This document shows positions 1 to 49,306 of a stretch of DNA of 49,306 nucleotides, one piece after another. The notes beneath the pieces were generated by a model. It was not told the DNA's origin and made no database searches. It saw only the letters and a list, made by a program, of their open reading frames with translations. Within the stretch, counting starts at the first letter, position 1; the number at the start of each line of letters is the position of its first letter. The stretch lies in NCBI GenBank assembly GCA_001275005.1, contig JWZX01003347.1, forward strand, positions 1-49,306, given 5' to 3'. The position numbers and the translations under genes were made by a program. Source of the stretch: Chrysochromulina tobinii. Taxonomy: Eukaryota.

Positions 1-120
1 GCACTCGGTGTGTGAGTTCGCGTAAACGTTTCTTGGGTGGAAGGCCCGCGTCTAGCGTTTCACAGACTGTACTCCAGGCGGTCTGGTTGAATCTAACGAT
101 TCGTGGCGGGTGTCGATATG

Positions 121-178
121 CTCTCTCTCACTCACTCACTCACTCACTCACTCACTCACTCACTCACTCACTCACTCA
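121..178. repeat. (CTCA)n microsatellite
   Basis: Direct reading: about 13 tandem CACT/CTCA units upstream of the first gene. A similar degenerate tract lies at 22532-22567. Confidence 0.95.
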
Positions 179-235
179 AAACTAGTATCGGCATGCGGCC
201 ATTCCTCGGCACTCAAAGAGAGGCCGCCAGTGCCT

Positions 236-3062
236 ATGTCCGATTTCGCCCGCCTCTCCACGCTCTACAAGCAGTTGCGCGTCCTTGCTGCGAACGATAT
301 CCTCCCGGCACGAACGCTCTCCTTAGTGGCACGTATCCTCAACGCAGACCTCGATGTGCGCCCCACCCTCTCACCCCATGAACGTGCTGAGCTCAAGCAG
401 CTGAGCTGCACCTTGCCGCCGCCCGTCGAGCGGGGATCAGACGCCGTGCTCGCTGCGTTCGAAGCGCTGCTCTCGCGCTGCGTCCATATCGGTGTCTTGA
501 GCCCGGCGCAGCACCTCGCATTTCTCGCATTGCGAGACGAGGCCGCACGCATGGCTGAGGACGATGACGCCAGTGCTAGCGTCGACGAGTCTGACAGTTG
601 GAGCTTGGTCAGCGACGCGAGCAGCTGGGCGGGAGCCGGCGACGCCGAGGTGGCGAGTGCGACCGACGAGGCGCGCGCCTTCGCCGCCGTGCTCGAAGCG
701 CGGCTAGAGCCACTTCGCGCCGAACTCGGCAATACAACCATCCGCGACCTGTTGGCGGAGGTGGCGGCCCAGGGGCGAGGCGACGGCGTATCTTGCCAGC
801 TGCCACTCCTCGATGCAGACGCCTCGATGCAGTATACGGTTCTGCTCAAGGTGCAGCGTGCCGCTGACGCCGACGGCGCCGTCGACGCTTGCCCCGCTGC
901 TCCCCCCGCTGGCTGTGCGGACGAGACATTGGCCGATGCGCACCCGGTACTGTCGGTGCTTGTGAGCGCGCCCGCCTTTGGGACACGCCGCGACGAGCTT
1001 GTGCTGAGCGAGGCAGGCACGTGTGTCGGCACTGCACTACCTCTCGCCGCCGCGCTCAAGATCGTGGTTCGGATGATCACGGCACACCAAGAGGCTGTCA
1101 AGCTCGCATCTGTCCGTGCTGCGCTGCCGCGGCCCACGTACGCGCTCAAGCTCCGTCTGTTTGCCTCTGATTGCCTCTGATTGCCTCTGATTGCATCAGG
1201 TACGCGCTCAAACTCCGGACCGCATTGCCCGAAGCGACTGCTGCTGATCCCCGACCCCCCTCTGACGCCCCCTAACGAGCCCCTTGACGCCCTCCCTGAC
1301 GCCCCAGGCTGATGTTACGTGATGACGAGGAGTGGGCCGAGCTCCGACACGTCAGCCGCCACCTTCCTTTCCGCGCGTTTGATCCTTCTGAGATCAAGCG
1401 AGTCGCCATGGTGCAGCTGGCGTCGCGCCTGCTGCCGAGAGACGTGGCGGTGCTCAAGGTGGAGCCTGTGGTCTCGGCGAGGCTGTTTGAGCGCTTCCAG
1501 CGCGCGCTCGAGGCGGCACGGGGAGGCGATGACGAGGAGGCCGAAGAGGGCGCTCGAGGGACGACGGTGGAAGATGAGCGAAGACGAGAGAAGATGGGCG
1601 AGCAAGATGGTTCGGAGAGGGCAGAGGGGGAGGAAGCGGTGGAGGCGGAGGGGGAGCGGGAGGAGGCGGAGGCGGAGGAAGCGGTGGAGGCGGAGGGGGA
1701 GCGGGAGGAGGCGGAGGCGGAGGAGGCGGCGGTGGCGGAGGGCGCATGCAGCGAGGGCGACCCTCCACAGGGTATGGCGGTCACGGACCTAAACGAGCGC
1801 ATCTTAGCTCCGACGCTTGCATTCCACGGCGCTCCAAGCCACGAGGCGTTAGCCGGCATTCTAGCCGAGGGCCTGCTCGCTCCGGGAGAGTTGATCTCGC
1901 GCACCGGCCGCGTACTCGAGGCTCACCACGGTAATCGGTATGGTGATGGGCGGTATCTGAGTCAGGATCTGCATCTCGCGGCAGAGTACGCCCTCGCAGA
2001 TGCTACATGCAAGCGGCAGGTGCTTCTCTGCCTAGTCGCTCCCGGTCGGTGCGAGCGCCTTCCACACGGCTTTGAGGAGGACGCTGCCACCGATCGTGCA
2101 GCAATACGTCATGCCGATTGGCATTTGGCGCGCTGCCGCGTGTGCACCGCACCTCGGTGCGATGGGGTGCAGTGCAAGCTCCTTGCAGCCCGAGCAGCCC
2201 TCGACGAGTGGCGAGCACGGCAGCAGATGTGCACGCTTCACACAGCACCCGCGAAGCTCATCGTCGGGGCTGCGACCAGCATGGATGACGTCAAGCGCCA
2301 CGCGGCGGAGGTGGCAGCGAAGGAGGCAAGGCGTGCTGCGGGATTGAGCGAGCAGGAGCTGGCGGTGGGCTTTCGGCTCGAGTGTGCAGTTTCGCACCTC
2401 GAGAAGGAGGCGCTCAAGGCGGCGGCACTGGGCAACTACACCTGTCGCATCTCGCCCGATCAGAAGCAGATGGTCGTCGCCGAGGCCGAGCAGACCTTGC
2501 CGTTGCTACTGATCACCTTTGAGCGCCGGAAAGCCCTCGATCTGCGCCGGACTGGGCACTTGCTCGGCGGTCCTGCGCACGGGGCAGGGGTGACAATGCA
2601 CGCCCTTGGTAGCTGGGCAGGGGCGATGGCGATGGACGCGACGGCGACGGAGATGGGTGCTCGAAAGTCGCGCGAGGCCACGCGATGGTGCTCAATGCAT
2701 GGGGCAGACCATGCCCGCAGGCTCGCACGAGCTGCGAACGAGGCGGAGGAGACGGCTGCGGCGGAGGCCAATGTGTTCCTTAAGGAGGCTGCTCGGGAGG
2801 CTTTGGAGGCGACCGACGTGGCCGTTGAGGGTGCCGTTGAGGGCATGGAGACGTGCCGTCTGCTCGCTCCTATCAGGTTACCGAGGCTGCAGCCTGGTGA
2901 GACGTCCCCGGCGCTCAGTCTACGCACCACCCGCGAGCTCACTGCCACGATCATCGTCACGATCATGTCCGACCCCTCCGACGCTTTGATCGCCAGCCCT
3001 CGCTTTGTGACTCTCAACCCGCCCAAGCCACGCAAGCCTGCTGTGGGAAAGGCAAGGGGCGA

Positions 3063-3094
<32 letters not shown>

Positions 3095-6000
3095 ATGCAA
3101 CCTTTAAGCTCACCGCCGTGCGCGCAGTCGACTCGCCTGTCATCGTGCGGTATGTGCTCAGCGGGGCGGGCGCCGCCGGCCTGATTCCGCCGCCGTCGGC
3201 CAGCCTTATCATCCAGAGTTGCACCTGGGCAGTGACGATTACCGCGAGGTTGTCGAGCGAGCAACGGGAGCGCACGTGACAAGCAGGCTGCATCTCATCA
3301 CGGTCATCCACGGCGTCCCCGATGCAGAGCGATCCACGTGCTTTGCTGCCGCACGCCACATCGTGCGCGAGCTTCAGCCGCAGAGCACGGGGCTGATCGA
3401 GAGCGCGGAAGCCGTGCCGGCGCGTGTTTGTGCTCCGCTGGGCCCAGCGGAGCGGCTACTGACGAGACTGGATACTCTCAAGGCATCCCCCTCCCCCCCC
3501 GCCCCCCCCGCAAGGGTTGCACTTGGCAGCCAGGCGGCGGAGAAGGAGCGTGGTACTGAGGGGCTTCTCGGCGGTGTGATGGCCGCGCTCGACTTGGCGC
3601 TCAACAGGCTTGAGAAGGAGCGAGAGCAGCGGTTGCTGCGGGCAACGGCGCAAGCAGATCGGGATCTGTGGGCACTGCCACCGCCACCCTTCCGTGCGCG
3701 GGACGACGTCGTCGGCTGGTGCCGACGCGCGGTGGATGGCATCGTTCTGCACGCGGCGTCTCTGGGTGCGGCCGGTAAGCAGAGGCGGCAGCGATGGGTG
3801 GAGCAATCGGCCACGGCCCATGCGAAGCACTCGGATCGACAGCAGGATTCTCTCTTTATGATTCAAATCGTGCAGTACGGCCCAGCGCTCGCTCGAGCCC
3901 CGGATCCACTTGCTGGCAACGTGGGGTTCGCTCTACCAACCGACGTTCTCTCCGTCGCATCTCGACGAATCTCCGGATCTGGGCTCAAGCTCGCGGTGCG
4001 CTTGCTCATTGTGCAGCGACGATGCAGAGCCGGCGACGGCGCTGGCGGCCAAGGCGGCGCTGCAGACCATCGTGGCATGGGAGCCCACGCCGCTGTACGT
4101 CGCCCTGACTCGCAAAGCCCTTCCAGCGGCTGTGCGCCAGCTCAGCCAGGACGCTCAGCGCTGCTGCTTCGCGACGCCCCTCTCGTTGGCTTTACCGCCC
4201 ATCGCGCGTGTGCTGCATGCCGGGTTTGTCACGCAGATAGGCCAGCCGCCCGTCTGGTCGACGAGCCTACGGCTCATGCCCTCGGAGGGAGTCTGCTTGC
4301 TCTTCGAAGGGCCACCGCCCCACACATTTCTCCTCAACGGTTGTGAGGTGACCGCGCGCCTCCGCGGGCCTCTCCACCGAGCCGAAAGTGCTGAGGAGGC
4401 GTTATGTCGTCATGCCTTCCTCGATCCACCGCTGCTGGTCCAAATGCTCCGGCTAGTGCAGCGGCACGTGTGTGCGCTGCGTGTGGCAGCTGGAAGGCGC
4501 ACCGACGTCGTCGCAGCCGTCAAGTGGCTGAGGCAGCTCGTGATGGGACTGTCGGCGCCGCCCGTCAAGCTTGCCGGTCTTGACGCGCTGCACAAGCATG
4601 CGCTTGATGGCGCGTTGGCAGACCCTTCGCAACGCCACTCGATTCTGCGTGAGCGCCGACGGATGGCATCAGACCTGATGGTGGCGCTCAAGGAGGTGGA
4701 TGAGACGGCGCTGCTAGCAGCGGCGGCGGCGGGCTCCCAGGGCCTCACCGCCGCCTCTTTCCTTTCCAAGCCCTCGGAGCTCAAGTTTGGCGCTAAGGTG
4801 CTTCGTCGGGTGGCTCGCTCGGCTATGCCGGCGATCCGCGTCCCCTCGTTGCTTCGAGGGCTGCTGAGTGTCCAGAGTCGTCACGAGAGTCAGGATCGAG
4901 GAGGCGATGGCAAGGCGACGTGGACAGGTGATGAGGCGATGCCGCTCTCAAGCCACAAGGACCTTGCCGAGCGCGCGCTGTCCATGTGGGCCGAGCTTCT
5001 GGCGTTTGCAAACGCCGCCCTCCGCAGGGAGCGCACGGTGCCTCCGGGCGTCGGCGCCCTTCTCTACTCTTTTGGGATGGTGGGCATCCAGCTTCGCGTT
5101 GGCCGATCCGAAGCCGCCGCTATCAACCCCTGGGCCATTCGCATCGAATACCTCTCTCGCACTCCTTGCGACACAGTGACGGCTCTCTCTGCCCTCGACT
5201 GCGGCCACCAGCTCACGGATAGCACCGGTGAGCTCGCTCCAGATGTCTTGCCCCTCATCGACCCTGCCCTCGGCGGCAAAGCCTGCGAGGCGGTGGCCGG
5301 CTTCGTGAGATCGTCTCTCTATGCGACGCACCTCGCCCTTCTGTTCACCCGCTCACCCGCACTGCGCCTGCCGGCCCAGCGGGCGGCTCTGCTCGTCGTC
5401 TCGTTCGCCAAGGCGGCAGAGCAGCTGCTGCGCCGACGTGGGGGAGAGAGGGTCGCAGAGCCACGCGTCACGCGTCAGCCCTCCCGCTTTCAGCTGGATA
5501 CTAGCGTCGAGGACATGCGGCTCGCTCTCGCCATCTTGCACACCCTCGAGCTCACACAGGCGCACGCGACCGTTGTGCCCCAAGAGATGGCAAAGCAGCT
5601 CCTGGGACCGACTCCGGGAACATGTATGACCGAGGCGGGCGACGAGGGTCTCGACTCCCCCTGCCAGATCCTCGTCTTCCTCTGCCTCTCGCATGAGCTC
5701 TCCGCGCTCTTCGAGCCGACCGCAGAGGCGGCGGCTCAGCGCGCTCGGGTCGCTATGGCCCTTCTCGCCGAGGCTGTGTCGCGTTCGTGCCGCGTGCTGC
5801 TGCGCACGTCGCCGCCGCCGTGCGAGGAGCTCGAGGCTTGCTCGGGACAGAGCCCGATGATGCTCACCGCCCGCTCACTGGTGCGCAAGGCACTCGGCAT
5901 CAGCCCGGAGTCATGCCACGATGTGATGGCTGATGAGCTCGCCGAGCCGGCTGAGGTCAAGCATGCCGGCGAGTATGATGTTGACCTGGCGGTCCGCGCC

Positions 6001-6957
6001 TCCGGAGGTTTCTTCTTAAAGGCTTACACCAACGCGACTCCGTTTGCCGTCGTTGGATGTGTCGGGGTGGCCGAAGTGATCCGCGAGTGGCTCCGGATCG
6101 ACGCACCAGGCCGCACGCTGCCTAGCGTGCTACGCGACGCTGGCGCCAGCGCGGCCCTCGCCAGGGCCCTCGCCGGCGCGTTTGAGTCGAAGCGGATCTC
6201 CATGCGCCGCTTCCTCGAGGACCACTTGCCAGGGGCGTCGCCTCCACACGTCCAGGCCGCACTCTATTGTCAGGGCCTCACCTACCACGATTCACGCGCG
6301 CGTCGCGCCGGCCTCCCCCCTCTCTCGCGCAGCCATGACCTCCTGCGCACTCTAGCGGAGAATGAGCGGCGAGAGGTCTACCTCGCTCGCCTCCAGAGGA
6401 AGCAAGGACGCCTAGCAGCCATCGCGGCCTCTCGTCGGGGCGCCGTCCGCCTCGCGATCGCCCGTGCAGCAAAGGCCGAGTTCATGGCGACGCACGATGG
6501 GGTGCCTCAGCTCTTTGACCACGCGCAGCTCGCTCGTCTCAACGCCACTCGCCCGCCCGATGAGCAGCTCGAGCTGATGGGAGCTTCACCCGGCTTGCTC
6601 AAGCACCACTGCTGCTACCCGTGCTGCCCTCACTTCCTGAGAGACCTTCGCAGTCCGAAGGATCGAGCTGCCGCAACCGCGGCCGGTACCGCCACTGGCC
6701 ACGGCCGGTCCGCGGCGCACTTCCGTCGCCACGGCCTCTTTCGGCACCTCAAGTGGTTTCAGTGGCCCGACCGCTCTTGGACCAAGGCAATGCATGCCAC
6801 GGCGCTACAGGAGTTGAGCCGCCGGCCAGCCCTGAGCCGAATCGAGTTTGTCGAGATGTGTGCGCGCAAGTTAGACGAACGGCGCAACGGCATGTCGCAC
6901 ACCGAGCTCGAGCGCTTGCTAGGGCTCATTCACGACAGTGTGACGTCTCGTCTGTAG
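236..6957 (+). CDS. Large multi-segment protein with a PARP-like ADP-ribosyltransferase catalytic domain, a degenerate vWA-like region and a C-terminal Cys/His-rich domain (introns and/or frameshifts)
   Basis: ORFs 110-1180 (ATG 236), 1312-3279, 3219-4346 and 3910-6957 are collinear and coding-like. Intron from 1138 with acceptors at 1199 and 1307. PARP motifs LAFHGA, GILAEGL, HGNRYGDGRYLS, AAEYA, QVLLCLVAPG and QMVV...LPLLLITF at ~1810-2520. Frame changes near 3200 and 4012 are unresolved, so joining the pieces into one gene is inference. Confidence 0.6.
1138..1199 (+). other. GT-AG intron with (TTGCCTCTGA)n; its 5' end copies the sequence following the acceptor
   Basis: AC|GTACGCGCTCAAGCTCCG...TGCATCAG|GTACGCGCTCAAACTCCG. 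Confidence 0.65.
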
Positions 6958-7660
6958 GATGGAGATCTGTCTTCAAGACTGTACACTGTTAGACTGGTAG
7001 ACTCCCTTCCCGCTCCAGCTGAGAGCCGGTTCTTTCTTGTCGATCGTCGATCTTAATTCCAAATTCGGAGTTATTATTTTTGTAGAGGTATTGCGACATG
7101 TATGAATCGCCGTGTACAACTGAGTTGGTTTGCCTTTTATTCTTCCCCGCCAATCCCTGACCATACCGGGCATTCCAAAGCCCTCGGCACCGGCCTGGTG
7201 GTCCCGTCGGGGGTCAGCGTTTGAGGCATCAACTAGTAACCGAGTAGCATCTCACCCGCCGCTCCAGACAGCCACGGTTCTCGCATGCGAGAACCCCCAA
7301 TTACTCGTCATACACTCGTCATACACACGTCATACACACGTCATACTCACGTCATACTCACGGCCATACTAACCCTCATGGAACCCCATGTTCCAATGCC
7401 CCCCCCATCGAGCTCAGCTTCACAGTTCGTTGGGCTCGGTTGGGATGATTGTATAGTGTTAACGAACACGACGTCCCCCCAATGCCTCAGAAACCCCATT
7501 GTAGTCAGCTTCCGCGCCACCGTGCGCGGCCATAGGTCATGGAAGTCCCCCTGAGCGGTAGCGAGTCCTCTCAAGTGCGGTGTGCGGACGAACGCGAGGG
7601 CATCGAAGATGGGCATATGGTATGGGGTGGCCAGTGAGATAAGAGGCCACCCGCTGCCCC

Positions 7661-7777
7661 CAGCGCGCTTCACCAGGGTGGACCTGCTTCGTCCCAACGC
7701 TCCCCCTCCCCGCCCTAACATGCCCCACCACCTGCGGCCCCCAGCGCGCTTCACCAGGGTGGACCTGCTTCGTCCCC
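7661..7777. repeat. 35-nt direct repeat x2 (82-nt spacing)
   Basis: CAGCGCGCTTCACCAGGGTGGACCTGCTTCGTCCC at 7661 and 7743, downstream of the polyprotein stop codon. Confidence 0.9.
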
Positions 7778-7854
7778 ACGCTCTCTACGCTCTCTCACCC
7801 GACCCCCCCTCTGCGCAACGCGTGCCTGAACCTCAAGTTGTGCTCCGCGTCCTT

Positions 7855-10800
7855 CTAGACCTTGTATGGTTTAGTCATTGGCTTATTCGTTGGGGCTTGG
7901 ATCCTCGGTGGCATTGGGGGCTTGGCGGCTGGCACCTTGCCCTTGCGCCTCTTGATGAGCACATACAGAGCAGAGAGCACGAGGCAGCCTCCGAGGCCGA
8001 GACCGAGGCCGAGCCCGAGAGGAAGGGCGAGCGAATTGCTAGTGTTGGGAATGTTGTCGTTGGTCGTGAATGTTGGCGCTGAAGTGACGGTGATTCCGAG
8101 GAAGGAGCTGGCGGCCGAAGTCGAGCCAAGTGTGGTGGCGAGAGCGTTCGTGACGCCGGAGGCGGTGGAGCCGACGGGAACCGCTATGACAGCTGTGATG
8201 ATCACGGAGCCGGCAGCGACTTGGACAACGACGAAGGACGGGGGGACCTGATTGGGGGGCATGGGGGTGGTGAGGGAAGGGGGAGGAGAGATGTAGGGGT
8301 TAGAAGTGACGGGCAAGGGGTGACGAGGTAGGGGGGTGGGTAGGGAAGGAGAGGGTAGATGCGGCTCTCACCCCGGCCGCCAGCGCAAACTTGATTTGGA
8401 GATTCGTCATCCTCTGCTCATTGTAGTCAGACACGCTGCCGGCCGCCACAAGCGTCAGCGTGACCGTAGCGGCGCTCCTATTTGTGACTGTGGTGCTGCA
8501 GACCGCATCAGTGTTCCTATTGCATAGACTTGTGACGCCGGACTCCATGCACGTGCTGCATGCCGTGCACGGCGTCAGGCCGGTAGAGCTCCAGGTGGAC
8601 CCCGAGTCGCAGTTGGTGGCGTTGTTCACAATCGTAAACCCGAAGAGGCCCTGTGAAGAGAGGGAAGGCATGAAGAGGGGAGAGAGGGGAGGTGTGAAAG
8701 AGGGTAGGACATGTTCGACGCTTGGAGATATGGGGGGGGGGGCATGCAGGGGGCGTGCTTAGCAGATGCAGGGGGGGTGTAGTGCATGGGAGCTCACGAG
8801 GGAAGATACCGCCCTTGGAGATACATGGGAGATGCACATAGAGATACATGCATGCTGGGAGAAGAAAGGGGGAGAGTGCAGGGGAGCTCTCAAGCGCAGA
8901 CCGCCTTCTCACCTCCTTGAAAGATAGGGCCGACGCGGCGTTTCCTTGAGAGTCGACCCAAGTGCCCGATTCCCATCCCATCACGTACCTGCGGAGAGGG
9001 GCGGGGCGGGAGGTGTGAAGAGAGGTGTGCACCGCTGGTCGAGTGCGGAAGGCAGGGTAATGATGATAGGGAGAAGAGAAGTATGAAGGGCCTTGTGGAC
9101 GGCGCGCCGTTTGGATGGCGCGTGTGGACGGGCGCTATGAAGGGAGATGTGCAGAGAGGCTGCCGCTGCCATGGCGCGGGCGCTCAAGCGGAGACAAACG
9201 TGCGACGTGAAGAGAGGTGTGAAGAGAGGTGCAGAGAGAGCGGTGTGGAGAGGAGCGGAGAGAGGAGTGGAGAGAGGAGTGGAGAGAGGAGTGGAGGGAG
9301 GTGTGGGAGAGAGGCGGGGCGGGAGGCGGAACGGGAGGTGTTGAACAGAGGCGGTAAGATCCGTGTGAATAGAGGGCGGTGTGAAGACGTACGTGGCGGG
9401 TCCCGCGAGCGGAGGCAGTGTGAACACGACCGAATACTCGTTGGAGGGCGCCGGCGTCGCATTCAGCGCCGGGTAAGTCACAAAGCTGGCCGTGGGGGCG
9501 AACATGTTAGCCAGGCCCCTGGTGGCGTTGTTCAGGACGATGATCTTCATGTCTGCCTTCGGGGTGAGTCGGGAGCTCGATTTAAACGTCGCCGTCACGA
9601 CGACTGAATTGGCCGTCAGAGCGGGTGTGAGGCGAACAAGGGTCGGCCCTTCGGAGCAGCCTGTCGTGTAGCCGAGAGCCCTCGAAGGAGGCTGAGCACT
9701 AGTTGTCCTGGCCGCGAGCTTGCGCCGACGGCCGTTCACAGTTCGGAAGCTCGGGCTCGTCACACTTGCAGCATCGGGAGCGTCCGAATCCTCGAGCTTG
9801 CGGCGTCCAGCGGAGGGTGCGGAGGGAGGGTCAACATTGAACCTGGCTTGATTTCCTGCGCCATCGATGATGGCGCCATCATCGATCGCGATCGTGTAGA
9901 CGGTGTTCGGCTTCCATTTGCGGGGCTCCGAGTCCTCGTCGGTGGGATCTGAGAGGAGGCGGACCTCGACACGAGATTCGTCCTCGTACACGATGACCTG
10001 TTTCGGATCTGGCATCGCGAGATTGTGGAACCATCATGGGGTGGGGGGGAGGGTGGGTGAGAGGGTGTGTGCGGGATATTCTCCGAGGGAGGTGGGCGGG
10101 GAACGAGGGAGATGCAGGGTGGATGGCGCACCATTCATCGCGACGGTGAATGTGTCGACCGTAGTGCCGTTGTACTTGCCAGTAAATGAGATGTTCTTGC
10201 CTGGGACTGCTTCAATGTACTCCTGTGATAGATATGGGGGAGAAATGGGGGAGATTCTGTGTGAGATTGAGATCGCATGGGACCCGTCGAGATGCAGGCG
10301 AGGTGTGATGTGAGGGGGATTGCATGCCTCCTCGTTGAAGCAGAGGACGAGCGGCTGCGTCTCGTCCACGTCCGTGGCTCCCCATTTGGCGTCCGCCTCG
10401 GGGCACTCTTGCAGAGTCGGGGGAGTGGTGTCCGGAATCGTGTTGAAGTAGTAGTACTCAGATTCAGTGGTCATGGCGGTCTCGGCCATGTCGTAGATGG
10501 CGTCCGCGGGAATCTTGAGTCGGAATTGGCCACCCGCATAGAGCGGGCAGTTCTCGTTTGGCGAGATCAGGAGCTGCGCGCCGTCCACGTCGATATCGGG
10601 GTTTGTGATCTTCTCGCCATCCTCGTCAGTCGCGATGAGGGGGAGGGCGCAGTACGGTTCCGTATCTGAGTAGGATTCCCAGCACGATCCCCATCCCTCG
10701 TCGCAGAGCTCGTCAATGCTGATCACCTTGTCGGAGTCGTCTGGGATACGGATCGCGCGGGAAAAGGTCGCCTTGATCGTCGAAGCTGTCGTGAAGGCTG

Positions 10801-13800
10801 GGGCTGCGTGGTCGATGGACTTGTTCGCACTCTCGTACCCGGCACCCCATGTCTCGTCTGGCGTCACAGCGGGAGGCGTGAAGCCAGTCAAGGTGAGCGC
10901 ACCCGAGAAATCTTCCTGCAACGCTCGGCGACCTGAGACAGTGAAGGTCGACGAGAATCCCGCGACATTGTTGCCTAGGCCGTCGTGAAAGTAGCCGGCG
11001 GGCACCGTGACGGTGTATGTGCCGGCTGAGAAGGTTACGTTTGAGAAGGCAAAGTTGGCGGTGGAAGCGCCGTCCTCGAAGAGGTTTAGCGTGATGGTGG
11101 TGGTCGGGTTGCCGCCGGCTGGCGCGACGGTCGAAGGGGAGCTTGGTGGGAAGCTCGCTGGGCAGCTGCCAGCTGAGCAGGCCTTGACGGCGCGCGCCGC
11201 GACCTGGGCAGGTACGAACGGGGGCGAGGGAGAAGTGAATGAGAGGTATGTGTGTGAGATGCGTGTGAGATGAGGGGAGGTGCGGGGAGATGCGCACCTG
11301 GCCAGTCTGGAAGGCGCCGTGGACAGTCCCTCTGAATAACGCCGACGTGTGCTCGCCTGCAAAGAAGAGTCTCCCTCCGACATTGCGACCAAAGGCGTCC
11401 GTGATGGTGTTCTTCGACGTACCTGCCATGATAGAAGACTCGGGGCAACTCAGGGGAAGGTCGGAGAACGGCACAGCCAACGGCAGCAGCGATGGGGGCG
11501 GCAGCGATGGGTTGGTCGACGCACCGACTGCGACATACGTGTACGCGCCCTTCGCAAGTGGATTGGCGCGCCAAGCCGAGCGAACGATCTGAGGCGCATC
11601 CGTCGGGACCGTGACAGAAGTCGGGAAGATCTTGACCAGATTCGCTCGGATCTGCGGGGGAGATGCCGGGGAGATGCGCGGGAGATCGTGAGCAGGTTCG
11701 TCCGGAACTACGCCCAGGCACTTGATGGGTAAGAGGTGTGCTGGAGAAGCGAGGGAGAACGCACCTGCGCCCAGACCTCGGCGTCGCTCATCCCTTCGGC
11801 CGTGTCGGCAGCCGCACCCAGTGCAAACGTCATGAGCACCGGCTTGGTCGACAGCTCATGCACGTTGAGGAAGTAGGTGAAGAGGCCGCGGTTGGTCCCC
11901 TGGGCAAGGCCATAATAGTGCGTGCCTGACGGCCACCAGTTGGTTGGAAACAAGAGTGCGATCTTGACGACGTTGCCGAAACCAAGCTGAGAGATGCCAT
12001 TTGCCGTAGCTGTCGGGAGTGCCGGGCTGAATGTGACTCTGGAGCTCGCGTCGGTGCTCTTGAGCACCCCGAGGGGGATCGTGATGATCACGTAATCAGC
12101 GTTGTACGTGCTGCTGTCCGCAGTCGTCAGCACAACTCCCGTGCTGTTGTACGTGACGGACGTGACGCGCTTGTTGTACGTGACCGAGATGGGCTGTCGG
12201 CTGGCGGACAGCACGGCGGTCACCTGCAGGGTGCTCGAGCCGTCATTTACCCGGACCGCGCCGCTCTGCAGCGCCTCGTACATCTGCTTGTACCCTTGTG
12301 CCCACACGAGCTCAGCGCCGTTAAATTTGGAATCATCATTGTAGTTCCAGGCTGACAGGTTAGTGACCGGCCCGGCGGTGTTGAACTCAGTGCTGACGGC
12401 GAGGTGGTACTGGAACAGCTCCGAATCTCGAGTCTGCCCCGAGTTCGAAAGGCCGGCGAGCGCCTGCCAAAGCGAAATGTCCGTCGTCGCCGAATTCTCC
12501 TGTGCTTGTGAGAGCAGGCTTTTGTACGGGTTGTACTGATCGTCGCTGGGTTCCGAGCAGGCCGAGTTCTGGTTTTCGGTGCAGAGGCGAAGTTCGGCCA
12601 AATTGTTTCTCGTCCGGACAAGTCCGGCACCTTCAGCCAGGCCCAGGGCCGTCGCGATCTTGGTGATCGGATGCGACTCATTGCTCCCGTGGATCCAGCT
12701 GGCGCCCATGTCCGTCGGCGCTCCCAGGGCGCCGGCGGTGTCCCAGGCCGTTCCCGCCTCGGCAGCATTCAGCGTCCATGTACGGCCACCAATGCGAGTC
12801 CCAGCTTCGAGCACCGTCAGCTCCAGGTGTCCTCCGTTTGCAGCAGTATCCCACGTGTCGATCAGAGTACGCGCCGCGGCGAGACCCGATGTGCCTGCAC
12901 CGACGACGACTACTTTGACAGTTGTGGCGACTGGCGTGGCAGACCGTGGCGACGGCGACGGCGACGGCGGTAGGGAGAGCGGCGGCAAGTGTGACGGCGA
13001 TGGTGCCTCACCTGAGCCCATGTCGCCGAGTGCGTCAGGTGGTGCCAGCGAGGGCGGGGACGACGAGGGCGACGGCGACGGCGGTTGGGAGAGCGGCGGC
13101 AAGTGTGACGGCGATGGTGCCTCACCTGAGCCCATGTCACCGAGTGCGTCAGGTGGTGCCAGCGAGGGCGGGGACGACGAGGGCGACGGCGACGGCGGTT
13201 GGGAGAGCGCCGGCGAAGGCGAAGCCAGCAGAGGCGATGGTGGGGAGGGCGTGCCCGTGTTGGTCGTGCTGGTATTGCGACTGCTCAGGCGGCTGGCGGT
13301 GCCGTGGTGGCCGTAGATGAGCAGGTTCCAGCTGCGGAGCAGCGAGTTGACGCTCGGACCGTTTGCGAGCCGCCGATCGCGGATCGCGAGCGTCCACGTG
13401 CCCACCGGGCTTTCGCCCCAGCTGCGCACGCTCGTCATCTTCCAATTGAAGCGTGGCAGGTAGAGCGAGGGCTGCCCGTTCGTGCCCGTCCAGTTCGCCG
13501 CAAGGCAGTCGTTATAGTCGCATTCGCAAGACTGAGGGTTGTCGCAAATGCCATCATTACTCGACGTGCACGTGTCGTCCTCGGCCGAGCAGCCCACGAC
13601 CGGCGGGTTGGACGTCTCGGGCCGCGGGCCGGGGGTCAGGACGGAGTGCGTGCCCGAGGGCGAGGTGAGCTCGAGCTGCAAGTCGCCGCGCGACGAGTGG
13701 TTGAGGTTGACGAAGATTTCGATCCACTCGATCGCCCACGCCTGGCTCTGTGCGCCGACCGTGACACTGGTCGACAGCGTCGAGCCATCGTGCGGGACGG

Positions 13801-16800
13801 TGAGCTGCTGCGACGAGTTCGCAATAATGCGCCGCTCAATCCCCCAGTTGGTCCACGAGAGCGCGGCGGCCACGGCCGCGCTGGCGTCGACCATGCCGAA
13901 GCCGTACTTGATGTTGTGGATGAAGCCGGCCGCGTTCGTGGTCCAGAGGGAGCTAGTGGGGTCGTTTCGGCTCGTCGTCGCCGCGAGGATCCCCGTGCAC
14001 GTCGCGCCAGCCGAGCAGCGGATTGGCTTGGAGCATGAGCGCGACCACGCCCGAGACGACGGGGCATGCATACGAAGTTCCCTGCCCCTGCTCGGCACAG
14101 CCGCCGCCTGTTGCCGCGACGTGCCAGCTGTTGCTGTGCTGAGTTGCGTCGCCGCCCGGCGCGGAGATGAAGAGCGACGAGCCCGTCACCGAGTAATACG
14201 AGTGCAAGCCGAGCTTGTCGGTGGCGCCGACGGTGATTGTGAAGCGCGAGTGCAAGTACTGCTCCATGTTGACGTCCTCACCTTGGGCGTTCTCGTTGCC
14301 TGACGACATGACGTACACGATGCCACGCCCGCTCCGCCCCTCGAGGACGCCACGCTGCAGGGTCCGTTTGGTCGCCCAGGGCAGGTGCGTGTACGCGCAT
14401 GTCATCCAGAGGTGCGTCCACGAGGCGCACTCGCCGTCCGCGTCATAGTTGGACACGTCCTGGCAGTAGGTCGAGATGACTGCTTCGCACGTGCTCAGCG
14501 GCGACGTCCAGCTGGCCCCAGGGCACTCGGAAGCGCTGCACGGGCTGGTGCCCGAGGCGGCCGTGGCCGCGAAGGGGCACCCCTGCAGCTGGCGCTGCCG
14601 GAGCTTGCGCCGCCCGGAGCTAGCGAGGGCTGTGCACGGGTCGATCCCCCACGAGTTGGATGAAATGTGGTTTCGGGCCATGTTGCCGATTAACATATTC
14701 GTGACGGTGTTGCCGTTCATTCCGCACTTGGACAGTGTCGCACCATACGCGACGCCGCGAGAGCACTGGTCGTTGCCGGCCGCGAGCGCGATCGCAGCCA
14801 CGGTAGTACCGTGGCTGCCGGTGGTGTGCGTCGGGCACGACCCCAACGCATCATACTTGCCCGAAAAATCCGGGTGCGTCTCATCGGGCCCATCGTCGAC
14901 AATGTTGATCGTCACGCCAGCACCAGTGTAGCCTGCTGCCCAGGCGGGCTGCAGGTTGATCAGAGTGTGCGCCCAGGCGTTTGTCTCGTAGTAAGGGTCG
15001 GTGACGTTCGACGCCACGCAGCCGCTGCTGTACGTCCAAACATCGTGCGGGCAGAGGACACGATCTCCAGGCAACATCGTGCTGGTCTCCATCGGACCAG
15101 TCGCACACAGCGCGCCCGCGGCGCACCACGCGTTGGCGGATTGGTCGGCCATGCAGCTGCTGCACGTGTAGAATCCGGATCTGAAGGTCAGCTGCCGTCT
15201 GTGAAGGTCGAAGAAGTTGGCGGCGGAAGCGCCGTCCTCGAAGAGTCTACGAGGATTCGACGTGATGTTGGTCGAGGTGCCGCTGGCTGCCGCGACGGTG
15301 GCGACTGGCGTGGCGGCAGTCCGCTGGAAGACAGGGGCCGAGAATCCGAACGAGATGGCAGAGATCGTCGCGGGCACGTTGGCGGTTGCAGCCGGCTGGG
15401 TTGTGGCGACGGTGGGCACGGGACGGGCCGCGGTGACGGTGAACTTACCGGACGGCGCCCAAAAGGCGCAGCCGGTGGTAGTCTGACCAGGGACCTTGGC
15501 CATGTCGGCGACGACACGAATCTGGGCCACGGTTGAGCCGACCAGACTCGTCGGGAGCACGACGTATGCCGAGCCTTCTCCCTTGTTGTTGAGCTTGACG
15601 AGGTGCTGGGATCGGACGAGGTCCGTCCAAGCGAGTCCTCCGTTGGTCGTCACTTCGAAGGTGAACTTGGCGCCCTTGACATCGTCCAGCCCGGGGCTCG
15701 CCGCCGGGTTTTTATAGCCATCGAGCTTAAAGGTGACGAGGGTGATCCCCGCGGGCACGGACGCGCCAGCGGCGGGCTGCTCGACGAGCATGGGCCCCAA
15801 GTCGACGACATTGACCTTGGTGATCGCGGCGTGCCAACTTCCATACGTGAGGTCTTGGCTGGCATTCGTGGGCTTTGCCGCCATGTAGTTGTCACGGACG
15901 GTCATGGCGAAGTGGATGTCTCGGGCCGTGAAGGGGAGCCTCTCCCCTGGCCAGAACGCCGACCCTCCGGGGACGACGATGGCCGCCGTCATGTTCGGGA
16001 AATTGCGCAGGAAGCCATGCGGCGAGGGGGAGACGGACCGAAAGAGGGGGCCCTTCCTGAAACCGATCGACATCGACTCTGCAAACTCCGCCGGGTCGAC
16101 TTGCTCCTAACTTGCTCCCAGGTGTAGGCGAGCACATCGGCCGCGTTCGGGTCGGTGCCCGAGCCTTGCAGGAAGAAGGGAGTGCTCTTAGGGATGGCAC
16201 ACGTCGCGGGCACGTTGGCGGTGGGCCGTTGGTTCGCGATCACGGTCCTGGTGCCGCACTGCTGCAGGTTCATGTCGTCGTTCAGTCGAACGTTGGCCTG
16301 GAAGTACTTCTCCTGGAACTCGTTCAAGTTGTAGACGTGGAAGTAGGGATCCGAGCGCATCTGAATGTTGTCGTCATCGCAGATCCCAGCATAGGTGACG
16401 AGCGTAGAGCCTGCGCCAATCTCCATCGCGGACGCGGCCATGAAATTGGAAGGCGAGCAGCTCGACCCTTTGCCGGACCATGTGTGAGACGTCCCGAACT
16501 GATGAGAGAACTCATGTGCGACGAAATCCACATCGTAACCATCGCCGACGGGGACTTTGCCGGCGGTGGCGCCGTTTGCCTTCGCGCTGAAGATTGGTTT
16601 CTCACCAGACCAGAACCCCGTCACCGGATCCTTGGTCCAGTGGGGAGACTGCCTGCATGGGTACATGCCGCCCATTCCTGGGAGATGCGTGGGAGATGCG
16701 TGGGAAGGTGTGGGAAGGTGCGGGGGCATGCGATGGGAGGCGCTCGAGGAGTTGGGGGGGAGATGGGGGTGAGATGTGGGGTAGGCCGCACCTGAGTCCA

Positions 16801-18250
16801 TGCCCACATGGAACATATGGCCGAGGTCGTAATCGGTCCGATTGACTCCCGTGGGGGTTGCGGTCTTCTTTGACTCAGGAGATGAGGGGTCGCCGATGAA
16901 CTCAATGAACCACTCGCCGTCGTTCATAAAGGCCTCGTTATTTCCGTTGGGCAGCCCGACTTGGTTGCTGGCTGACCATTTGGGGTAGTGAAGCAGCATA
17001 CCTTGCTTATCGATCATCACCATGTTGAGCCCCATCTCGCGACGCCAGATGCCGTTCGAGCGCGTGCAGGTGTTGACGATCGTTGCGAGCGCCGCCTCCT
17101 TGCACTTGGTCGCATCGCACGGATCAGTGTTGCCCTCGGTGTTCTCCTTGCACGGCGGGCAGCCACTATGGCCTGGCCAGCGGTACGGGATCGTGCACAT
17201 ACCGTTGTTACATACCTGAGGCAGGGTGGGAGTGTGAGGGTGGGGGCGAGCGTGAGGGCGAGCGTAAGGGCAAGGGGTGAGGATGAGTGAGGGTGGACCG
17301 AACGAAAGCGGCCGCGGCGGGTAGCGTCACGCCCCGGGGGAGGCGACCGGCGGTGCGCGCGCGCTGAGCAGCCGACGTGAGCGTCAAGGAGGGTGTTGAA
17401 TGTGAGGCTGAGATGGCAGCCAGACTGGAGCATGGCGCACCGAGGGGGTCACCATGCCGAAGACGTACTCAAAGCTGACCGCGACAGCCATCCGGAGCGT
17501 GCGAATGGTCTGATTCCCCTCAGGTGGGGGGTGTGTAACGGTCCAGATCGGATTGAAGGGCGCCGCCTGAAGCCGCCGCCCGTCGTGAACATCTCCCTCC
17601 GTTGTGAACGTCTCTGCGAGCCGGCGCCCATCGTGCACGTCTTCAGAGATCTTGGTGAACGTGCGCACCCCCGGCTCGCCCCGCTTGTTGGAGCTGTGGT
17701 AGACGGTGTACAAGTCCGTACGGCTGTGGGTGTGAGGGTCGATGTGGCACCGCCCCAGGTTCGGCTCGCCCTCGGCGCCCCCAATCCAAATTTGGCCGCG
17801 CACGCCTTGGATGGAGACGGTCAGGTCAGCGGTGTGGGCCGACCGATCGGCAGGAGGGGAGACCTCGACTCCGTGATAGGAGCGGATCCTGGGGAACTCG
17901 GCCTCGAGGCCGGCCGGCATGACGGGCGACTTGGTGAGTTTGAACGTGGCGGCACCACCGCCCAGGCAAAGAGGAAGGGAGATCTCCGAGCCCTCGACGA
18001 TCCCGAGCGCCGCTCCATCAAACACGAAGTTCTCATTGTCCTCGAGGTGCCGCCGCTTCAGCTCGGGGTGACTCAGGTGGAGCGAAACGAGCCGCACCGT
18101 GTCCGAGGGTGCCCGACGAACATACGCGTCGCCCACCTCGTTGCTCAAGTGACGCCCATGGAGCGGCGCATCGGTCACATCGGTCCAGTGGATACTCGGC
18201 CGAAGCTCTGGCAGTGCAAACGCCGCTGCGACGAGAAGAGCGAAGATCAT
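7855..18250 (-). CDS. ~2,900-aa secreted type-I membrane multi-enzyme protein: signal peptide, reprolysin-like M12B Zn-metalloprotease, kexin/furin-like S8 protease + P domain, FAD amine oxidase, Big_5/SbsA-like Ig domains, Cys-rich module, TM helix
   Basis: Manually spliced exons: 18250-17453, 17215-16792, 16677-11765 (with an 11-nt duplication at ~16100-16119 and an extra G at 13991-13994), 11651-11525, 11422-11298, 11203-10328, 10222-10132, 10008-9393, 8988-8913, 8650-8372, 8247-7855. All junction phases match and the total is 8706 nt after removing those 12 nt. N-terminus MIFALLVAAAFA; C-terminal TM LALPLGLGLGLGLGGCLVLSALYVLI followed by KRRK. Confidence 0.75.
11190..12920 (-). other. Flavin-containing amine oxidase (polyamine oxidase-like) domain of the polyprotein
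   Basis: VVVVGAGTSGLAAAR (GxGxxG), LEAGTRIGGR, DMGASWIHG, ADYVIITIPLGVLK, LGFGNVVKIALLF, W..NPLAKGAYTY, RLFFAGEHT...GTVHGAFQTG, spanning three introns. Confidence 0.92.
12956..13210 (-). repeat. 114-nt coding tandem repeat (Pro/Ser-rich linker, 2+ copies)
   Basis: PPSPSPSSSPPSLAPPDALGDMGSGEAPSPSHLPPLS duplicated nearly identically between the P domain and the oxidase. Confidence 0.9.
13310..13830 (-). other. Proprotein-convertase P domain of the polyprotein
   Basis: IEWIEIFVNLNHSSRGDLQLELTSPSGTHSVL ... WKMTSVRSWGESPVGTWTLAIRD ... SWNLLIYG, with a Cys-rich insert. Confidence 0.9.
13860..15010 (-). other. Subtilisin/kexin-like S8 serine protease domain of the polyprotein
   Basis: Catalytic Asp (IVDDG), His (HGTTVA), oxyanion Asn (SSGNE) and Ser (GTSYACPVVSG), plus SNSWG, EGRSGRG, WRDVHG and YGFGMVDA, typical of kexin/furin proprotein convertases. 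Confidence 0.92.
15850..17510 (-). other. Reprolysin-like (M12B, bacterial type) zinc metallopeptidase domain of the polyprotein
   Basis: YDLGHMF; YDVDFVAHEFSHQFGTSHT (HExxHxxGxxH); MEIGAGSTLVTYAGIC..NIQ..SDPYFH; IPKSTPFFLQGSGTD..YTWEQ; GPLFRS; MTVRDN. The prodomain lies in exon 18250-17453. Confidence 0.9.
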
Positions 18251-18867
18251 TTGACCTGCGCGAGAGGCGCAGACGTGCGCGCGTGAGGAAGTGCACGGCG
18301 CCAACCGGTGGGAGACCTGCCCAGGGCCTAGCTCGGCGCCCGACGCAGGCCCATGGGCGCGCATTACAGTCAACAACTGATGAATTGCAACTGACGCAAG
18401 TGACACGTGCGAAACTTCGGGATTTCATTTCGTCGAAAAATGTCTTGAGATCAAACCCGAGATTTTGAAAAAATCTTCCGTCAAAAGGAGACAAGAAATG
18501 GTCCCAAACCACAATCTTATCTCGACAGACTTGCCGAGGCTGGCTGCCGAGGTGAGCCAGCCGTAAACGGCTAACCCCCCAGCCCGGCAGAAGCCGAGGA
18601 ACACAAGTACAAGAAAAGTGAATTTTCAACACAATGGCACCCAGTGGACGACGAGAAAAGACAATTTCTCGTGGCCAACCAAATATTAATAACGGGCAAG
18701 ATGCATGTCGTAGAACGCAAACCACATTTCGTCGCATGCATTCCGTTGACGAACACGCAAAGAAAATACATGAACGCCAAAAAAGAGTTTGCAGAAGGTC
18801 GTGGCCGGCCCGGGGCTGCTCCCTGCCCTTGTTGGACCTGAACTTTCGCTGTCATTAGGTACTCCGC

Positions 18868-21800
18868 ATGGCCGATGCTGTCGCGGAGTATGAGATTCGG
18901 AGGCGTGCTCCCCGCATGGCCTGGAACGACGAGACGCTCAAGCTCAAGGCGGCGTCCAAGTCGGCGCGGGAAGTGGCGGCTCTCAAGGACGTCGACGGTG
19001 CCAAGCAACTACATGTACAGCTACAGCAGGTGCTACAGAGGGACCCGTTCGCCGCACTTGGTGAGCTCTCGCAGCGCCTCTTCGGAACGTTTGGCAGTCC
19101 CGAGACGCCACCGACGCCAATTCCCAATATCGAAGTCGGTGGCAGAGGAGGAGGAGGCGTCGGCGCTGGCGCGTGGCGGCCAGTGACTCACCCCAAAGGC
19201 ACACGTGAGCCCGCTCGTGAGTTCTTAGCTTGGCTACGAGCGCACAATCTCGAGCTCAACGAGATCCTCTCCGACGACTGTGGCGTTCATGCTCGCGTGG
19301 TGCCTCGCGGCGAAACCACGCACCACCCTGCTGTCGACGCCCGAAACGACGCCCGAAACGACGCCCGAAACGACGCCCGAAACGACGCCTGCGCTACCAT
19401 TGGTGACCACAAACTCCCTCGGCCCGCGGCATCCATCTCGTCACCGGCGGCATCGATCTCGTCCCCAACCACGGGGCTCGCTCCCCATCGGCTGACCCTC
19501 CCGAGACTGCCCTCTTCAGGGCCGTCGACGAGCTGCTCCATTAAGTCTCCGCCCGCCGCAGGAGAGCCCAACACGACGCTCCACCCCGGCACGCCGTCAC
19601 CGCCGCCCAGCCAGTGGTCGGGAGACAAGCCGAATGGCACGCCGCCATCACCGCCCAGCCAGTGGTCGGGAGACAAGCCGAATGGCACGCCGCCGTCACC
19701 GCCCAGCCAGTGGTCGGTCCAGAGACCAAATGGGCATTCAAATGGGCCGAGAAAGGGCGCGAGCGCACACACGGACGCGGGCCGCTCGCCTCAGGCGTCC
19801 CGCCGAGCGAACGGCTCCGAGGGGCGCATGCAAGTGCCCAGCACGGCGCCCGCAGGCTCCGAGCGCCCGCGACGCATGCAAGTGCCCAGCACGGCGCCCG
19901 AAGGCTCAGAGCGCATGCAACGCCTCGACTTCGAGACGCTCGAGCTCTTAGAGGCACGCCAGGGAGGCACGCTCGCGCTCGACTCGCGCCGAAATCCGAC
20001 CAGCTCGTCGACGGAGCGCCTGCCGTCGATGCAGCTCAGCAGCACTCCGATAGAGCGGGGGCTCCCGCTCGATGCACCTGATGAGGGACGCAATCAGATG
20101 CAATCAGAGGTCATCAGATGCAATCAGTGGTCATCAGAGCGGGGGCTCCTCGGGCAGCTCCTCGGTGCCTCGCGGCTCACGCCCGCCGCGCACTACGTCG
20201 AGGCGGCCGCGGCGATACGTGGCACAGTGGACGGCGAGCGTGCGCGGATGAGCGCCGTTTGGTCACAACTCGACCTTCGTACGCTCGCCGCGCCTCGCCG
20301 CGCATACAGCGCGCGCTCTCCTCCCCATAGTGCTCTCTCCTCCCCTCCGTGCTCGCTCCCCCGAGCGCGCGTGCCTTACCCCATCCCCCGGCGGTCGCCT
20401 GATGAGGGATACAATCCGAGCTCATCATCATATCTCATCAGTGGCAATCAGGCCTCCTTGCCCCCGGCGGTCGCGCGACTGACCGCCGATTGCTTGACTG
20501 TGCGCTGCGCCGTGCCGGCAGGCGTGGGGCTCGCCATCCTCGAGCGCCAGCTCAAGCCCAAGGATCTCGTCCAGCTCTGGGACAAGAAGGGCAAGGGCGG
20601 GGTGAGCAAGGTCGAATTTCGTCAAGGCCTCATCCACAGCCTGGGGATCAGCGCGGAGATGAGGGCGGCCGACATTCTCTTTGACCAGCTCGACGATGAC
20701 GGCGGCGGCACTCTCGACTTGGGAGAGTTGGACTTGGCGCTGCGAAAGGTACTTGACGAGGCGGCGACGCGAGAGGAGAGCGAGGCGCATGCAAGTGCTC
20801 ACCACACGGCACCTCGTGTCCGCAGGTACGCGACAAGGCGGCGAAGCTACGGGCGAGCGAGGCGCATGCAAGTGCTCACCACGGCGCCTCGTGTCCGCAG
20901 GTACGCGACAAGGCGGCGAAGCTACGGGCGAGCGAGGCGCATGCAAGTGCTCACCACGGCGCCTCGTGTCCGCAGGTACGCGACAAGGCGGCGAAGCTAC
21001 GGGCGAGCGAGGCGCATCTCGGCGCGGTGGAGGCGGCGTGGATGGCGCAATTGACGAAGCTCGAGACGATTGCCAGCGCGACCAAGAGTGCGGTGCGGGC
21101 TCTAGAGGTCGCAGCCGCGTTGGGTGTGACGGCCGCTTCCATGGAAGATGCAGTCGCGGCGTTCACACAGGGGCCATCCGAGGGCGAGAAGGAGAGAGAA
21201 GGGGCGGCGAAGGTCGGAGCGACCATGCGGCCGATGAGCGAGCGCGCGCTGTGGAGAGACGCAGCTTCACCAGCAGAAGCGGCCGCGACCGCGGCGGCCG
21301 CCTTGACGCTGGCCCTGCAGTTGCAGCAATCTCTTGCAGAGGAGGAGGCGGAGCGCGCACGGTCCTCGATCCTCGCGCGCGAGGAGGCCGAGAGGCGGCG
21401 GCGCGAGCTCGAGGTGCTCGAGGCCTTCGACCGCACGCCCGTGCTGCCGTCGCTCGAGCTGCAAGGCCGGCTCGACGCGCTCGATATGGAAGTGCACGAG
21501 CTCAGCCGCGCGCCGCCGATCGCGCCGAGCTCCAACGCCGATACGAAAGTCGGGCAGGCGCTGGCCCAGAAGAATCTCATGACGCCAAAGGAAGTGGCCA
21601 AGGCTTGGGACTCCAAGGGGCGGGGGGAAGTCGGCCGGCTCGACTTCCGACTGGGGATTAAGGCGCTTGGGGTCAAACTCGACGAGAAGGAGGTGGACAG
21701 GCTGTTTGGCAGCCTCGACGCGGACGGTACCGGCGCCCTCGACGTGGCTGAATTGCACGAAGCCCTCCGGGTGCTGCGCGAGGCTGCTATGGAGGCTGAG

Positions 21801-22400
21801 GAGGCGCCGAAGCGACGGCTTGCGAGGCAACTGCGTCTCACACAGCACCGTACAGTCCTCGCGCAGGTGCTCAGGGTCACCGCTGAGGCCGAGGCGGCGG
21901 CGGCTGCAGAGGCCGCCGCCGCCGCTGCGTCGGCGTCGGCGGCGGCGGCGGCGGCGGCGGCTCAACGGGCGCCTTCGTGGACCAAAAGACCGAACTCCCC
22001 GGCTGCTGCTGCTGCTGGGTCGGGCGCCACGACGAGCGCCCCGTCGGAAGGGAAGCTCAAGGCGACAGCTGCGACGGAGCGGCGGCGGGACGCGATTCGG
22101 GCCCAGATGGTACTGGCCGATGCGGAGCGGGAGCTCGTCGCAGCACACGAGCGCGCGGACGCGGACGCGGACGCGGAGCGCGCGCGCTGGCGACACAACA
22201 GCCCTACCGGTACCAAGTCGACTAGCGTCCTCGTGAGCGCCGCGAGCGTGCTGACCAAAGGGCTGGGCAAGGGGCTGGGCAAGGGGCCGAACACGACCAC
22301 GTTGATGCCTAGCGCCAGCCCAAGCTCAGTTCGGAGCTTGTTGAGTGGCGCTGCGGCTGCGGGTGGGGCGAAGAAGAACGCTATGGAGGTTTCGATCTGA
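18868..22400 (+). CDS. EF-hand calcium-binding protein (two EF-hand pairs, Pro/Ser-rich N-terminus, coiled coils), spliced
   Basis: ORF 18868-21054 has WDKKGKGGVSKVEF and LDDDGGGTLDLGEL; ORF 21027-22400 has WDSKGRGEVGRLDF and LDADGTGALDVAEL. They join through an acceptor at 20975 (VRDKAAKLRASEAHLGAV in frame). Confidence 0.75.
19588..19735 (+). repeat. 48-nt coding tandem repeat x3
   Basis: GTPPSPPSQWSGDKPN repeated. A (CGCCCGAAACGA)4 tract also lies at ~19337-19390. Confidence 0.9.
20779..21017 (+). repeat. 75-nt tandem repeat x3 (36-nt exon-like part + 39-nt intron-like part containing the GCATGCAAGTGCTCACCACGGCGCC motif)
   Basis: Unit GTACGCGACAAGGCGGCGAAGCTACGGGCGAGCGAG + GCGCATGCAAGTGCTCACCACGGCGCCTCGTGTCCGCAG read directly. 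Confidence 0.9.
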
Positions 22401-22641
22401 AGGGGTTTTGGACAGGGGCGGTGCGATCAAGGAGTCCAGATCCCGCGGTTTGCTTCCGTGGGGAACGAAATGCTGTGGGTGCGTGCCTTGCCGAGAGCAG
22501 CGAGCGAGCCATACAAAGACGCGGTAGCTTGCTCACACTCACTCTCACTAACTCACTCACTCACTCAGCTTGCATGCAAATCATAATTCGAAACGTCTTC
22601 GCAAACTGAAGCCTCTCTCTCGTTCCCCATCTTCGAGAGGG

Positions 22642-25245
22642 ATGCCGCCGACGAGCCCCGTGGCTCCGAACCCCGTGCTCGGCTTCTTCGACAGCATCTT
22701 CTCCCCAATCGACAACCTCTTCAAACCGAATGAGAGCCCCACGAAGGGTGAAGTCGAGGGGGACGATGGCCCGTACTGGCCACCGCCGAAGCAGCCGAAG
22801 AAACCCCCAGAAGAAGGAAGCACACCCGGAAGAGTGAGCATCATGACGGAGAAGGACGCTCGGTTGGAAGGAATGCTGCAGCGGAAGCGCGAGGCTGCCG
22901 AGCGCCCATCCTCAATGGGCACGGTCATCGAGAGCAGTTCGACCAACCCGGTGACTCACGGAATGCTGCGCGTCGTATCGGGAGGCAGCAGTCAGTTGTC
23001 CGCACAGCAGGAGTTTGAGTTGAAGAAGGCCAAGAGGCGGGCGGAGGAGGAGGCCAAGGCGGCGGCTGGAGCGGCGCCGGCAGCGGTGCCCAAGACGGCC
23101 GCGGCGGCACAAGAAGCGAAAGCCGCACAAGAAGCGGTCGAAGCGGCACGCGCATATCGAGCCTATCGAGCAGCGGCACGTGAAGCGACTGCTGCCGCAC
23201 TGGCTGAAAAGGCGGCGGCGGATGTGGCGGCCACAGGCACCGACCTCTCTGACGACGATGGCGGTCTTGGCCGTCTTGCCCATGGCGGCGTCGACGCCGC
23301 CTCAAGGGACGACCCGAAGAAGGCATGGAAGAAGGCGGCTGAGGAGCCAGCCATGAACGACGGAGCGGCGGAGCCTGCTGCCATGAACGACGGAGCTGAC
23401 AACGAGGCGGACGACGAGGCGGACGAAGAGGTGGACGGCGAGGAGGTCAAGAGGGCGGCTAGTCTCTGGTCAGACGAACAAGCGCCGGCTCTGCCGCCTC
23501 GGACGCCGACGCCGCCGCGCCCGATCAAGGCTCGCGATGATCAGACCGCGGCACGCCTCGGGCGGCTGCCGCACGAGGTGCTCGTGGACCTTGTGATCGA
23601 GGCGTGCGCGACGAGCGAGCACATGCGCTGCGCCTTGGAGCGCGCCCTCGCGCAGCATGTTCACGGTCCCGAATCTCCGACCAGCGCCCTCTTGTCGTCA
23701 CCAGACATGCGCGTGCCTCTCCTTGTGCCTCTGACGGTGCGACGGGTGTCGAGGAGCCCCGCGGGGGTTGGCGCGAGTCCCGTGGGGCGTTCGTGGCGCC
23801 AAGAGTGGGTGGACGCGATGATGGAGCGCGGCAAGCTGAATGGCGATGAGTACAGCCGATCGATGTTCGAGTCGGGTGGCGTCGCGTCGATAGAGAGGAT
23901 CATGATGGACCTAACCGTTCCTATCCAGAGCAAGGTGGACAGCGGCTGGTCGCGAGAGCATGCCGAGGCATATACGCTCATTGGCCCGTTCCTCGCTGCG
24001 CCGCTCGCAGCCGCCACGCGGGAGCGCTCGCCCAGGTACGCGGCGTGCATGCGTGCGCTGTGCGAGGCTCTCGCGGATCAGGCGAAGCGGCTCACGGCCC
24101 CAGCCCCGCCCGTCTACATCAACCTGACCGGCAAGCAAGGGCTAGCCGCCGAGGACCCTGCATGGGATGTACTGCGTTCTCCAAAGGCACAGCCAGGCCT
24201 CCGCTTCGTCACCGACGGCCTCGGGAAGGCGTTCCTCCCGACGCCCAACACCTTCCCCGACGACAAGGGCTTCTGCGTGGTCATGAGCAGGGGAGGACGC
24301 GACGTGTATGAGCTGCAGGACTCGGATGTAGTGTGCCTCCGGAGCGCGCCTACTGACGCCAATGGCTGCCACTCGCTCATTCCGACGAGCGGCGGCGGAG
24401 CGCACGCGCTGCCGCCCTTCGCGACTGTCACACTCGAGAAGGTGATGCAGCCGGGCGAGTGGGAGGTGTGCGGTCAACATGTCAAGAGGCGGCTGCTGAT
24501 GGTGGGGGTCACGCTGAGCGACGATGCTGCGCAGAAGCCGTCGAACAGGCGCGCCATCTACGCGGGCGTCGCTCAGCTCTCGCCGCGCGGACCTGCCGAG
24601 CTGAGCTACGCCGAGCTCCCCGCCGCCCCACTCGATCTCACGAGCGAGAGCGCGAGCGAGATCGTGAGCAAGATCGTGCCGCGCGAGCTCCACTTTGCCG
24701 ATTATAAGGAGGCGGCCGCTGTGAAGAAGGCGGCAGCCGTGAAGGAGGGGGCAGCTGTGAAGGAGGCTGAGATCAAATCCTCGAGACCTCCGAGATCAAA
24801 CGATAGGCGCGCTCGCCGGGAGAGCGCCGCGACGGGCACCCCGCCGATGAACAGCGCTGGGCCCAAGCTTCCAGACTCGCCTTCAGAAAGCCTCCTTCAG
24901 AAGAGGGAATCGTTCGCAAAACAACGAGAATTCCTCAGAGCCAAGGAGCGGGAAGCCCTCCTGAACGAGGAGAATAACCCGCTGTACAACCCCGACATGC
25001 CCCCCACACCGCCCCGACGTGGCCCCACGCCGCCGCCCCGCGGTGTCCCCATCGCCGCGGTGATCTGTGCGCCCACGCCGCCGCCCCGCGGGCAGAGGAG
25101 CCCCGAGGAGGCGAGCGCCGTGGTGAGCACCGCGGTGAACTCCGCGGGGGCGAGCGCCGATACCGTATCGAGCGCTGCGCCCTTTTCGAAGAGTCCTGCG
25201 GTACTCTTTCTCGGGGACTCGCTCAAGGATCAGGTGGCGGAGTGA
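22642..25245 (+). CDS. Hypothetical protein; low-complexity ends, central globular domain weakly resembling an ADP-ribosyltransferase fold
   Basis: Long ORF 22570-25245 with first ATG at 22642. Globular part ~23900-24520 (PPVYINLTG...ALPPFATVTLEKV). It may splice on at 25233 to 25368. Confidence 0.65.
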   Translation: MPPTSPVAPNPVLGFFDSIFSPIDNLFKPNESPTKGEVEGDDGPYWPPPKQPKKPPEEGSTPGRVSIMTEKDARLEGMLQRKREAAERPSSMGTVIESSSTNPVTHGMLRVVSGGSSQLSAQQEFELKKAKRRAEEEAKAAAGAAPAAVPKTAAAAQEAKAAQEAVEAARAYRAYRAAAREATAAALAEKAAADVAATGTDLSDDDGGLGRLAHGGVDAASRDDPKKAWKKAAEEPAMNDGAAEPAAMNDGADNEADDEADEEVDGEEVKRAASLWSDEQAPALPPRTPTPPRPIKARDDQTAARLGRLPHEVLVDLVIEACATSEHMRCALERALAQHVHGPESPTSALLSSPDMRVPLLVPLTVRRVSRSPAGVGASPVGRSWRQEWVDAMMERGKLNGDEYSRSMFESGGVASIERIMMDLTVPIQSKVDSGWSREHAEAYTLIGPFLAAPLAAATRERSPRYAACMRALCEALADQAKRLTAPAPPVYINLTGKQGLAAEDPAWDVLRSPKAQPGLRFVTDGLGKAFLPTPNTFPDDKGFCVVMSRGGRDVYELQDSDVVCLRSAPTDANGCHSLIPTSGGGAHALPPFATVTLEKVMQPGEWEVCGQHVKRRLLMVGVTLSDDAAQKPSNRRAIYAGVAQLSPRGPAELSYAELPAAPLDLTSESASEIVSKIVPRELHFADYKEAAAVKKAAAVKEGAAVKEAEIKSSRPPRSNDRRARRESAATGTPPMNSAGPKLPDSPSESLLQKRESFAKQREFLRAKEREALLNEENNPLYNPDMPPTPPRRGPTPPPRGVPIAAVICAPTPPPRGQRSPEEASAVVSTAVNSAGASADTVSSAAPFSKSPAVLFLGDSLKDQVAE

Positions 25246-25795
25246 CTTCCAAATGGCGCCGTGGTGAGCACTTGCATGCGTCTCGCTCTCGGGGACTCGC
25301 TCGAGGATCGGGTGGCGGAGTGACTTCATCTGCACACGCCCATCGGCTCCAACGTCGTGTCGCCCAGGGTTCGGCAGCTCGTTGCGTCCTGTGGGAGCCC
25401 CCGGGCAGAGTAGGGACGACATCTGGTGGGGATCGCTATTTCTGGTCTGATCGGTGCGTGTTTGTGGAGATCCGGAGGTGGCTGACTGTTACTGTCTGTC
25501 CGTGTTGGGTCATGTGTGGAGACACCGGAGGTTATCATACGTTTGGCTCGGCCGCGCCATGCAAGAGGCATATCGGTGTCGCGTCGTCCCAAAAGTAGAG
25601 CCCAGTCGCGAGTGGGGACATTGGATGTCCACGTAACCACGAGATGATGTAGCTGTTTGACGGTCTGTGTTTGTTGTGCTGATTCTAATTACATGTTCTA
25701 TGTACATGTAGATGAACTGGCACGCATGCATCCACAATTCGCGAGCTCCGGCGCGGCCACGCCCCCTCTTTCTGTTTCACTCCCAGGTCGCCACA

Positions 25796-28243
25796 ATGGC
25801 CTCTCACGGCCTTCTCACAGCTCATGAGTTTAGCATGCGCCAGCACACCTCCGAGCGACGCGACCGGATCAACGACGGCAAGCCAGCGCATGATGCCTCG
25901 TTTACGCCGCTGACGAACGCCGGCAACAGCCTGGCCGCCTCCAAGTTGGCGATCAAGGACGTCCTCGCGGGGCAGCTCCCGGCGCTCGCCGAAGTCTTTG
26001 CCAGCGCGGACCGTAACCTTAGCGGCTGGGTCGCCCGCGAGGCCGTGTACGACTGGCTCGTTGCGATCGCTGAACGCGTGGGCATACACGACGTGACGGC
26101 GCGTACCATCGAGGCTGTCATCGACGACTTTGATCCCTCCGGCGACGGCAAGGATCAGATCCGCTACGATGAGTGGACGCGCCTCGTCCTGCGCGACGCC
26201 CTGTTCCGAGCGAGCACACGGCTGATCCACTTCATACGGGCGCGCGACCGCGAGGGAAAGGGTGGTGTGGATAAGGCGCTCCTGCGCCACGCCATCTGTG
26301 CCTTTGGGCTTCCCGCGTCGCGGGAGCTGCTCGACTGCGTGTTCGACGAGATGGACCTCGAGCGTACCGGCTGGCTGCGGTACGAGGAGTTGCAAGCGAA
26401 GCTCAAGCTGGGCTCGGCGGTGCGCCTCGCGAACAAGGGGTACACGGGGCAGGTGTACGAGCTGACCGCACGCTGTGCCAGCCCTCTTCGAAGCTCCTCA
26501 TTGCTCGAGCAGTTCCTCGATCTCAACGCGTGCCCGCGCCCCCCGGCTTCTGCCTTGCGTACGCACAACCCCTGGATGGCGCACGCCGAACCTCGGACGG
26601 AGGCGCACAACCCTGATTCCAAGCCTCGGACCACCCACTGGCGTGGCGAGCTGTACAGCGCCCCATGCGTCGTCAAGAGCGCACCAACACGCGCGGAGGT
26701 GCGGCCGTTGAGCCAGCCACGCCAGTCGATCGATGCCTTTGGAAACGGACAGTACGTGGGCACGAGTCCGAGCGGCGAGGCCTACTACATTGAGCGTGAA
26801 GGTGGCGGCAGCGGCAGCAGCCTGGACCGGGTAGCCGCTGACACCGCCGCTGGATGGGGCGGGCTGCTTGAGTACAAGCAATGGCCGAACGCGAGGAGAC
26901 GCGCGATTGAGACGGCGCAGCGCCACGGGCGACCGCTGCCCTCTCCGGTGCCGGCTATACCGGCGGCGCCGCGCGTGCCGAGCAGCTATAGCGCCCTCCG
27001 CTCTTGGAGTTTGCAGGCCAAGCCCGCCAGCGCCGAGCTCCTCGACGTCCTGGACGAAGCCGAGGAGCAGCAGCAGGAGGAGGAAGGGATGGAGGAAGGG
27101 ATGGAGGCCTCATCAGGTGCCGAAGAACGTCTCGAGGCAAGTGTCCATTGGGGAGATTCGTGGGACGATGCACCGTCGGCGCCGCCTTCGCGTTACGCCT
27201 CGACGGCCGCCTCGACGGCCGCCTCGATGCGCTCTGACCTGCGCTCGACCCTACAGAGCCCACTCCGAGGCTTGACGTCGGTACCGCAACTGGCTCGCTC
27301 GGCTAGCCTGAGCTCGCTTGCCACCGCCCGGGACCCGACGTTCTTTGGCAGCTCGACCGGCGTCGCGATCGCGACGCGGACCGCCATGCTGGCGCCCACG
27401 GGAGCAGTGCTGCGTGACCTGAGCAGCTCGCGTAGCGCTGGCACCCTCCTCATGAAGCACCCGTCGTGGGCTGGAACCCCGGCGCCTTACACGGCGGGCA
27501 CGGAGCGCAGCATCATCCTCGCGAGCGATCCTTCGGGGGCGTCCTTCCGGCAGGAGCCCGCATCCTTATACAACTGGGTGGCCACCGCTCCGCTCACTGC
27601 CGTCAGCGGCACGATCGCTCATAGCAGCACGCTGCGTGCGGCCGCGAGCGAGCCAGCCCTCTCTACCGCTGCCCTCACTACCGCCGCCCTCGCTACCGCC
27701 ACCCGCCCAACCAAGGCGCCACCAAAAGGAGGTGGACCCAACCCAACTCCCGAGAGCACGGCGCGCCACTACAAGAACCAGTTTTGGGTCGAGCACGAGC
27801 TGCGCGTCGTCCGGACGCTCACTCGCGAGAAGGTGGTGTGCGCGCGCCATGGGAAGCTCGAGCCTGAGAGTGTGAAGCCACTCACGTACCCGCGTAAGAC
27901 TACCCCCGGCTACGGCGGCCATCGGTGGAAGGAGCCACTGGAGCAACACATCCCTCGTTCCCACAGTGTGCATTCGAACACGCGCGCGTACACCGTCGTC
28001 CCCTTGCCCCACGAGCAGCTCTGGACCACGAGCACCGGGGCGGCCCCCGTGCTAGCGGGTGCCACGACGGCGCTGCCGCGACCGCCCTTTTTGGACTCGA
28101 GCTCGATGAAGTTTTGGGAGACGCCGGCCGTCCAGTCGAGATCGAGATCGAGATCGAGATCGAGCAGCACGGCTGAGCCTAAAGCAGGCGTGGTGTCAGC
28201 GGGTGTGGCCACGCCGCTGATGAGGGCCGGAGGGCGTGATTGA
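25796..28243 (+). CDS. EF-hand domain protein with long disordered C-terminus
   Basis: ADRNLSGWVAREA, FDPSGDGKDQIRYDEW, RDREGKGGVDKALL and MDLERTGWLRYEEL form four EF-hand-like loops. Confidence 0.75.
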   Translation: MASHGLLTAHEFSMRQHTSERRDRINDGKPAHDASFTPLTNAGNSLAASKLAIKDVLAGQLPALAEVFASADRNLSGWVAREAVYDWLVAIAERVGIHDVTARTIEAVIDDFDPSGDGKDQIRYDEWTRLVLRDALFRASTRLIHFIRARDREGKGGVDKALLRHAICAFGLPASRELLDCVFDEMDLERTGWLRYEELQAKLKLGSAVRLANKGYTGQVYELTARCASPLRSSSLLEQFLDLNACPRPPASALRTHNPWMAHAEPRTEAHNPDSKPRTTHWRGELYSAPCVVKSAPTRAEVRPLSQPRQSIDAFGNGQYVGTSPSGEAYYIEREGGGSGSSLDRVAADTAAGWGGLLEYKQWPNARRRAIETAQRHGRPLPSPVPAIPAAPRVPSSYSALRSWSLQAKPASAELLDVLDEAEEQQQEEEGMEEGMEASSGAEERLEASVHWGDSWDDAPSAPPSRYASTAASTAASMRSDLRSTLQSPLRGLTSVPQLARSASLSSLATARDPTFFGSSTGVAIATRTAMLAPTGAVLRDLSSSRSAGTLLMKHPSWAGTPAPYTAGTERSIILASDPSGASFRQEPASLYNWVATAPLTAVSGTIAHSSTLRAAASEPALSTAALTTAALATATRPTKAPPKGGGPNPTPESTARHYKNQFWVEHELRVVRTLTREKVVCARHGKLEPESVKPLTYPRKTTPGYGGHRWKEPLEQHIPRSHSVHSNTRAYTVVPLPHEQLWTTSTGAAPVLAGATTALPRPPFLDSSSMKFWETPAVQSRSRSRSRSSSTAEPKAGVVSAGVATPLMRAGGRD

Positions 28244-28510
28244 TGCCACGGGATGAAGGGGCTGCGCCACGTACGCACGCGAGTCGGGACGAAGCGGAGA
28301 AGGTCGAGGGATCTCGTCTTGAGCTGGAGCTCGGCTGGAGGGAAGTTTTGGGAACACCTCGGAGAGGCCCGAGCTGGATCTTCTGGTATGGCGGTGGTGG
28401 CCGATCGACGACCCAGCGTTGATACCAGTGGACCGAGGGCGGGAGTGTGAAAAGTGATCTGTCGGGTACAATATCGTACATTCCCACGATTCCCTAAGTA
28501 AGTAAGTAAG

Positions 28511-28784
28511 TAAACAACGCCAACAGGCAGCGTACACGTGGCGAGGGGGTCTCCCCCAGGCATACGAAGCGTGTACGGTGTTCAACAACACGGGAGTTGA
28601 AGCTGATGAAAGCCATCAGTCAACCCACGGTTCCCGCGATTCCCGATTCCCTAGACCCTACACTCCCGATTCCCCACGCTCGGTCGGAGCCGAAAATCCG
28701 AGCTCCATAACGACTTAGCGTGCGCACGACCACTTCGGTAGAACCATCCGGATACGGCGCGTGTCTCATTGTTGGCGTTGCTTA
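28511..28784. mobile_element. Putative MITE-like element (13-15-nt terminal inverted repeats, TA flanks)
   Basis: TAAACAACGCCAACA (28511) versus TGTTGGCGTTGCTTA (28770) is a 14/15 reverse-complement match. It is preceded by (TAAG)n and has an internal hairpin at ~28592-28626. Confidence 0.35.
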
Positions 28785-28840
28785 TCGGAGCGGCGCGAAA
28801 GTTTTATCGTGACTTTTGGACCGGCCGTATACCCTGATGC

Positions 28841-31435
28841 TCACGCAGCCACCCTCCTTGCCGCTGCCCTCGCATCCCTCGCATCCTCTGCCGCCTCCCT
28901 TGTGTACCTTCTCACCCATGACAAATTCCTCACCGTGTAATAATCCACCCACCCTTTCCTCGTCTCCCAATCCGCCCTCTCCGCCCCGGCCGTCACCGTC
29001 GCCAGCGCCGTCTCCGCCGCCCTCTCCGCCGTCTCCGCCGCCCTCTTCGCCAAGTCCGCTTCCTTTACCACTATTGCCGCTGCCTCCTCTGCCGCCTGTG
29101 CCGCCGCTTCCGCCACCTCTACATCCGGTGGCACACTCCACGCCGCCCTATACGCCCTCGTCCTCGCCGCCCTCGCCGCCTCTGCTGCCACCGCCACCGC
29201 CCTAGACGCCAGCGTTGACTGGTTGTATGCAGGTTGAAACACATTGAAGGCGTTGGCCGCCGCCATGAGTTCGATTTCTCCTTCGACGTACGTGCCCTCT
29301 CTTGACATGCGGTCGACAATGATTGCGTCGAGGGAGGCTTTGGAGGAGGTGCTGTTGCCGTCCAACCACAGCTCCAGTATGAGGCCGTCGTGATCGAGCG
29401 CGCCGTCAAGCTTGTGTGTTACGGCGCCGGCGCATGCTTGGTCAGGAGGCGTTGCCTCAGAACACGAGCAATGGCCGGCGTCGCGGCATTCTTGTCTTCT
29501 CGGCAGCAGCCCAAACGACTGACGATCGTACATGCGGAAGCGACGGGGCCGCCGCGCCATGAGCGGCAAGACCTCCGGTGGATAAAACAACATGTGATCT
29601 ATGTCATTCTGACGATTCCCGTTGCGCCTCCTGCCTGCACACTGCGATCGCACGTTTTCATCTGGGTCCAGCCGCTTAAACCCGCCGAACTCCTTGGGAT
29701 CGTATCCGGGCTGCAGCTCAATGTTGAAGTCGCCCGCAAAGAGACAGCAGAGCGCTGCATTCTCATCACACCACCGGCGCAAGTGCTCACACAGCTGCTT
29801 TACCACCGCCACCTGAGCGGGATTCTTAACGTTGTGCGTGTTCTGCCCGTGCCAAGTGGCCAGCAAAAACGAGTGGCCCGGCGGGTCCCGTTGCGTCGCC
29901 TTTGCGCACAAAAATCGCCCGTCGTAAGCTTCGTTTGGCAACCATTTGTAGAACTCAGAACTCGGTTTGTAGAACTCGGTCGGCATTTTTTCGAGGACAA
30001 AGGCTCCTGCTTGCCGCGTGGCGATGATGTTGAAGGTACCGCCCTCCACGCCGGGGATGCTGTAGAAGCCACTCTTGTTGGACACTTGTGTCTCCTGCGC
30101 ATACCTCCAGCAGCTGCAACGCATCTCGGAGCAGCGTTTGCAGGCGGCTTCTTCGGTCGTCAACGTGAACCCAAGCGTCCTTTGCACTCGCTTGTCGGTA
30201 CCGCCTGGGCCCTCTTTGCCATCTTTGCGACTGCCCCAATCGTACTCGTTGGCGATGAGGAAAGTGGCGCGTTGGCCCGCGTGGCGCACAGTTGTGTGGA
30301 TGTGCTTTTGCCGCACCTCTGCGGTCACCTTCTCCTTTTCCGCTGCCTCCTTCGTACTCATATCAGGGGTCATGTCATCGGCACTCGCAGGTGCCCCTGC
30401 CTCCTCTGCCCCTGCCTCCTCTGCCCATGCATCCTCGGCCCCTGCTGCCTCACCCTCGGCCCCTGCTGCCTCACCCTCGGCGGCGACGAGAGCGACATCT
30501 TCCACTTTGCCTACTTTGAAGAGGGTCTCCACTTTATCTCCCTTGGCTCCCTTGGCAGGCTTCTTCTTCTTGGCGATCGTCTCATCCTTCAGACGCTTCG
30601 CCTCCTCCTTCGCCTTTGCCGCCGCCTCTTTTTCCGCCTTAGCAGCGGCCACTTTCTTGGTGAGCGGCTTGACTGGGGCAGGCCTGCTGCCACCCGTGCC
30701 GAGGTTGGCCACCAAGATCACAGCAAGCTTTCCCTCTCTGACGAGATCAACACGAATCTCGCGCGTTCTTTTCCATGCTCGGCACAGCAAATGGGCTGCC
30801 CAATTGGCTGCAAAAGCTTCAAGCAAAAGCTTCTTGAACTGCCTATCGTGCAGAAGATTGGCCCCGTCGGCAGCTCCTTCTGCGAGCGGCGCGCTACCGG
30901 GGTCAGCCAGGGGGCAGTTCGCCAAGAAGGCCCTGAAGAAGCCATTGCCGCTCAACAACTTGTGCAAGGCCTCGCGTTTCAAGAAGGCCTCCGCGACGAT
31001 TCTCACGCGCCGAAGGATTATCATCGGCAGCGGTGGCTCTGGCACCGGCGGCTCCGGTGCCGCCAGCTCCTCTGCTGCGGGCTCCTCGGCCATGGGCGCC
31101 TCGGCACTTTCAGGGATGACCTCCAAGCTCACCTCCGCTGCAACCGGCTCCTCTACTGCAGCCGACTCCTCCACTGCAGTCGACTCGCGGGCGCTGTCTT
31201 TGCCGTTGGCTTTCTTCACCTTCTTTTTCTCCTTCTCCTTCGACTTGGGATCCTCAGCCTTCGCCTTTGGTGCAGCCGTTGATTCCTCAGCCTTCGCCTT
31301 TGGTGCAGCCTTCGCAGCCTTCGCAGCCGATGACGACTTCGCGGCCTTTTGCTCACTCCTCGCCGAGTCCGTTTTTGTTTTTGAGCTGCTTGCAGGTTCT
31401 TTGTTTGTCGCCTCGGGCGGCGGTTTGGGAGCCAT
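28841..31435 (-). CDS. Endonuclease/exonuclease/phosphatase (DNase I-like, EEP) domain protein with Lys/Ala/Glu-rich N-terminus and an OTU-like fragment
   Basis: 864-aa ORF with EEP motifs AQE, LATWHG, FAGDFN, DIDHM and LDHDGL, followed by RMSREGTYVEGEIELMAAANAFNV and an Ala-rich coiled coil. Confidence 0.7.
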   Translation of the reverse strand: MAPKPPPEATNKEPASSSKTKTDSARSEQKAAKSSSAAKAAKAAPKAKAEESTAAPKAKAEDPKSKEKEKKKVKKANGKDSARESTAVEESAAVEEPVAAEVSLEVIPESAEAPMAEEPAAEELAAPEPPVPEPPLPMIILRRVRIVAEAFLKREALHKLLSGNGFFRAFLANCPLADPGSAPLAEGAADGANLLHDRQFKKLLLEAFAANWAAHLLCRAWKRTREIRVDLVREGKLAVILVANLGTGGSRPAPVKPLTKKVAAAKAEKEAAAKAKEEAKRLKDETIAKKKKPAKGAKGDKVETLFKVGKVEDVALVAAEGEAAGAEGEAAGAEDAWAEEAGAEEAGAPASADDMTPDMSTKEAAEKEKVTAEVRQKHIHTTVRHAGQRATFLIANEYDWGSRKDGKEGPGGTDKRVQRTLGFTLTTEEAACKRCSEMRCSCWRYAQETQVSNKSGFYSIPGVEGGTFNIIATRQAGAFVLEKMPTEFYKPSSEFYKWLPNEAYDGRFLCAKATQRDPPGHSFLLATWHGQNTHNVKNPAQVAVVKQLCEHLRRWCDENAALCCLFAGDFNIELQPGYDPKEFGGFKRLDPDENVRSQCAGRRRNGNRQNDIDHMLFYPPEVLPLMARRPRRFRMYDRQSFGLLPRRQECRDAGHCSCSEATPPDQACAGAVTHKLDGALDHDGLILELWLDGNSTSSKASLDAIIVDRMSREGTYVEGEIELMAAANAFNVFQPAYNQSTLASRAVAVAAEAARAARTRAYRAAWSVPPDVEVAEAAAQAAEEAAAIVVKEADLAKRAAETAERAAETALATVTAGAERADWETRKGWVDYYTVRNLSWVRRYTREAAEDARDARAAARRVAA

Positions 31436-31873
31436 CCAGTCTGGTTACGCTGCCAGAGGAGGGCCACACCCGCTCGGGGTCACCCGTTTCAATGCAAGTT
31501 TCAGTCAGATCAGACAGTTTCGTCGCGCTCATCACACCATTTCGGGTTGGGAGTCCTTGTTTTCTACAATAGTATGCGTGGATCCATGGAAATGGTCTGG
31601 CGAACGTTTCTACCTGTTCGGTTCAAACACCGGGGCAGCCGGGACACAAAAACACCGATTACCCCAAAACACTGTGCGTACATGTTAGCATATGACCGTT
31701 TTCGGGATACCACCGGTCCCGATCCGTGACTCGGTAAGTGCCGAAAACGCTCATATTTGACTGGCTATCTAATGCTGTGCGTGGCTATCTAATGCTGTGC
31801 GTGGCTCTGCTAAACAGCGCGTCCTGGCAAACAGTTGGGGATCATGGTGGGGCCCAAGCGCCATGGATGGGGC

Positions 31874-33217
31874 TCATGCGGTGCGGCACGAGTCGAAGGC
31901 TCCGATGAGAGCGCTGGCCATGCCAGCCGTCCCCATGGCCATGATGACGACCATCCGTGCGATCGCAGCGGGCGTGCGCTCGGCTGGAGGCATCAGCTTG
32001 AGGTAGAACCACGGAGGGAAGATGAAGATCATCGCGTTGTTGCACGTCCCGCCCACGAGACCCATGACGCAGAAAAAGTGTGTGCCAATTGCCCAGATCA
32101 TCAGGGCCACGCAGCCCATGGTGAGCGCTCGTATCGCCACCTGCTGTGCACTGTAGTCGGCGGCCCCTGCGTAGTGGTCCATGATCTGGCCCAGAGGGAT
32201 GTGCACGGTCACAGCAGCGAAGAGCAGATGGACGGTCACTGCGATCAGGCCAAAGGTGTGAAGAGCAGATAGACGGTCACTGCGATCAGGTGCAATCAGA
32301 TGCAATCACGTACCTGCGATCAGGCCAAAGGTGTCGATAGGGCCGCTAAAGTTGGTGAGGATGTCGGAGCCCACAGCTCCGCCGAGCGTGAGCACCGAGC
32401 CGATGGAGGATGCGAGATACATCGAGGTGCAGGCAGCAAAGGAGCCGACGATGGCCTTGCGGAATCGCGCGGGTGTCGGGTTGAGCATGGTCGCCTGCAG
32501 CGCGGGAAGAATGGCATGCCCTCCGAATCCGAAGAGAATCACACCAAACGCAGAGCCGAAGGTCGAGAAGGTCACCGCCGGAGGTGGCGCGTACGGATCG
32601 TGGGGAGCATCCGTGGCGCACAGGATCACGACGACGACGACGAGAACGACCGATGCGAGGATGGCGAGGATGGCGGTGCCCCAAACGTGGCCCGGGCGAA
32701 GGAGCATCAGCGGCGCAAGAGCCCCGGAGCCGACGAGACTAAAGAAGAGGCTCGAGCGCTGCGGGACGAGTTTGTTCAGATTGATCCCCGAAATCAAAAG
32801 GAAGAGGACGAGCACACAGAACTGGGTGAGCACCTGCGCTAAAGTGACCGCTGCTGCACCGACTGCTCCGGCCGCCTTCCACCCTATCGCAGCATACGGC
32901 GAGCGAGCAAAGTAGCTGCTCTCGCATGGTTCCTCCGACGCGTACGCATCCGCACCTTCGACAATCTTCTTACGTGGCGTAGTCAGGCTGTAGCAACGAC
33001 CTAAAATGTCAGCCGTGTAGGCGGAGAGAATCGCTGCGCACACTACCAAAACGGAGCCAGCCACGAGGCCAGACTGATTGATGGCTTTAGGAAGTGACAA
33101 GATCCCAGCACCGGCACAGTTGGCGATGATGAGCAGCGACGTTTGCACGATCCCGTTCTTCACGATCACCCGTGGAAGAACATGGTCCGCCGCTGGCAGC
33201 AACTCATCGCCCAACAT
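31874..33217 (-). CDS. Amino acid transporter (Aa_trans/AAAP, AVT1-like)
   Basis: ANCAGAGILSLPKA, SAYTADILGRC, FGFGGHAILPALQATM and MGLVGG..FIFPPWFYLKL with multiple TM segments. One intron 32313-32239 restores frame (IA|VTVH). Confidence 0.9.
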
Positions 33218-33298
33218 CAAAAGTGATGAGAGTTTCGTCGATTTTGATTCGTACGCGTGAAATCACAGGAGGAAAGTCCGTTTCATCTCGAACCCTCC

Positions 33299-34093
33299 CT
33301 AGGGACCTACGTCGCAGCTTTCACTCTCGCCTGCTGCTCGCTTGGCTAGGCAGAACTCATGCGCACGCTCGAGTAGCGCCGCGTCCGGCCGCCATGGCAC
33401 TACTTCGCCAGGTCGGCGCACCAAATCCCCAAGCAACAGGTCGCCCACGCGCACTCGGACGAGGCGGAGCGTTGGGTGCCCGACGGAGGCCGTCATTCGG
33501 CGCACCTGACGAAATTTGCCCTCGATGAGCGTGAGTGCGATCCAGCTTGTGGGCGTCTCTAAAATGGTCCCATCCATCTTCTTCCTCTTCAGTCCCGGAT
33601 GAGGCGAGCGGCGCAGAGGCAGCTTAGGTGGCTCGTCGAGCCTGCAGACCTTGCACGGTCGCGTCAGATGCGACTCTCCGCCCTTCAACGAGAGCACCAC
33701 GCCACCAGCAGCAAGGCGTTCCATGTCGGCTGTGCCCATCTCACCCTCAATTTGAGCGTAGTACTCCTTCTCAATTTGACGAGACTTTGTGATGAAATGG
33801 CTGAGGCTACCGTCGGTGGTGAGGAGCAGCAGGCCTTCGGAGTCTTGGTCAAGACGTCCGATGGCCATAGTCGCCGGTGAGAGCGAGGACGCGCCGAGAA
33901 GATCGCTCAAGAGACGTTGGCGCATGCGAAGTCTTGGGGAGATGTTGGCGTCAGCGCGAAACTGAGAGATGAAGCCGTCTGGCTTGTACACCATGGCATG
34001 TTCAGCCACGGCCGCCGTAGGAAGCCGCCGCCTGTAAATCTCCGTGAGAGCCGAGAGCCGTCGTAGGCCTGGGCGCAAAAGGCGGCCGTGCAT
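33299..34093 (-). CDS. rluE: RNA pseudouridine synthase, RsuA/RluE family (likely organellar)
   Basis: YKPDGFISQF, IGRLDQDSEGLLLLTTDG (catalytic Asp), EKEYYAQ, TSWIALTLIEGKFRQVRRMTASVGHPTLRLVR. No S4 domain, as in RluE. Arg-rich N-terminus resembles a transit peptide. Confidence 0.88.
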   Translation of the reverse strand: MHGRLLRPGLRRLSALTEIYRRRLPTAAVAEHAMVYKPDGFISQFRADANISPRLRMRQRLLSDLLGASSLSPATMAIGRLDQDSEGLLLLTTDGSLSHFITKSRQIEKEYYAQIEGEMGTADMERLAAGGVVLSLKGGESHLTRPCKVCRLDEPPKLPLRRSPHPGLKRKKMDGTILETPTSWIALTLIEGKFRQVRRMTASVGHPTLRLVRVRVGDLLLGDLVRRPGEVVPWRPDAALLERAHEFCLAKRAAGESESCDVGP

Positions 34094-34363
34094 GTGTGAA
34101 TGCTGCTGCAGCTGCTGCTGCTGCTGTGAAACACACAAACGCGCACACTCTCCGGACCCCCAAGCACGAGGGCCTCCACATCATGCGAAGGTTCAATACA
34201 ACGCTCCCGCAGTCAAAACGGGTCGACGGCGCTCGTGCAAGCGCGCCTGCCGGGGTCGCGTTTACAGTACATGTACGTTTACAGAGACTACTGACAGAAG
34301 GCCAGGTGCAACTGTGAATGTGTACGCGTCTGCTGTGAGTTTTGGTTGAAATTCGTTTCGCGC

Positions 34364-35887
34364 ATGCACTATGCTGGACGGGCGTCCGTTACTTTTCACG
34401 CCTCCAAACATCCCTGGAGCCTGTCCAGGCGTTATTGCACAATGCGTGCACATTCGGATGCAGCACCCACCTGTCGCGTGAGGATGCCACCGCCAAGCGA
34501 TTCCGACACCGCCGCATCGGCTCCTGCCCACCGTGAACGACCGCGAAATCTTGCACCGTGGCAGCACGTCCGTGCCTTTGCACACCCGTGGATGTTTGTG
34601 CCCGCAGCCATACGCCACGACGATGGTTGGTTACCATTGATTCGCACACTGCAGCACCCGGAACTGTGCTCACGGTACATGCTCGTTGAAGACGACATGC
34701 TACGCGCTGGCCTTGGCTTCACCGGCCGCTTGCTTGCATCCGCGCTTCTGCTAGCCGTTCGCCATGGCCGCGTGCTGCTGGAGGTGCCGCAGGTCAATGG
34801 CACGGCATCCAACCACTCAGGGATGCCCTATGGTCGCTGGTGTGATCAGCCGCCTCATACACTGCAGTGCGCTTTTGAGCCTTGGACGCACTGCGCACCA
34901 CCCCAAAGTCATCGTGACGTCGTGATATTCGAGACAGAGTGTGCTTGCTTGTTGCATGGGAAGTTCGAGATGGATCGGATGCCACAGTTGCACACCACCA
35001 ACTGTACGGGGCATAAGGACTCTCTTCTCAACCGCGGTCGCTGCCTGCTGCACCATAAGGCAGCGGTGATGCAAGTCAAGCTGAGCTCCATCTACCGAAT
35101 GCGATTCCTGTACGAGAGCCCCGGGGATGCCGCGTTCAGCGTGCTTCGTGCCGCGCAGCGCTACCTGTTAACGCCGCGGCCGTGGGTACGCGCGCTCGCG
35201 CGGTGTTTCAAGCGGCAGCACGGGCTGCACTCCGGCCGCTTTCTCAGCGTGCACATTCGCAGCTCGCCCGAGAAGAGTGCTGAGGCTGCTCGCTCTAACA
35301 AGCGCATGCCACCGGTGAAAGCTTACATCCGGCTGACCCAGCTCGTGACCAACGTGACGGGCTTTCGCCAGGTGATCCTGCAGACAGCGAGCCCACGAGC
35401 GCTGAGCGAATATGTCGCATGGGCCACCACGGCCAATGTGAGTGTGAGCTACACTGAGAACCCTCGCGAGGAGGGTGATTCATGGGGTGGATGGAAGGCT
35501 GACGATCACTCCACGCCGACCGCGGTGGCGGCCGTGAATCTGTATCTTGCCTCCGGGGCTGCCGTCCTCATCTCGCCCACGCCCTCGGTGAGCCTGTGGA
35601 CGACGCTTCTGATACACCATCTGGGCTACGACTCGAGTCCGAACGCATCGCACGTACCTCGAGTCGGTGGCGGCCATGTTGCTTGGCATAGCGCCGACCT
35701 CGGCGAGATGTCCTTCAATTGCGAGCCGCGCGCCAGCAACCTTGTCGCGGTCGTTCGCGCTGCGGCTTTTGTCGCCCCACGGGTCTCGCTCGTCGAGCAG
35801 CGCCTGTGGAACGAGAGTTCAAGTGGCGGCTGCACGGGTAGGGCACGGGGCACAGTCATAGATTCACGTACACTTACACAGTCGTAG
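34364..35887 (+). CDS. Glycosyltransferase, alpha-1,6/O-fucosyltransferase-like (GT-B)
   Basis: 513-aa ORF with AGLGF..R.L..ALLLAVRHGRVL, LQCAFEPWTHC, FLSVHIRSSPEK (HxR motif), VILQTAS and AVNLYLASGA..S.WT. Start codon uncertain. Confidence 0.6.
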   Translation: MHYAGRASVTFHASKHPWSLSRRYCTMRAHSDAAPTCRVRMPPPSDSDTAASAPAHRERPRNLAPWQHVRAFAHPWMFVPAAIRHDDGWLPLIRTLQHPELCSRYMLVEDDMLRAGLGFTGRLLASALLLAVRHGRVLLEVPQVNGTASNHSGMPYGRWCDQPPHTLQCAFEPWTHCAPPQSHRDVVIFETECACLLHGKFEMDRMPQLHTTNCTGHKDSLLNRGRCLLHHKAAVMQVKLSSIYRMRFLYESPGDAAFSVLRAAQRYLLTPRPWVRALARCFKRQHGLHSGRFLSVHIRSSPEKSAEAARSNKRMPPVKAYIRLTQLVTNVTGFRQVILQTASPRALSEYVAWATTANVSVSYTENPREEGDSWGGWKADDHSTPTAVAAVNLYLASGAAVLISPTPSVSLWTTLLIHHLGYDSSPNASHVPRVGGGHVAWHSADLGEMSFNCEPRASNLVAVVRAAAFVAPRVSLVEQRLWNESSSGGCTGRARGTVIDSRTLTQS

Positions 35888-36945
35888 ATTCACGGTCGGA
35901 TCATGGCGGGCTGGAAGAAAGAGCTGAGCGCCGGCCGGCCGGGCCGCCAAGACTGTTCTGACTACTTGATGACCCGAACTTAATCCCCAGGATGCGACAC
36001 GAAGGGCATGCGGTTAACATGCGGTATGGAGCTGAGCTGCAGAGTGCAGTTGCTGCATGCTGGACCTGGAGTGAGAACGAGTCTACAGACTTAATCCAAT
36101 CGCAATCCCTCGTGCCGCCCCTCCACTTCCTGGTACTGCTTGTTTTCCCCTTACCGGCACTTGGTGCCCGGATCTTGGATTTAAGTTTCAATTTCGAATC
36201 AGAACCCCATCTTACAATTTTTGATTGGTAAAGATAGTGATTTGTATTGGTGGTTTCAGCGTGCGGAGCGCTGCTACGGGCGCACTCGGCACACGGCAGG
36301 GAGCCGCCCCCCCCAATACATGTAAGGTTAATTAGGGCTCAGCGCCCAATGTCAGCGCCGGGGAACTAGCGCACCAACTGGCTGTTATCGGCTGTGAACG
36401 AAAGGCGGCGCATCTGAGGAATCTTATATGAGAGCGCGCCCTCGTTCACGCGAGAATCATGGAAGCCGACGAGGACGACGGCATCCCGCGATCCCGCACG
36501 AGGCCACCCCGCTCGCACGTACGCTCAAGAACGCTCACTCAAAAAAAAGCACACTTAAAGTACACACCAACCACCCCAGCAGCCACCAGCAAACATCCAA
36601 GTATTACTGTACGGAACCGGAAGTAGTCTTAGCACAGGACAGTAGCCAGAACGACAGAGATGATCTCCGAAATTAACGATCTCGGATAATATCTCGGCGA
36701 GTTCAGGTGAAGCGCCGCGGATGCGCGAGACGCATCCTAGGATCGGTTGGGCCCAATGCCGTGTATGTCCCTATAGCATAGAAGATGCTAACCGTGTACC
36801 TATGCACAGGACACAGTTCACAGAGCTTGAGCGCTCCAAACGAACAAACCATATGCCCGGCGCCACGCGTCCGTTTCACTTGTGCGAGTGACCTTTTTGA
36901 GGACTCACAAAAGGCCCAACCGACGCGTACACAGCGAGGTTGCCA

Positions 36946-39900
36946 ATGGCAGCACCCGCGCCGGCGGAGGAGGCCCTACGAGCCGACGAGGTGGATGAGG
37001 TGGCGCCGGGCGCTGCCGCCGGAGAGCCTGAGCCAGAGCTACCGGAGCTGCGTTCGGTGGGCCCCGTGGATTCCTCTTCGGAATCTGATCAAGTGGACTG
37101 TACAAATGACGAGCCAGCGATAGCAGCAGCACCAGCGGAGCTCACGGCAGCCACTTCCACGGCCGATGCTGCTCAAATAGAAATGCCCAAAACGCCTGCC
37201 GGGGCCGTGATGGAGGAGGTGATCGCTGCGAGTGTCCTGGCCGTTACCGGTGAGGCGGAGGAGGAGGCAAGCAAGGCCGCCGAGACCAAGGAGAATGCGC
37301 CGCGGCAGGCCGGCGCCGGCGTGCTGGTCGCCTTCGAGCCTCCGCGGTCGCAGCTGCCGCCGCCGGACCAAACTTCAAGCGTGGCCGGCATCATCGGGCA
37401 GCTCAAGATGGCGCTCGCTATGAATTTGCCTCGGATCATCGACACGTTCCGCGAGATTGACGAGGACCAGTCGGGCAAGATCAACAAGCGCGGGTTCCGG
37501 CTCGCGCTGCAGAAGCTTGGCATTGTCGCCCACAAGTCTACGTGCGACCTCACGTTCGACTCGCTCGACAACGATCGCTCCGGCGCGATCGAATACGAAG
37601 AGCTCAAAACTCACCTGCGGCTGTTGCCGGACTTGACCGATGAGCCAGCGATAGCAGCAGCACCAGCAGAGCTCACGGCAGCCACTTCCACGGCCGATGC
37701 TGTTGAAAGTGAAAGGCCCAAAACGCCTGCCGAGGCCGTGGTGGAGGGGGTGATCGCTGCGAGTGTCATGGCCGTTACCGCTGAAAGGCCCAAAACGCCT
37801 GCGGAGGTTGTGATGGAGGGGGTGATCACTGCGAGTGTCCTGGCCGTTACCGGTGAGGCGCTGCCGGACTCTGCCGATGAGCCAGCGATAGCAGCATCAG
37901 CAGCAGAGTTCACGGCGGTCACCTCTATGAATGACGAGCAAGCGGTAGTAGCAGCAGGGGCAACAGAAAACGTGGTGCTCCTCAAAGCTGTTCTGCAGGA
38001 GGACGAAGACGGCAAGGAGAAGCTCGGTCAACGGATCCACCGCGAGGTCGCCTTTGTCCAAGATTGGAATGAGAATCAACTTGCAGAGGCAGGCTTCACC
38101 CCAGAGGAGCAGCTTCATATCGACAACATAGAGCCACCTAACCCTACGCGTCGACAACTCTTTGGATTCAACTCGCAGGCCTTGACGACGCCTCAACGAA
38201 AGTACCTCGCTTCGTCGAGCACCGAAGATGATGCGGAATACATGAGAGGAGAAGTCAAGAGTGCGGCCGATATGAACAAGGCCGTTACACCACCGCGCCG
38301 GAGAAGCTGGCTACGCTGGCTTTGGCCGGGGCGTTCGAAAGCGGGCAGAGTCGGCGACGCTGGATCACAGGTTGATGCACAGGCCGGAACTCAGGAAGTC
38401 GAGAATGAGCCGGAAGAGGAGCTGGCCGATGGGTGGCAGGCGGAGATGCTCGACGACGGGCGGATCTTTTATTGGAACGCCAAGACTGAGGAGACTTCAT
38501 GGGTGCGCCCTTCCAAGCCCAAGCAACCCGAGCCGCCCGAGCCGCCCAAGCTCGTCGGCAGAATCGGTAGGAAACTTGCACTGCTGCATAGGCTCAAGAA
38601 TAACGCCAACGCTGGCGCCTCCCGAATCAAGGCGAAGCTCGAACGTGACTGGTATAAGCTCAGGAGCATCACGCTACTGGACGTTGGACGTTGGGCAAGC
38701 TACCTGTTCACGACCTTAAGCCATCCCTTCCGTTCGATGTTCTTGGCGTGTTCGGTCGGCTTAATGGGCTTTTTGTGTGTGCCTGTACTGCTGCTGCTGC
38801 TGCCCATTCGACGCTTTCGTCCCACGTGGTGGTACTCTATTACCAATCCACTCTTTGCTCAGCTGTGGGCGACCTTCATCGTCGCATTCGAAGTCTTTGG
38901 TGGACTCCGCATCTCCTTCTTTGGGGAAGAGCCCATGCCTGGCGAGAAGCTCGTCATCTTTGCAAATCACCACTCCTCTTGTGATTGGCTGGTACTCCTT
39001 GGTCTCGCAGCCCGGTTTCGCGCGTTGGAAGGCACGCGATTTGTTGCTGAGACACCGACATCCAACATCCCCTTTTTCAAAACCATGCTGTGGCTGCAGC
39101 AGACCGGGACGTCGTCGGACTTCATTGCGACGTCGCGCGACCTCGGGGAGCACTCTCGTTCGCTGTGGCTGTGCCTCTTCCCGGAGAACAACAAGGTGTT
39201 GCCCGATGCAAGTCCAAGCACAGCTCGCACATGGACGTGGCGCCGTCGCGGCTCATCACAGCGGGTGCAGCCACAAGACGAGAGTCCCAAGCTGCCTGGG
39301 TCGTCCGAATCGGTGCCTCCGCCGACATTGTCGGTAAAGTGCCCACCAGGCTTTGGGGCGGGACACACCGTGACGGTGGAGGATCCGAGCACCGGGAAGG
39401 AGTGGCAGGTGACGATGCCAGAGGGGATCGCGCCCGGCCAGACCTCTGAGTGGATAATACCCCAAGCACCCAAACCGCCCCCCAAGAAAAGATTTTGGGA
39501 CTCGTGGACGAACGAAGACGCTGCAGCAGCTGCCGACAGACTCTTTAAAGAGCTCGACGCCGACGGGAGTGGCAAAATCTCTCGCTCAGAGCTTGAGTTG
39601 TGTATGCGGGAGATCTATGGCAAGCCTCTGGAGGCTGAGGTTCTCGACAAAATGATTGCGGATTTTGACGTGGATGGCGATGGTGAGATTGACCTCATGG
39701 AGTTCCGGATAATGATGCGTGCCTGCGAGAAAGAAGCAGAGGCTGCCAAAGAGGCTATGACGAAGCTCAAAGAGCGCGCGCATGCGGCCGACCTGGTGGC
39801 AAAGCTGCGGCGCGTCTTACTGAAAAAGGGGTTGTTTCGCGTGTTCGAGACCTTTCGCAAGATTGATGTGGACGGTTCCGGCGAAATCGAAGTCGATGAA

Positions 39901-41388
39901 TTCAGTGATGCGATGCGCTTGTTGGGGCTACGTTTGTCCGACGAGGACGTCGACCTGCTCTTTCGCCAAATCGACGCCGACGGGAGTGGCACAATCGAGT
40001 ACAGAGAGCTGAATAAGCTCTTGCGGCATGGCGAGGACGCACCGAAGGGTGAGATTTCGGTTGCCTCGCCCTCGCCCAAGCGCATAGAGACCTCGCCCAA
40101 GCGCACCAGTACCTTGACGTACCAGCATCTATCGCAGCCTCGTGCCAAGATTCTCCAAGACGTGCTGCAGGGAGCAAGGCCGCCATTGTTGCACGCTTTC
40201 GACATGACGCTTGCATACTATGACAGTGACACCGGAAAGCCAGCCTCTCTCTGGGATGGCCTCTTTGGTACCGTTTCCGTCGATGTGCTCATGCGGCGCA
40301 TCCGGCTGCCAAAGGGCCCCGTGGTGCCAAATAGCGTGGGCACGCTCAAGGTGACGATCTTGCATGCGACCAACCTGCTGTCGGCCGACTCGAACGGCAA
40401 GTCGGACCCGTACGTTGTCGTGAAAGCGGGCGGGATGGCCCAGAGGACGAAGCACGTCCTCGAGACGCTCGACCCAGTGTGGAATAAGACCATCGAGTTC
40501 CAGGGCAAGTTGGAGACGTTCCTCGCGCGGCCGCTGCATCTCAAGCTCTTCGACATGGACGTCTTTTCAGCCGACGACCCGCTCGGTGAGGTCAAGGTGT
40601 CGCTCGACTACCTGATTCTGGGTGGCCAGCAGGACTTTGTCGAGCGCGTCCAACCTGTCAACGGGACCTTGGATCCGAGCCAGGGCACGCTCAAGGTGAC
40701 GATTAAGCATGCGAACGGGCTGATGGCGGCCGACTCGAACGGTTTATCAGATCCGTACGTGGCAGTTCACGCAGGCGGGATCGCCAAGAAGTCGAAGGTC
40801 ATTCCTAAGACGCTCGACCCGGTGTGGAATGTGACCTGGGAGCTGCAGGGTAAGCTGGAGGTGTTCCTCGCGGAGCCGATGCACATCGAAATCTTCGACA
40901 AGGACCCCTTCATCTCAGACAAATCACTCAAGCTCTACGACGACCCGCTCGGCGATGTCAGGATCCCGCTCGACGATATCATCGCGCGGGGCGGCAAACG
41001 GGAGATGACCGAACCGCTGGGGGTTCCAGAAGGGGCACCAGAAGAGATGAAAGAAGGACAGGGCACGGTCAGCTTCGAGGTCGAGTGGATCTCGGGCCAG
41101 GGCACTGTTTACTTTTCGGCCGAATGGCTCCCTTCCGAGGGCCTTTCCCACAGCTCCAAGCAAAATGACATAGCCGTCTGGCTCGAGGATATCTGGGCCG
41201 AGAAGGATAAGGCCCTACACGCGTGGAAACGTGACCCTGCGTGCTGGTTTGAACGAGCCGGCTTTCAGCACGCTTGGCTGCGCCTATGCCCGATGCTTGT
41301 TGGCATCATCTGCTATTTGACACCATACCTTGTGCTGGCCGCTGCGATTGTGACCGGAATCATGATTGGGACCGGGGTAGGGACGTGA
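36946..41388 (+). CDS. Mosaic EF-hand / WW / lysophospholipid acyltransferase (PlsC, LCLAT/AGPAT-like) / C2-domain membrane protein
   Basis: Single 1480-aa ORF. EF-hands (IDEDQSGKIN, LDNDRSGAIEYEEL, four more at ~39540-40025); WW (LADGW..DGRIFYWN..TSWVRP); TM helices; NHHSSCD (HxxxxD) and LFPE; two C2 domains (ADSNGKSDPYV, ADSNGLSDPYV); Acyltransf_C-like WLEDIWAEKD; C-terminal TM. Confidence 0.88.
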   Translation: MAAPAPAEEALRADEVDEVAPGAAAGEPEPELPELRSVGPVDSSSESDQVDCTNDEPAIAAAPAELTAATSTADAAQIEMPKTPAGAVMEEVIAASVLAVTGEAEEEASKAAETKENAPRQAGAGVLVAFEPPRSQLPPPDQTSSVAGIIGQLKMALAMNLPRIIDTFREIDEDQSGKINKRGFRLALQKLGIVAHKSTCDLTFDSLDNDRSGAIEYEELKTHLRLLPDLTDEPAIAAAPAELTAATSTADAVESERPKTPAEAVVEGVIAASVMAVTAERPKTPAEVVMEGVITASVLAVTGEALPDSADEPAIAASAAEFTAVTSMNDEQAVVAAGATENVVLLKAVLQEDEDGKEKLGQRIHREVAFVQDWNENQLAEAGFTPEEQLHIDNIEPPNPTRRQLFGFNSQALTTPQRKYLASSSTEDDAEYMRGEVKSAADMNKAVTPPRRRSWLRWLWPGRSKAGRVGDAGSQVDAQAGTQEVENEPEEELADGWQAEMLDDGRIFYWNAKTEETSWVRPSKPKQPEPPEPPKLVGRIGRKLALLHRLKNNANAGASRIKAKLERDWYKLRSITLLDVGRWASYLFTTLSHPFRSMFLACSVGLMGFLCVPVLLLLLPIRRFRPTWWYSITNPLFAQLWATFIVAFEVFGGLRISFFGEEPMPGEKLVIFANHHSSCDWLVLLGLAARFRALEGTRFVAETPTSNIPFFKTMLWLQQTGTSSDFIATSRDLGEHSRSLWLCLFPENNKVLPDASPSTARTWTWRRRGSSQRVQPQDESPKLPGSSESVPPPTLSVKCPPGFGAGHTVTVEDPSTGKEWQVTMPEGIAPGQTSEWIIPQAPKPPPKKRFWDSWTNEDAAAAADRLFKELDADGSGKISRSELELCMREIYGKPLEAEVLDKMIADFDVDGDGEIDLMEFRIMMRACEKEAEAAKEAMTKLKERAHAADLVAKLRRVLLKKGLFRVFETFRKIDVDGSGEIEVDEFSDAMRLLGLRLSDEDVDLLFRQIDADGSGTIEYRELNKLLRHGEDAPKGEISVASPSPKRIETSPKRTSTLTYQHLSQPRAKILQDVLQGARPPLLHAFDMTLAYYDSDTGKPASLWDGLFGTVSVDVLMRRIRLPKGPVVPNSVGTLKVTILHATNLLSADSNGKSDPYVVVKAGGMAQRTKHVLETLDPVWNKTIEFQGKLETFLARPLHLKLFDMDVFSADDPLGEVKVSLDYLILGGQQDFVERVQPVNGTLDPSQGTLKVTIKHANGLMAADSNGLSDPYVAVHAGGIAKKSKVIPKTLDPVWNVTWELQGKLEVFLAEPMHIEIFDKDPFISDKSLKLYDDPLGDVRIPLDDIIARGGKREMTEPLGVPEGAPEEMKEGQGTVSFEVEWISGQGTVYFSAEWLPSEGLSHSSKQNDIAVWLEDIWAEKDKALHAWKRDPACWFERAGFQHAWLRLCPMLVGIICYLTPYLVLAAAIVTGIMIGTGVGT

Positions 41389-42017
41389 GGGCATCGCGAG
41401 CGTTCTGTCTGCGGGCGAGCTGGCTGAGAGGGATGCACAGAAGGCATCGGAATCTTATCGGAATCAGACAGTCTCGCGTGTTGCGAGACCGATCCATATT
41501 CTGAGCGTGCCTCGACGACCTCGGGGCGAGCGGTGAGGAGTTTGAGGAGTGCGCAGGAGCGGGGCCTCGTCGGACGTCGCGTGTGAAAGTATTTACCATC
41601 ACACCCCGAGCCTGTTTGATACCCCACGGCGTTGTCGCGGTGTCAATGCTGTGCGATTAATGCTCGAAACACGAAAGCTGCACTCGGTTGATTGCGGCCG
41701 CCATCCGTTCCGTCCCGCTCCGGTTTCGCGTTTAAAAGGGCCGGCCAGACACACACGTCACACCCATCGAAGCCCCGGAGATGCGTACAGTACGTGGGAG
41801 GCGCTCACGCAGACACACTAATGAGTGGCCCTCGATGCACGCCCATATGGGCAGCGCTTTTGCCAGGCCCAATTGCTGTCGTCATCGTGCCGTTTCGTCG
41901 CCAAGCGGCTACCGGTACCGGTACACGCCCACTCGATTACGAGTGCAATAAAGGCCTCTCCCGTGGGCGGAGCACACGATCAGGACGTGAGCGTGGCGGT
42001 GTACCCGCGGACTAGGG

Positions 42018-43643
42018 ATGGCGGAAAACGACCGCTTCGCTCAGGTCGAAACCAACTTAGCCGCTCTCGGATTGGATCGGTACGCTCCTGCGTTCAAGGC
42101 AAAGGGGTATGACGATCAGGACTACCTGGACGAGTTGTCCCAGGAGGAGCTTCTGTATGTCGCAAAGAGCGTTGGAATGCTCCAGGGTCACGCCCTCAAA
42201 TGGGTCAAGTCGGTGAGCGGGGCCAATATTTCGCCCGCACAGGTGGGGCTGGCGTTTTCGGGCTCTGGTGCCGCGGCAGTCCCTAGTGCTGAGACGAGAG
42301 CTCGCCCCGAGCGCGGAGTCAGCATCCTCGACAAGCTCATCGACTCCTTTGGTGGTGGCAAGGATGGCGTACCGGTGCAATTCCGGCCGATGAATCCGCT
42401 CTGTGATGCCGCCGAGCAGGGCAACCTGCCGGTACTTACGCAGCTTGTGTCGACGGGCACGGACGTGAACATGACTGGTGAGAATGGCAACTCGGCGCTC
42501 GCGTTTGCGTGCGCCAACGGGCATGCGGACTGCACGGCGCTGCTGATCAGCAAGGGCGCTCAGGCCAACCAGAGGTCGTCGCTGGGTAACGCGCCGCTGC
42601 ATGCTGCCGCATGGGCCGACTCGCTGAAGTGCATCCGCATCCTGGTGGACGCGCAGGCCGACGTGGACCTAAAATCATTCTCGGGTGCGACCCCGCTGCA
42701 CGTGGCGATCCAGGGTGGGCGCGAAGCGGCGCTTGCCGCGCTGCTCTCCTTTGGCGCCTCGCGCACTCTCAAGGACGGCAACGGGAAGACGCCGATGCAG
42801 CTCGCCCTCAGCATGGGCCATACGGAGTGTGTCTCTGTGCTCAAGCAGTCTCAAGCCGAGAGCGAAGCGCGTGAACGGGTGCGGCTCTGTGCCGAGCGCG
42901 AGGTGGCCGAGAAGCGCGCCAACGCCGCGGCGGAGGCGCTCCTCAGGGAGCTCGAGCTTGAGGAAGCTGCCAGCAGCGGGACGCAGTCCAAGTCTGGCAA
43001 GGCCTCGAAGAAGAAAGCGGCCAAAAAGGCAGCGAAGGCGGCGGAACTGCTGTCGCCTGCGCTGCCGGCGCCGACTCGGATGCGCTCGAGTGCGCAGCAT
43101 CCCACACAGACTCCGCGAGCGGTGCTCCCGCATGCGCTGGAGGAGGCCGCTGCCGTGAATGAGTCAGCTGTGGAAGAGGATTTGGGCGCCATCGACGACC
43201 AGGCGTCCGAGGACGAGGACGCGGCGATGGCCTGTGCCCTCCTCGGCCAGCGGAGTGGCGGTCGCAAGGCACGCAACCACCAGCGTGGAGGCCAAGCGTC
43301 GGTACGCCTCAACGGCATCTCTCCGAGCGATGCGGGTGCGGGCGGCGACGGAGCACGCCTTGCGCCAGCGAAGGACGGCGGCGACGCTGAGATTGAATCG
43401 GATCGTCTCGCCGAGCATCCCACCATATCTACCGTTTTGAGCCGTCCAAAATCTGTGGCGCGTTGCCCGCACTGCGGCTCGCGCGCACGCCCAACGGCCG
43501 CCAACCGCTGCCCTTCATGCTCGCGAAACGTCTTGAGTAAGCCATTACCCGATGGCCCATCCGATCACGCATCCGATGCGACTAGCATGGATGCCGACGG
43601 CGCGGTGCGGACCTTGCCTTCCAACGTGAAAGATGTAGATTGA
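42018..43643 (+). CDS. SAM-domain and ankyrin-repeat protein with C-terminal CxxC zinc ribbon
   Basis: LAALGLDRYAPAFKAKGYD..GMLQGH (SAM-like); ankyrin repeats NSALAFAC, NAPLHAAA, ATPLHVA, KTPMQLA; CPHC...CPSC. Confidence 0.88.
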   Translation: MAENDRFAQVETNLAALGLDRYAPAFKAKGYDDQDYLDELSQEELLYVAKSVGMLQGHALKWVKSVSGANISPAQVGLAFSGSGAAAVPSAETRARPERGVSILDKLIDSFGGGKDGVPVQFRPMNPLCDAAEQGNLPVLTQLVSTGTDVNMTGENGNSALAFACANGHADCTALLISKGAQANQRSSLGNAPLHAAAWADSLKCIRILVDAQADVDLKSFSGATPLHVAIQGGREAALAALLSFGASRTLKDGNGKTPMQLALSMGHTECVSVLKQSQAESEARERVRLCAEREVAEKRANAAAEALLRELELEEAASSGTQSKSGKASKKKAAKKAAKAAELLSPALPAPTRMRSSAQHPTQTPRAVLPHALEEAAAVNESAVEEDLGAIDDQASEDEDAAMACALLGQRSGGRKARNHQRGGQASVRLNGISPSDAGAGGDGARLAPAKDGGDAEIESDRLAEHPTISTVLSRPKSVARCPHCGSRARPTAANRCPSCSRNVLSKPLPDGPSDHASDATSMDADGAVRTLPSNVKDVD

Positions 43644-43811
43644 CCGATGCGCGTCAAGACCGAGAACTGACCAGGGGGAGGGTTTGCGCAGGGTTAAAGG
43701 TAGGTGCAAGACGCAAGTGTGAAAACTGGTCCTGTACAGTAGGATCCTATGTTCACAGCCAATCTTTATAAATGTTCACATCTTCAAACGTCAGCGGTCG
43801 AACGGCGATTC

Positions 43812-44534
43812 ATGTTGGTGCCCTACGCCGCAGTCGCCTCGCCCTCGGGCGAGGTGCTCGTCGAGCACCGCGCACGCTCGGGCAACGCCGACGAGATCGC
43901 CGCACGCATCCTCCGCCGGCTGACGCGCGAAGGCACGGCGGCGGGGCGGCGCTCCTTTTCGATGCCCGAGCAGGGTTTCACATTTCGGATCGCGTGGGGT
44001 GCCGGTGGCGGCCAGGCCTTTGTTTGCATGGAGCGCGGCGTGGGCGAGCCGGGCGCGTGGCGACTGCTCGGCCGCATGCGCCAACGCTGGGAGCAGCGCT
44101 TCGGACCAGGCGCCACCGCCGTGTCAGCGCATGCTGCCTCGCCGTTTGCCTCGGTGCTGGCAGAGGTGTGTGCACGGCCCGAGGCGGCAGCTGATGGCGG
44201 TGGCGCCGAGGACGAGCTGAGCGTCGTGAACCAGCAGCTTGAGCAGGTGCGCACAGTGATGGCCGATTCGATCGAGAAAGTCCTCGAGCGTGGTGAGCGC
44301 ATCGAGCTGCTCGTCGAGCGCGCCGATCGGCTCGAGGCGAACGCTGTCCAATTCTCGAAGGGCTCGACGCATCTGCGCAGGAACATGCAGTGGCAGGCAC
44401 GCAAGTTCTACGCGTATGTCGGCGGCGCCATTGCCGTCGCATTCATCCTGCTGGCTTGTACGTACTGCGACGGGCCGACTCTCTCTGGCTGTAGGCGAGG
44501 TGCCGCTGGGCCGGTGGGCTTCGTCCCTGTTTGA
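43812..44534 (+). CDS. VAMP7: Longin R-SNARE, vesicle-associated membrane protein 7 family
   Basis: N-terminal longin domain (YAAVA..VLVEH..GNA..IA.RIL), synaptobrevin motif VRTVMADSIEKVLERGERIELLVERADRL, C-terminal TM. Confidence 0.92.
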   Translation: MLVPYAAVASPSGEVLVEHRARSGNADEIAARILRRLTREGTAAGRRSFSMPEQGFTFRIAWGAGGGQAFVCMERGVGEPGAWRLLGRMRQRWEQRFGPGATAVSAHAASPFASVLAEVCARPEAAADGGGAEDELSVVNQQLEQVRTVMADSIEKVLERGERIELLVERADRLEANAVQFSKGSTHLRRNMQWQARKFYAYVGGAIAVAFILLACTYCDGPTLSGCRRGAAGPVGFVPV

Positions 44535-45357
44535 TTAACGCTGAAACACGCCTGGACGGGCTGCGACAGATCGACCCCGCGTGAGACGGACGAGCTCGCG
44601 TGAGTAACAACGCCTTGCATTTGGTCGGGAGCGTACGGCGCACTCGCGGACACGCTGCGCGGAGGACCTCCTTCGACGAGAGAAACTACGCAACGCTTCC
44701 GGGGCTTCCAGATTCGATTCCTCGTTGGATGGGACGCCAATGTTGGTTTGGGTGGCGAGGCCCCATCGTTGCAACCGCGCGCATGGCACGGGGGAGAACT
44801 TGTTTCGGATGAGAAATAGTCCAAATTTCGCACGGATACTTTTAATCAAGCGATGAGTAACCAACCCTGCAGGGCCTCGTCGGCTCGGTCTCCCTCACAC
44901 CGCTCGGGAGGGGGGAGGCACGCACACGGCACAGCACGTCGCACCACGTGTGTCAACTCCGGACGCTCCAACTCGGACCGCCGACTGCAACACTGACGAA
45001 TGACACCCTGCAGCGCGTCGGGCGCGGCCCCTCATCTCTGTCACACGCGAGGAACTCTCGAACAAGGCCCCCACATCTCATTGCATGTCCCGCCTTTGCT
45101 TGTACACCTCCCTTGTACGCGCACCATCGCACCTGCCTCTGCCTCTTTCCGACAGCCCCCACTCTCCACCAGGCCCGCGCCAGCACCGCCGCTGCTGCTG
45201 CTGTGGAAGGCCGTTGTGGAAGGCCTCGAGCCGTTGGCGGGCTGTGGAAGGCCTCGAGCCGTTGGCGGGAACGCCGATCGACTGACCACGACGGCGCTCC
45301 AACGGCCTGAGCCCGCGCTCGTATGGTGCTCATCTCGGCGCGCCGCTCGTATGGTGC

Positions 45358-46105
45358 TCATCTCGGCGCGTCGGCCGCACGTCGCCGAGCGCTCACGCGG
45401 CGCCCGAGGGCTGGGCAGGTGCCGTGGGCGCCATCGTGGGCGCCATCGTGGGCGCCATCGTGGGCGCCATTGTGGGCGCTGCGACCACGCCGGCCAGCAG
45501 CAGCCGCGGCGGCAGCTGCAGTGGCGGTGGCGGCGGCAGCGGTGGCGGTGGCATCGGCGGCGGCTGCGGCTGCGGCGGTGGTGCCTGTGCTGCCACCGCC
45601 ACCGCCAGAGCCGCCGCTGCCCACCACGGCGCCGGTGGCAGCGCCCGTTACGGCGCCGCTGCCGGTACCGCTGCCGCTGCTGCTAGCTCGTGGCCTGAGA
45701 GAGCCTAAGCGCATCTCGAGTTGGCTCCGCGGTTCGTCAATTTCGTCACTGCACCGGATGCTCCCGGCGCTGGCTGCGGCTACAGCGGCCGCCGCGGCCG
45801 TGCTGGCAGCCTCCTCAGCGTCGGTGCCCAAGACGGCGCCGCTCCGACGAGGCGCCGTCTTGGGCGCCGCTGAGCTGGCAGCCTCCTCAGCGTCGGTGCC
45901 GGCGTCAAGGGCTTGAGAGCGCTCGAGATAGCGCTTACGCTTCTTACCCGCGCGCGCGTCGTGCGACCGAGCCGCATTATCGTCGCCGTCGGCGGGAGGT
46001 TGCCTAATTAGGCCAGTCTCGGCGGGTGCGCTGGGCACGTTCTCGCCCAGAAGCGCGGGCGGCGCTGCCGCATCGTTGCGCAGTTGCTGTTCCGGATACT
46101 GCTGC

Positions 46106-46143
<38 letters not shown>

Positions 46144-48756
46144 CGCCTCGTGTGCTAAGCGCTCGCGTAGCGCGCTCATCGTGCGCATGATGCGCAAATG
46201 CTCGCGCTCCGGCCACTCCCGAATGAGAGTCCGGACCGTCATAGAGCTCATCACGCGGGAGTGGGCCATCTCCTCGTTGGTCATCGGAGAGCGACGGCTC
46301 TCACTCAAGTGGCGCTCGATGGCGTTCCGCTCGTATGTGTACCCGTCGGCGGCCACGACTGGATCACGCATCACCTCGAGCGTGATCGCGCACTTGAACT
46401 CCCCGGGCATCTCGGACAGTTCCGCGGGCGCACCGACCGCGCACCGCTCGGCACGACGCTTGGCCTCAGCTTCGGCTTCGTCAAGGGCGTTGCGACCGCC
46501 ACGCAGTGCCACGTCGAAGGCGGGAGAGCGCCCCGCCACCTGCGCCATCAGAGGTCATCAGAGGTCATATCCGAGGTCATATCAGAGGTCATCAGAGGTC
46601 ATCAGAGGTCATCAGAGGTCATCAGAGGTCATCAGAGGTCATATCAGAGGTCATCAAAGGTCATCAGACGTCATCTGAGGTCATCTGAGGTCATCAGAGG
46701 TAATCCGAGGTCATCCGAGGTCATCCAAGGAGAGTGCCCCGTCACCTGCGCCACAGCCTCAAGGGAGCGTTGCACCGCCACACGCAGAGCGTCGACGTTC
46801 CCATCGGCATCGTCGATGGTCGTGGCGAGCAGGTCCCCCAGCCTCTCTCGATGCTCATCGAGCTGCCCAGTCTCGAAGGCCGGGGAGTCGGTGCCCACGA
46901 GCAGCAGAGCGGCACGCAGCTCAGGCGCCGTCGTCGCACGCTCGAGCCTCTCCAGGATGGCCGCCCGGGCGGCCTCCTGGGCGCGTACCGCGGCGAGCCG
47001 AGCCTCGGCTCTGAGGATTCGAGACCTCTCGACCTGCCAAATTTGGGCCAATTCGGAGGTTTCGTCAGATGCACTCGGATGCACTCAGATGCACTCAGAT
47101 GCACTCAGATGCATTCAGATGCACTCAGATGCACTCATATGCACTCATATGCACTCAGATGCACTCAGATGCACTCAGATGCATTCAGATGCACTCAGAT
47201 GCACTCAGATGCACTCATATGCACTCATATGCAAGCTCTCTACCTTGGCCTGGCGTGCCTGCCGGATGGCCACCTCGAGGCCATCACCCACCGCGTTGCT
47301 CTCCGCCAGCGTGAGCGCTTCGAGCGCCGTGCGCCTGCGCAGCTGTGGCAGCATGCCTCGGGCGCGCAAGAGCAATGCGTGGTCACATGGGACTGGGCAG
47401 GCATGCGCTGCCTCGAGCGCCGTCTCGAGCACGAGGAGGAGCGCGGAGGCGGCGGCGGTCATCGCTCCGCCCACACGCAGCGCAGCCACCTTGGAGTCGA
47501 TGCCGTGGTCGTGATTGGAATGGATCTCGACGCGAACACGGTCCGCGCTCCCCGCCTCCGCTGCGGTGAGAAGTGTGACCCATCCTTCAGTCAGAGAGAG
47601 CGCGACGACCTTAGTGGGAGTCCATCGAGTGGTCTCGTCCGCCCCGGTGCGTGTGAGCAGCAGCAGGCGCGAAGGCGAGTAGTTGTCGAAATCCTTGACA
47701 TGGAGATCGATCGCGCCAAGCGGCCAGCCAGGGCGGGGCGAGGCGAGCTCAATCCAGTGCTGGCCCGACTGCCCACTCGATTGCCAATAAGTCTCGAGCT
47801 GCGCGGGAGCGAGGGGAGCACATAGGGAGCACAGGGAGGTCAGCATAGCGAGGTCAACGCAGCTAGGGCAGTGGTGGAGCCCGGGCTCTGATGTGCGGCA
47901 GCGAGCTCGCAGCTCGAGCTCGCGATCTCGCCACGAGCTCGCCGACTTCACCTTGCCATCGAGGAGATTGGAAGCTTGATGGCGGCCGTCCGTCGACGAG
48001 ACCGTCACGGTCGGCTCGAGCAGCCACGGCCGAGGGCCTCGCCAGCCGAGCAGCGCCGATGTGGTGGAGGAGGCCGCCGTCGCCGCGCCACCGTCGCCGC
48101 CGCCGACAGTCGCGCCGGACGCGGCGGCGCTGCTTGCGGCGCCCAAAGCGGTGGCGGCGGCGGCGGCGGCGGCGGCTGCGCCGTTGCCGCCCGAGATGCC
48201 CAAGGCGGCCTCGATGACCTCGACCGCGTCGAGCAGCGGCGTCTCGACCATCGCTCGCTGCACCGCGACCAGTTTCGAGCGCGCCTCGTGCAGGACCGAT
48301 GCGGCGACGGTGCCACAGCTCTCGGCGGCCTCGAGCGTGCGCTGCAGCAGGCCGACGGGGTCGTCGATCACGCGCTCGATTTCTGGTACCTTGCCGTGCC
48401 AGTTGTTGTGGCCCGGGAAGTCCACGTCGCACCGCTCGCCGTCCATGCGCACCACCCTGCCCACACTCGTCGAGCGCACGTTGCCCCAGCCGAGCGATGG
48501 GATTACACCGGGCCGCACGCGCACCCGGTCGCCCACCTTCAACGGCGCCGCATCGGTGCAATCGCTACCGTTGATGAGGGTATGCACCATGGCCATCGCC
48601 TGCGGCGCGCGCGCAGCAGTCAGCGAGGGGGAACCTTTTCTGGAAGGAGATGGGTGCGAGGGGCGTGGGCACCTCGAGCAGCGACTTCTCGGCTTCAGAT
48701 ACGGAAGGAGGCACCGCACGGCGCCCTCGGGAGGACCGAGTTTGGCCGGATGGCAT
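45358..48756 (-). CDS. U-box E3 ubiquitin ligase with CPH (Cul7/PARC/HERC2-like SH3-fold) and APC10/DOC domains
   Basis: Exons 48756-48673, 48599-47952, 47798-47244, 47033-46746 and 46539-45358, all GT-AG and phase 0. Motifs LKVGDRVRV..GWG.V...VG.V..VDFP..W.G; NLLDG|LETYWQSSG..HWIEL..GIDSKV; FKCAITLEVMRDPVVAADGYTYERNAI..SPMTN. Confidence 0.85.
46547..46725. repeat. Intronic decamer satellite (ATCAGAGGTC)n
   Basis: About 17 degenerate units inside intron 46745-46540. Confidence 0.95.
47065..47233. repeat. Intronic decamer satellite (GATGCACTCA)n
   Basis: About 16 units inside intron 47243-47034. Confidence 0.95.
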
Positions 48757-48888
48757 CGGATGCGTCCTGTACGTGCCTCTCACCGCGACGGGCCCCAGGG
48801 CCTCTCCTGCGAAAGCGAATAACGCAGACTAGCGATGTTTCGGACGAAACCCTAGTTACTTTACAAACTAAAACTTCAAATTATGCTC

Positions 48889-49306
48889 TTACATTTCATC
48901 ATCGTCCTGCGGCTCATCCTCCGCGTCGTCGTCCAGCAGCACCGCCTCGCCCAACGTCGCGTCGTTTAAATCAAGCTTCTCGTCCTCCAAATCGCCGTCA
49001 TCCTCATCGTCCTCCACGCCGCCGTCGCCGTCTTCATCGTACTCATCTTCTTCATGGGCGATCCCCGGAATGGGAAGCCACGGTGAAGAGGCCGCGAAGG
49101 TGCCCGCGCTTGCAGGCAGGATCGTCACAGGCGGCGGCGGGGGGCCACGACGGCGCCCGGAGACCGTCGACTGTCCTGCCGCTGCACCTGTCGCGTCCGC
49201 CTCCGCCATCTCAGCCAACCCCGTCGCCTCCGCCATCCCTGCCGCTCCCGTTGCCTCGTCCTCCAAGAGTTCGGGCTGCCGGCAATGGGCTTCGTCGGTT
49301 TCGTCC
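48889..49306 (-). CDS. 3' end of an uncharacterised gene with an acidic tail (runs off the window)
   Basis: Open frame ending ...DEPQDDDEM*, Asp/Glu-rich, no recognisable domain. Confidence 0.45.
   Translation of the reverse strand, partial: DETDEAHCRQPELLEDEATGAAGMAEATGLAEMAEADATGAAAGQSTVSGRRRGPPPPPVTILPASAGTFAASSPWLPIPGIAHEEDEYDEDGDGGVEDDEDDGDLEDEKLDLNDATLGEAVLLDDDAEDEPQDDDEM

Follow-up and report, generated by a model that had tools for sequence, protein, structure and literature searches.

Long duplications of host sequence around satellite filler in introns of Chrysochromulina tobinii, possibly scars of staggered-break repair

How do introns of the haptophyte Chrysochromulina tobinii come to carry copies of the exon sequence that flanks them? 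The question is raised by a window of 49,306 nt (the whole stretch of DNA analysed here, contig JWZX01003347.1), in which a preliminary description had listed seven introns with such copies and had proposed intron gain linked to duplication. Our analysis of the window and of metagenome loci suggested that the duplication-plus-filler pattern in introns is largely real and genome-wide, though some of the listed cases fail. Four of the introns have RNA joints:

46540..46745, minus strand: 206-nt intron of a U-box gene, with RNA joint, duplication and read-through in homologues
32239..32313, minus strand: 75-nt intron of an amino-acid permease gene (Pfam PF01490), with RNA joint, DNA contig and copies
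47034..47243, minus strand: 210-nt satellite intron with RNA joint, its copy of the exon start limited to 8/10 bases
11652..11764, minus strand: 113-nt intron with RNA joint and a decayed internal copy of its own exon junction at ~11680-11717

In the U-box gene, both splice sites lie within a 25-bp duplication straddling AG|GT (copies 46729-46753 and 46523-46547, 23/25 identical), and 10-mer satellite forms the filler between the two copies. An RNA contig skips exactly 206 nt here and the exon copy is significant in local alignment (p ≤ 0.001), bearing out the bracketing by a duplication that had been described. The permease intron, said to contain copies of both exon flanks, does so: a donor and two satellite units are followed by a copy of the exon junction and then by 21 bp that copy the end of the upstream exon (21/21 and 30/31 identical). 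Its 75 nt are removed at an RNA joint, and one DNA contig bridges 31800-34151 with zero differences; the order of the pieces may reflect two stacked events. The decayed copy claimed for 11652-11764 was likewise supported (p ≤ 0.001). At 47034-47243 the intron itself stood, and the decayed copy is borderline (local-alignment p = 0.18; in the anchored comparison, 8/10 in 2/1046 and 11/20 in 13/1046).

The remaining listed introns are predicted and weaker:

11423..11524, minus strand: predicted 102-nt intron, from the reading frame, opening with a decayed copy of the start of the following exon
1138..1307, plus strand: predicted 170-nt intron, from the frame test, with its first 18 bases duplicated (1138-1155 and 1200-1217)
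8989..9392, minus strand: predicted intron whose exon copy has p = 0.14 (anchored 72/1046)

The copy at 11423-11524 found statistical support (p = 0.012; anchored 5/1046), and its junction is absent among the RNA joints listed. For the first intron, the reported 17/18 match is present, the copies being separated by 44 nt of satellite filler with AG at its end; the claim that 1138-1199 is an intron followed by its exon copy did not hold. Cutting out 1138-1199 gives a stop at codon 325, which rules it out as an intron, and cutting out 1138-1307 leaves an open 957-codon frame. Since the frame requires 1138-1307, the second copy would be intron sequence and the 5' splice site doubled; from the frame, 1200-1217 is predicted to be intron rather than exon, barring a micro-exon made by a weak GC donor at 1206 or 1227. 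The exon copy of 1138-1307 was not above chance (p = 0.82), and the region, with an RNA depth of ~1, has none of the RNA joints listed; the window stretch 1000-7000 has no RNA cover and was excluded as evidence. The decayed copy claimed for 8989-9392 was rejected, as only a 6-base donor motif is common to the intron and the next exon. Over all introns, an unbiased count that covers the 16 window introns, exon copies were nominally significant in 5/16, of which four survive a 16-fold correction. Of the seven listed cases, 1138-1199 and 8989-9392 fail.

Homologous proteins are continuous across the 46540, 47034 and 32239 sites (63-72% identical, on contigs taken as genomic by inference), the 47034 site being read through by P0059/P0064. 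These three sites thus appear to be intron-free in the homologues, whose contigs are probably genomic. A sister lineage that is ~95% identical shows a break at the 32239 site already. Some pairs of near-identical alleles (L046/L079 and L101/L112) are distinguished by entire copy-plus-filler units; in 20 allele pairs, no case was seen of an intron that one allele had in full and the other lacked. Because 27/43 duplicate pairs are perfect among the matches listed (locus L109 left out of this count) and units are polymorphic between alleles, the process looks recent, in line with that part of the earlier proposal of an active or recent mechanism.

The metagenome survey comprised at least 130 loci picked by the satellite pattern. 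Among the matches listed, 130 loci gave 110 clusters and 99 arrays with 60-nt flanks, of which 55 scored ≥ 12 and 44 were single events. Satellite arrays lying between locus-specific direct repeats accordingly made up 55/99 usable arrays among these matches, against 1/990 in mismatched and 28/445 in same-locus controls, so that the association of long duplications with satellite filler, as first described, is far above chance across many loci. The satellite pattern had 0 matches in viral contigs; prokaryote genomes gave seven matches to the same kind of pattern, of which the four inspected were isolated and were left out. The nonzero same-locus control might point to an assembly artefact or to similarity by chance in a genome rich in repeats and GC, as might tandem units, 77 and 82 nt long and near-perfect, which assemblers could collapse or expand, and the two listed cases (1138-1199 and 8989-9392) that turned out to be chance or misread. 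Such an origin is scarcely credible for the pattern as a whole, given the RNA joints, the unbroken DNA contig, the recurrence of the same duplicated loci in separate assemblies and the copies' own substitutions.

The anatomy of the 44 single events among the matches listed was variable. Duplications spread continuously from 14 to 47 bp (median 26), the 14-bp minimum being set by the score cut-off, which shorter repeats could not pass. Fillers measured 34-142 nt with no common unit length, and their inverted repeats did not exceed 3 bp. A GT-AG cut is possible in 24/44 of these events, and in 14/44 a cut would formally be allowed on the opposite strand too. Clean exon-intron-exon cases number only 11/44; the remainder mostly lengthen existing introns. 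Left junctions often fall 0-18 nt past a donor, but targeting of 5' splice sites is not claimed because satellite masking hides purely intronic events. Four duplication-plus-filler sites beyond those described earlier were also seen in the window:

20749..20975, plus strand: predicted intron of three units, each a copy of the exon start plus a second filler family
20052..20149, minus strand: perfect 14-bp repeats enclosing 70 nt of satellite filler that is antisense to a plus-strand gene
20385..20474, minus strand: 62-nt filler between perfect 14-bp repeats, antisense, within predicted intron 20279-20521
25209..25327, minus strand: 41-bp duplication (39/41), not an intron, covering the final codons of a plus-strand ORF and its stop

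At 20749-20975, unit 1 is diverged and units 2 and 3 are near-perfect. The filler at 20052-20149 is in frame and stop-free, and would add 28 codons if unspliced. The 25209-25327 duplication surrounds 37 nt from the second filler family, in antisense. The same footprint thus occurs in antisense, inside an intron and at a stop codon, and two unrelated filler families show it. The proposal of duplication-linked intron gain therefore stands for the duplications and their filler and fails on specificity for making introns: the footprint is found at existing splice sites, in intron interiors, at a stop codon and in a coding exon in antisense.

Insertion of non-LTR elements typically leaves long duplications of variable length. 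By target-primed reverse transcription, an enzyme of the non-LTR type could copy excised satellite introns, or a SINE-like RNA, into DNA at a nick; acceptor-ended fillers would then result from priming at the intron 3' end, and donor-started ones from priming inside the satellite with copying to the 5' end. The variable duplication lengths agree with such a source. So does the orientation of the terminal motifs, which are common to many loci: relative to the satellite, the donor motif was sense in 10 and antisense in 0 instances and the acceptor motif sense in 71 and antisense in 3 (matches listed). Microhomology, again among the matches listed, was significant only at the filler 3' junction, where such priming would occur (3.45 vs 2.31 in the null, an average effect of < 1.2 bases; 3.06 vs 2.35 after removal of 12 acceptor-ended events, 1/1000 permutations), and not at the 5' junction (2.70 vs 2.31). 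The unselected antisense insert at 20385, a single case, stops exactly at the acceptor motif, CCCTCATCAG. These last two observations count against a repair origin, the one-junction microhomology fitting reverse-transcription priming equally well. Fillers in the listed single events, however, begin with the donor motif in 4/44 and end with the acceptor motif in 10/44, with both motifs in 0/44 and neither in 30/44; the 20052 insert runs 13 bases beyond the acceptor motif; and pieces of ≥ 8 bp templated by the flanks lie inside 4/43 fillers (matches listed, without L109; null mean 0.45, max 3), as they do in 32239-32313. On balance, we regard RNA-templated insertion as possible, if rather doubtful.

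Alternatively, template switching may act locally at existing introns, copying the exon end, splice site and nearby satellite before slipping and jumping back, so that introns grow and few or none are new. The accessible text on amphioxus 'mirage' minisatellites describes such amplification of an existing exon-intron boundary (PMC3087553). Tandem boundary-spanning units with copy numbers that vary between alleles occur here as well, in L046/L079, L101/L112 and 20749-20975; units including satellite account for 11/55 events among the matches listed, the 85-nt unit of L101 that is missing in L112 has a filler continuing the local satellite, and many single events extend over a splice site that was already there, 1138-1307 among them. 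Whatever the main mechanism, local switching very probably accounts for some of the events. As the general explanation it is unlikely: unlike mirages as described in that source, 44/55 listed events are single duplications around filler. Moreover, homologues are continuous across 46540, 47034 and 32239, and simple slippage on the strand of the host intron itself could not produce antisense inserts. In 11/44 single events (matches listed), no satellite lies within 90 nt on either side and the frame is open across the cut, so that the filler came from elsewhere; by their reading frames, these 11 are candidates for intron gain.

The reading that we prefer, at a probability of about 0.5, is that satellite runs between copies of host sequence are scars left by staggered breaks, the filler having been copied from introns rich in satellite and selection then acting for spliceable outcomes. 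It builds on the duplication-filler-duplication anatomy, the four spliced window introns, the variable lengths and the polymorphism of units between alleles. Also in its favour are the excess of flanked arrays over both controls, the flank-templated pieces inside fillers, the microhomology at the filler 3' junction, the footprint seen in antisense, in an intron and at a stop codon, its occurrence with two filler families and the homologues continuous across three sites. Weighing against it are the low share of clean candidates (11/44), the lack of any intron-less allele among the 20 pairs and the break at 32239 in the sister lineage. A break with two long 3' overhangs would lead to duplication of host sequence; a broken end would prime on an intron satellite through a few matching bases, copy, slip and rejoin. 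Exonic events would be retained by selection only if cleanly spliced, which could happen where GT opens the copy and an acceptor closes the filler, where a donor opens the filler and AG closes the copy, or where AG|GT is held within the copy itself. Events overlapping an existing splice site would merely lengthen that intron, and long repeats would drive gain and loss of units through unequal exchange. We also put forward, tentatively and as somewhat improbable, a transposon-free intron factory in which excised introns, being branch-point-like 10-mer arrays with ready splice ends, are copied as RNA or DNA into long staggered breaks.

Interstitial telomeric repeats are inserted at breaks as simple-repeat filler between target duplications and can form an intron; the filler here differs from the telomere hexamer in being a family of variable 10-mers with splice-like ends. 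Most subscription papers and supplements lay outside our literature search, which found no description of the pattern in haptophytes, and the following comparisons draw on partial texts of the sources. Breaks with 3' overhangs yield tandem duplications (PMC8355091), and in Daphnia pulex 33 neointrons with flanking repeats of 4-12 bp have been attributed to repair of staggered double-strand breaks (PMC4202315; review PMC3443670). As in those neointrons, a direct repeat of the flanking exon is found at the intron end above background, whereas the repeats are 14-47 bp here (the lower bound from the score cut-off) and the filler is a recurrent satellite bearing donor or acceptor motifs. A tandem genomic duplication that includes AGGT can also create an intron (PMC3443670), and 46540-46745 resembles this in that a duplicated AG|GT supplies both of its splice sites; our events differ in having mostly foreign filler between short copies, the filler often giving one splice site.

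Introners of Symbiodinium and Polarella recruit one or both splice sites from the target duplication (bioRxiv 10.1101/2020.10.14.339549), and one reported in a Chrysochromulina sp. MAG has 4-bp duplications and no inverted repeats (PMC9860276). Related sequences at many introns and splice sites drawn from a duplication are common to these systems and ours (PMC9860276; PMC12130899), and a MITE-like DNA-transposon family might be suspected from the donor and acceptor motifs shared between loci, from the RNA-confirmed use of duplicated splice sites at 46540-46745, as in Polarella elements, and from the MAG report. In the available accounts, however, these introners are unit-length elements with duplications of 3-8 nt fixed per class, and neither feature holds here, nor has any filler both terminal motifs. 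Such a family is thus very improbable, and duplication length, inverted repeats and unit length largely refute a classical DNA introner for these events, including the introner route with target-site duplication that the preliminary description had cited as a proposed one.

Transposons are held responsible for most of the bursts of intron gain on record, and the case for gain by break repair is built on few examples, with short repeats. In the present data, a long and readily scored footprint is found at more than half of the satellite arrays sampled among the matches listed, and its units differ between near-identical alleles. For gene prediction, this is a warning that decoy donors and acceptors lie beside many real splice sites in these genomes. 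If the intron factory were real, each satellite intron would seed new introns, and the 14-47-bp duplication would provide the missing splice site and permit amplification or precise deletion of the new intron. If the pattern is what it appears to be, one lineage would offer many datable events and a test of repair versus retro-copying as a source of introns; under the repair reading, introns still forming could readily be found and studied here.

The window is eukaryotic, with a GC content of 58–68% and short introns in which 10-base repeats abound; its GC content and intron density resemble those of Chrysochromulina tobin in the available part of the genome description (PMC4580454). This resemblance and the type of repeat would suggest a haptophyte. 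RNA-run contigs skipped the 75 nt of 32239–32313 (−) in an amino-acid permease gene and, in a U-box gene, the 206 nt of 46540–46745 (−) and the 210 nt of 47034–47243 (−). Every one of these three joints came from a single contig of a single run, and the DNA-run contigs contained none of them. Seven further RNA joints were among those listed, including 11652–11764 (−), with one of the seven only roughly placed. Thus, four introns proposed in the preliminary description were confirmed in RNA. Additionally, a single contig from a DNA run that may derive from the same culture as the window spanned 31800–34151 with zero differences; therefore, the nested copies in the permease intron are not specific to the window's assembly. 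At 32056–32336, RNA-run contig X16 retained this 75-nt intron, which was spliced out in another run; X16 may be unspliced RNA, a retention product or DNA carry-over. A GC-AG intron at 10223–10327 (−) was also RNA-supported.

Each of 16 window introns was aligned to its own 60-base junction and compared with 1000 random coding 60-mers. Own-junction similarity was significant in five introns and not in the other 11. The bracketing copies claimed for 46540–46745 and the flank copies claimed for 32239–32313 held (p ≤ 0.001 for both); similarity was equally significant for 11652–11764 and the predicted intron 20749–20975 (+) (p ≤ 0.001). Among the introns described as carrying decayed copies, 11652–11764 and the predicted 11423–11524 (−; p = 0.012) retained that status; 47034–47243 (p = 0.18) is spliced and its copy was borderline in an end-anchored test (2/1046 at 10 bases, 13/1046 at 20 bases), and the predicted 8989–9392 (−; p = 0.14) was at chance level in that test. 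Similarity was likewise not significant for 1138–1307 (p = 0.82) and eight other introns. The exon copy claimed for 1138–1199 was mistaken: removing this segment alone gave a stop at codon 325, whereas removing 1138–1307 left 957 open codons, and the 18-base copy is, as far as the sequence indicates, the predicted intron's own start, doubled. By eye, a reading frame at 1309–3279 (+) has motifs similar to those of PARP-type catalytic domains; it apparently shifts near a GCC run at 3063–3094.

A very long multi-domain gene occupies 7900–18260 (−), with a zinc-protease HExxH motif and subtilisin-like and flavin amine-oxidase-like parts (by eye). One base at 13995 was absent in all four runs and 11 bases at 16099 in three of the four, so the apparent frameshifts of this gene are probably window assembly errors. 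The 90%–95% similarity of RNA and DNA contigs here points to paralogues.

Satellite-type filler (variable 10-base repeats) or an unrelated second filler family also lay between or beside copies of host sequence at these positions, which the preliminary description had not listed:

20052–20149, antisense: copy-filler-copy, in frame in a coding exon
20385–20474, antisense: copy-filler-copy within an intron
25209–25327: copy-filler-copy, a 41-bp copy across a stop codon, second-family filler
20749–20975 (+): three units of exon-start copy plus second-family filler

These occurrences indicate that the process is not restricted to making introns. A long plus-strand reading frame contains two 42-bp copies at 19825–19914, both of which open with a variant of the second family's motif.

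A scan for two satellite units recovered at least 130 metagenome loci, forming 110 clusters, 99 with sufficient flank; direct repeats in the two array flanks were scored with the satellite masked (threshold ≥ 12). All counts that follow are among the matches listed. Direct repeats flanked 55 of the 99 arrays, compared with 1/990 mismatched pairs and 28/445 satellite-free pairs within the same loci. Eleven events were tandem units including the satellite, and 44 were single events with duplications of 14–47 bp. Local slippage of the amphioxus type, in which tandem minisatellite units span an existing exon–intron boundary (PMC3087553), accounts for a subset, and it is improbable as the main route. 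In 24/44 single events, one copy together with the filler could be excised precisely by a GT-AG cut, and in three more by a GC-AG cut; a formal opposite-strand cut was possible in 14/44. In 11/44, the reading frame was open for 60 codons spanning the cut and satellite was absent from the adjacent 90 nt; most of the remaining events overlapped an existing donor or acceptor (by eye). Upstream flanks were called coding on the satellite-sense strand in 31/44, using a model that classified 335/400 training pieces correctly.

In the available parts of the respective sources, the closest system, Daphnia neointrons from staggered breaks, has repeats of only 4–12 bp (PMC4202315), introners have duplications of 3–8 nt, constant per class (bioRxiv 10.1101/2020.10.14.339549), and a Chrysochromulina introner has a 4-bp duplication (PMC9860276). 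The available main text of PMC12130899 does not mention haptophytes, and no description of the copy-plus-filler pattern was found in the literature searched.

Fillers of the single events were 34–142 nt long (median 64.5) and contained no inverted repeats > 3 bp. The common donor motif began 4/44 and the acceptor motif ended 10/44, with none having both; the filler is no unit element. With L109 (one metagenome locus) left out, duplicate pairs were perfect in 27/43, and 4/43 fillers contained an extra flank-derived piece ≥ 8 bp (null mean 0.45, maximum 3). At the filler's 3′ junction, continuity with known filler extended over 3.45 bases, compared with an expectation of 2.31 (maximum 2.91 in 300 permutations), and dropping 12 acceptor-ended events left 3.06 against 2.35 (1/1000 permutations); the 5′ junction was not significant (2.70 against 2.31). 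Microhomology at one junction only and intron-like filler termini would fit RNA-templated insertion, which we consider rather unlikely. Break repair with captured filler, to which we assign a probability of roughly 0.5, is favoured because the ends vary, the fillers belong to two families, some pieces are templated by the flanks and non-genic sequence is hit as well.

We infer the following steps. Staggered cuts with 3′ overhangs would leave two long copies around an insert, the break being repaired with captured filler between them. Non-LTR insertion likewise involves staggered cuts with 3′ overhangs. Such cuts are an established source of tandem duplications at breaks in the available part of PMC8355091. 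If GT and AG lie at either end of the copy or in its middle, cutting one copy plus filler would restore the exon; selection alone would therefore suffice for the three splice geometries.

Permease homologues crossed the 32239–32313 site gap-free in protein alignment, and one, 63% identical, had an unbroken 424-residue ORF on a 20-kb, most likely genomic, contig. A protein of a lineage ca. 95% identical (P0033) breaks at the same site; thus, this intron predates the split from that lineage, whose full-length permease (P0005) may be transcript-derived. Among the U-box homologues, both window intron sites are read through by P0059 and P0064, and that of 46540–46745 also by P0060. P0061 veers into unrelated residues where the window gene stays continuous, and P0059 and P0064 begin downstream of this apparent intron. 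At 47500–47520 (−), the relative (P0061, P0059, P0064) thus apparently has an intron that the window gene lacks and is without the window's two, so intron positions differ both ways. The contigs of these U-box homologues (3.9–5.9 kb) are by inference genomic.

Whole copy-plus-filler units differed in two of 20 locus pairs among the matches listed, near-perfect units being collapsible by assemblers: L079 carries 93-, 77- and 82-nt units missing from L046 (97% identical), and L101 an 85-nt unit missing from L112 (96% identical). All lay at introns common to both alleles, and no whole-intron presence/absence was found in these 20 pairs. L046:1–1001 and L079:1–1503 cover an intron-dense gene in which several successive introns have flanking-exon copies, with both filler families and unequal unit counts between alleles.

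The duplication-plus-filler process is real and frequent, and is apparently ongoing. We regard it as a variant of break-repair intron gain, from which some new introns probably arise and by which many old ones have probably been lengthened. CTGAT within each 10-base unit of the window satellites (e.g., 1156–1194, 46546–46725) fits the branch-point consensus. Arrays bearing this motif may furnish branch points and hence ease splicing.

Follow-up and report, generated by a model that had tools for sequence, protein, structure and literature searches.

Related enzymes and composition of the locus

Furin and kexin (family S8B; PDB 7lcu, 1p8j and 1ot5) have a subtilase fold with the catalytic residues D, H, N and S, followed by a P domain. 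Maize polyamine oxidase is an apoplastic source of H2O2; it and LSD1 (PDB 1b37 and 6vyp) carry the motifs GxGxxG, GFGN..K and FAGEHTS. Bacterial reprolysin-like metallopeptidases (Hymenobacter, Catenovulum; Reprolysin_3/4/5) carry HExxHxxGxxH, a Cys-rich segment after it, and the TWEQxD, PLFRS and R.FP blocks, and terminate with a secretion tag or another domain, whereas haptophyte ones add Ig-like modules, an oxidase and a TM segment. M12B-amine-oxidase fusions (P0019, P0020, P0023 and locus L032) join two of these enzymes.

In the window (the whole stretch of DNA analysed, 49,306 nt), the minus strand from 18250 to 7855 held an 11-exon frame of 2,905 codons if both lesions were read through. 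The order of the domains of this mosaic gene was metzincin, Ig stub, S8-P, linker, amine oxidase, Ig-like modules and TM segment (Table 1). The M12B-amine-oxidase fusions shared with it the metzincin C-terminal domain (85-91% identity), the oxidase (67-94% identity) and the junction PRSATPVATTVKVVVVGAG, and L032 continued into its Ig-like and C-terminal modules. Unlike the mosaic gene, these fusions had neither the S8-P cassette nor the Pro/Ser repeat linker, and their frame was intact across WEQVDPAEF.

Table 1. Positions of features of the mosaic gene in the window
Feature	Position	Strand	Remarks
Whole coding region	7855..18250	-	ATG 18248-18250, stop 7855-7857; 11 exons; script model and RNA introns
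Signal-peptide-like N-terminus (MIFALLVAAAFALP)	18209..18250	-	Judged by reading the sequence
Intron 1	17216..17440	-	225 nt, GT-AG; joint only in RNA runs X12 and X13
Intron 2	16678..16791	-	114 nt, GT-AG; in frame, stop-free; RNA joint
Zinc motif HEFSHQFGTSH (HExxHxxGxxH), reprolysin-like metzincin	16484..16516	-	Aligns with bacterial HE[LIM]GHQ[FL]G..H
Lesion 1, 11-bp tandem duplication	16107..16117	-	8-nt GAGCAAGT twice with TAG between; within TWEQxD motif
Ig stub ATPVAT...LFEDGASxANF...LTF	15171..15314	-	Homologous to Ig-like (Big_5) start of M12B-Ig paralogs
Furin/kexin-like S8 and P domain	13301..15170	-	Pfam; furin alignment
Lesion 2, one extra base breaking WRDVQGIL	13995	-	Window-specific
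Pro/Ser-rich linker	12950..13300	-	114-bp tandem repeat, 2.4 copies at 12950-13218
Flavin amine oxidase, polyamine-oxidase/LSD1 type	11204..12949	-	Pfam; PDB matches; three introns
Amine-oxidase introns	11652-11764, 11423-11524, 11204-11297	-	RNA joints
Ig-like region	10438..11083	-	Starts at second LFEDGASxANF motif; includes Big_5 match; homologous to M12B-Ig paralogs
Intron 6	10223..10327	-	105 nt, GC-AG, in frame; spliced out in L003
Intron 7	10009..10131	-	123 nt, GT-AG; among the runs in X13 only; also in L003
Intron 8	8989..9392	-	404 nt, GT-AG; RNA joint, L003
Intron 9	8651..8912	-	262 nt, GT-AG; RNA joint, L003
Intron 10	8248..8371	-	124 nt, GT-AG; spliced out in L003
TM segment, then basic stop-transfer KRRKGK	7936..8031	-	Hydropathy scan; hydrophobic aa 2848-2875

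Nine minus-strand ORF translations were searched with Pfam profiles, and families were found in five of them. Reprolysin_4 scored 43.4 bits (cut-off 22) in the ORF at 15992-17326, and Reprolysin_3 and Reprolysin_5 also exceeded their cut-offs; metzincin membership was judged against Pfam PF13583 and relatives. The zinc motif, the Cys-rich segment after it and the TWEQxD, PLFRS and R.FP blocks aligned with the bacterial reprolysin-like proteins and, unlike in those, the frame of the mosaic copy was broken in TWEQxD.

The S8 module followed the Ig stub in frame, the junction lying near YT/CSSC, and its catalytic residues were all present: D (block 14883-14906), H (14802-14819), N (14289-14306) and S (14061-14081). 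Peptidase_S8 scored 105.6 bits in the ORF at 13956-16106, the IVDDG, SHGT, SGNE and GTSYACP blocks aligned with those of furin, and the S8-P part matched furin with E = 1.2e-43 and kexin with E = 2.1e-37. P_proprotein (55.2 bits, in two stretches) lay directly C-terminal to S8, and the furin P domain aligned with it. Unlike furin and kexin, the mosaic locus had no Pfam S8 pro-domain upstream, had a Cys-rich insert between the His and Asn blocks, and had the linker and oxidase in place of the TM segment. No Pfam family for an S8 pro-domain was reported for the 717-aa ORF, and the distance from the junction to the S8 Asp block was only about 65 residues; the mosaic gene may contain a divergent S8 pro-domain.

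A single 825-aa ORF (11711-14185) held both P_proprotein and Amino_oxidase. The latter (PF01593) was matched with 140.7 bits at profile positions 2-358 and then with 38.2 bits at 357-436, in the ORF at 10716-11855. The oxidase carried GxGxxG (12884-12949), the Lys block GFGNVVK (11948-11983) and FAGEHTS (11343-11366); its VVVVGAGTSG aligned with LSD1, and its Lys block GFGNVVKIALLF aligned with the LSD1 block GFGNLNKVVLCF, the aligned Lys being what we take to be the flavin-site Lys. The closest PDB structures were LSD1 (5.6e-22) and maize polyamine oxidase (2.4e-16), both at low identity, with L-amino-acid oxidases scoring far lower. Unlike maize polyamine oxidase and LSD1, the oxidase of the mosaic gene was part of a fusion with proteases and a membrane anchor. 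A Cys-rich insert lay within the oxidase of some relatives.

Big_5 scored 36.6 bits (cut-off 23.6) in the genomic ORF at 10037-11449; the spliced L003 ORF (see below) gave no match at E <= 0.05, and PF13205 was listed in the precomputed annotation of relatives. After the TM segment, a short cytoplasmic tail ran to 7858. The earlier note's reading of a spliced frame with this domain set, from signal peptide to TM anchor, was confirmed. Its view that the combination is unusual also held: S8 or P was combined with an amine oxidase in 0 of 182 fetched proteins, a search among longer proteins found no fused form, and literature searches found no description of the three-enzyme architecture.

Transcription, splicing and other copies

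All 10 introns of the mosaic gene were supported by RNA contigs. Eight GT-AG joints occurred in two RNA runs (X12 and X13) and none of the eight in two DNA runs; the evidence for introns 6 and 10 was L003, a spliced transcript contig of 4,060 nt that started in the linker and reached 7868. GC content does not account for the long open frame: ORFs in the other frames of the region reached about 170-470 aa, and the domains of the mosaic gene were also collinear with homologues. The gene is real, transcribed and spliced, in a Chrysochromulina-like haptophyte.

The three-enzyme architecture existed in the DNA of the window and of two other contigs with the same module order, L001 (99.74% over 10,076 nt) and L002 (97.2% over 5,319 nt and 99.2% over 5,161 nt). 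These contigs and the runs were "mixed culture" data and are not fully independent of the window, because all may come from one culture line. In their exons the window and L002 differed only by in-frame indels, one of 114 nt and one of 3 nt, and four of five intron indels were not multiples of three; the L002 linker had one 114-bp copy more than the window. All four runs carried only L002-type letters at 15695-15786, and 23 of the 40 RNA variants listed matched neither L001 nor L002. Haplotype phasing is uncertain, and an intact copy that is less than 95% alike, or unassembled, may exist.

Frame lesions and translation of the chain

Two lesions, both regarded as small in the earlier note, interrupted the frame. 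This description suited the extra base at 13995, which was omitted at full depth in 4/4 runs and missing from both L001 and L002, WRDVQGIL being intact in all relatives. It did not suit the 11-bp duplication, which was present in 3/3 assemblies (window, L001 and L002) and shifts the frame at codon 600, so that translation without read-through would reach a stop at 15991-15993. TWEQxD was invariant in 9/9 aligned haptophyte and bacterial sequences and WEQVDPAEF was found in all relatives, and the window, L001 and L002 were broken there (TWEQ/VD), with the conserved metzincin stretch beyond the catalytic domain (TWEQxD, PLFRS and R.FP blocks) interrupted in all three. The duplication is a real frame lesion. 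Because it lies inside an invariant motif in all three assemblies, the DNA as found does not encode the three enzymes in one chain, and the interpretation of the earlier note is supported only in part.

The explanation to which we give moderate preference is that of a real, transcribed mosaic gene with its frame broken at codon 600, a three-enzyme chain that is likely not translated, because the duplication breaks the frame in every available copy, and probably a young expressed pseudogene. At most, the locus would yield a truncated metalloprotease. A still-translated or only recently disabled gene would also fit the pattern of the sequences, because about 2,300 codons past the frameshift stayed open in all three copies and the exon indels were in frame. 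The dN/dS downstream of the lesion was 0.69, which did not discriminate, the whole S8-P family having 0.45-0.77.

The same open codons and in-frame exon indels, together with the in-frame junctions, the transcription of the locus and the intact catalytic residues of all three enzymes, are what a working three-enzyme polyprotein would have, namely a type I membrane protein of about 2,900 aa made from a duplication-free allele or by ribosomal bypass. Such a protein is unlikely given what was found at the duplication. All three assemblies carried it, and the gap rows of the read mapping gave no 11-nt gap there in any of the 4 runs; bin depths of the RNA runs were 76 and 47, and their partly aligned contigs (2 and 4) all ended elsewhere. 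As to bypass, no slippery heptamer occurred at 16107-16117, and rescue would require a -1 shift, whereas the sole Ty1-like feature (GTT AGG) would give +1. The RNA runs had no joint at the lesion, and 11 nt is, to our knowledge, below the size of any known spliceosomal intron.

Separate products from internal starts, with S8-P-oxidase or oxidase-Ig-TM on a transcript of its own and the upstream protease dead or separate, are a poorer explanation still, and an improbable one. The first 74 bases of L003, whose start lies within the linker, were foreign and contained an in-frame ATG with a stop upstream of it; this head, however, had no signal peptide (MNSCFRTGADKG), no genomic AG acceptor was present at its join, and it was absent from the window and from all 79 loci, so that an assembly chimera at the repeat accounts for it more simply. 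The RNA contig of the S8 part ended at 15319, but this is the exact point at which the paralogs diverge, which makes the contig end a branch of the assembly graph rather than the start of a transcript. Stand-alone S8-P and oxidase genes do exist in relatives; the conserved frame after the frameshift nevertheless had no signal peptide.

An assembly chimera of paralogs with near-identical stretches, with no such gene in the cell, is very hard to believe even with many close paralogs (dS 0.04-0.17), mosaic allele patterns in the contigs and a 114-bp linker repeat whose copy number varied between assemblies, because the order was identical in three assemblies, one RNA contig (14193-15319, 0 mismatches) crossed the stub-to-S8 junction, another continued past the P domain into the linker as far as 13180, beyond the divergence point of the TM-anchored paralogs, L003 spanned the repeat into the oxidase, and the repeat unit was limited to this locus and its counterparts L001, L002 and L003 among the window and 79 loci. 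The chimeric join that the earlier note had considered is contradicted by the exact contig and the agreement of the assemblies. A single transcript through all the domains may exist: between 11765 and 16676 the RNA runs had no joints and gave depth in every bin; RNA contigs entered the linker from both sides, and short contigs broke at 15319 and in the repeat, with their ends unlinked.

Origin and possible function

Among relatives (65-95% identity) the modules were combined differently: they encoded M12B-Ig proteins, intact fusions of M12B with amine oxidase, kexin-like S8-P proteins that have a TM segment of their own, and a secreted amine oxidase by itself. In P0014, P0015, P0016 and P0018, model residues up to 909 were joined straight to those from 2154, and in P0019, P0020 and P0023 residues up to 859 were joined straight to those from 1652. 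P0003 to P0013 were S8-P proteins with their own TM and tail, which as type I membrane proteins resemble furin; stand-alone amine-oxidase transcripts had their own signal peptides, and L032 was M12B-AO-Ig. Both recombination junctions of the mosaic gene were in frame. Its order would result from two in-frame recombinations between members of a rapidly evolving family whose enzymes are secreted or lie at the surface. In the first, the 5' portion of an M12B-Ig gene, ending 37 residues inside the Ig region, would have been fused to a kexin-like S8-P gene no longer carrying its TM anchor; in the second, at a site within Pro/Ser/Thr-rich sequence, the product would have acquired the portion of an M12B-amine-oxidase gene that encodes the oxidase, Ig and TM modules. 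We read the locus as an expressed in-frame recombinant of recent origin, from an exoenzyme family that evolves fast, and it is most likely disabled now.

Intact members of the family would reside on the cell surface or in the endomembrane lumen, and would cut proteins and oxidise (poly)amines, with release of H2O2 together with ammonium or aminoaldehydes. PMC4478897 and PMC6247811 describe amine and amino-acid oxidases at the cell surface of Prymnesium, and also report that prymnesiophyte surface oxidase activity releases ammonium and H2O2 (Palenik & Morel 1991, as given in PMC4478897; Palenik et al. 1988, as given in PMC6247811). PMC4478897 proposes a copper amine oxidase and not a flavoenzyme. 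These surface oxidases are activities with no assigned gene, and their likeness to the mosaic family is by analogy, as extracellular haptophyte oxidases. By that analogy, the role of intact members would plausibly be the scavenging of organic nitrogen. The role put forward in the earlier note, proteolysis at the surface coupled to amine oxidation, would suit the intact M12B-amine-oxidase fusions found in relatives better than it would suit the mosaic locus. These intact two-enzyme fusions are the better functional lead. It is a rather doubtful proposal that an undamaged three-enzyme form (metzincin, furin-like convertase and polyamine-oxidase-type flavoenzyme on one membrane stalk, as an allele, in a strain or before the duplication), together with the intact fusions, is the basis of the prymnesiophyte surface amine oxidation that mines organic nitrogen. 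Under this proposal, the form of the duplication, an 8-nt repeat with TAG, might be a scar left by the excision of one of the mobile introns that have been reported at other places in this genome. Were the proposal true, one molecule would couple proteolysis to oxidative deamination, and this would be the long-sought molecular basis of surface amine oxidation.

Domain content and splicing of the mosaic gene

The window was nuclear eukaryotic DNA with a GC content of 58-70% throughout, and its other long ORFs matched PARP, EF-hand/C2, ankyrin, synaptobrevin, U-box, pseudouridine synthase and amino-acid transporter. The nearest named relatives of the studied proteins belonged to Chrysochromulina tobinii and to the 'Chrysochromulina_OHIO' gene set (77-84% identity), Chrysochromulina being a genus of Prymnesiales, Haptophyta (taxonomy lookup). 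Pfam matches to the mosaic gene were Reprolysin_4 (plus Reprolysin_3/_5/_2), Peptidase_S8, the C-terminal end of Amino_oxidase and Big_5, and a single unbroken ORF of 825 aa held both P_proprotein and Amino_oxidase; NCBIfam returned nothing beyond Pfam. The metzincin carried the motif HEFSHQFGTSH and aligned with bacterial reprolysin-like peptidases well past the zinc site; no relative of solved structure was found for it by sequence search. The S8-P part matched furin (E = 1.2e-43) and also kexin, and the alignment included the Asp, His, Asn and Ser blocks. The oxidase matched best the amine-oxidase domain of LSD1 (5.6e-22) and maize polyamine oxidase (2.4e-16), and L-amino-acid or monoamine oxidases far more poorly, with both GxGxxG and the GFGN..K block aligned. 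The model (the 2,905-codon translation with both lesions read through) had a hydrophobic segment at aa 2848-2875, followed by KRRKGK.

At least half of the words sampled from the 10-kb stretch of the gene were found in 17 public runs, six of which were recorded as RNA (word share 0.59-0.65; 0.74-0.76 in the other 11). Contigs of two RNA runs (X12 and X13) and of two other runs were aligned to window 7400-18900. The RNA runs had eight GT-AG joints on the minus strand; both runs shared seven of these, and X13 alone had the eighth. The two non-RNA runs had none of the eight joints and covered the introns, and thus behaved as DNA. L003, a 4,060-nt contig from a metagenome collection that represents the spliced 3' half of the gene, confirmed six of the eight introns, retained one intron and added two (Table). 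Removal of the ten introns and read-through of both lesions gave the 2,905-codon frame, whose stop coincided with the gene end proposed in the earlier note. No RNA-run joints fell inside exon 3, and RNA depth was present in every bin of it.

The GC-AG intron and introns 2 (114 nt), 4 (102 nt) and 7 (123 nt) were in frame and stop-free, so that ORF-based gene callers read these four as protein; intron 2 was read as protein in P0015, a fetched relative. Comparison of the introns of the mosaic gene revealed no repeat family, except for a CATCTCCC-like motif common to two of them. The 74-nt head of L003 (1-74) was considered as the true first exon and set aside, being absent from the window and the 79 matched loci and lacking an AG acceptor at the join. 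It was joined inside the linker repeat, held an in-frame ATG and is probably an assembly chimera.

Coordinates of features in the window
Feature	Position	Strand	Remarks
Mosaic gene	18250-7855	minus	
Exon 3	16677-11765	minus	4.9 kb; metzincin end, S8-P, linker, most of oxidase
Lesion 1	16107-16117		11-bp tandem duplication
Direct repeat	16099-16117		8 nt, 3 nt (TAG) between copies
End of ATG-initiated frame with lesion 1	15991-15993	minus	codon 641
RNA contig over stub/S8 junction	14193-15319		0 mismatches
Lesion 2	13995		one extra base
RNA contig, P domain into linker	13180-13626		
Intron retained in L003	11652-11764	minus	
Intron added by L003	10223-10327	minus	105 nt, GC-AG
Intron added by L003	8248-8371	minus	124 nt
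Region with second copy in L002	8503-8062		follows ~1.4 kb extra (L002 11071-12497 vs window 8062-8506)
Alternative cytoplasmic tail	7861-7941		79 bases of tail codons replaced by 40 other letters in both DNA runs
Stop of spliced frame	7855-7857	minus	
Aa_trans ORF	32309-33262	minus	E = 8.4e-32; strong match; 14 kb from mosaic gene

The two lesions and the predicted product

The earlier note had treated the frame as open apart from two small lesions; this held for lesion 2, which is a base of the window only, and not for lesion 1, which is real and breaks the frame. The extra base of lesion 2 was omitted by all four runs at full depth (41.1/41.1, 32.6/32.6, 216.4/216.4 and 250.5/250.5) and was not in L001 or L002, two assembled contigs with the module order of the window. 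Without it the frame read WRDVQGIL, as in every relative, and it is an error or a variant private to the window. Lesion 1 consisted of GAGCAAGT, TAG and GAGCAAGT again, and was identical letter by letter in L001 and L002. Every relative read AYTWEQVDPAEF across this site, and TWEQxD was invariant in all nine aligned sequences (two haptophyte paralogs and seven bacterial or metagenomic peptidases). The RNA runs reported no gap at lesion 1 (bin mean depth 76 and 47), and the partly aligned contigs of X12 (two) and X13 (four) all ended away from it, so that the lesion is most likely present in the RNA. None of the 31 proteins matching the 445-aa protease ORF had a near-identical frameshifted tail.

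Two candidate mechanisms at lesion 1 were rejected. A micro-intron was set aside since the 11 nt were not GT-AG, the GT..AG version was of 12 nt and kept the wrong frame, and there was no RNA joint. A programmed frameshift was set aside since an X XXY YYZ site was lacking and the Ty1-like GTT AGG gives +1 where -1 is needed. It is conceivable that lesion 1 is the excision footprint of a mobile intron.

In the ~2,300 codons after lesion 1 there was no stop and no further frameshift in any of three copies. Exonic indels between the window and L002 were in frame, and four of five intronic indels were not. Downstream of lesion 1, dN/dS between the window and L002 was 0.69; it was 0.45-0.77 in all 28 pairwise comparisons of the S8-P family (dS 0.04-0.17). 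This whole family evolves fast, and dN/dS is no guide to whether the gene still works or has recently become a pseudogene. The uniformly high dN/dS points to selection that is diversifying or relaxed throughout the family. Unique substitutions at otherwise invariant columns numbered 16 in the S8-P part of the window vs 0-11 in seven paralogs, a weak excess that depended on the tree. The kexin-like S8-P family (L005, L006, L009, L018, L021, L038) was large and young.

The mosaic gene exists, is transcribed and spliced, and is frame-broken in all available copies. The locus is rather likely to give only a truncated protein from the first ATG. This product would have 640 residues, starting with a signal peptide and the catalytic domain of the metzincin and ending in 40 residues read out of frame. 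The conserved domain that comes next in all relatives would be missing; the S8-oxidase-Ig-TM part would probably remain untranslated. With an open downstream frame on one side and a lesion common to all copies on the other, a working polyprotein from another allele or by lesion bypass is unlikely. Separate products from internal starts are more doubtful again; no in-frame signal peptide for the S8-oxidase-Ig-TM part was found in the conserved frame. The truncated product remains the preferred reading, and the headline three-enzyme protein, the single membrane-anchored chain of the earlier note, is probably not made by the cell. Any gene model that reads through lesion 1 would list a spectacular protein which the cell probably does not make.

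Module order and variation among copies

L001 (14,090 bp) was collinear with window 18260-8189 (99.74% over 10,076 nt), and L002 (20,965 bp, from another assembly; 17,421 bp compared) with window 18260-8062 (97.2% and 99.2%), the only exon indels of L002 being an extra copy of the 114-bp repeat in the linker and a deletion of 3 bp. All modules stood in the same order in both, which upholds the claim of three enzymes in order in one locus. That this order is an assembly artefact, not real in the cell, is highly improbable, given the collinearity of both contigs through all modules, an RNA contig holding the junction of Ig stub and S8, another connecting the P domain with the linker beyond the point of divergence of TM-anchored paralogs, the passage of L003 from linker repeat to oxidase, and a linker repeat unit that, in a comparison of the window with the 79 loci, was present at this locus only. 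A chimeric join, which the earlier note had weighed, is thus unlikely. The runs and contigs were 'mixed culture' data whose source may be shared with the window; among the 40 variants listed out of 129, 14 matched L002, 3 matched L001 and 23 matched neither, and the contigs are allele or paralog mosaics.

The 5' flank of the mosaic gene is structurally variable. L001 and L002 had a common upstream flank (100% over 780 nt) with no match to the window beyond 18260. In all four aligned runs, contigs departed from the window at 18606, and one DNA contig followed the window through 18260 and 18606. At the 3' end, the second copy of a region in L002 (Table) indicates that the number of C-terminal modules before the TM anchor varies among copies. 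An alternative cytoplasmic tail is present and expressed, as its letters occurred in both DNA runs and at a loose end in one RNA run.

Relatives, origin and possible function

The fetched proteins were mapped on the model and 41 loci on its modules. This mapping brought out at least five forms within one modular family. Form (i), comprising P0003 to P0013 as well as the S8-P loci, was S8-P followed by a Pro-rich stalk, TM and cytoplasmic tail of its own; no protease gene was found upstream in the 9-10 kb flank of L012, L018, L021, L022, L025 and L038. Form (ii) was the amine oxidase alone, its own signal peptide directly before ATVKVVVVGAG, in six transcript-like contigs, and no protease lay upstream of the stand-alone oxidase at the DNA loci mapped. 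In the first 240 nt of L011, L014, L016, L019, L028 and L030 the signal peptide read, e.g., M..ALLV.S.DLVATVKVVVVGAG. Given such signal peptides on stand-alone transcripts, these algae thus secrete the oxidase as an independent enzyme. Form (iii) joined M12B directly to the Ig-like region (P0014, P0015, P0016, P0018). In form (iv) M12B and the oxidase were directly adjoining and shared one open frame (P0019, P0020, P0023), and in L032 this form ran on into Ig-like and C-terminal modules. An insert of ~65 Pro- and Cys-rich residues, resembling ShK or another small disulfide domain, lay in the oxidase loop of P0019 (aa 620-686) and P0023 (aa 404-470); the window copy was without it. Form (v), the triple order, was confined to the window and to L001 and L002; the latter two were the ones among the 79 loci that matched both P domain and oxidase.

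None of the 182 fetched proteins, which include the best 150 of 9,754 matches in a library of 1.84 billion representatives, held S8 or P together with the oxidase, and no further contig joined them, which bears out the unusual character of the combination. A search limited to proteins of at least 1,445 residues returned two matches, both S8 plus P without oxidase.

The model contained 'ATPVAT' twice (aa 863 and aa 1655) and 'LFEDGASxANF' twice (aa 886 and aa 2170). After the metzincin came the Ig region as in form (iii), cut off after its initial 37 residues by a switch to the S8 module at YT|CSSC; the S8-P stalk was followed by the Pro/Ser repeat and by 'PRSATPVATT', a sequence that form (iv) has at its junction. 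The two module joins were in frame. Judged from sequence, these repeats and stubs appear to be scars of the origin of the gene. The in-frame junctions, the parent-gene stubs left and the tandem repeat grown in the linker point to domain shuffling in progress in a fast-evolving haptophyte surface-enzyme family.

The full-text literature search found no description of a protease-amine-oxidase fusion, in agreement with the earlier note. The three papers naming both Pfam families dealt, by titles and abstract openings, with the secretome of a fungus, the venom transcriptome of a cnidarian and a human siRNA screen. As families the enzymes are known and ordinary; what is new is their combination and the evidence that shuffling is under way, and the two-enzyme protease-oxidase fusions of relatives are likewise undescribed in the literature searched.

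All module types were of the secretory pathway (signal peptides, many cysteines, TM anchors, furin-like and apoplastic-PAO-like enzymes). In Prymnesium parvum, a passage of PMC4478897 describes a membrane-bound enzyme that oxidises primary amines to extracellular ammonium (citing Palenik & Morel 1991) and suggests a copper amine oxidase as the gene; a passage of PMC6247811 ascribes the extracellular H2O2 of this species to amino-acid oxidases with exogenous organic nitrogen as their substrate. By analogy, the fusion of a surface protease with a flavin amine oxidase would suit nitrogen scavenging as in Prymnesium; alternatively, the family may serve in H2O2 defence or matrix remodelling. The intact two-enzyme relatives are gene candidates for the extracellular oxidation of amines in prymnesiophytes, with its release of ammonium and H2O2, and by supplying such concrete candidates they make an old physiological observation testable.

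Follow-up and report, generated by a model that had tools for sequence, protein, structure and literature searches.

A gene on the minus strand of the analysed window, a stretch of 49,306 nucleotides of Chrysochromulina tobinii (GCA_001275005.1 JWZX01003347.1:1-49306), encodes a large surface precursor in which RR(x)L-type motifs recur, and raises the question of whether these motifs are processing sites and, if so, which protease cuts them. A sequence-only reading of the locus had proposed that the precursor is divided into separate enzymes, perhaps in cis by its own S8 domain. We favour, with a probability of about 0.6, a different reading: the RR(x)L motifs are maturation sites at which a protease residing in the secretory pathway of the alga cuts in trans, behind the leucine, whereas the S8 domain that the chain itself carries is not the cutter.

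A frameshifted, mosaic gene for a multi-enzyme precursor

The precursor gene (7855..18250, minus strand) is spliced from 11 exons and encodes about 2,900 aa once both frame breaks are read through. Based on the gene model and Pfam, the domain order is signal peptide, M12B protease, Ig-like domain, split Big_5 domain, S8 plus P domain, Ser/Pro repeats, amine oxidase, two Big_5 domains, a TNFR-like domain, transmembrane helix and tail. Eight of the ten introns are visible as joints in RNA contigs; no joint was found in these contigs for introns 10131-10009 and 8912-8651, with 10020-10171 listed in place of the former. The product is likely a type I membrane protein with, as judged by eye from the sequence, a probable signal peptide of 12 hydrophobic N-terminal residues (18215..18250) and one probable C-terminal transmembrane helix (7956..8033), after which come a basic stop-transfer sequence and a short tail. 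The M12B class is assigned by the zinc-binding motif HEFSHQFGTSH (16484..16516; HExxHxxGxxH) and by Reprolysin_4 (E=2e-9; 37.8 bits, cut-off 22). Pfam, alignments and a structure model delimit a Cys-rich lead-in, a kexin-like S8 catalytic domain without S8 prodomain, and a P domain (13300..15170; P_proprotein E=6e-15). These are followed by a Ser/Pro-rich linker of 114-nt repeats devoid of RR(x)L (12950..13250) and by a flavin amine oxidase domain (11190..12920; Amino_oxidase E=9e-40) placed within a Big_5 domain, an insertion shared by P0125-P0127, relatives without S8. A Big_5 segment is duplicated around the S8 and oxidase cassette, its copies at 15214-15299 and 11052..11131 sharing 97% identity over 32 nt and 84% over 37 nt.

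An S8-less paralogue (L003, L004), with no S8, P or oxidase domain, has a 3' part of about 82-84% DNA identity to the gene. The window combines the two paralogous loci in mosaic form: the stretch 17800..18260 shows 0 mismatches to L003/L004 and 16 to L001/L002, and, with the 5' flanks also compared, this seam and the flank above it correspond to the S8-less locus, and the gene below it to the S8-bearing locus.

The sequence-only reading did not mention a frameshift upstream of S8. An 11-nt insertion (16108..16118, minus strand; a 9-nt direct repeat at a spacing of 11) shifts the frame to a stop at 15991-15989; it is present in all three cassette-bearing assemblies (the window, L001 and L002) and absent from L003 and L004, and the frameshifted tail holds one RR(x)L. 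Among 22 frame-restoring GT..YAG pairs, none reaches a pyrimidine tract of 0.6, a filter (>=0.6) lying just above the 0.59 of one real intron of this gene. Termination-reinitiation at the stop/start overlap 15992-15989 was rejected, the Met codon being parental and the product being left without a signal peptide. The cassette copy is transcribed and spliced, with the Big_5-S8 junction in the RNA contigs of all three RNA runs; at the 11-nt site, contigs of three of four runs show only the uninserted form, which probably stems from the S8-less paralogue. The S8-bearing copy is a recent exon-shuffled derivative that is probably not translated through to S8. One extra base at 13995 occurs in the window only and is probably an assembly error, since L001, L002 and the contigs of all four runs do not have it.

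Position and enrichment of the RR(x)L motifs

All 11 motifs named by the sequence-only reading exist, on the minus strand, in the spliced coding frame and about 10 nt or less from their assigned places; RxL is the sole pattern that fits all of them, and RR is found in 10. GRHLS (18143..18157), which is RxL only, lies early in the presumed prodomain and is kept in L001-L004, P0128-P0132 and P0134, and KRRHLE (18041..18058) lies within the same region. From sequence and paralogue comparison, the tandem GRRLAE and GRRLQ (17567..17629) marks the presumed border between M12B prodomain and catalytic domain, a border deduced from the following strand, which we take to be the first of M12B catalytic domains; the ESM Atlas returned for the presumed prodomain a weak match below threshold. 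ADAM and ADAMTS pro-proteins of the M12B class are likewise processed at a basic site that separates the prodomain from the zinc catalytic domain, and have a membrane anchor, whereas here the reprolysin-like domain is combined with Big_5 repeats and the site is RRL instead of Rx[KR]R.

Two motifs before S8 are confined to the S8-bearing copy: PRRLFE (15237..15254) arose when 9 nt were inserted as an inverted copy of the adjoining DNA, and HRRQLT (15186..15203) arose through a 14-nt deletion that puts parental Big_5 DNA into another frame, plus one substitution. Their mutational origins are simple, and the two motifs may be chance products. GRRKLRQRQLQ is contained in a Cys-bounded loop inside the S8 catalytic domain, directly after the Ser-Trp-Gly strand (14577..14636). 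DRRLA (13364..13378) is placed by the structure model in the P-domain loop joining the last two strands; it was rejected as a conserved site and is the weakest of the 11 candidates, RRL being found in only 7 of 48 proteins in which the strand was located and RRI/RRV in four close paralogues. GRRALQE (10913..10933; Pfam and sequence) separates two Big_5 domains, and its RRAL is kept in L001-L004 and P0121-P0124 despite differing flanks. GRRKLE lies close to where the third Big_5 domain ends, and GRRRKLA beyond this end (together 9713..9808), with RRKL kept in the S8-less paralogue; GRRKLE appears to sit in a loop that precedes the final strand of the third Ig domain.

The proposal that the motifs mark linkers and domain boundaries therefore holds for six of the 11 (GRRLAE, GRRLQ, PRRLFE, HRRQLT, GRRALQE and GRRRKLA), but two are in the presumed prodomain and others lie inside the S8, P and Ig domains. 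Cuts at the motifs could free separate enzymes only in part, since a scan of the precursor found RR(x)L neither on the stretch from P domain to amine oxidase, nor from the oxidase to Ig, nor immediately downstream of the M12B catalytic domain.

Enrichment was tested on the 2,836-aa lumenal part against 5,000 global and 5,000 local (60-aa) shuffles. RR(x)L occurs 10 times versus 0.59/0.78 expected (global/local; p=0.0002), RxL 20 times versus 7.7/8.1, [KR]R 18 versus 7.4/8.1, and RxLx[EDQ] 8 versus 0.9/1.0. The same shuffles reject RxxL (11 versus 7.7/8.2) and the furin pattern Rx[KR]R (1 versus 0.3/0.4) as enriched patterns of the precursor, RR(x)[VI] is not enriched either (1 versus 0.9/1.0), and the reversed motif was counted as not enriched (2 versus 0.6/0.8). 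In 10 neighbouring ORFs, a small control that includes intron sequence, RR(x)L is flat (8 versus 6.2). Read in its other frames, the GC-rich precursor DNA yields from 1 to 19 RR(x)L in 2,900 aa. The pattern was picked post hoc, against which we set the flat control ORFs and its recurrence in independent protein sets: over the whole proteins of 61 insert-bearing S8 relatives (see below), RR(x)L occurs 42 times versus 9.7, as compared with 13 versus 12.7 in 50 short-loop, mostly bacterial relatives. In the 61, plain RxL shows no enrichment over whole proteins (131 versus 129) and polybasic Rx[KR]R does (19 versus 4.8); Ile/Val variants of RR(x)L are not enriched in the precursor or in the relatives. 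Both L003 and L004 keep all seven non-cassette motifs while their flanks have diverged, and only the two junction motifs accompany the cassette.

The S8 domain and its internal RxL loop

The S8 domain shares with kexin and furin (S8B) the catalytic triad (Asp 14897, His 14813 and Ser 14075, minus strand), the oxyanion Asn (14297), all intact, the P domain and the fold, its S8+P model superposing on mature furin 111-574 with Z 46.8 and an rmsd of 2.0 over 435 aligned residues. It differs from them by the missing prodomain, a Cys-rich N-terminal domain, an insert after the Ser-Trp-Gly strand that spans some 80 aa and contains 8 Cys, an internal RxL loop, and the loss of the Asp258 and Glu331 equivalents. 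The ESM Atlas returned for S8 generic subtilase clusters only. The S8 pro-domain PF16470 has no match in the precursor or in the family members scanned (0/9 and 0/32, hence 0/41), some of which may be N-terminally incomplete, and was found in 2/2 short-loop controls. The observation that S8 has no evident prodomain is true, but, to judge from the members scanned, the absence is a trait of the whole family, stand-alone relatives included, and no mark of fusion. The Aeromonas sobria serine protease ASP, another kexin-like S8+P enzyme, reportedly has no propeptide, and nicking of its occluding region is said to raise activity. ASP, whose solved structure (3wqb, Z 36.3) includes a separate chaperone, is bacterial and has 27% identity in the structural alignment, and neither the insert nor the RxL loop is shown there.

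The loop (14577..14636) opens the insert and is bounded by two Cys that are invariant in 53/53 alignment rows; its pLDDT is the lowest of the S8 domain in the structure models. RxL is present in the loop of 24 of 38 relatives (shuffles: 6), on all main branches of the family, and this was replicated in 55 of 76 further representatives (shuffles: 17), leaving 14/38 and 21/76 loops without RxL. The second count was made by profile alignment (205 domain hits, of which 128 do not span the loop, one is missing a Cys and 76 were counted), used in place of a strict regular expression that matched the loop in just 20 of 126 new representatives, with RxL present in 15 of them. Twenty-two of the 76 loops have RxL without RR(x)L, and some are polybasic without Leu (3/38 and 5/76). 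The residue following Leu in the relatives is mostly Q, D, E, S or A, with Q in 36 of 55 loops. A haptophyte, a diatom, Parmales and pelagophytes are the sources of the named members.

Furin residues were mapped by motif offset and Kex2 alignment, not by coordinates. The acidic S1/Ca2+ residues Asp258 and Glu331 (numbering from PMC8453481 and PMC12649860) correspond to Pro and Val in the precursor; in the 38 and 76 relatives, the 258 position is mostly Ala, Gly, Pro, Thr or Ser and the 331 position mostly Thr or Ser, Asp at 257 is common among insert-bearing members, and Asp at 258 is kept in 25/48 short-loop relatives. The Asp301 and Asp306 equivalents are Glu and Glu in the precursor; among the relatives, an acidic residue fills these two positions in 28 and 25 of the 38, respectively, and in 36 and 30 of the 76.

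Candidate proteases and meaning of the motif

Plasmodium PEXEL, RxLxE/Q/D, is cut by plasmepsin V. In the Golgi, Toxoplasma ASP5 cleaves after an RRL that may lie at the N- or the C-terminal end of its substrate (PMC6212819); the precursor resembles these TEXEL and PEXEL substrates in RRL and in the RxLx[EDQ] enrichment, and differs from them in belonging to a free-living alga, with no host export and a variable middle residue. In passages of PMC5525289, PMC4557024 and PMC5501833, RXL segments of diatom precursors are removed by a protease described there as unknown; silaffins, silacidins, cingulins, frustulins, Silicanin-1 and SiMat7-like proteins carry RXL, RRL or RRxL behind the signal peptide and where modules end, as here, whereas the present precursor is a haptophyte-like multi-enzyme surface protein with no silica link and with sites also inside enzyme domains. 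The literature search, with most subscription papers outside its scope, returned nothing on haptophyte RRL/RXL processing or on the prodomain-less S8 family, and the main texts of PMC5684398, PMC4742977 and PMC10290126, supplements aside, do not mention the motif. The motifs can reasonably be considered processing signals because they are enriched, end strictly in Leu, are kept amid diverging flanks and agree with the RXL/RRL sites found in diatoms and in Toxoplasma; their cutting by the protein's own S8 is not supported.

For such cutting in cis speak the intact catalytic residues, the gain of two motifs just upstream of S8 and the transcribed junction. We nevertheless consider it very improbable, because the S8-less paralogue keeps its seven motifs and the frameshift precedes S8 in 3/3 assemblies; the site-free stretch between P domain and oxidase and the family-wide lack of a prodomain add to this. 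It is also unlikely that most motifs stay uncut, as sorting or binding signals or partly as chance products of Arg-rich, GC-biased DNA: three lie in folded domains, the junction motifs come from small indels and off-frames are rich in RR(x)L, yet the in-frame enrichment is strong with flat controls, motifs persist amid diverged flanks, the loop RxL was replicated, and the same motif is known to be cleaved elsewhere.

That a host kexin or furin cuts after the dibasic pair, with Leu a mere P1'/P2' preference, is improbable too. RR in 10 of the motifs, the [KR]R excess, the Leu-free polybasic loops and the favourable effect of a P2' Leu on furin (PMC8310232) fit it, and the Rx[KR]R enrichment in the relatives favours a kexin; against it stand GRHLS and the 22/76 loops with RxL only, the lack of enrichment of Ile/Val variants and of Rx[KR]R in the precursor, and mature silaffins, which in the passage of PMC4557024 concerned lack the entire RRIL/RRNL.

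Self-cleavage sites of convertases usually mirror the specificity of the enzyme, and stand-alone, prodomain-less S8 members could be the RxL maturase, self-activating at the internal loop and then processing in trans. S1P is an example of such mirroring (PMC8310232). The loop adjoins the substrate-binding strand, and the widespread RxL, the replaced 258 and 331 positions with Asp at 257, and the occurrence in haptophyte, diatom, Parmales and pelagophytes agree with this possibility; we hold it to be a long shot, as the loop is flexible in the models, the 301/306 positions in many members retain an acidic residue, as would suit a basic P1, the motif is missing in a quarter to a third of members, and the expanded family with its variable pocket looks more like diverse surface proteases than a single housekeeping maturase.

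Under the preferred reading of cutting in trans after Leu, the precursor would enter the ER and be cut in the Golgi; cuts at GRRLAE/GRRLQ would remove the M12B prodomain, those at GRRALQE, GRRKLE and GRRRKLA would free M12B plus Ig from the membrane anchor, and in S8-family proteins a nick in the exposed, Cys-bounded loop would yield a two-chain enzyme. By analogy, the foremost candidate for the cutter, tentative as it is, would be an ASP5/plasmepsin V-like aspartyl protease. An SKI-1/S1P-like enzyme would come second, with a low probability. The sequence-only reading gave its rule as RxxL, but it is R-X-aliphatic-Z, with Z not Val, Pro, Cys or Glu, and RRLA is a known site (PMC8310232). RxL occurs 12 times within the 11 motifs; 10 of these occurrences obey this rule of the mammalian enzyme and two have Glu at Z, and Ile/Val enrichment is lacking. 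A true kexin cleaving after RR would be less likely still, and stand-alone S8 members come last.

The idea of a self-cleaving multi-enzyme polyprotein does not hold. RXL and RRL are known from diatom shell proteins and apicomplexan parasites, and the present precursor suggests that a haptophyte-like alga uses the same secretory code, one that is retained, and also acquired anew, while the exons of a surface-enzyme family are shuffled. A concrete candidate for the diatom RXL protease is offered by the kexin-like family that has no prodomain and carries an internal RxL loop; it is a bold and rather improbable suggestion that this widespread algal family traded its prodomain for a Cys-tethered RxL bait loop, self-activates to a two-chain form and is the RXL maturase of silaffins, Silicanin-1 and precursors like the present one. 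If another enzyme cuts the loop, a two-chain convertase-like protease matured within its catalytic domain would still represent an unusual form of regulation.

Architecture of the motif gene and its shuffled family

The motifs are carried by a single gene of 11 exons on the minus strand (18250 to 7855), in GC-rich eukaryotic DNA with short introns. Eight of its 10 introns are supported by RNA contigs, among them a GC-AG intron (10223-10327) that appears as a joint in these contigs, and the first donor was placed at 17440 on RNA contig evidence. When both frame breaks are read through, the product of ~2,900 aa comprises a likely signal peptide, a presumed prodomain, an M12B reprolysin-like protease, an Ig-like region, half of a Big_5 domain and the S8 and P domains, followed by Ser/Pro repeats, a flavin amine oxidase, the remaining Big_5, two further Big_5 domains, a TNFR-like Cys repeat (a weak match), a likely transmembrane (TM) segment and a tail. 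The S8 domain is 84% identical to its closest named relative, from Chrysochromulina tobinii, which makes a haptophyte the likely origin of the DNA. An extra base at 13995 is found in the window only. A complete oxidase sits in the Big_5 Ig loop of a surface protein (11190-12920; also P0125-P0127), and in P0125 and P0127 it holds another small Cys-containing insert. The P domain contains a Cys-rich insert (13470-13600) common to the S8 family. Upstream lie several EF-hand genes (18868-28243 and 36940-41388), and a 1,482-aa ORF unites WW, acyltransferase-like, EF-hand and C2 domains; matches to PARP, an amino-acid transporter, pseudouridine synthase, ankyrin/SAM, synaptobrevin, U-box and APC10-like proteins occur at 1312-3279 and 32306-48719.

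Sequence comparison identifies the gene family as a shuffled set with four builds: M12B-Ig-Big_5 lacking both S8 and oxidase (P0121-P0124 and loci L003 and L004); the oxidase inserted in the Big_5 loop with no S8 ahead (P0125-P0127); S8 and P domains added (the window, L001, L002 and P0001); and S8-P proteins that stand alone, the majority of them with a TM segment (P0002-P0009). The cassette of S8, P domain and oxidase is flanked by a duplicated Big_5 segment. Two 5' flank types exist, one in L001, L002 and L005, the other in L003, L004 and the window; L006 has a third one before this first exon, a hint of another locus or species. Above ~17800 the window agrees with the S8-less locus (L003/L004 type) and below it with the S8-bearing one (L001/L002 type), and by this criterion it is a mis-assembly (chimera) or a recombinant of two loci. 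L002, L003 and L004 likewise look mosaic along the gene. The S8-bearing gene nevertheless exists as such, because L001 and L002 show it. Beside the catalytic Ser motif (14086-14092), three bases differ from L001 and P0001 and agree with the stand-alone S8 paralogues, which suggests collapsed paralogues or gene conversion.

Enrichment and placement of the motifs

All 11 RR(x)L-type motifs listed in the sequence-only reading were found, in frame, and their density exceeds background: the lumenal 2,836 aa contain 10 RR(x)L, against 0.59 in global and 0.78 in local shuffles (5,000 each), while ten control ORFs nearby contain 8 against 6.2 expected. RxL occurs 20 times in the same lumenal part, against ~8 in shuffles, and no enrichment was seen there for RxxL, Rx[KR]R, RR(x)[VI] or the reversed motif. 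The proposed placement at domain borders holds for six of the 11; two fall within the S8 and P domains, the region that aligns to residues 111-574 of mature furin. The suggested release of separate enzymes is only partly possible, since the boundary between P domain and oxidase has no site.

Among S8 relatives, with redundant sequences kept and the sets split by rank in the search listing, RR(x)L occurs 42 times against 9.7 in 61 insert-bearing proteins; the 50 short-loop proteins, largely bacterial, have 13 against 12.7. Over their whole length the 61 show no excess of plain RxL (131 against 129). RxxL is raised in both sets (236 against 133 in the 61 and 206 against 154 in the 50), and Rx[KR]R is enriched in the insert-bearing one (19 against 4.8). 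The flat RxL with raised RxxL and Rx[KR]R in the 61 relatives speaks against a simple reading.

Cleavage in cis or in trans

RxL is the sole pattern covering all 11 motifs. According to three diatom papers (PMC5525289, PMC4557024, PMC5501833), a protease of unknown identity removes RXL segments, and mature silaffins lack RRIL/RRNL. Two further papers describe Toxoplasma ASP5 as cleaving after RRL in the Golgi (PMC6212819) and S1P as following the rule R-X-aliphatic-Z, where Z is not Glu (PMC8310232). Ten of 12 RxL instances here obey the S1P rule, but Leu is never replaced by Ile or Val. Since RxL fits all motifs and matches these comparison systems, we favour, with a probability of about 0.6, a resident maturase that acts in trans and cuts after Leu. 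Such an enzyme would free M12B of its prodomain, release the M12B-Ig part from the membrane anchor and nick the S8 loop.

The alternative proposed earlier, that the precursor is cut by its own S8 domain, could draw on two motifs gained directly before S8. Yet the gained PRRL comes from neighbouring DNA copied in inverted orientation over 9 nt, and HRRQL is parental DNA placed in another frame by a 14-nt deletion plus one substitution; given these simple origins, selection for them is only possible. Cutting in cis is further opposed by the S8-less L003 and L004, which retain all seven non-cassette motifs, some with altered flanks, and by an 11-nt insertion near 16113, present in 3/3 S8-bearing and 0/2 S8-less assemblies, which may represent one strain. 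The shifted frame ends at a stop (15991-15989) ahead of S8, and none of 22 GT..YAG pairs that would restore the frame by splicing reaches a pyrimidine-tract score of 0.6, a filter under which one genuine intron scores 0.59. The stop overlaps an in-frame ATG (ATGA, 15989-15992), the start of P0001; such a product would lack a signal peptide.

The cassette copy is transcribed, its Big_5-S8 junction being present in contigs of all three RNA runs, one of them 1,127 nt long with zero differences. At the insertion, contigs of runs X6, X14 and X1 show the uninserted form only, and their coverage there agrees with that of the S8-less paralogue; in X13, 11.7 deep at this point, no deletion is visible. 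This gives a weak hint that transcripts keep the insertion.

The S8 family and its internal loop

Catalytic triad, oxyanion Asn and P domain are all present in the S8 domain, and its predicted fold is furin/Kex2-like (pLDDT 87.9 and 83.3; Z 46.8). That it has no S8 pro-domain stands for the protein in the window, but the trait is family-wide, the pro-domain being absent from 9/9 and 32/32 relatives scanned (the 32 picked from 126, mostly long ones) and found in 2/2 short-loop controls. At the N-terminus, complete relatives carry a signal peptide plus a Cys-rich LNR/PSI-like segment. Some chains (P0012, P0013, P0137 and other long matches) carry at least two S8 units, and P0137 (3,332 aa) has 11 matched stretches. 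The equivalents of Asp258 and Glu331 are substituted in the family, and acidic residues are frequent at positions 301 and 306. The family has a kexin scaffold but fails two defining convertase features, and dibasic specificity therefore cannot be assumed for it. By eye, the close S8 paralogues P0002-P0009 differ chiefly in three places: around the catalytic His, behind the Ser-Trp-Gly strand and close to the oxyanion Asn. This looks like a diversification of their substrate pockets.

In furin, the Ser-Trp-Gly strand is the substrate alignment template Ser253-Pro256, according to PMC8453481. From this strand to the next, the S8 family has ~100-120 residues with 8-10 Cys, against 30-46 residues in short-loop relatives. 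The insert opens with a loop bounded by two Cys, both invariant in 53/53 rows, which is the lowest-confidence part of both predicted models. Among 38 representatives below 70% identity, 24 loops contain RxL and 18 RR(x)L (6.1 and 2.0 in within-loop shuffles), while 11 have neither RxL nor RR; loop RxL is spread over every main branch of a tree from which the loop was left out. In 126 further representatives at 50% identity, the loop and its two Cys are covered by 76 domains, of which 55 contain RxL (16.9 expected) and 33 RR(x)L (5.7 expected), a few members being near the earlier rows and a slight bias being possible since the search profile included the loop. Gln follows RxL in 36 of the 55.

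The RXL/RRL motif is already known, as is its use at the borders of modules. In a literature search of partial coverage, mostly titles and abstract openings, no account of RRL/RXL processing in haptophytes was met, and the RxL loop of the S8 family was undescribed in the matches. For a kexin-like family that lacks the prodomain, the conserved internal RxL loop would be new and is worth testing. That the S8 family is itself the RXL maturase seems improbable, and would be of high value if true.

Follow-up and report, generated by a model that had tools for sequence, protein, structure and literature searches.

The module-bearing gene and its domains

The window, by which we mean the whole analysed stretch of 49,306 nucleotides, derives from the nuclear genome of a Chrysochromulina-like haptophyte, with a GC content of 55–72% and homologues at 77–93% identity that bear the name Chrysochromulina. 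On its minus strand lies a transcribed and spliced gene (Table 1) coding for an M12B reprolysin-like protease, which is recognized both by a Pfam Reprolysin_4 match (E 4e-11, 43.4 bits) and by the HExxHxxGxxH motif. Further along this gene, a Big_5-type Ig-like domain is split: its first strands (segment a) and its last two strands (segment c) flank two copies of its middle segment b (b_up and b_down), and the S8 peptidase, P and amine-oxidase Pfam matches all fall between these copies.

Table 1. Positions of the features in the window
Feature	Position	Strand	Basis
Gene, modelled part	8989..18250	-	start codon at 18250 (start peptide located); seven RNA-supported GT..AG introns
Introns, GT..AG ends in 7/7	17216-17440, 16678-16791, 11652-11764, 11423-11524, 11204-11297, 10009-10131, 8989-9392	-	RNA contig joints
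M12B zinc-binding motif HExxHxxGxxH	16484..16516	-	motif located in sequence
11-nt tandem duplication; shifts the M12B frame relative to everything downstream and creates TAG	16097..16118	-	alignment of contigs
Segment a of split Big_5 (first strands and loop ending ...TPVA)	15300..15416	-	translation, alignment to type A
Nested 17-nt exact repeat, copy 1 (tail of segment a)	15298..15314	-	longest exact shared word
b_up, upstream copy of duplicated middle segment (134 nt)	15166..15299	-	repeat search, blastn, alignment to relatives
Furin/kexin-like S8 catalytic domain	13998..14924	-	Pfam Peptidase_S8 E 3.9e-30; furin 7lcu E 6e-44
Extra base in G run, throwing S8 and P domains into different frames; window only	13995	-	tblastn frame jump, sequence
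P (proprotein convertase) domain, approximate limits	13300..13729	-	Pfam P_proprotein E 7.5e-15; furin alignment
Pro/Ser-rich linker, 114-nt tandem repeat, 2.3 copies	12950..13214	-	repeat search
Nested 17-nt repeat, copy 2, leader (PRSATPVAT) just 5' of oxidase	12924..12940	-	same in oxidase-only form
Flavin amine oxidase, polyamine-oxidase/LSD1-like, four exons	11171..12922	-	Pfam Amino_oxidase E 1.2e-40 and 1.4e-09 (two frames)
13-residue linker, last helix of oxidase to b_down	11132..11170	-	translation; same junction in L010, P0121, P0122
b_down, downstream copy of duplicated segment (119 nt)	11013..11131	-	repeat search, blastn, alignment to relatives
Segment c, last two strands of split Big_5	10937..11012	-	translation, alignment to type A
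Next, complete Big_5 domain	10439..10810	-	Pfam Big_5 E 8.3e-09, residues 214-337 of ORF 10034-11449
Gene 3' end with TM segment	about 8650-7950	-	placed via similarity to intron-less type A contig L009

The S8 domain is followed by the P domain in an open frame of the related locus L001 (Peptidase_S8 109 bits, P_proprotein 53 bits). The catalytic Asp, His and Ser and the oxyanion Asn are all present, with the DDG, HGT, SGN and GTS motifs aligning with those of furin 7lcu. Both domains align with their counterparts in the furin/kexin convertases (furin, Table 1; kexin, E 2e-37); unlike in those enzymes, the module follows Ig-like sequence and precedes an oxidase, and the inhibitory prodomain is absent from the Pfam matches of the 1465-aa frame, its expected place being occupied by b_up. 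The paralogs of the S8-P module have a TM tail in place of the oxidase fusion. The Pro/Ser linker that follows the P domain has one more 114-nt copy in the related locus L003, whose ORF is 38 aa longer.

The oxidase, with three spliced introns in its part of the gene, belongs to the flavin amine oxidase family PF01593 (140.7 bits) and to its polyamine oxidase/LSD1 branch, and its activity as an oxidase is predicted. A dinucleotide-binding motif is indicated by an NAD_binding_8 match, with GAGTSG following VVVV, and the closest solved chains in the PDB include LSD1 (5.6e-23), maize polyamine oxidase (2.1e-16) and spermine oxidase. Unlike polyamine oxidase and LSD1, it lies within an Ig-like domain in a family of membrane-anchored proteases. 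The surface amine oxidase that has been reported for Prymnesium is, by contrast, treated as a copper enzyme (PMC4478897).

The repeated segment and the split Big_5 domain

A repeat search pairs positions 11052–11083 with 15214–15245 (32 nt, one mismatch) and 11095–11131 with 15263–15299 (37 nt, 84%). With blastn, the query 10900–11400 aligns 11052–11131 with 15214–15299 (77.5% over 89 columns, 12 of them gaps, E 8e-14) and has no second such match anywhere in the 49 kb. The direct repeat seen in the first-pass annotation, including its extension through indels, is thus confirmed, but the duplication is not the ~85 nt given there: alignment with six cassette-less relatives, in which the unit measures 122 nt, sets it at about 120–134 nt, in-frame indels carrying the copies to the limits listed in Table 1, with the extra length on the 3' side of the gene. 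The two copies agree in 93 of 134 alignment columns (69% over all columns), and all six indel blocks are multiples of three, which implies that both copies stayed in frame for some time. Two RR motifs, PRRL and HRRQL, have been gained by b_up, which passes straight into the N-terminal region of the S8 domain. The nested 17-nt word occurs twice in the window (at 15314 and 12940) and at no other position there, and it brackets just the b_up-S8-P portion.

The domain itself is recovered intact where the cassette is absent: L006 (10643–11032) matches Pfam Big_5 (PF13205) over profile positions 4–104 of 105 with 38.5 bits (gathering cut-off 23.6), whereas neither of the window's halves, 15120–15464 (a plus b_up) and 10919–11182 (b_down plus c), matches it even at E<=10, the sole Big_5 match coming from the domain that follows. 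The split proposed earlier from the peptides therefore holds: in minus-strand frames b_up is preceded by the first part of the domain and b_down is followed by the last, and neither repeat copy belongs to a complete Ig domain of its own. Among 36 distant relatives, 25 match the a-b-c stretch without a break. In two AlphaFold models of low confidence (pLDDT 58.9 and 61.1), with 6–8 strands predicted, the a|b edge coincides with the beginning of a strand (55–59) and the b|c edge falls inside another (94–99). With these low-pLDDT models Foldseek returned no match at E<=0.001, the best weak ones being the Ig-like domains of TssM and S-layer SbsC (E 1e-3 to 3e-3).

Direct repeats of this kind raise the concern of misassembly, and the family is indeed prone to mixing: contigs P0101 and P0105 are mosaics, L002 changes to unrelated sequence at 14861, and both a patch of the window (13995–14092) and its 5' part resemble a mixture of paralogs. 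Upstream of about 17750 the window equals a type A locus (see below) and not the other contigs with its architecture, and this 5' part may have been assembled chimerically. The junctions are another matter. Three more contigs show the window's form, L001 and L003 among them, and further ones are on record. The b_up-to-S8 junction is spanned by RNA contigs X1 (14193–15319, 1127 nt without a difference), X2 (14744–15319) and X5 (14977–15319), and those carrying variants specific to this form overlap as a chain from 15319 to the linker. Contigs of 230 nt (X2, X3) cover 10993–11211 and so join b_down and the linker to the last exon of the oxidase, and a paralogous RNA contig diverges from the window sequence at 11170. 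Since both junctions recur in independent assemblies and in RNA contigs, the arrangement is not a misassembly, and we regard a wrong joining or collapse of paralogs as very improbable.

Three architectures and the state of the reading frame

Blastn of ten related loci (L001–L010) against the window defined three architectures. Type A, the parental form, comprises a signal peptide, the M12B protease, Ig-like domains and a TM segment, with Big_5 as a single a-b-c piece; in six loci (L004–L009) the alignment jumps from 15191 to 11131 of the window, with 114 nt that align to each of the two copies in the window, and P0012–14 and P0016 are further cassette-less relatives with one copy in an intact domain, as the first-pass annotation had anticipated. 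In type B (L010, P0017, P0018 and P0021) the oxidase is the sole insert; it separates a from b and sits precisely on the 5' edge of the repeat unit. The L010 alignment passes from window position 15298 to 12951, and its oxidase leader, preceded by TPTP in type B, equals that of the window over more than 45 nt. Type C (the window and L001–L003) has the order a, b_up, S8, P, Pro/Ser linker, 17 nt left over from the tail of a, oxidase, linker, b_down and c. The oxidase-to-b junction is identical in types B and C (window, L010, the spliced product P0121, and P0122). At the protein level, divergence among type B copies is about 20%; type C copies are 97–100% alike.

In type A, the six aligned b copies are mutually identical and 94% identical, without gaps, to the type B copy. 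The window's copies share 81–87% of ungapped columns with types A and B, and so diverge more from each than these do from one another. Diagnostic residues, few in number, tell against a simple union of a type A 5' part with a type B 3' part: b_up has AAASG and GASAANF in common with L010, and b_down has GASTANF in common with type A.

S8, P and oxidase occur together in one of 63 long S8-P or oxidase relatives, this being the cluster of L001's own ORF. Free-standing genes exist for the S8-P module with a TM segment, among the paralogs; for S8 with oxidase the one candidate is P0101, encoded on an ENA contig, with a signal peptide of its own followed by S8, P, linker, the leader known from the window, and oxidase. 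This contig, seen once, combines three paralog types as a mosaic, and its assembly may be chimeric.

No type C copy seen keeps an intact reading frame from the M12B start onwards. The 11-nt duplication is present in all four contigs (window, L001, L002, L003) and in none of the four type A loci aligned there (L004–L007). The spliced window model falls into three ORF pieces in different frames, and a truncated M12B ORF of 403 aa is on record on 9+3+2+1 contigs. The window's extra base at 13995 is missing from L001 and from the RNA contigs of all four runs, and is probably an assembly error. The insertion described earlier as in frame is so at the junctions, then, but not across these two lesions. 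A frame-breaking lesion in every copy is as expected of a pseudogene. The gene is transcribed and spliced.

This last fact could favour a working type C gene, in which the part beyond the duplication would be translated from an internal start, through recoding or from duplication-free alleles, yielding a surface protease-oxidase array with b_up as a cleavable dibasic linker. Such a reading would fit the open frame of 2250 codons in spliced L001, the in-frame indels, the intact S8 catalytic motifs and the gain of PRRL and HRRQL in b_up, RRxL-type motifs being over-represented in the linkers of the family (6 observed, 0.44 expected; none of 2000 shuffles reaches 6). Against it, a signal peptide is absent from L001's open frame beyond the break, the duplication is shared by all type C contigs, and ORFs do not exceed 1503 aa among the 15 of 18 cluster members listed. 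The dN/dS ratios are near 1, at 0.74–0.80 for S8 (L001 versus L003) and 1.0–1.15 for the oxidase (type C versus B), values blurred by gene conversion and GC-biased codons. We hold a functional type C to be distinctly unlikely. The long open frame and the in-frame indels attest to past constraint, and the window copy has likely been disabled by the 11-base duplication.

Origin of the arrangement

Our preferred reading, to which we assign a probability of roughly 60%, is that the S8-P and oxidase modules lie between diverged copies of the Big_5 middle third likely as a result of at least two recombinations between paralogs, in a gene that is likely now disabled. The nested 17-nt repeat, together with the oxidase-to-Ig junction common to type B, points to at least two events with the oxidase first, and we infer their number and order as follows. 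The oxidase would have entered at the loop before the third strand; later, a type A-like 5' part, extending through b and broken inside the sixth strand, would have been joined to an S8-P gene, and this in turn to a type B-like 3' part, by joins that might have been non-homologous or guided by microhomology and would fall inside exons. If two paralogs were joined in this way, the repeats would be leftovers of two paralogous Ig domains and not a fresh target-site duplication. Were P0101 real, a donor with S8 and oxidase would have existed as a free-standing gene, and the final step would have been a single join.

The insertion of a ready-made S8-P-oxidase module into an M12B-Ig-TM gene in one step, with duplication of about 120 nt of target, is close to what the first-pass annotation envisaged. 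The single segment copy at the empty site of the cassette-less relatives agrees with it, and P0101, whose S8, P, linker and oxidase share a frame, might be its donor, but it is a single mosaic contig. A single module is disfavoured by the oxidase-only form, which has the same 3' junction and more diversity than the window's form, and by the 17-nt Ig-domain remnant in the middle of the supposed module; the limited agreement of the b copies also tells against one step, which we consider unlikely. The polarity might instead be reversed, type C being old and giving rise to type A by deletion between the b copies and to type B by deletion between the 17-nt copies. Direct repeats make deletion easy, the stretch missing from type B is exactly bracketed by the 17-nt repeat, and the TPTP before the type B leader may be what is left of the Pro/Ser linker. 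In 25 of 36 distant proteins, nevertheless, a-b-c is unbroken, types A and B are diverse whereas type C is one tight cluster, and the type A copies of b, being mutually identical and collinear with type B, are not hybrids of b_up and b_down. Reversal thus appears quite improbable. Overall, the observation behind the proposed domain shuffling stands, and its interpretation is supported in part.

Among known processes, domain insertion, in which one domain is placed in a loop of another ("nested" domains), is resembled by type B, with its whole flavoenzyme placed after the early strands of Big_5 and before the remainder, at a predicted loop end. Type C departs from it in adding a second insert, whose 5' junction would cut a predicted strand, and in holding a redundant copy of the host domain's middle. 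Exon shuffling of extracellular mosaic proteins likewise gives rise to multi-domain proteins, secreted or at the surface, with protease, Ig-like and Cys-rich modules; here, unlike in exon shuffling, all three junctions lie in open frame within exons and not at introns, and the inserted DNA retains introns of its own. Target-site duplication by a transposon, or gene capture, would also bracket inserted DNA with direct repeats. We rejected it: the repeats are 119–134 nt long, agree in 93 of 134 columns and are coding parts of the host domain, and Ig coding passes directly to enzyme coding without non-coding or terminal element sequence between the junctions. A retrocopy is ruled out by the three spliced introns of the oxidase part.

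The window's form is a chimera, young and lineage-specific, and likely in decay. Because relatives without the insert survive, the steps of the shuffling can still be read in this family. The protein, if made, would display a metalloprotease, a convertase and an amine oxidase together at the surface, anchored in the membrane, and nitrogen scavenging would be a plausible use of such an enzyme array.

The split Big_5 domain and its relatives

The gene under study is encoded on the minus strand in DNA with a G+C content of 55–72%, and the long open frames of the window carry eukaryotic domains (such as EF-hand, C2, ankyrin and PARP). It is interrupted by introns, seven joints of which are present in metatranscriptome RNA contigs, all seven with GT..AG ends, and its named homologs come from Chrysochromulina tobinii and C. 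parva at 77–93% identity. Along the gene the Pfam matches run from an M12B (reprolysin-like) metalloprotease through an Ig-like stretch, which has no Pfam assignment of its own, to Peptidase_S8 and the P domain (together the furin-like S8-P unit), a Pro/Ser linker, a flavin amine oxidase and Big_5 domains. The 3′ end of the family, as read from the intron-less relative L009, consists of a Cys-rich region, a TM segment and a short tail. The tandem repeat of the linker is present in 2.3 copies in the window, with one extra in the related locus L003 and three full units in P0101, a relative on another contig.

The repeat lies where the first-pass annotation had placed it: a 32-nt core with one mismatch, within a match of 11052-11131 to 15214-15299 (blastn, E 8e-14) that has no comparable counterpart by blastn within the 49-kb window. 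When aligned with relatives the duplicated unit extends farther toward the 3′ side of the gene, and the ~85 nt originally proposed falls short of both copies. If a, b and c denote consecutive segments of one Big_5 Ig-like domain, the window carries b twice (b_up and b_down, see the table), with 93 of 134 columns in common, while the same unit measures 122 nt in genes lacking the cassette.

Neither partial piece of the split domain yields a Big_5 match, even at E<=10. The intact domain expected of a cassette-less form is provided by a natural sequence of this kind, which matches the profile from position 4 to 104 of 105 with 38.5 bits; likewise, a search across 1.84 billion representatives matched the domain as a single unbroken stretch in 25 of 36 relatives. 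Together, these argue that the ancestral state is the unbroken a-b-c domain. Two low-confidence AlphaFold models (pLDDT 58.9 and 61.1) share strands at residues 55-59 and 94-99, by which the a|b edge would fall where a loop ends and the b|c edge within a strand. Fold matches of the domain are weak, and their targets are S-layer Ig-like domains.

Ten related loci were recovered from metagenome contigs in one scan, for which the query was the stretch upstream of the repeat, and were sorted by blastn against the window into three architectures. The search for cassette-less relatives proposed earlier thus returned six loci (L004-L009, type A), which resemble the window down to 15191 and then resume at 11131; each has a 114-nt stretch matching both window copies, implying a single copy and no cassette. 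The sole type B locus among the ten, L010, follows the window to 15298, the exact 5′ edge of the repeat, and resumes at 12951: it has the oxidase, followed by the same linker and b, without b_up, S8 or P. The remaining three (L001, L002 and L003, type C) match the window's form at 97–100%. The same three classes recur among open frames called on other contigs, as do free-standing S8-P-TM genes. None of the ten loci contains an S8-P paralog. Type B copies are ~20% apart in protein, whereas copies of the window's form group tightly in one cluster, the only S8+P+oxidase cluster among 63 long relatives. Empty, intermediate and most complex states occur at 80–97% identity within one haptophyte lineage.

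Several further features of these loci are tabulated. The oxidase of three type B copies (L010, P0017 and P0021) contains a Cys-rich insert of ~60 residues that is absent from the window, a further case of a module inserted within this family. In RNA contigs of five out of five runs compared with the window the last oxidase exon is followed to 11170 and then gives way to 74–79 letters of a different acidic tail, indicating an expressed oxidase paralog without the following Ig segment. The short intron motif recurs across the gene (11248-11295 against 16685-16732, blastn, E 3e-06; repeat families D4 and D5). Staggered blastn matches at the 75-nt repeat suggest that its copy number may differ between the window and L006. 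The remainder of the window holds ordinary eukaryotic genes (ankyrin/SAM, PARP-like and EF-hand).

Coordinates of features in the window and in related loci
Feature	Position	Strand	Length or remarks
b_up	15299..15166	-	134 nt
b_down	11131..11013	-	119 nt
Pro/Ser linker	12950-13214		114-nt tandem repeat, copy number variable
Cys-rich oxidase insert	L010:1062-1247, between window 12217 and 12200		proline runs on both sides
11-nt tandem duplication	16097-16118
Introns with a short repeated motif	16678-16791, 11652-11764, 11204-11297, 8989-9392		motif common to introns of the M12B, oxidase and 3′ parts
G-R-R-(K/A)-L motifs	10916-10933; exon 9393-10008		recur in interdomain linkers
75-nt tandem repeat	20747-21017		3.6 copies, 94% matches; flank upstream of the gene
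Additional sequence in L003	L003:11071-12499, between window 8062 and 8499		~1.4 kb more than in the window, near the gene 3′ end; 8062-8499 repeated
Unrelated sequence in L002	L002:1571-3301, from window 14861
1495-codon open frame	36901-41388	+	WW, acyltransferase, several EF-hand, two C2 matches

Probable order and proposed mechanism of the joins

The cassette had been regarded as a single protease-plus-oxidase module, a view that the junctions make unlikely. The oxidase-to-b junction is common to the window, the oxidase-only L010, the spliced product P0121 and P0122; the oxidase leader is identical between the window and L010 over more than 45 nt, and inside it the tail of segment a recurs as an exact 17-nt copy. 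Since this word occurs only at 15314 and 12940 within the window, the order there reads a, a-tail, b_up, S8, P, linker, a second a-tail, oxidase, linker, b_down and c. We infer that the oxidase would have been inserted first, and that S8-P was gained later, along with a second copy of the a-tail and b, as paralogs were joined within exons. A few diagnostic residues of b_up and b_down depart from a simple scheme, and hence the order of events remains inferential. On one contig P0101 combines a signal peptide, S8, P, a linker, the leader shared by the window and L010, and the oxidase; if real, it would be the immediate donor, and the final step would have needed just one join, at a shared Tyr-Thr. 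P0101 was seen once and combines three paralog types in a mosaic, and a query with its N-terminal 130 residues returned only its own cluster, so that a single contig stands behind the free-standing S8-oxidase form.

Direct repeats flanking an insertion might recall a transposon, an origin we reject given repeats of 119–134 nt sharing 93 of 134 columns and Ig coding sequence that directly adjoins enzyme coding sequence. Retrocopying is likewise rejected, as three spliced introns lie within the oxidase part. Nor can type A loci be claimed as allelic empty sites by synteny: type A contigs have the window's upstream flank at 99.8–100% and a different downstream flank, and type C contigs have the window's downstream flank and a different upstream one. 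A splice form skipping the cassette would appear as a b_up-to-b_down joint, which was absent among the RNA contigs of four runs, contigs being prone to drop rare forms. What favors joins between paralogs is that the junctions lie within exons and are marked by leftover duplicated sequence.

Frame, expression and assembly

The insertion had also been described as in frame. The 11-nt tandem duplication, which type A lacks and each of the four contigs with the window's architecture carries, introduces a TAG and separates the reading frame of the M12B part from that of the remainder; a truncated M12B frame of 403 aa is present on 15 contigs, and among the 15 listed of the 18 members of the S8-P-oxidase cluster none exceeds 1503 aa. 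Downstream of the break L001 is open for 2250 codons after splicing, and each of the six indel blocks by which b_up and b_down depart from the type A unit has a length divisible by three. Hence, translation of the chimera seems to have continued for a while until a recent lesion. A second, less serious frame jump, at 13993, was detected by tblastn with an S8-P paralog and reflects one surplus G in a G run, missing from L001 and from RNA contigs of four out of four runs. Further differences lie at 14086, 14087 and 14092, where the window resembles paralogs, and we read the surplus G as a putative consensus error from mixed paralog reads. Estimates of dN/dS are high and were set aside as a test of decay because gene conversion confounds them. 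The earlier notion of a record of domain shuffling was right in kind and wrong in its details of one module, an unbroken frame and an 85-nt duplication; the locus is a young, lineage-specific chimera that is likely in decay, in a family with assemblies that mix paralogs.

Between 69% and 85% of sampled words of 10900-15500 are present in 19 RNA runs. The passage from a-tail/b_up into S8 is crossed by RNA contigs of run X1 (14193-15319, 1127 nt, 0 differences) as well as of X2 and X5; these end at 15319, the point where paralogs diverge, and overlapping contigs with form-specific variants run on through S8 and P into the linker. Toward the 3′ side the stretch 10993-11211 is covered by contigs of 230 nt from X2 and X3 that, by a reading of loose letters, extend 19 letters across the spliced intron into the preceding oxidase exon, which is below the 31-letter bridge threshold.

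The window itself is a perfect mosaic, matching type A contigs L004/L006 from 26012 to ~17750 (99.8–100%) and type C L001 from 17938 down, with the patch 13995-14092 as the exception to the latter identity. L001 and L003 differ from the window in the upstream flank and by 16 differences in exon 1, and both exon-1 versions are found in RNA (0 differences in X1, 11 in X2). The mosaic (17750-26012 against 8338-17938) might have arisen in assembly, as a chimera, or by genuine recombination. Similarly, in P0105 a type C S8 is joined to a paralog P-TM tail near 13995, and the partner changes of L002, P0105 and P0101 fall in conserved stretches; these may be chimeric assemblies or real mosaic paralogs. 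The family carries a warning that its assemblies mix paralogs.

Predicted function and wider meaning

The S8-P part can be aligned with furin and kexin and retains the catalytic motifs, and the oxidase is nearest to LSD1 and the polyamine oxidases. The TM anchor and signal peptide present in the family point to a cell-surface location. According to one account, Prymnesium has a membrane-bound amine oxidase activity with extracellular ammonium release, ascribed to a copper enzyme, unlike the flavin type seen here (PMC4478897). By this analogy and the predicted location, a protease-plus-oxidase array serving nitrogen scavenging would be plausible. Two RR motifs have been gained in b_up, and RRxL-type motifs are enriched in the linkers of the family, with six RRxL/RRxxL where 0.44 would be expected in the type C model, and four where 0.13 would be expected in the type A transcript. 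Thus, there is a hint of cleavage by the family's own convertases, for which the linker RR motifs are possible dibasic sites.

The origin of new multi-domain proteins is usually inferred from end states. In the portions of the literature returned by our search, no paper tying Chrysochromulina to such a fusion was found. The boldest reading, which we consider improbable, is that one population holds a living domain-insertion series, from an intact Big_5 through a flavin amine oxidase in its loop to an added furin-like convertase. In it the redundant half-domain would have become a linker with dibasic sites that the protein itself can cleave, and a surface polyprotein of metalloprotease, convertase and amine oxidase would process itself and feed on organic nitrogen; the 11-base duplication would be recent or polymorphic and not the gene's end. 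Here empty, intermediate and most complex states are all represented, and nature has set up a test of the tolerance of an Ig-like domain for an entire enzyme in one of its loops. From the junctions the mechanism can be read as the joining of paralogs and not as exon shuffling or transposition, and the window copy, already with a frame-breaking duplication, illustrates the fragility of such inventions.
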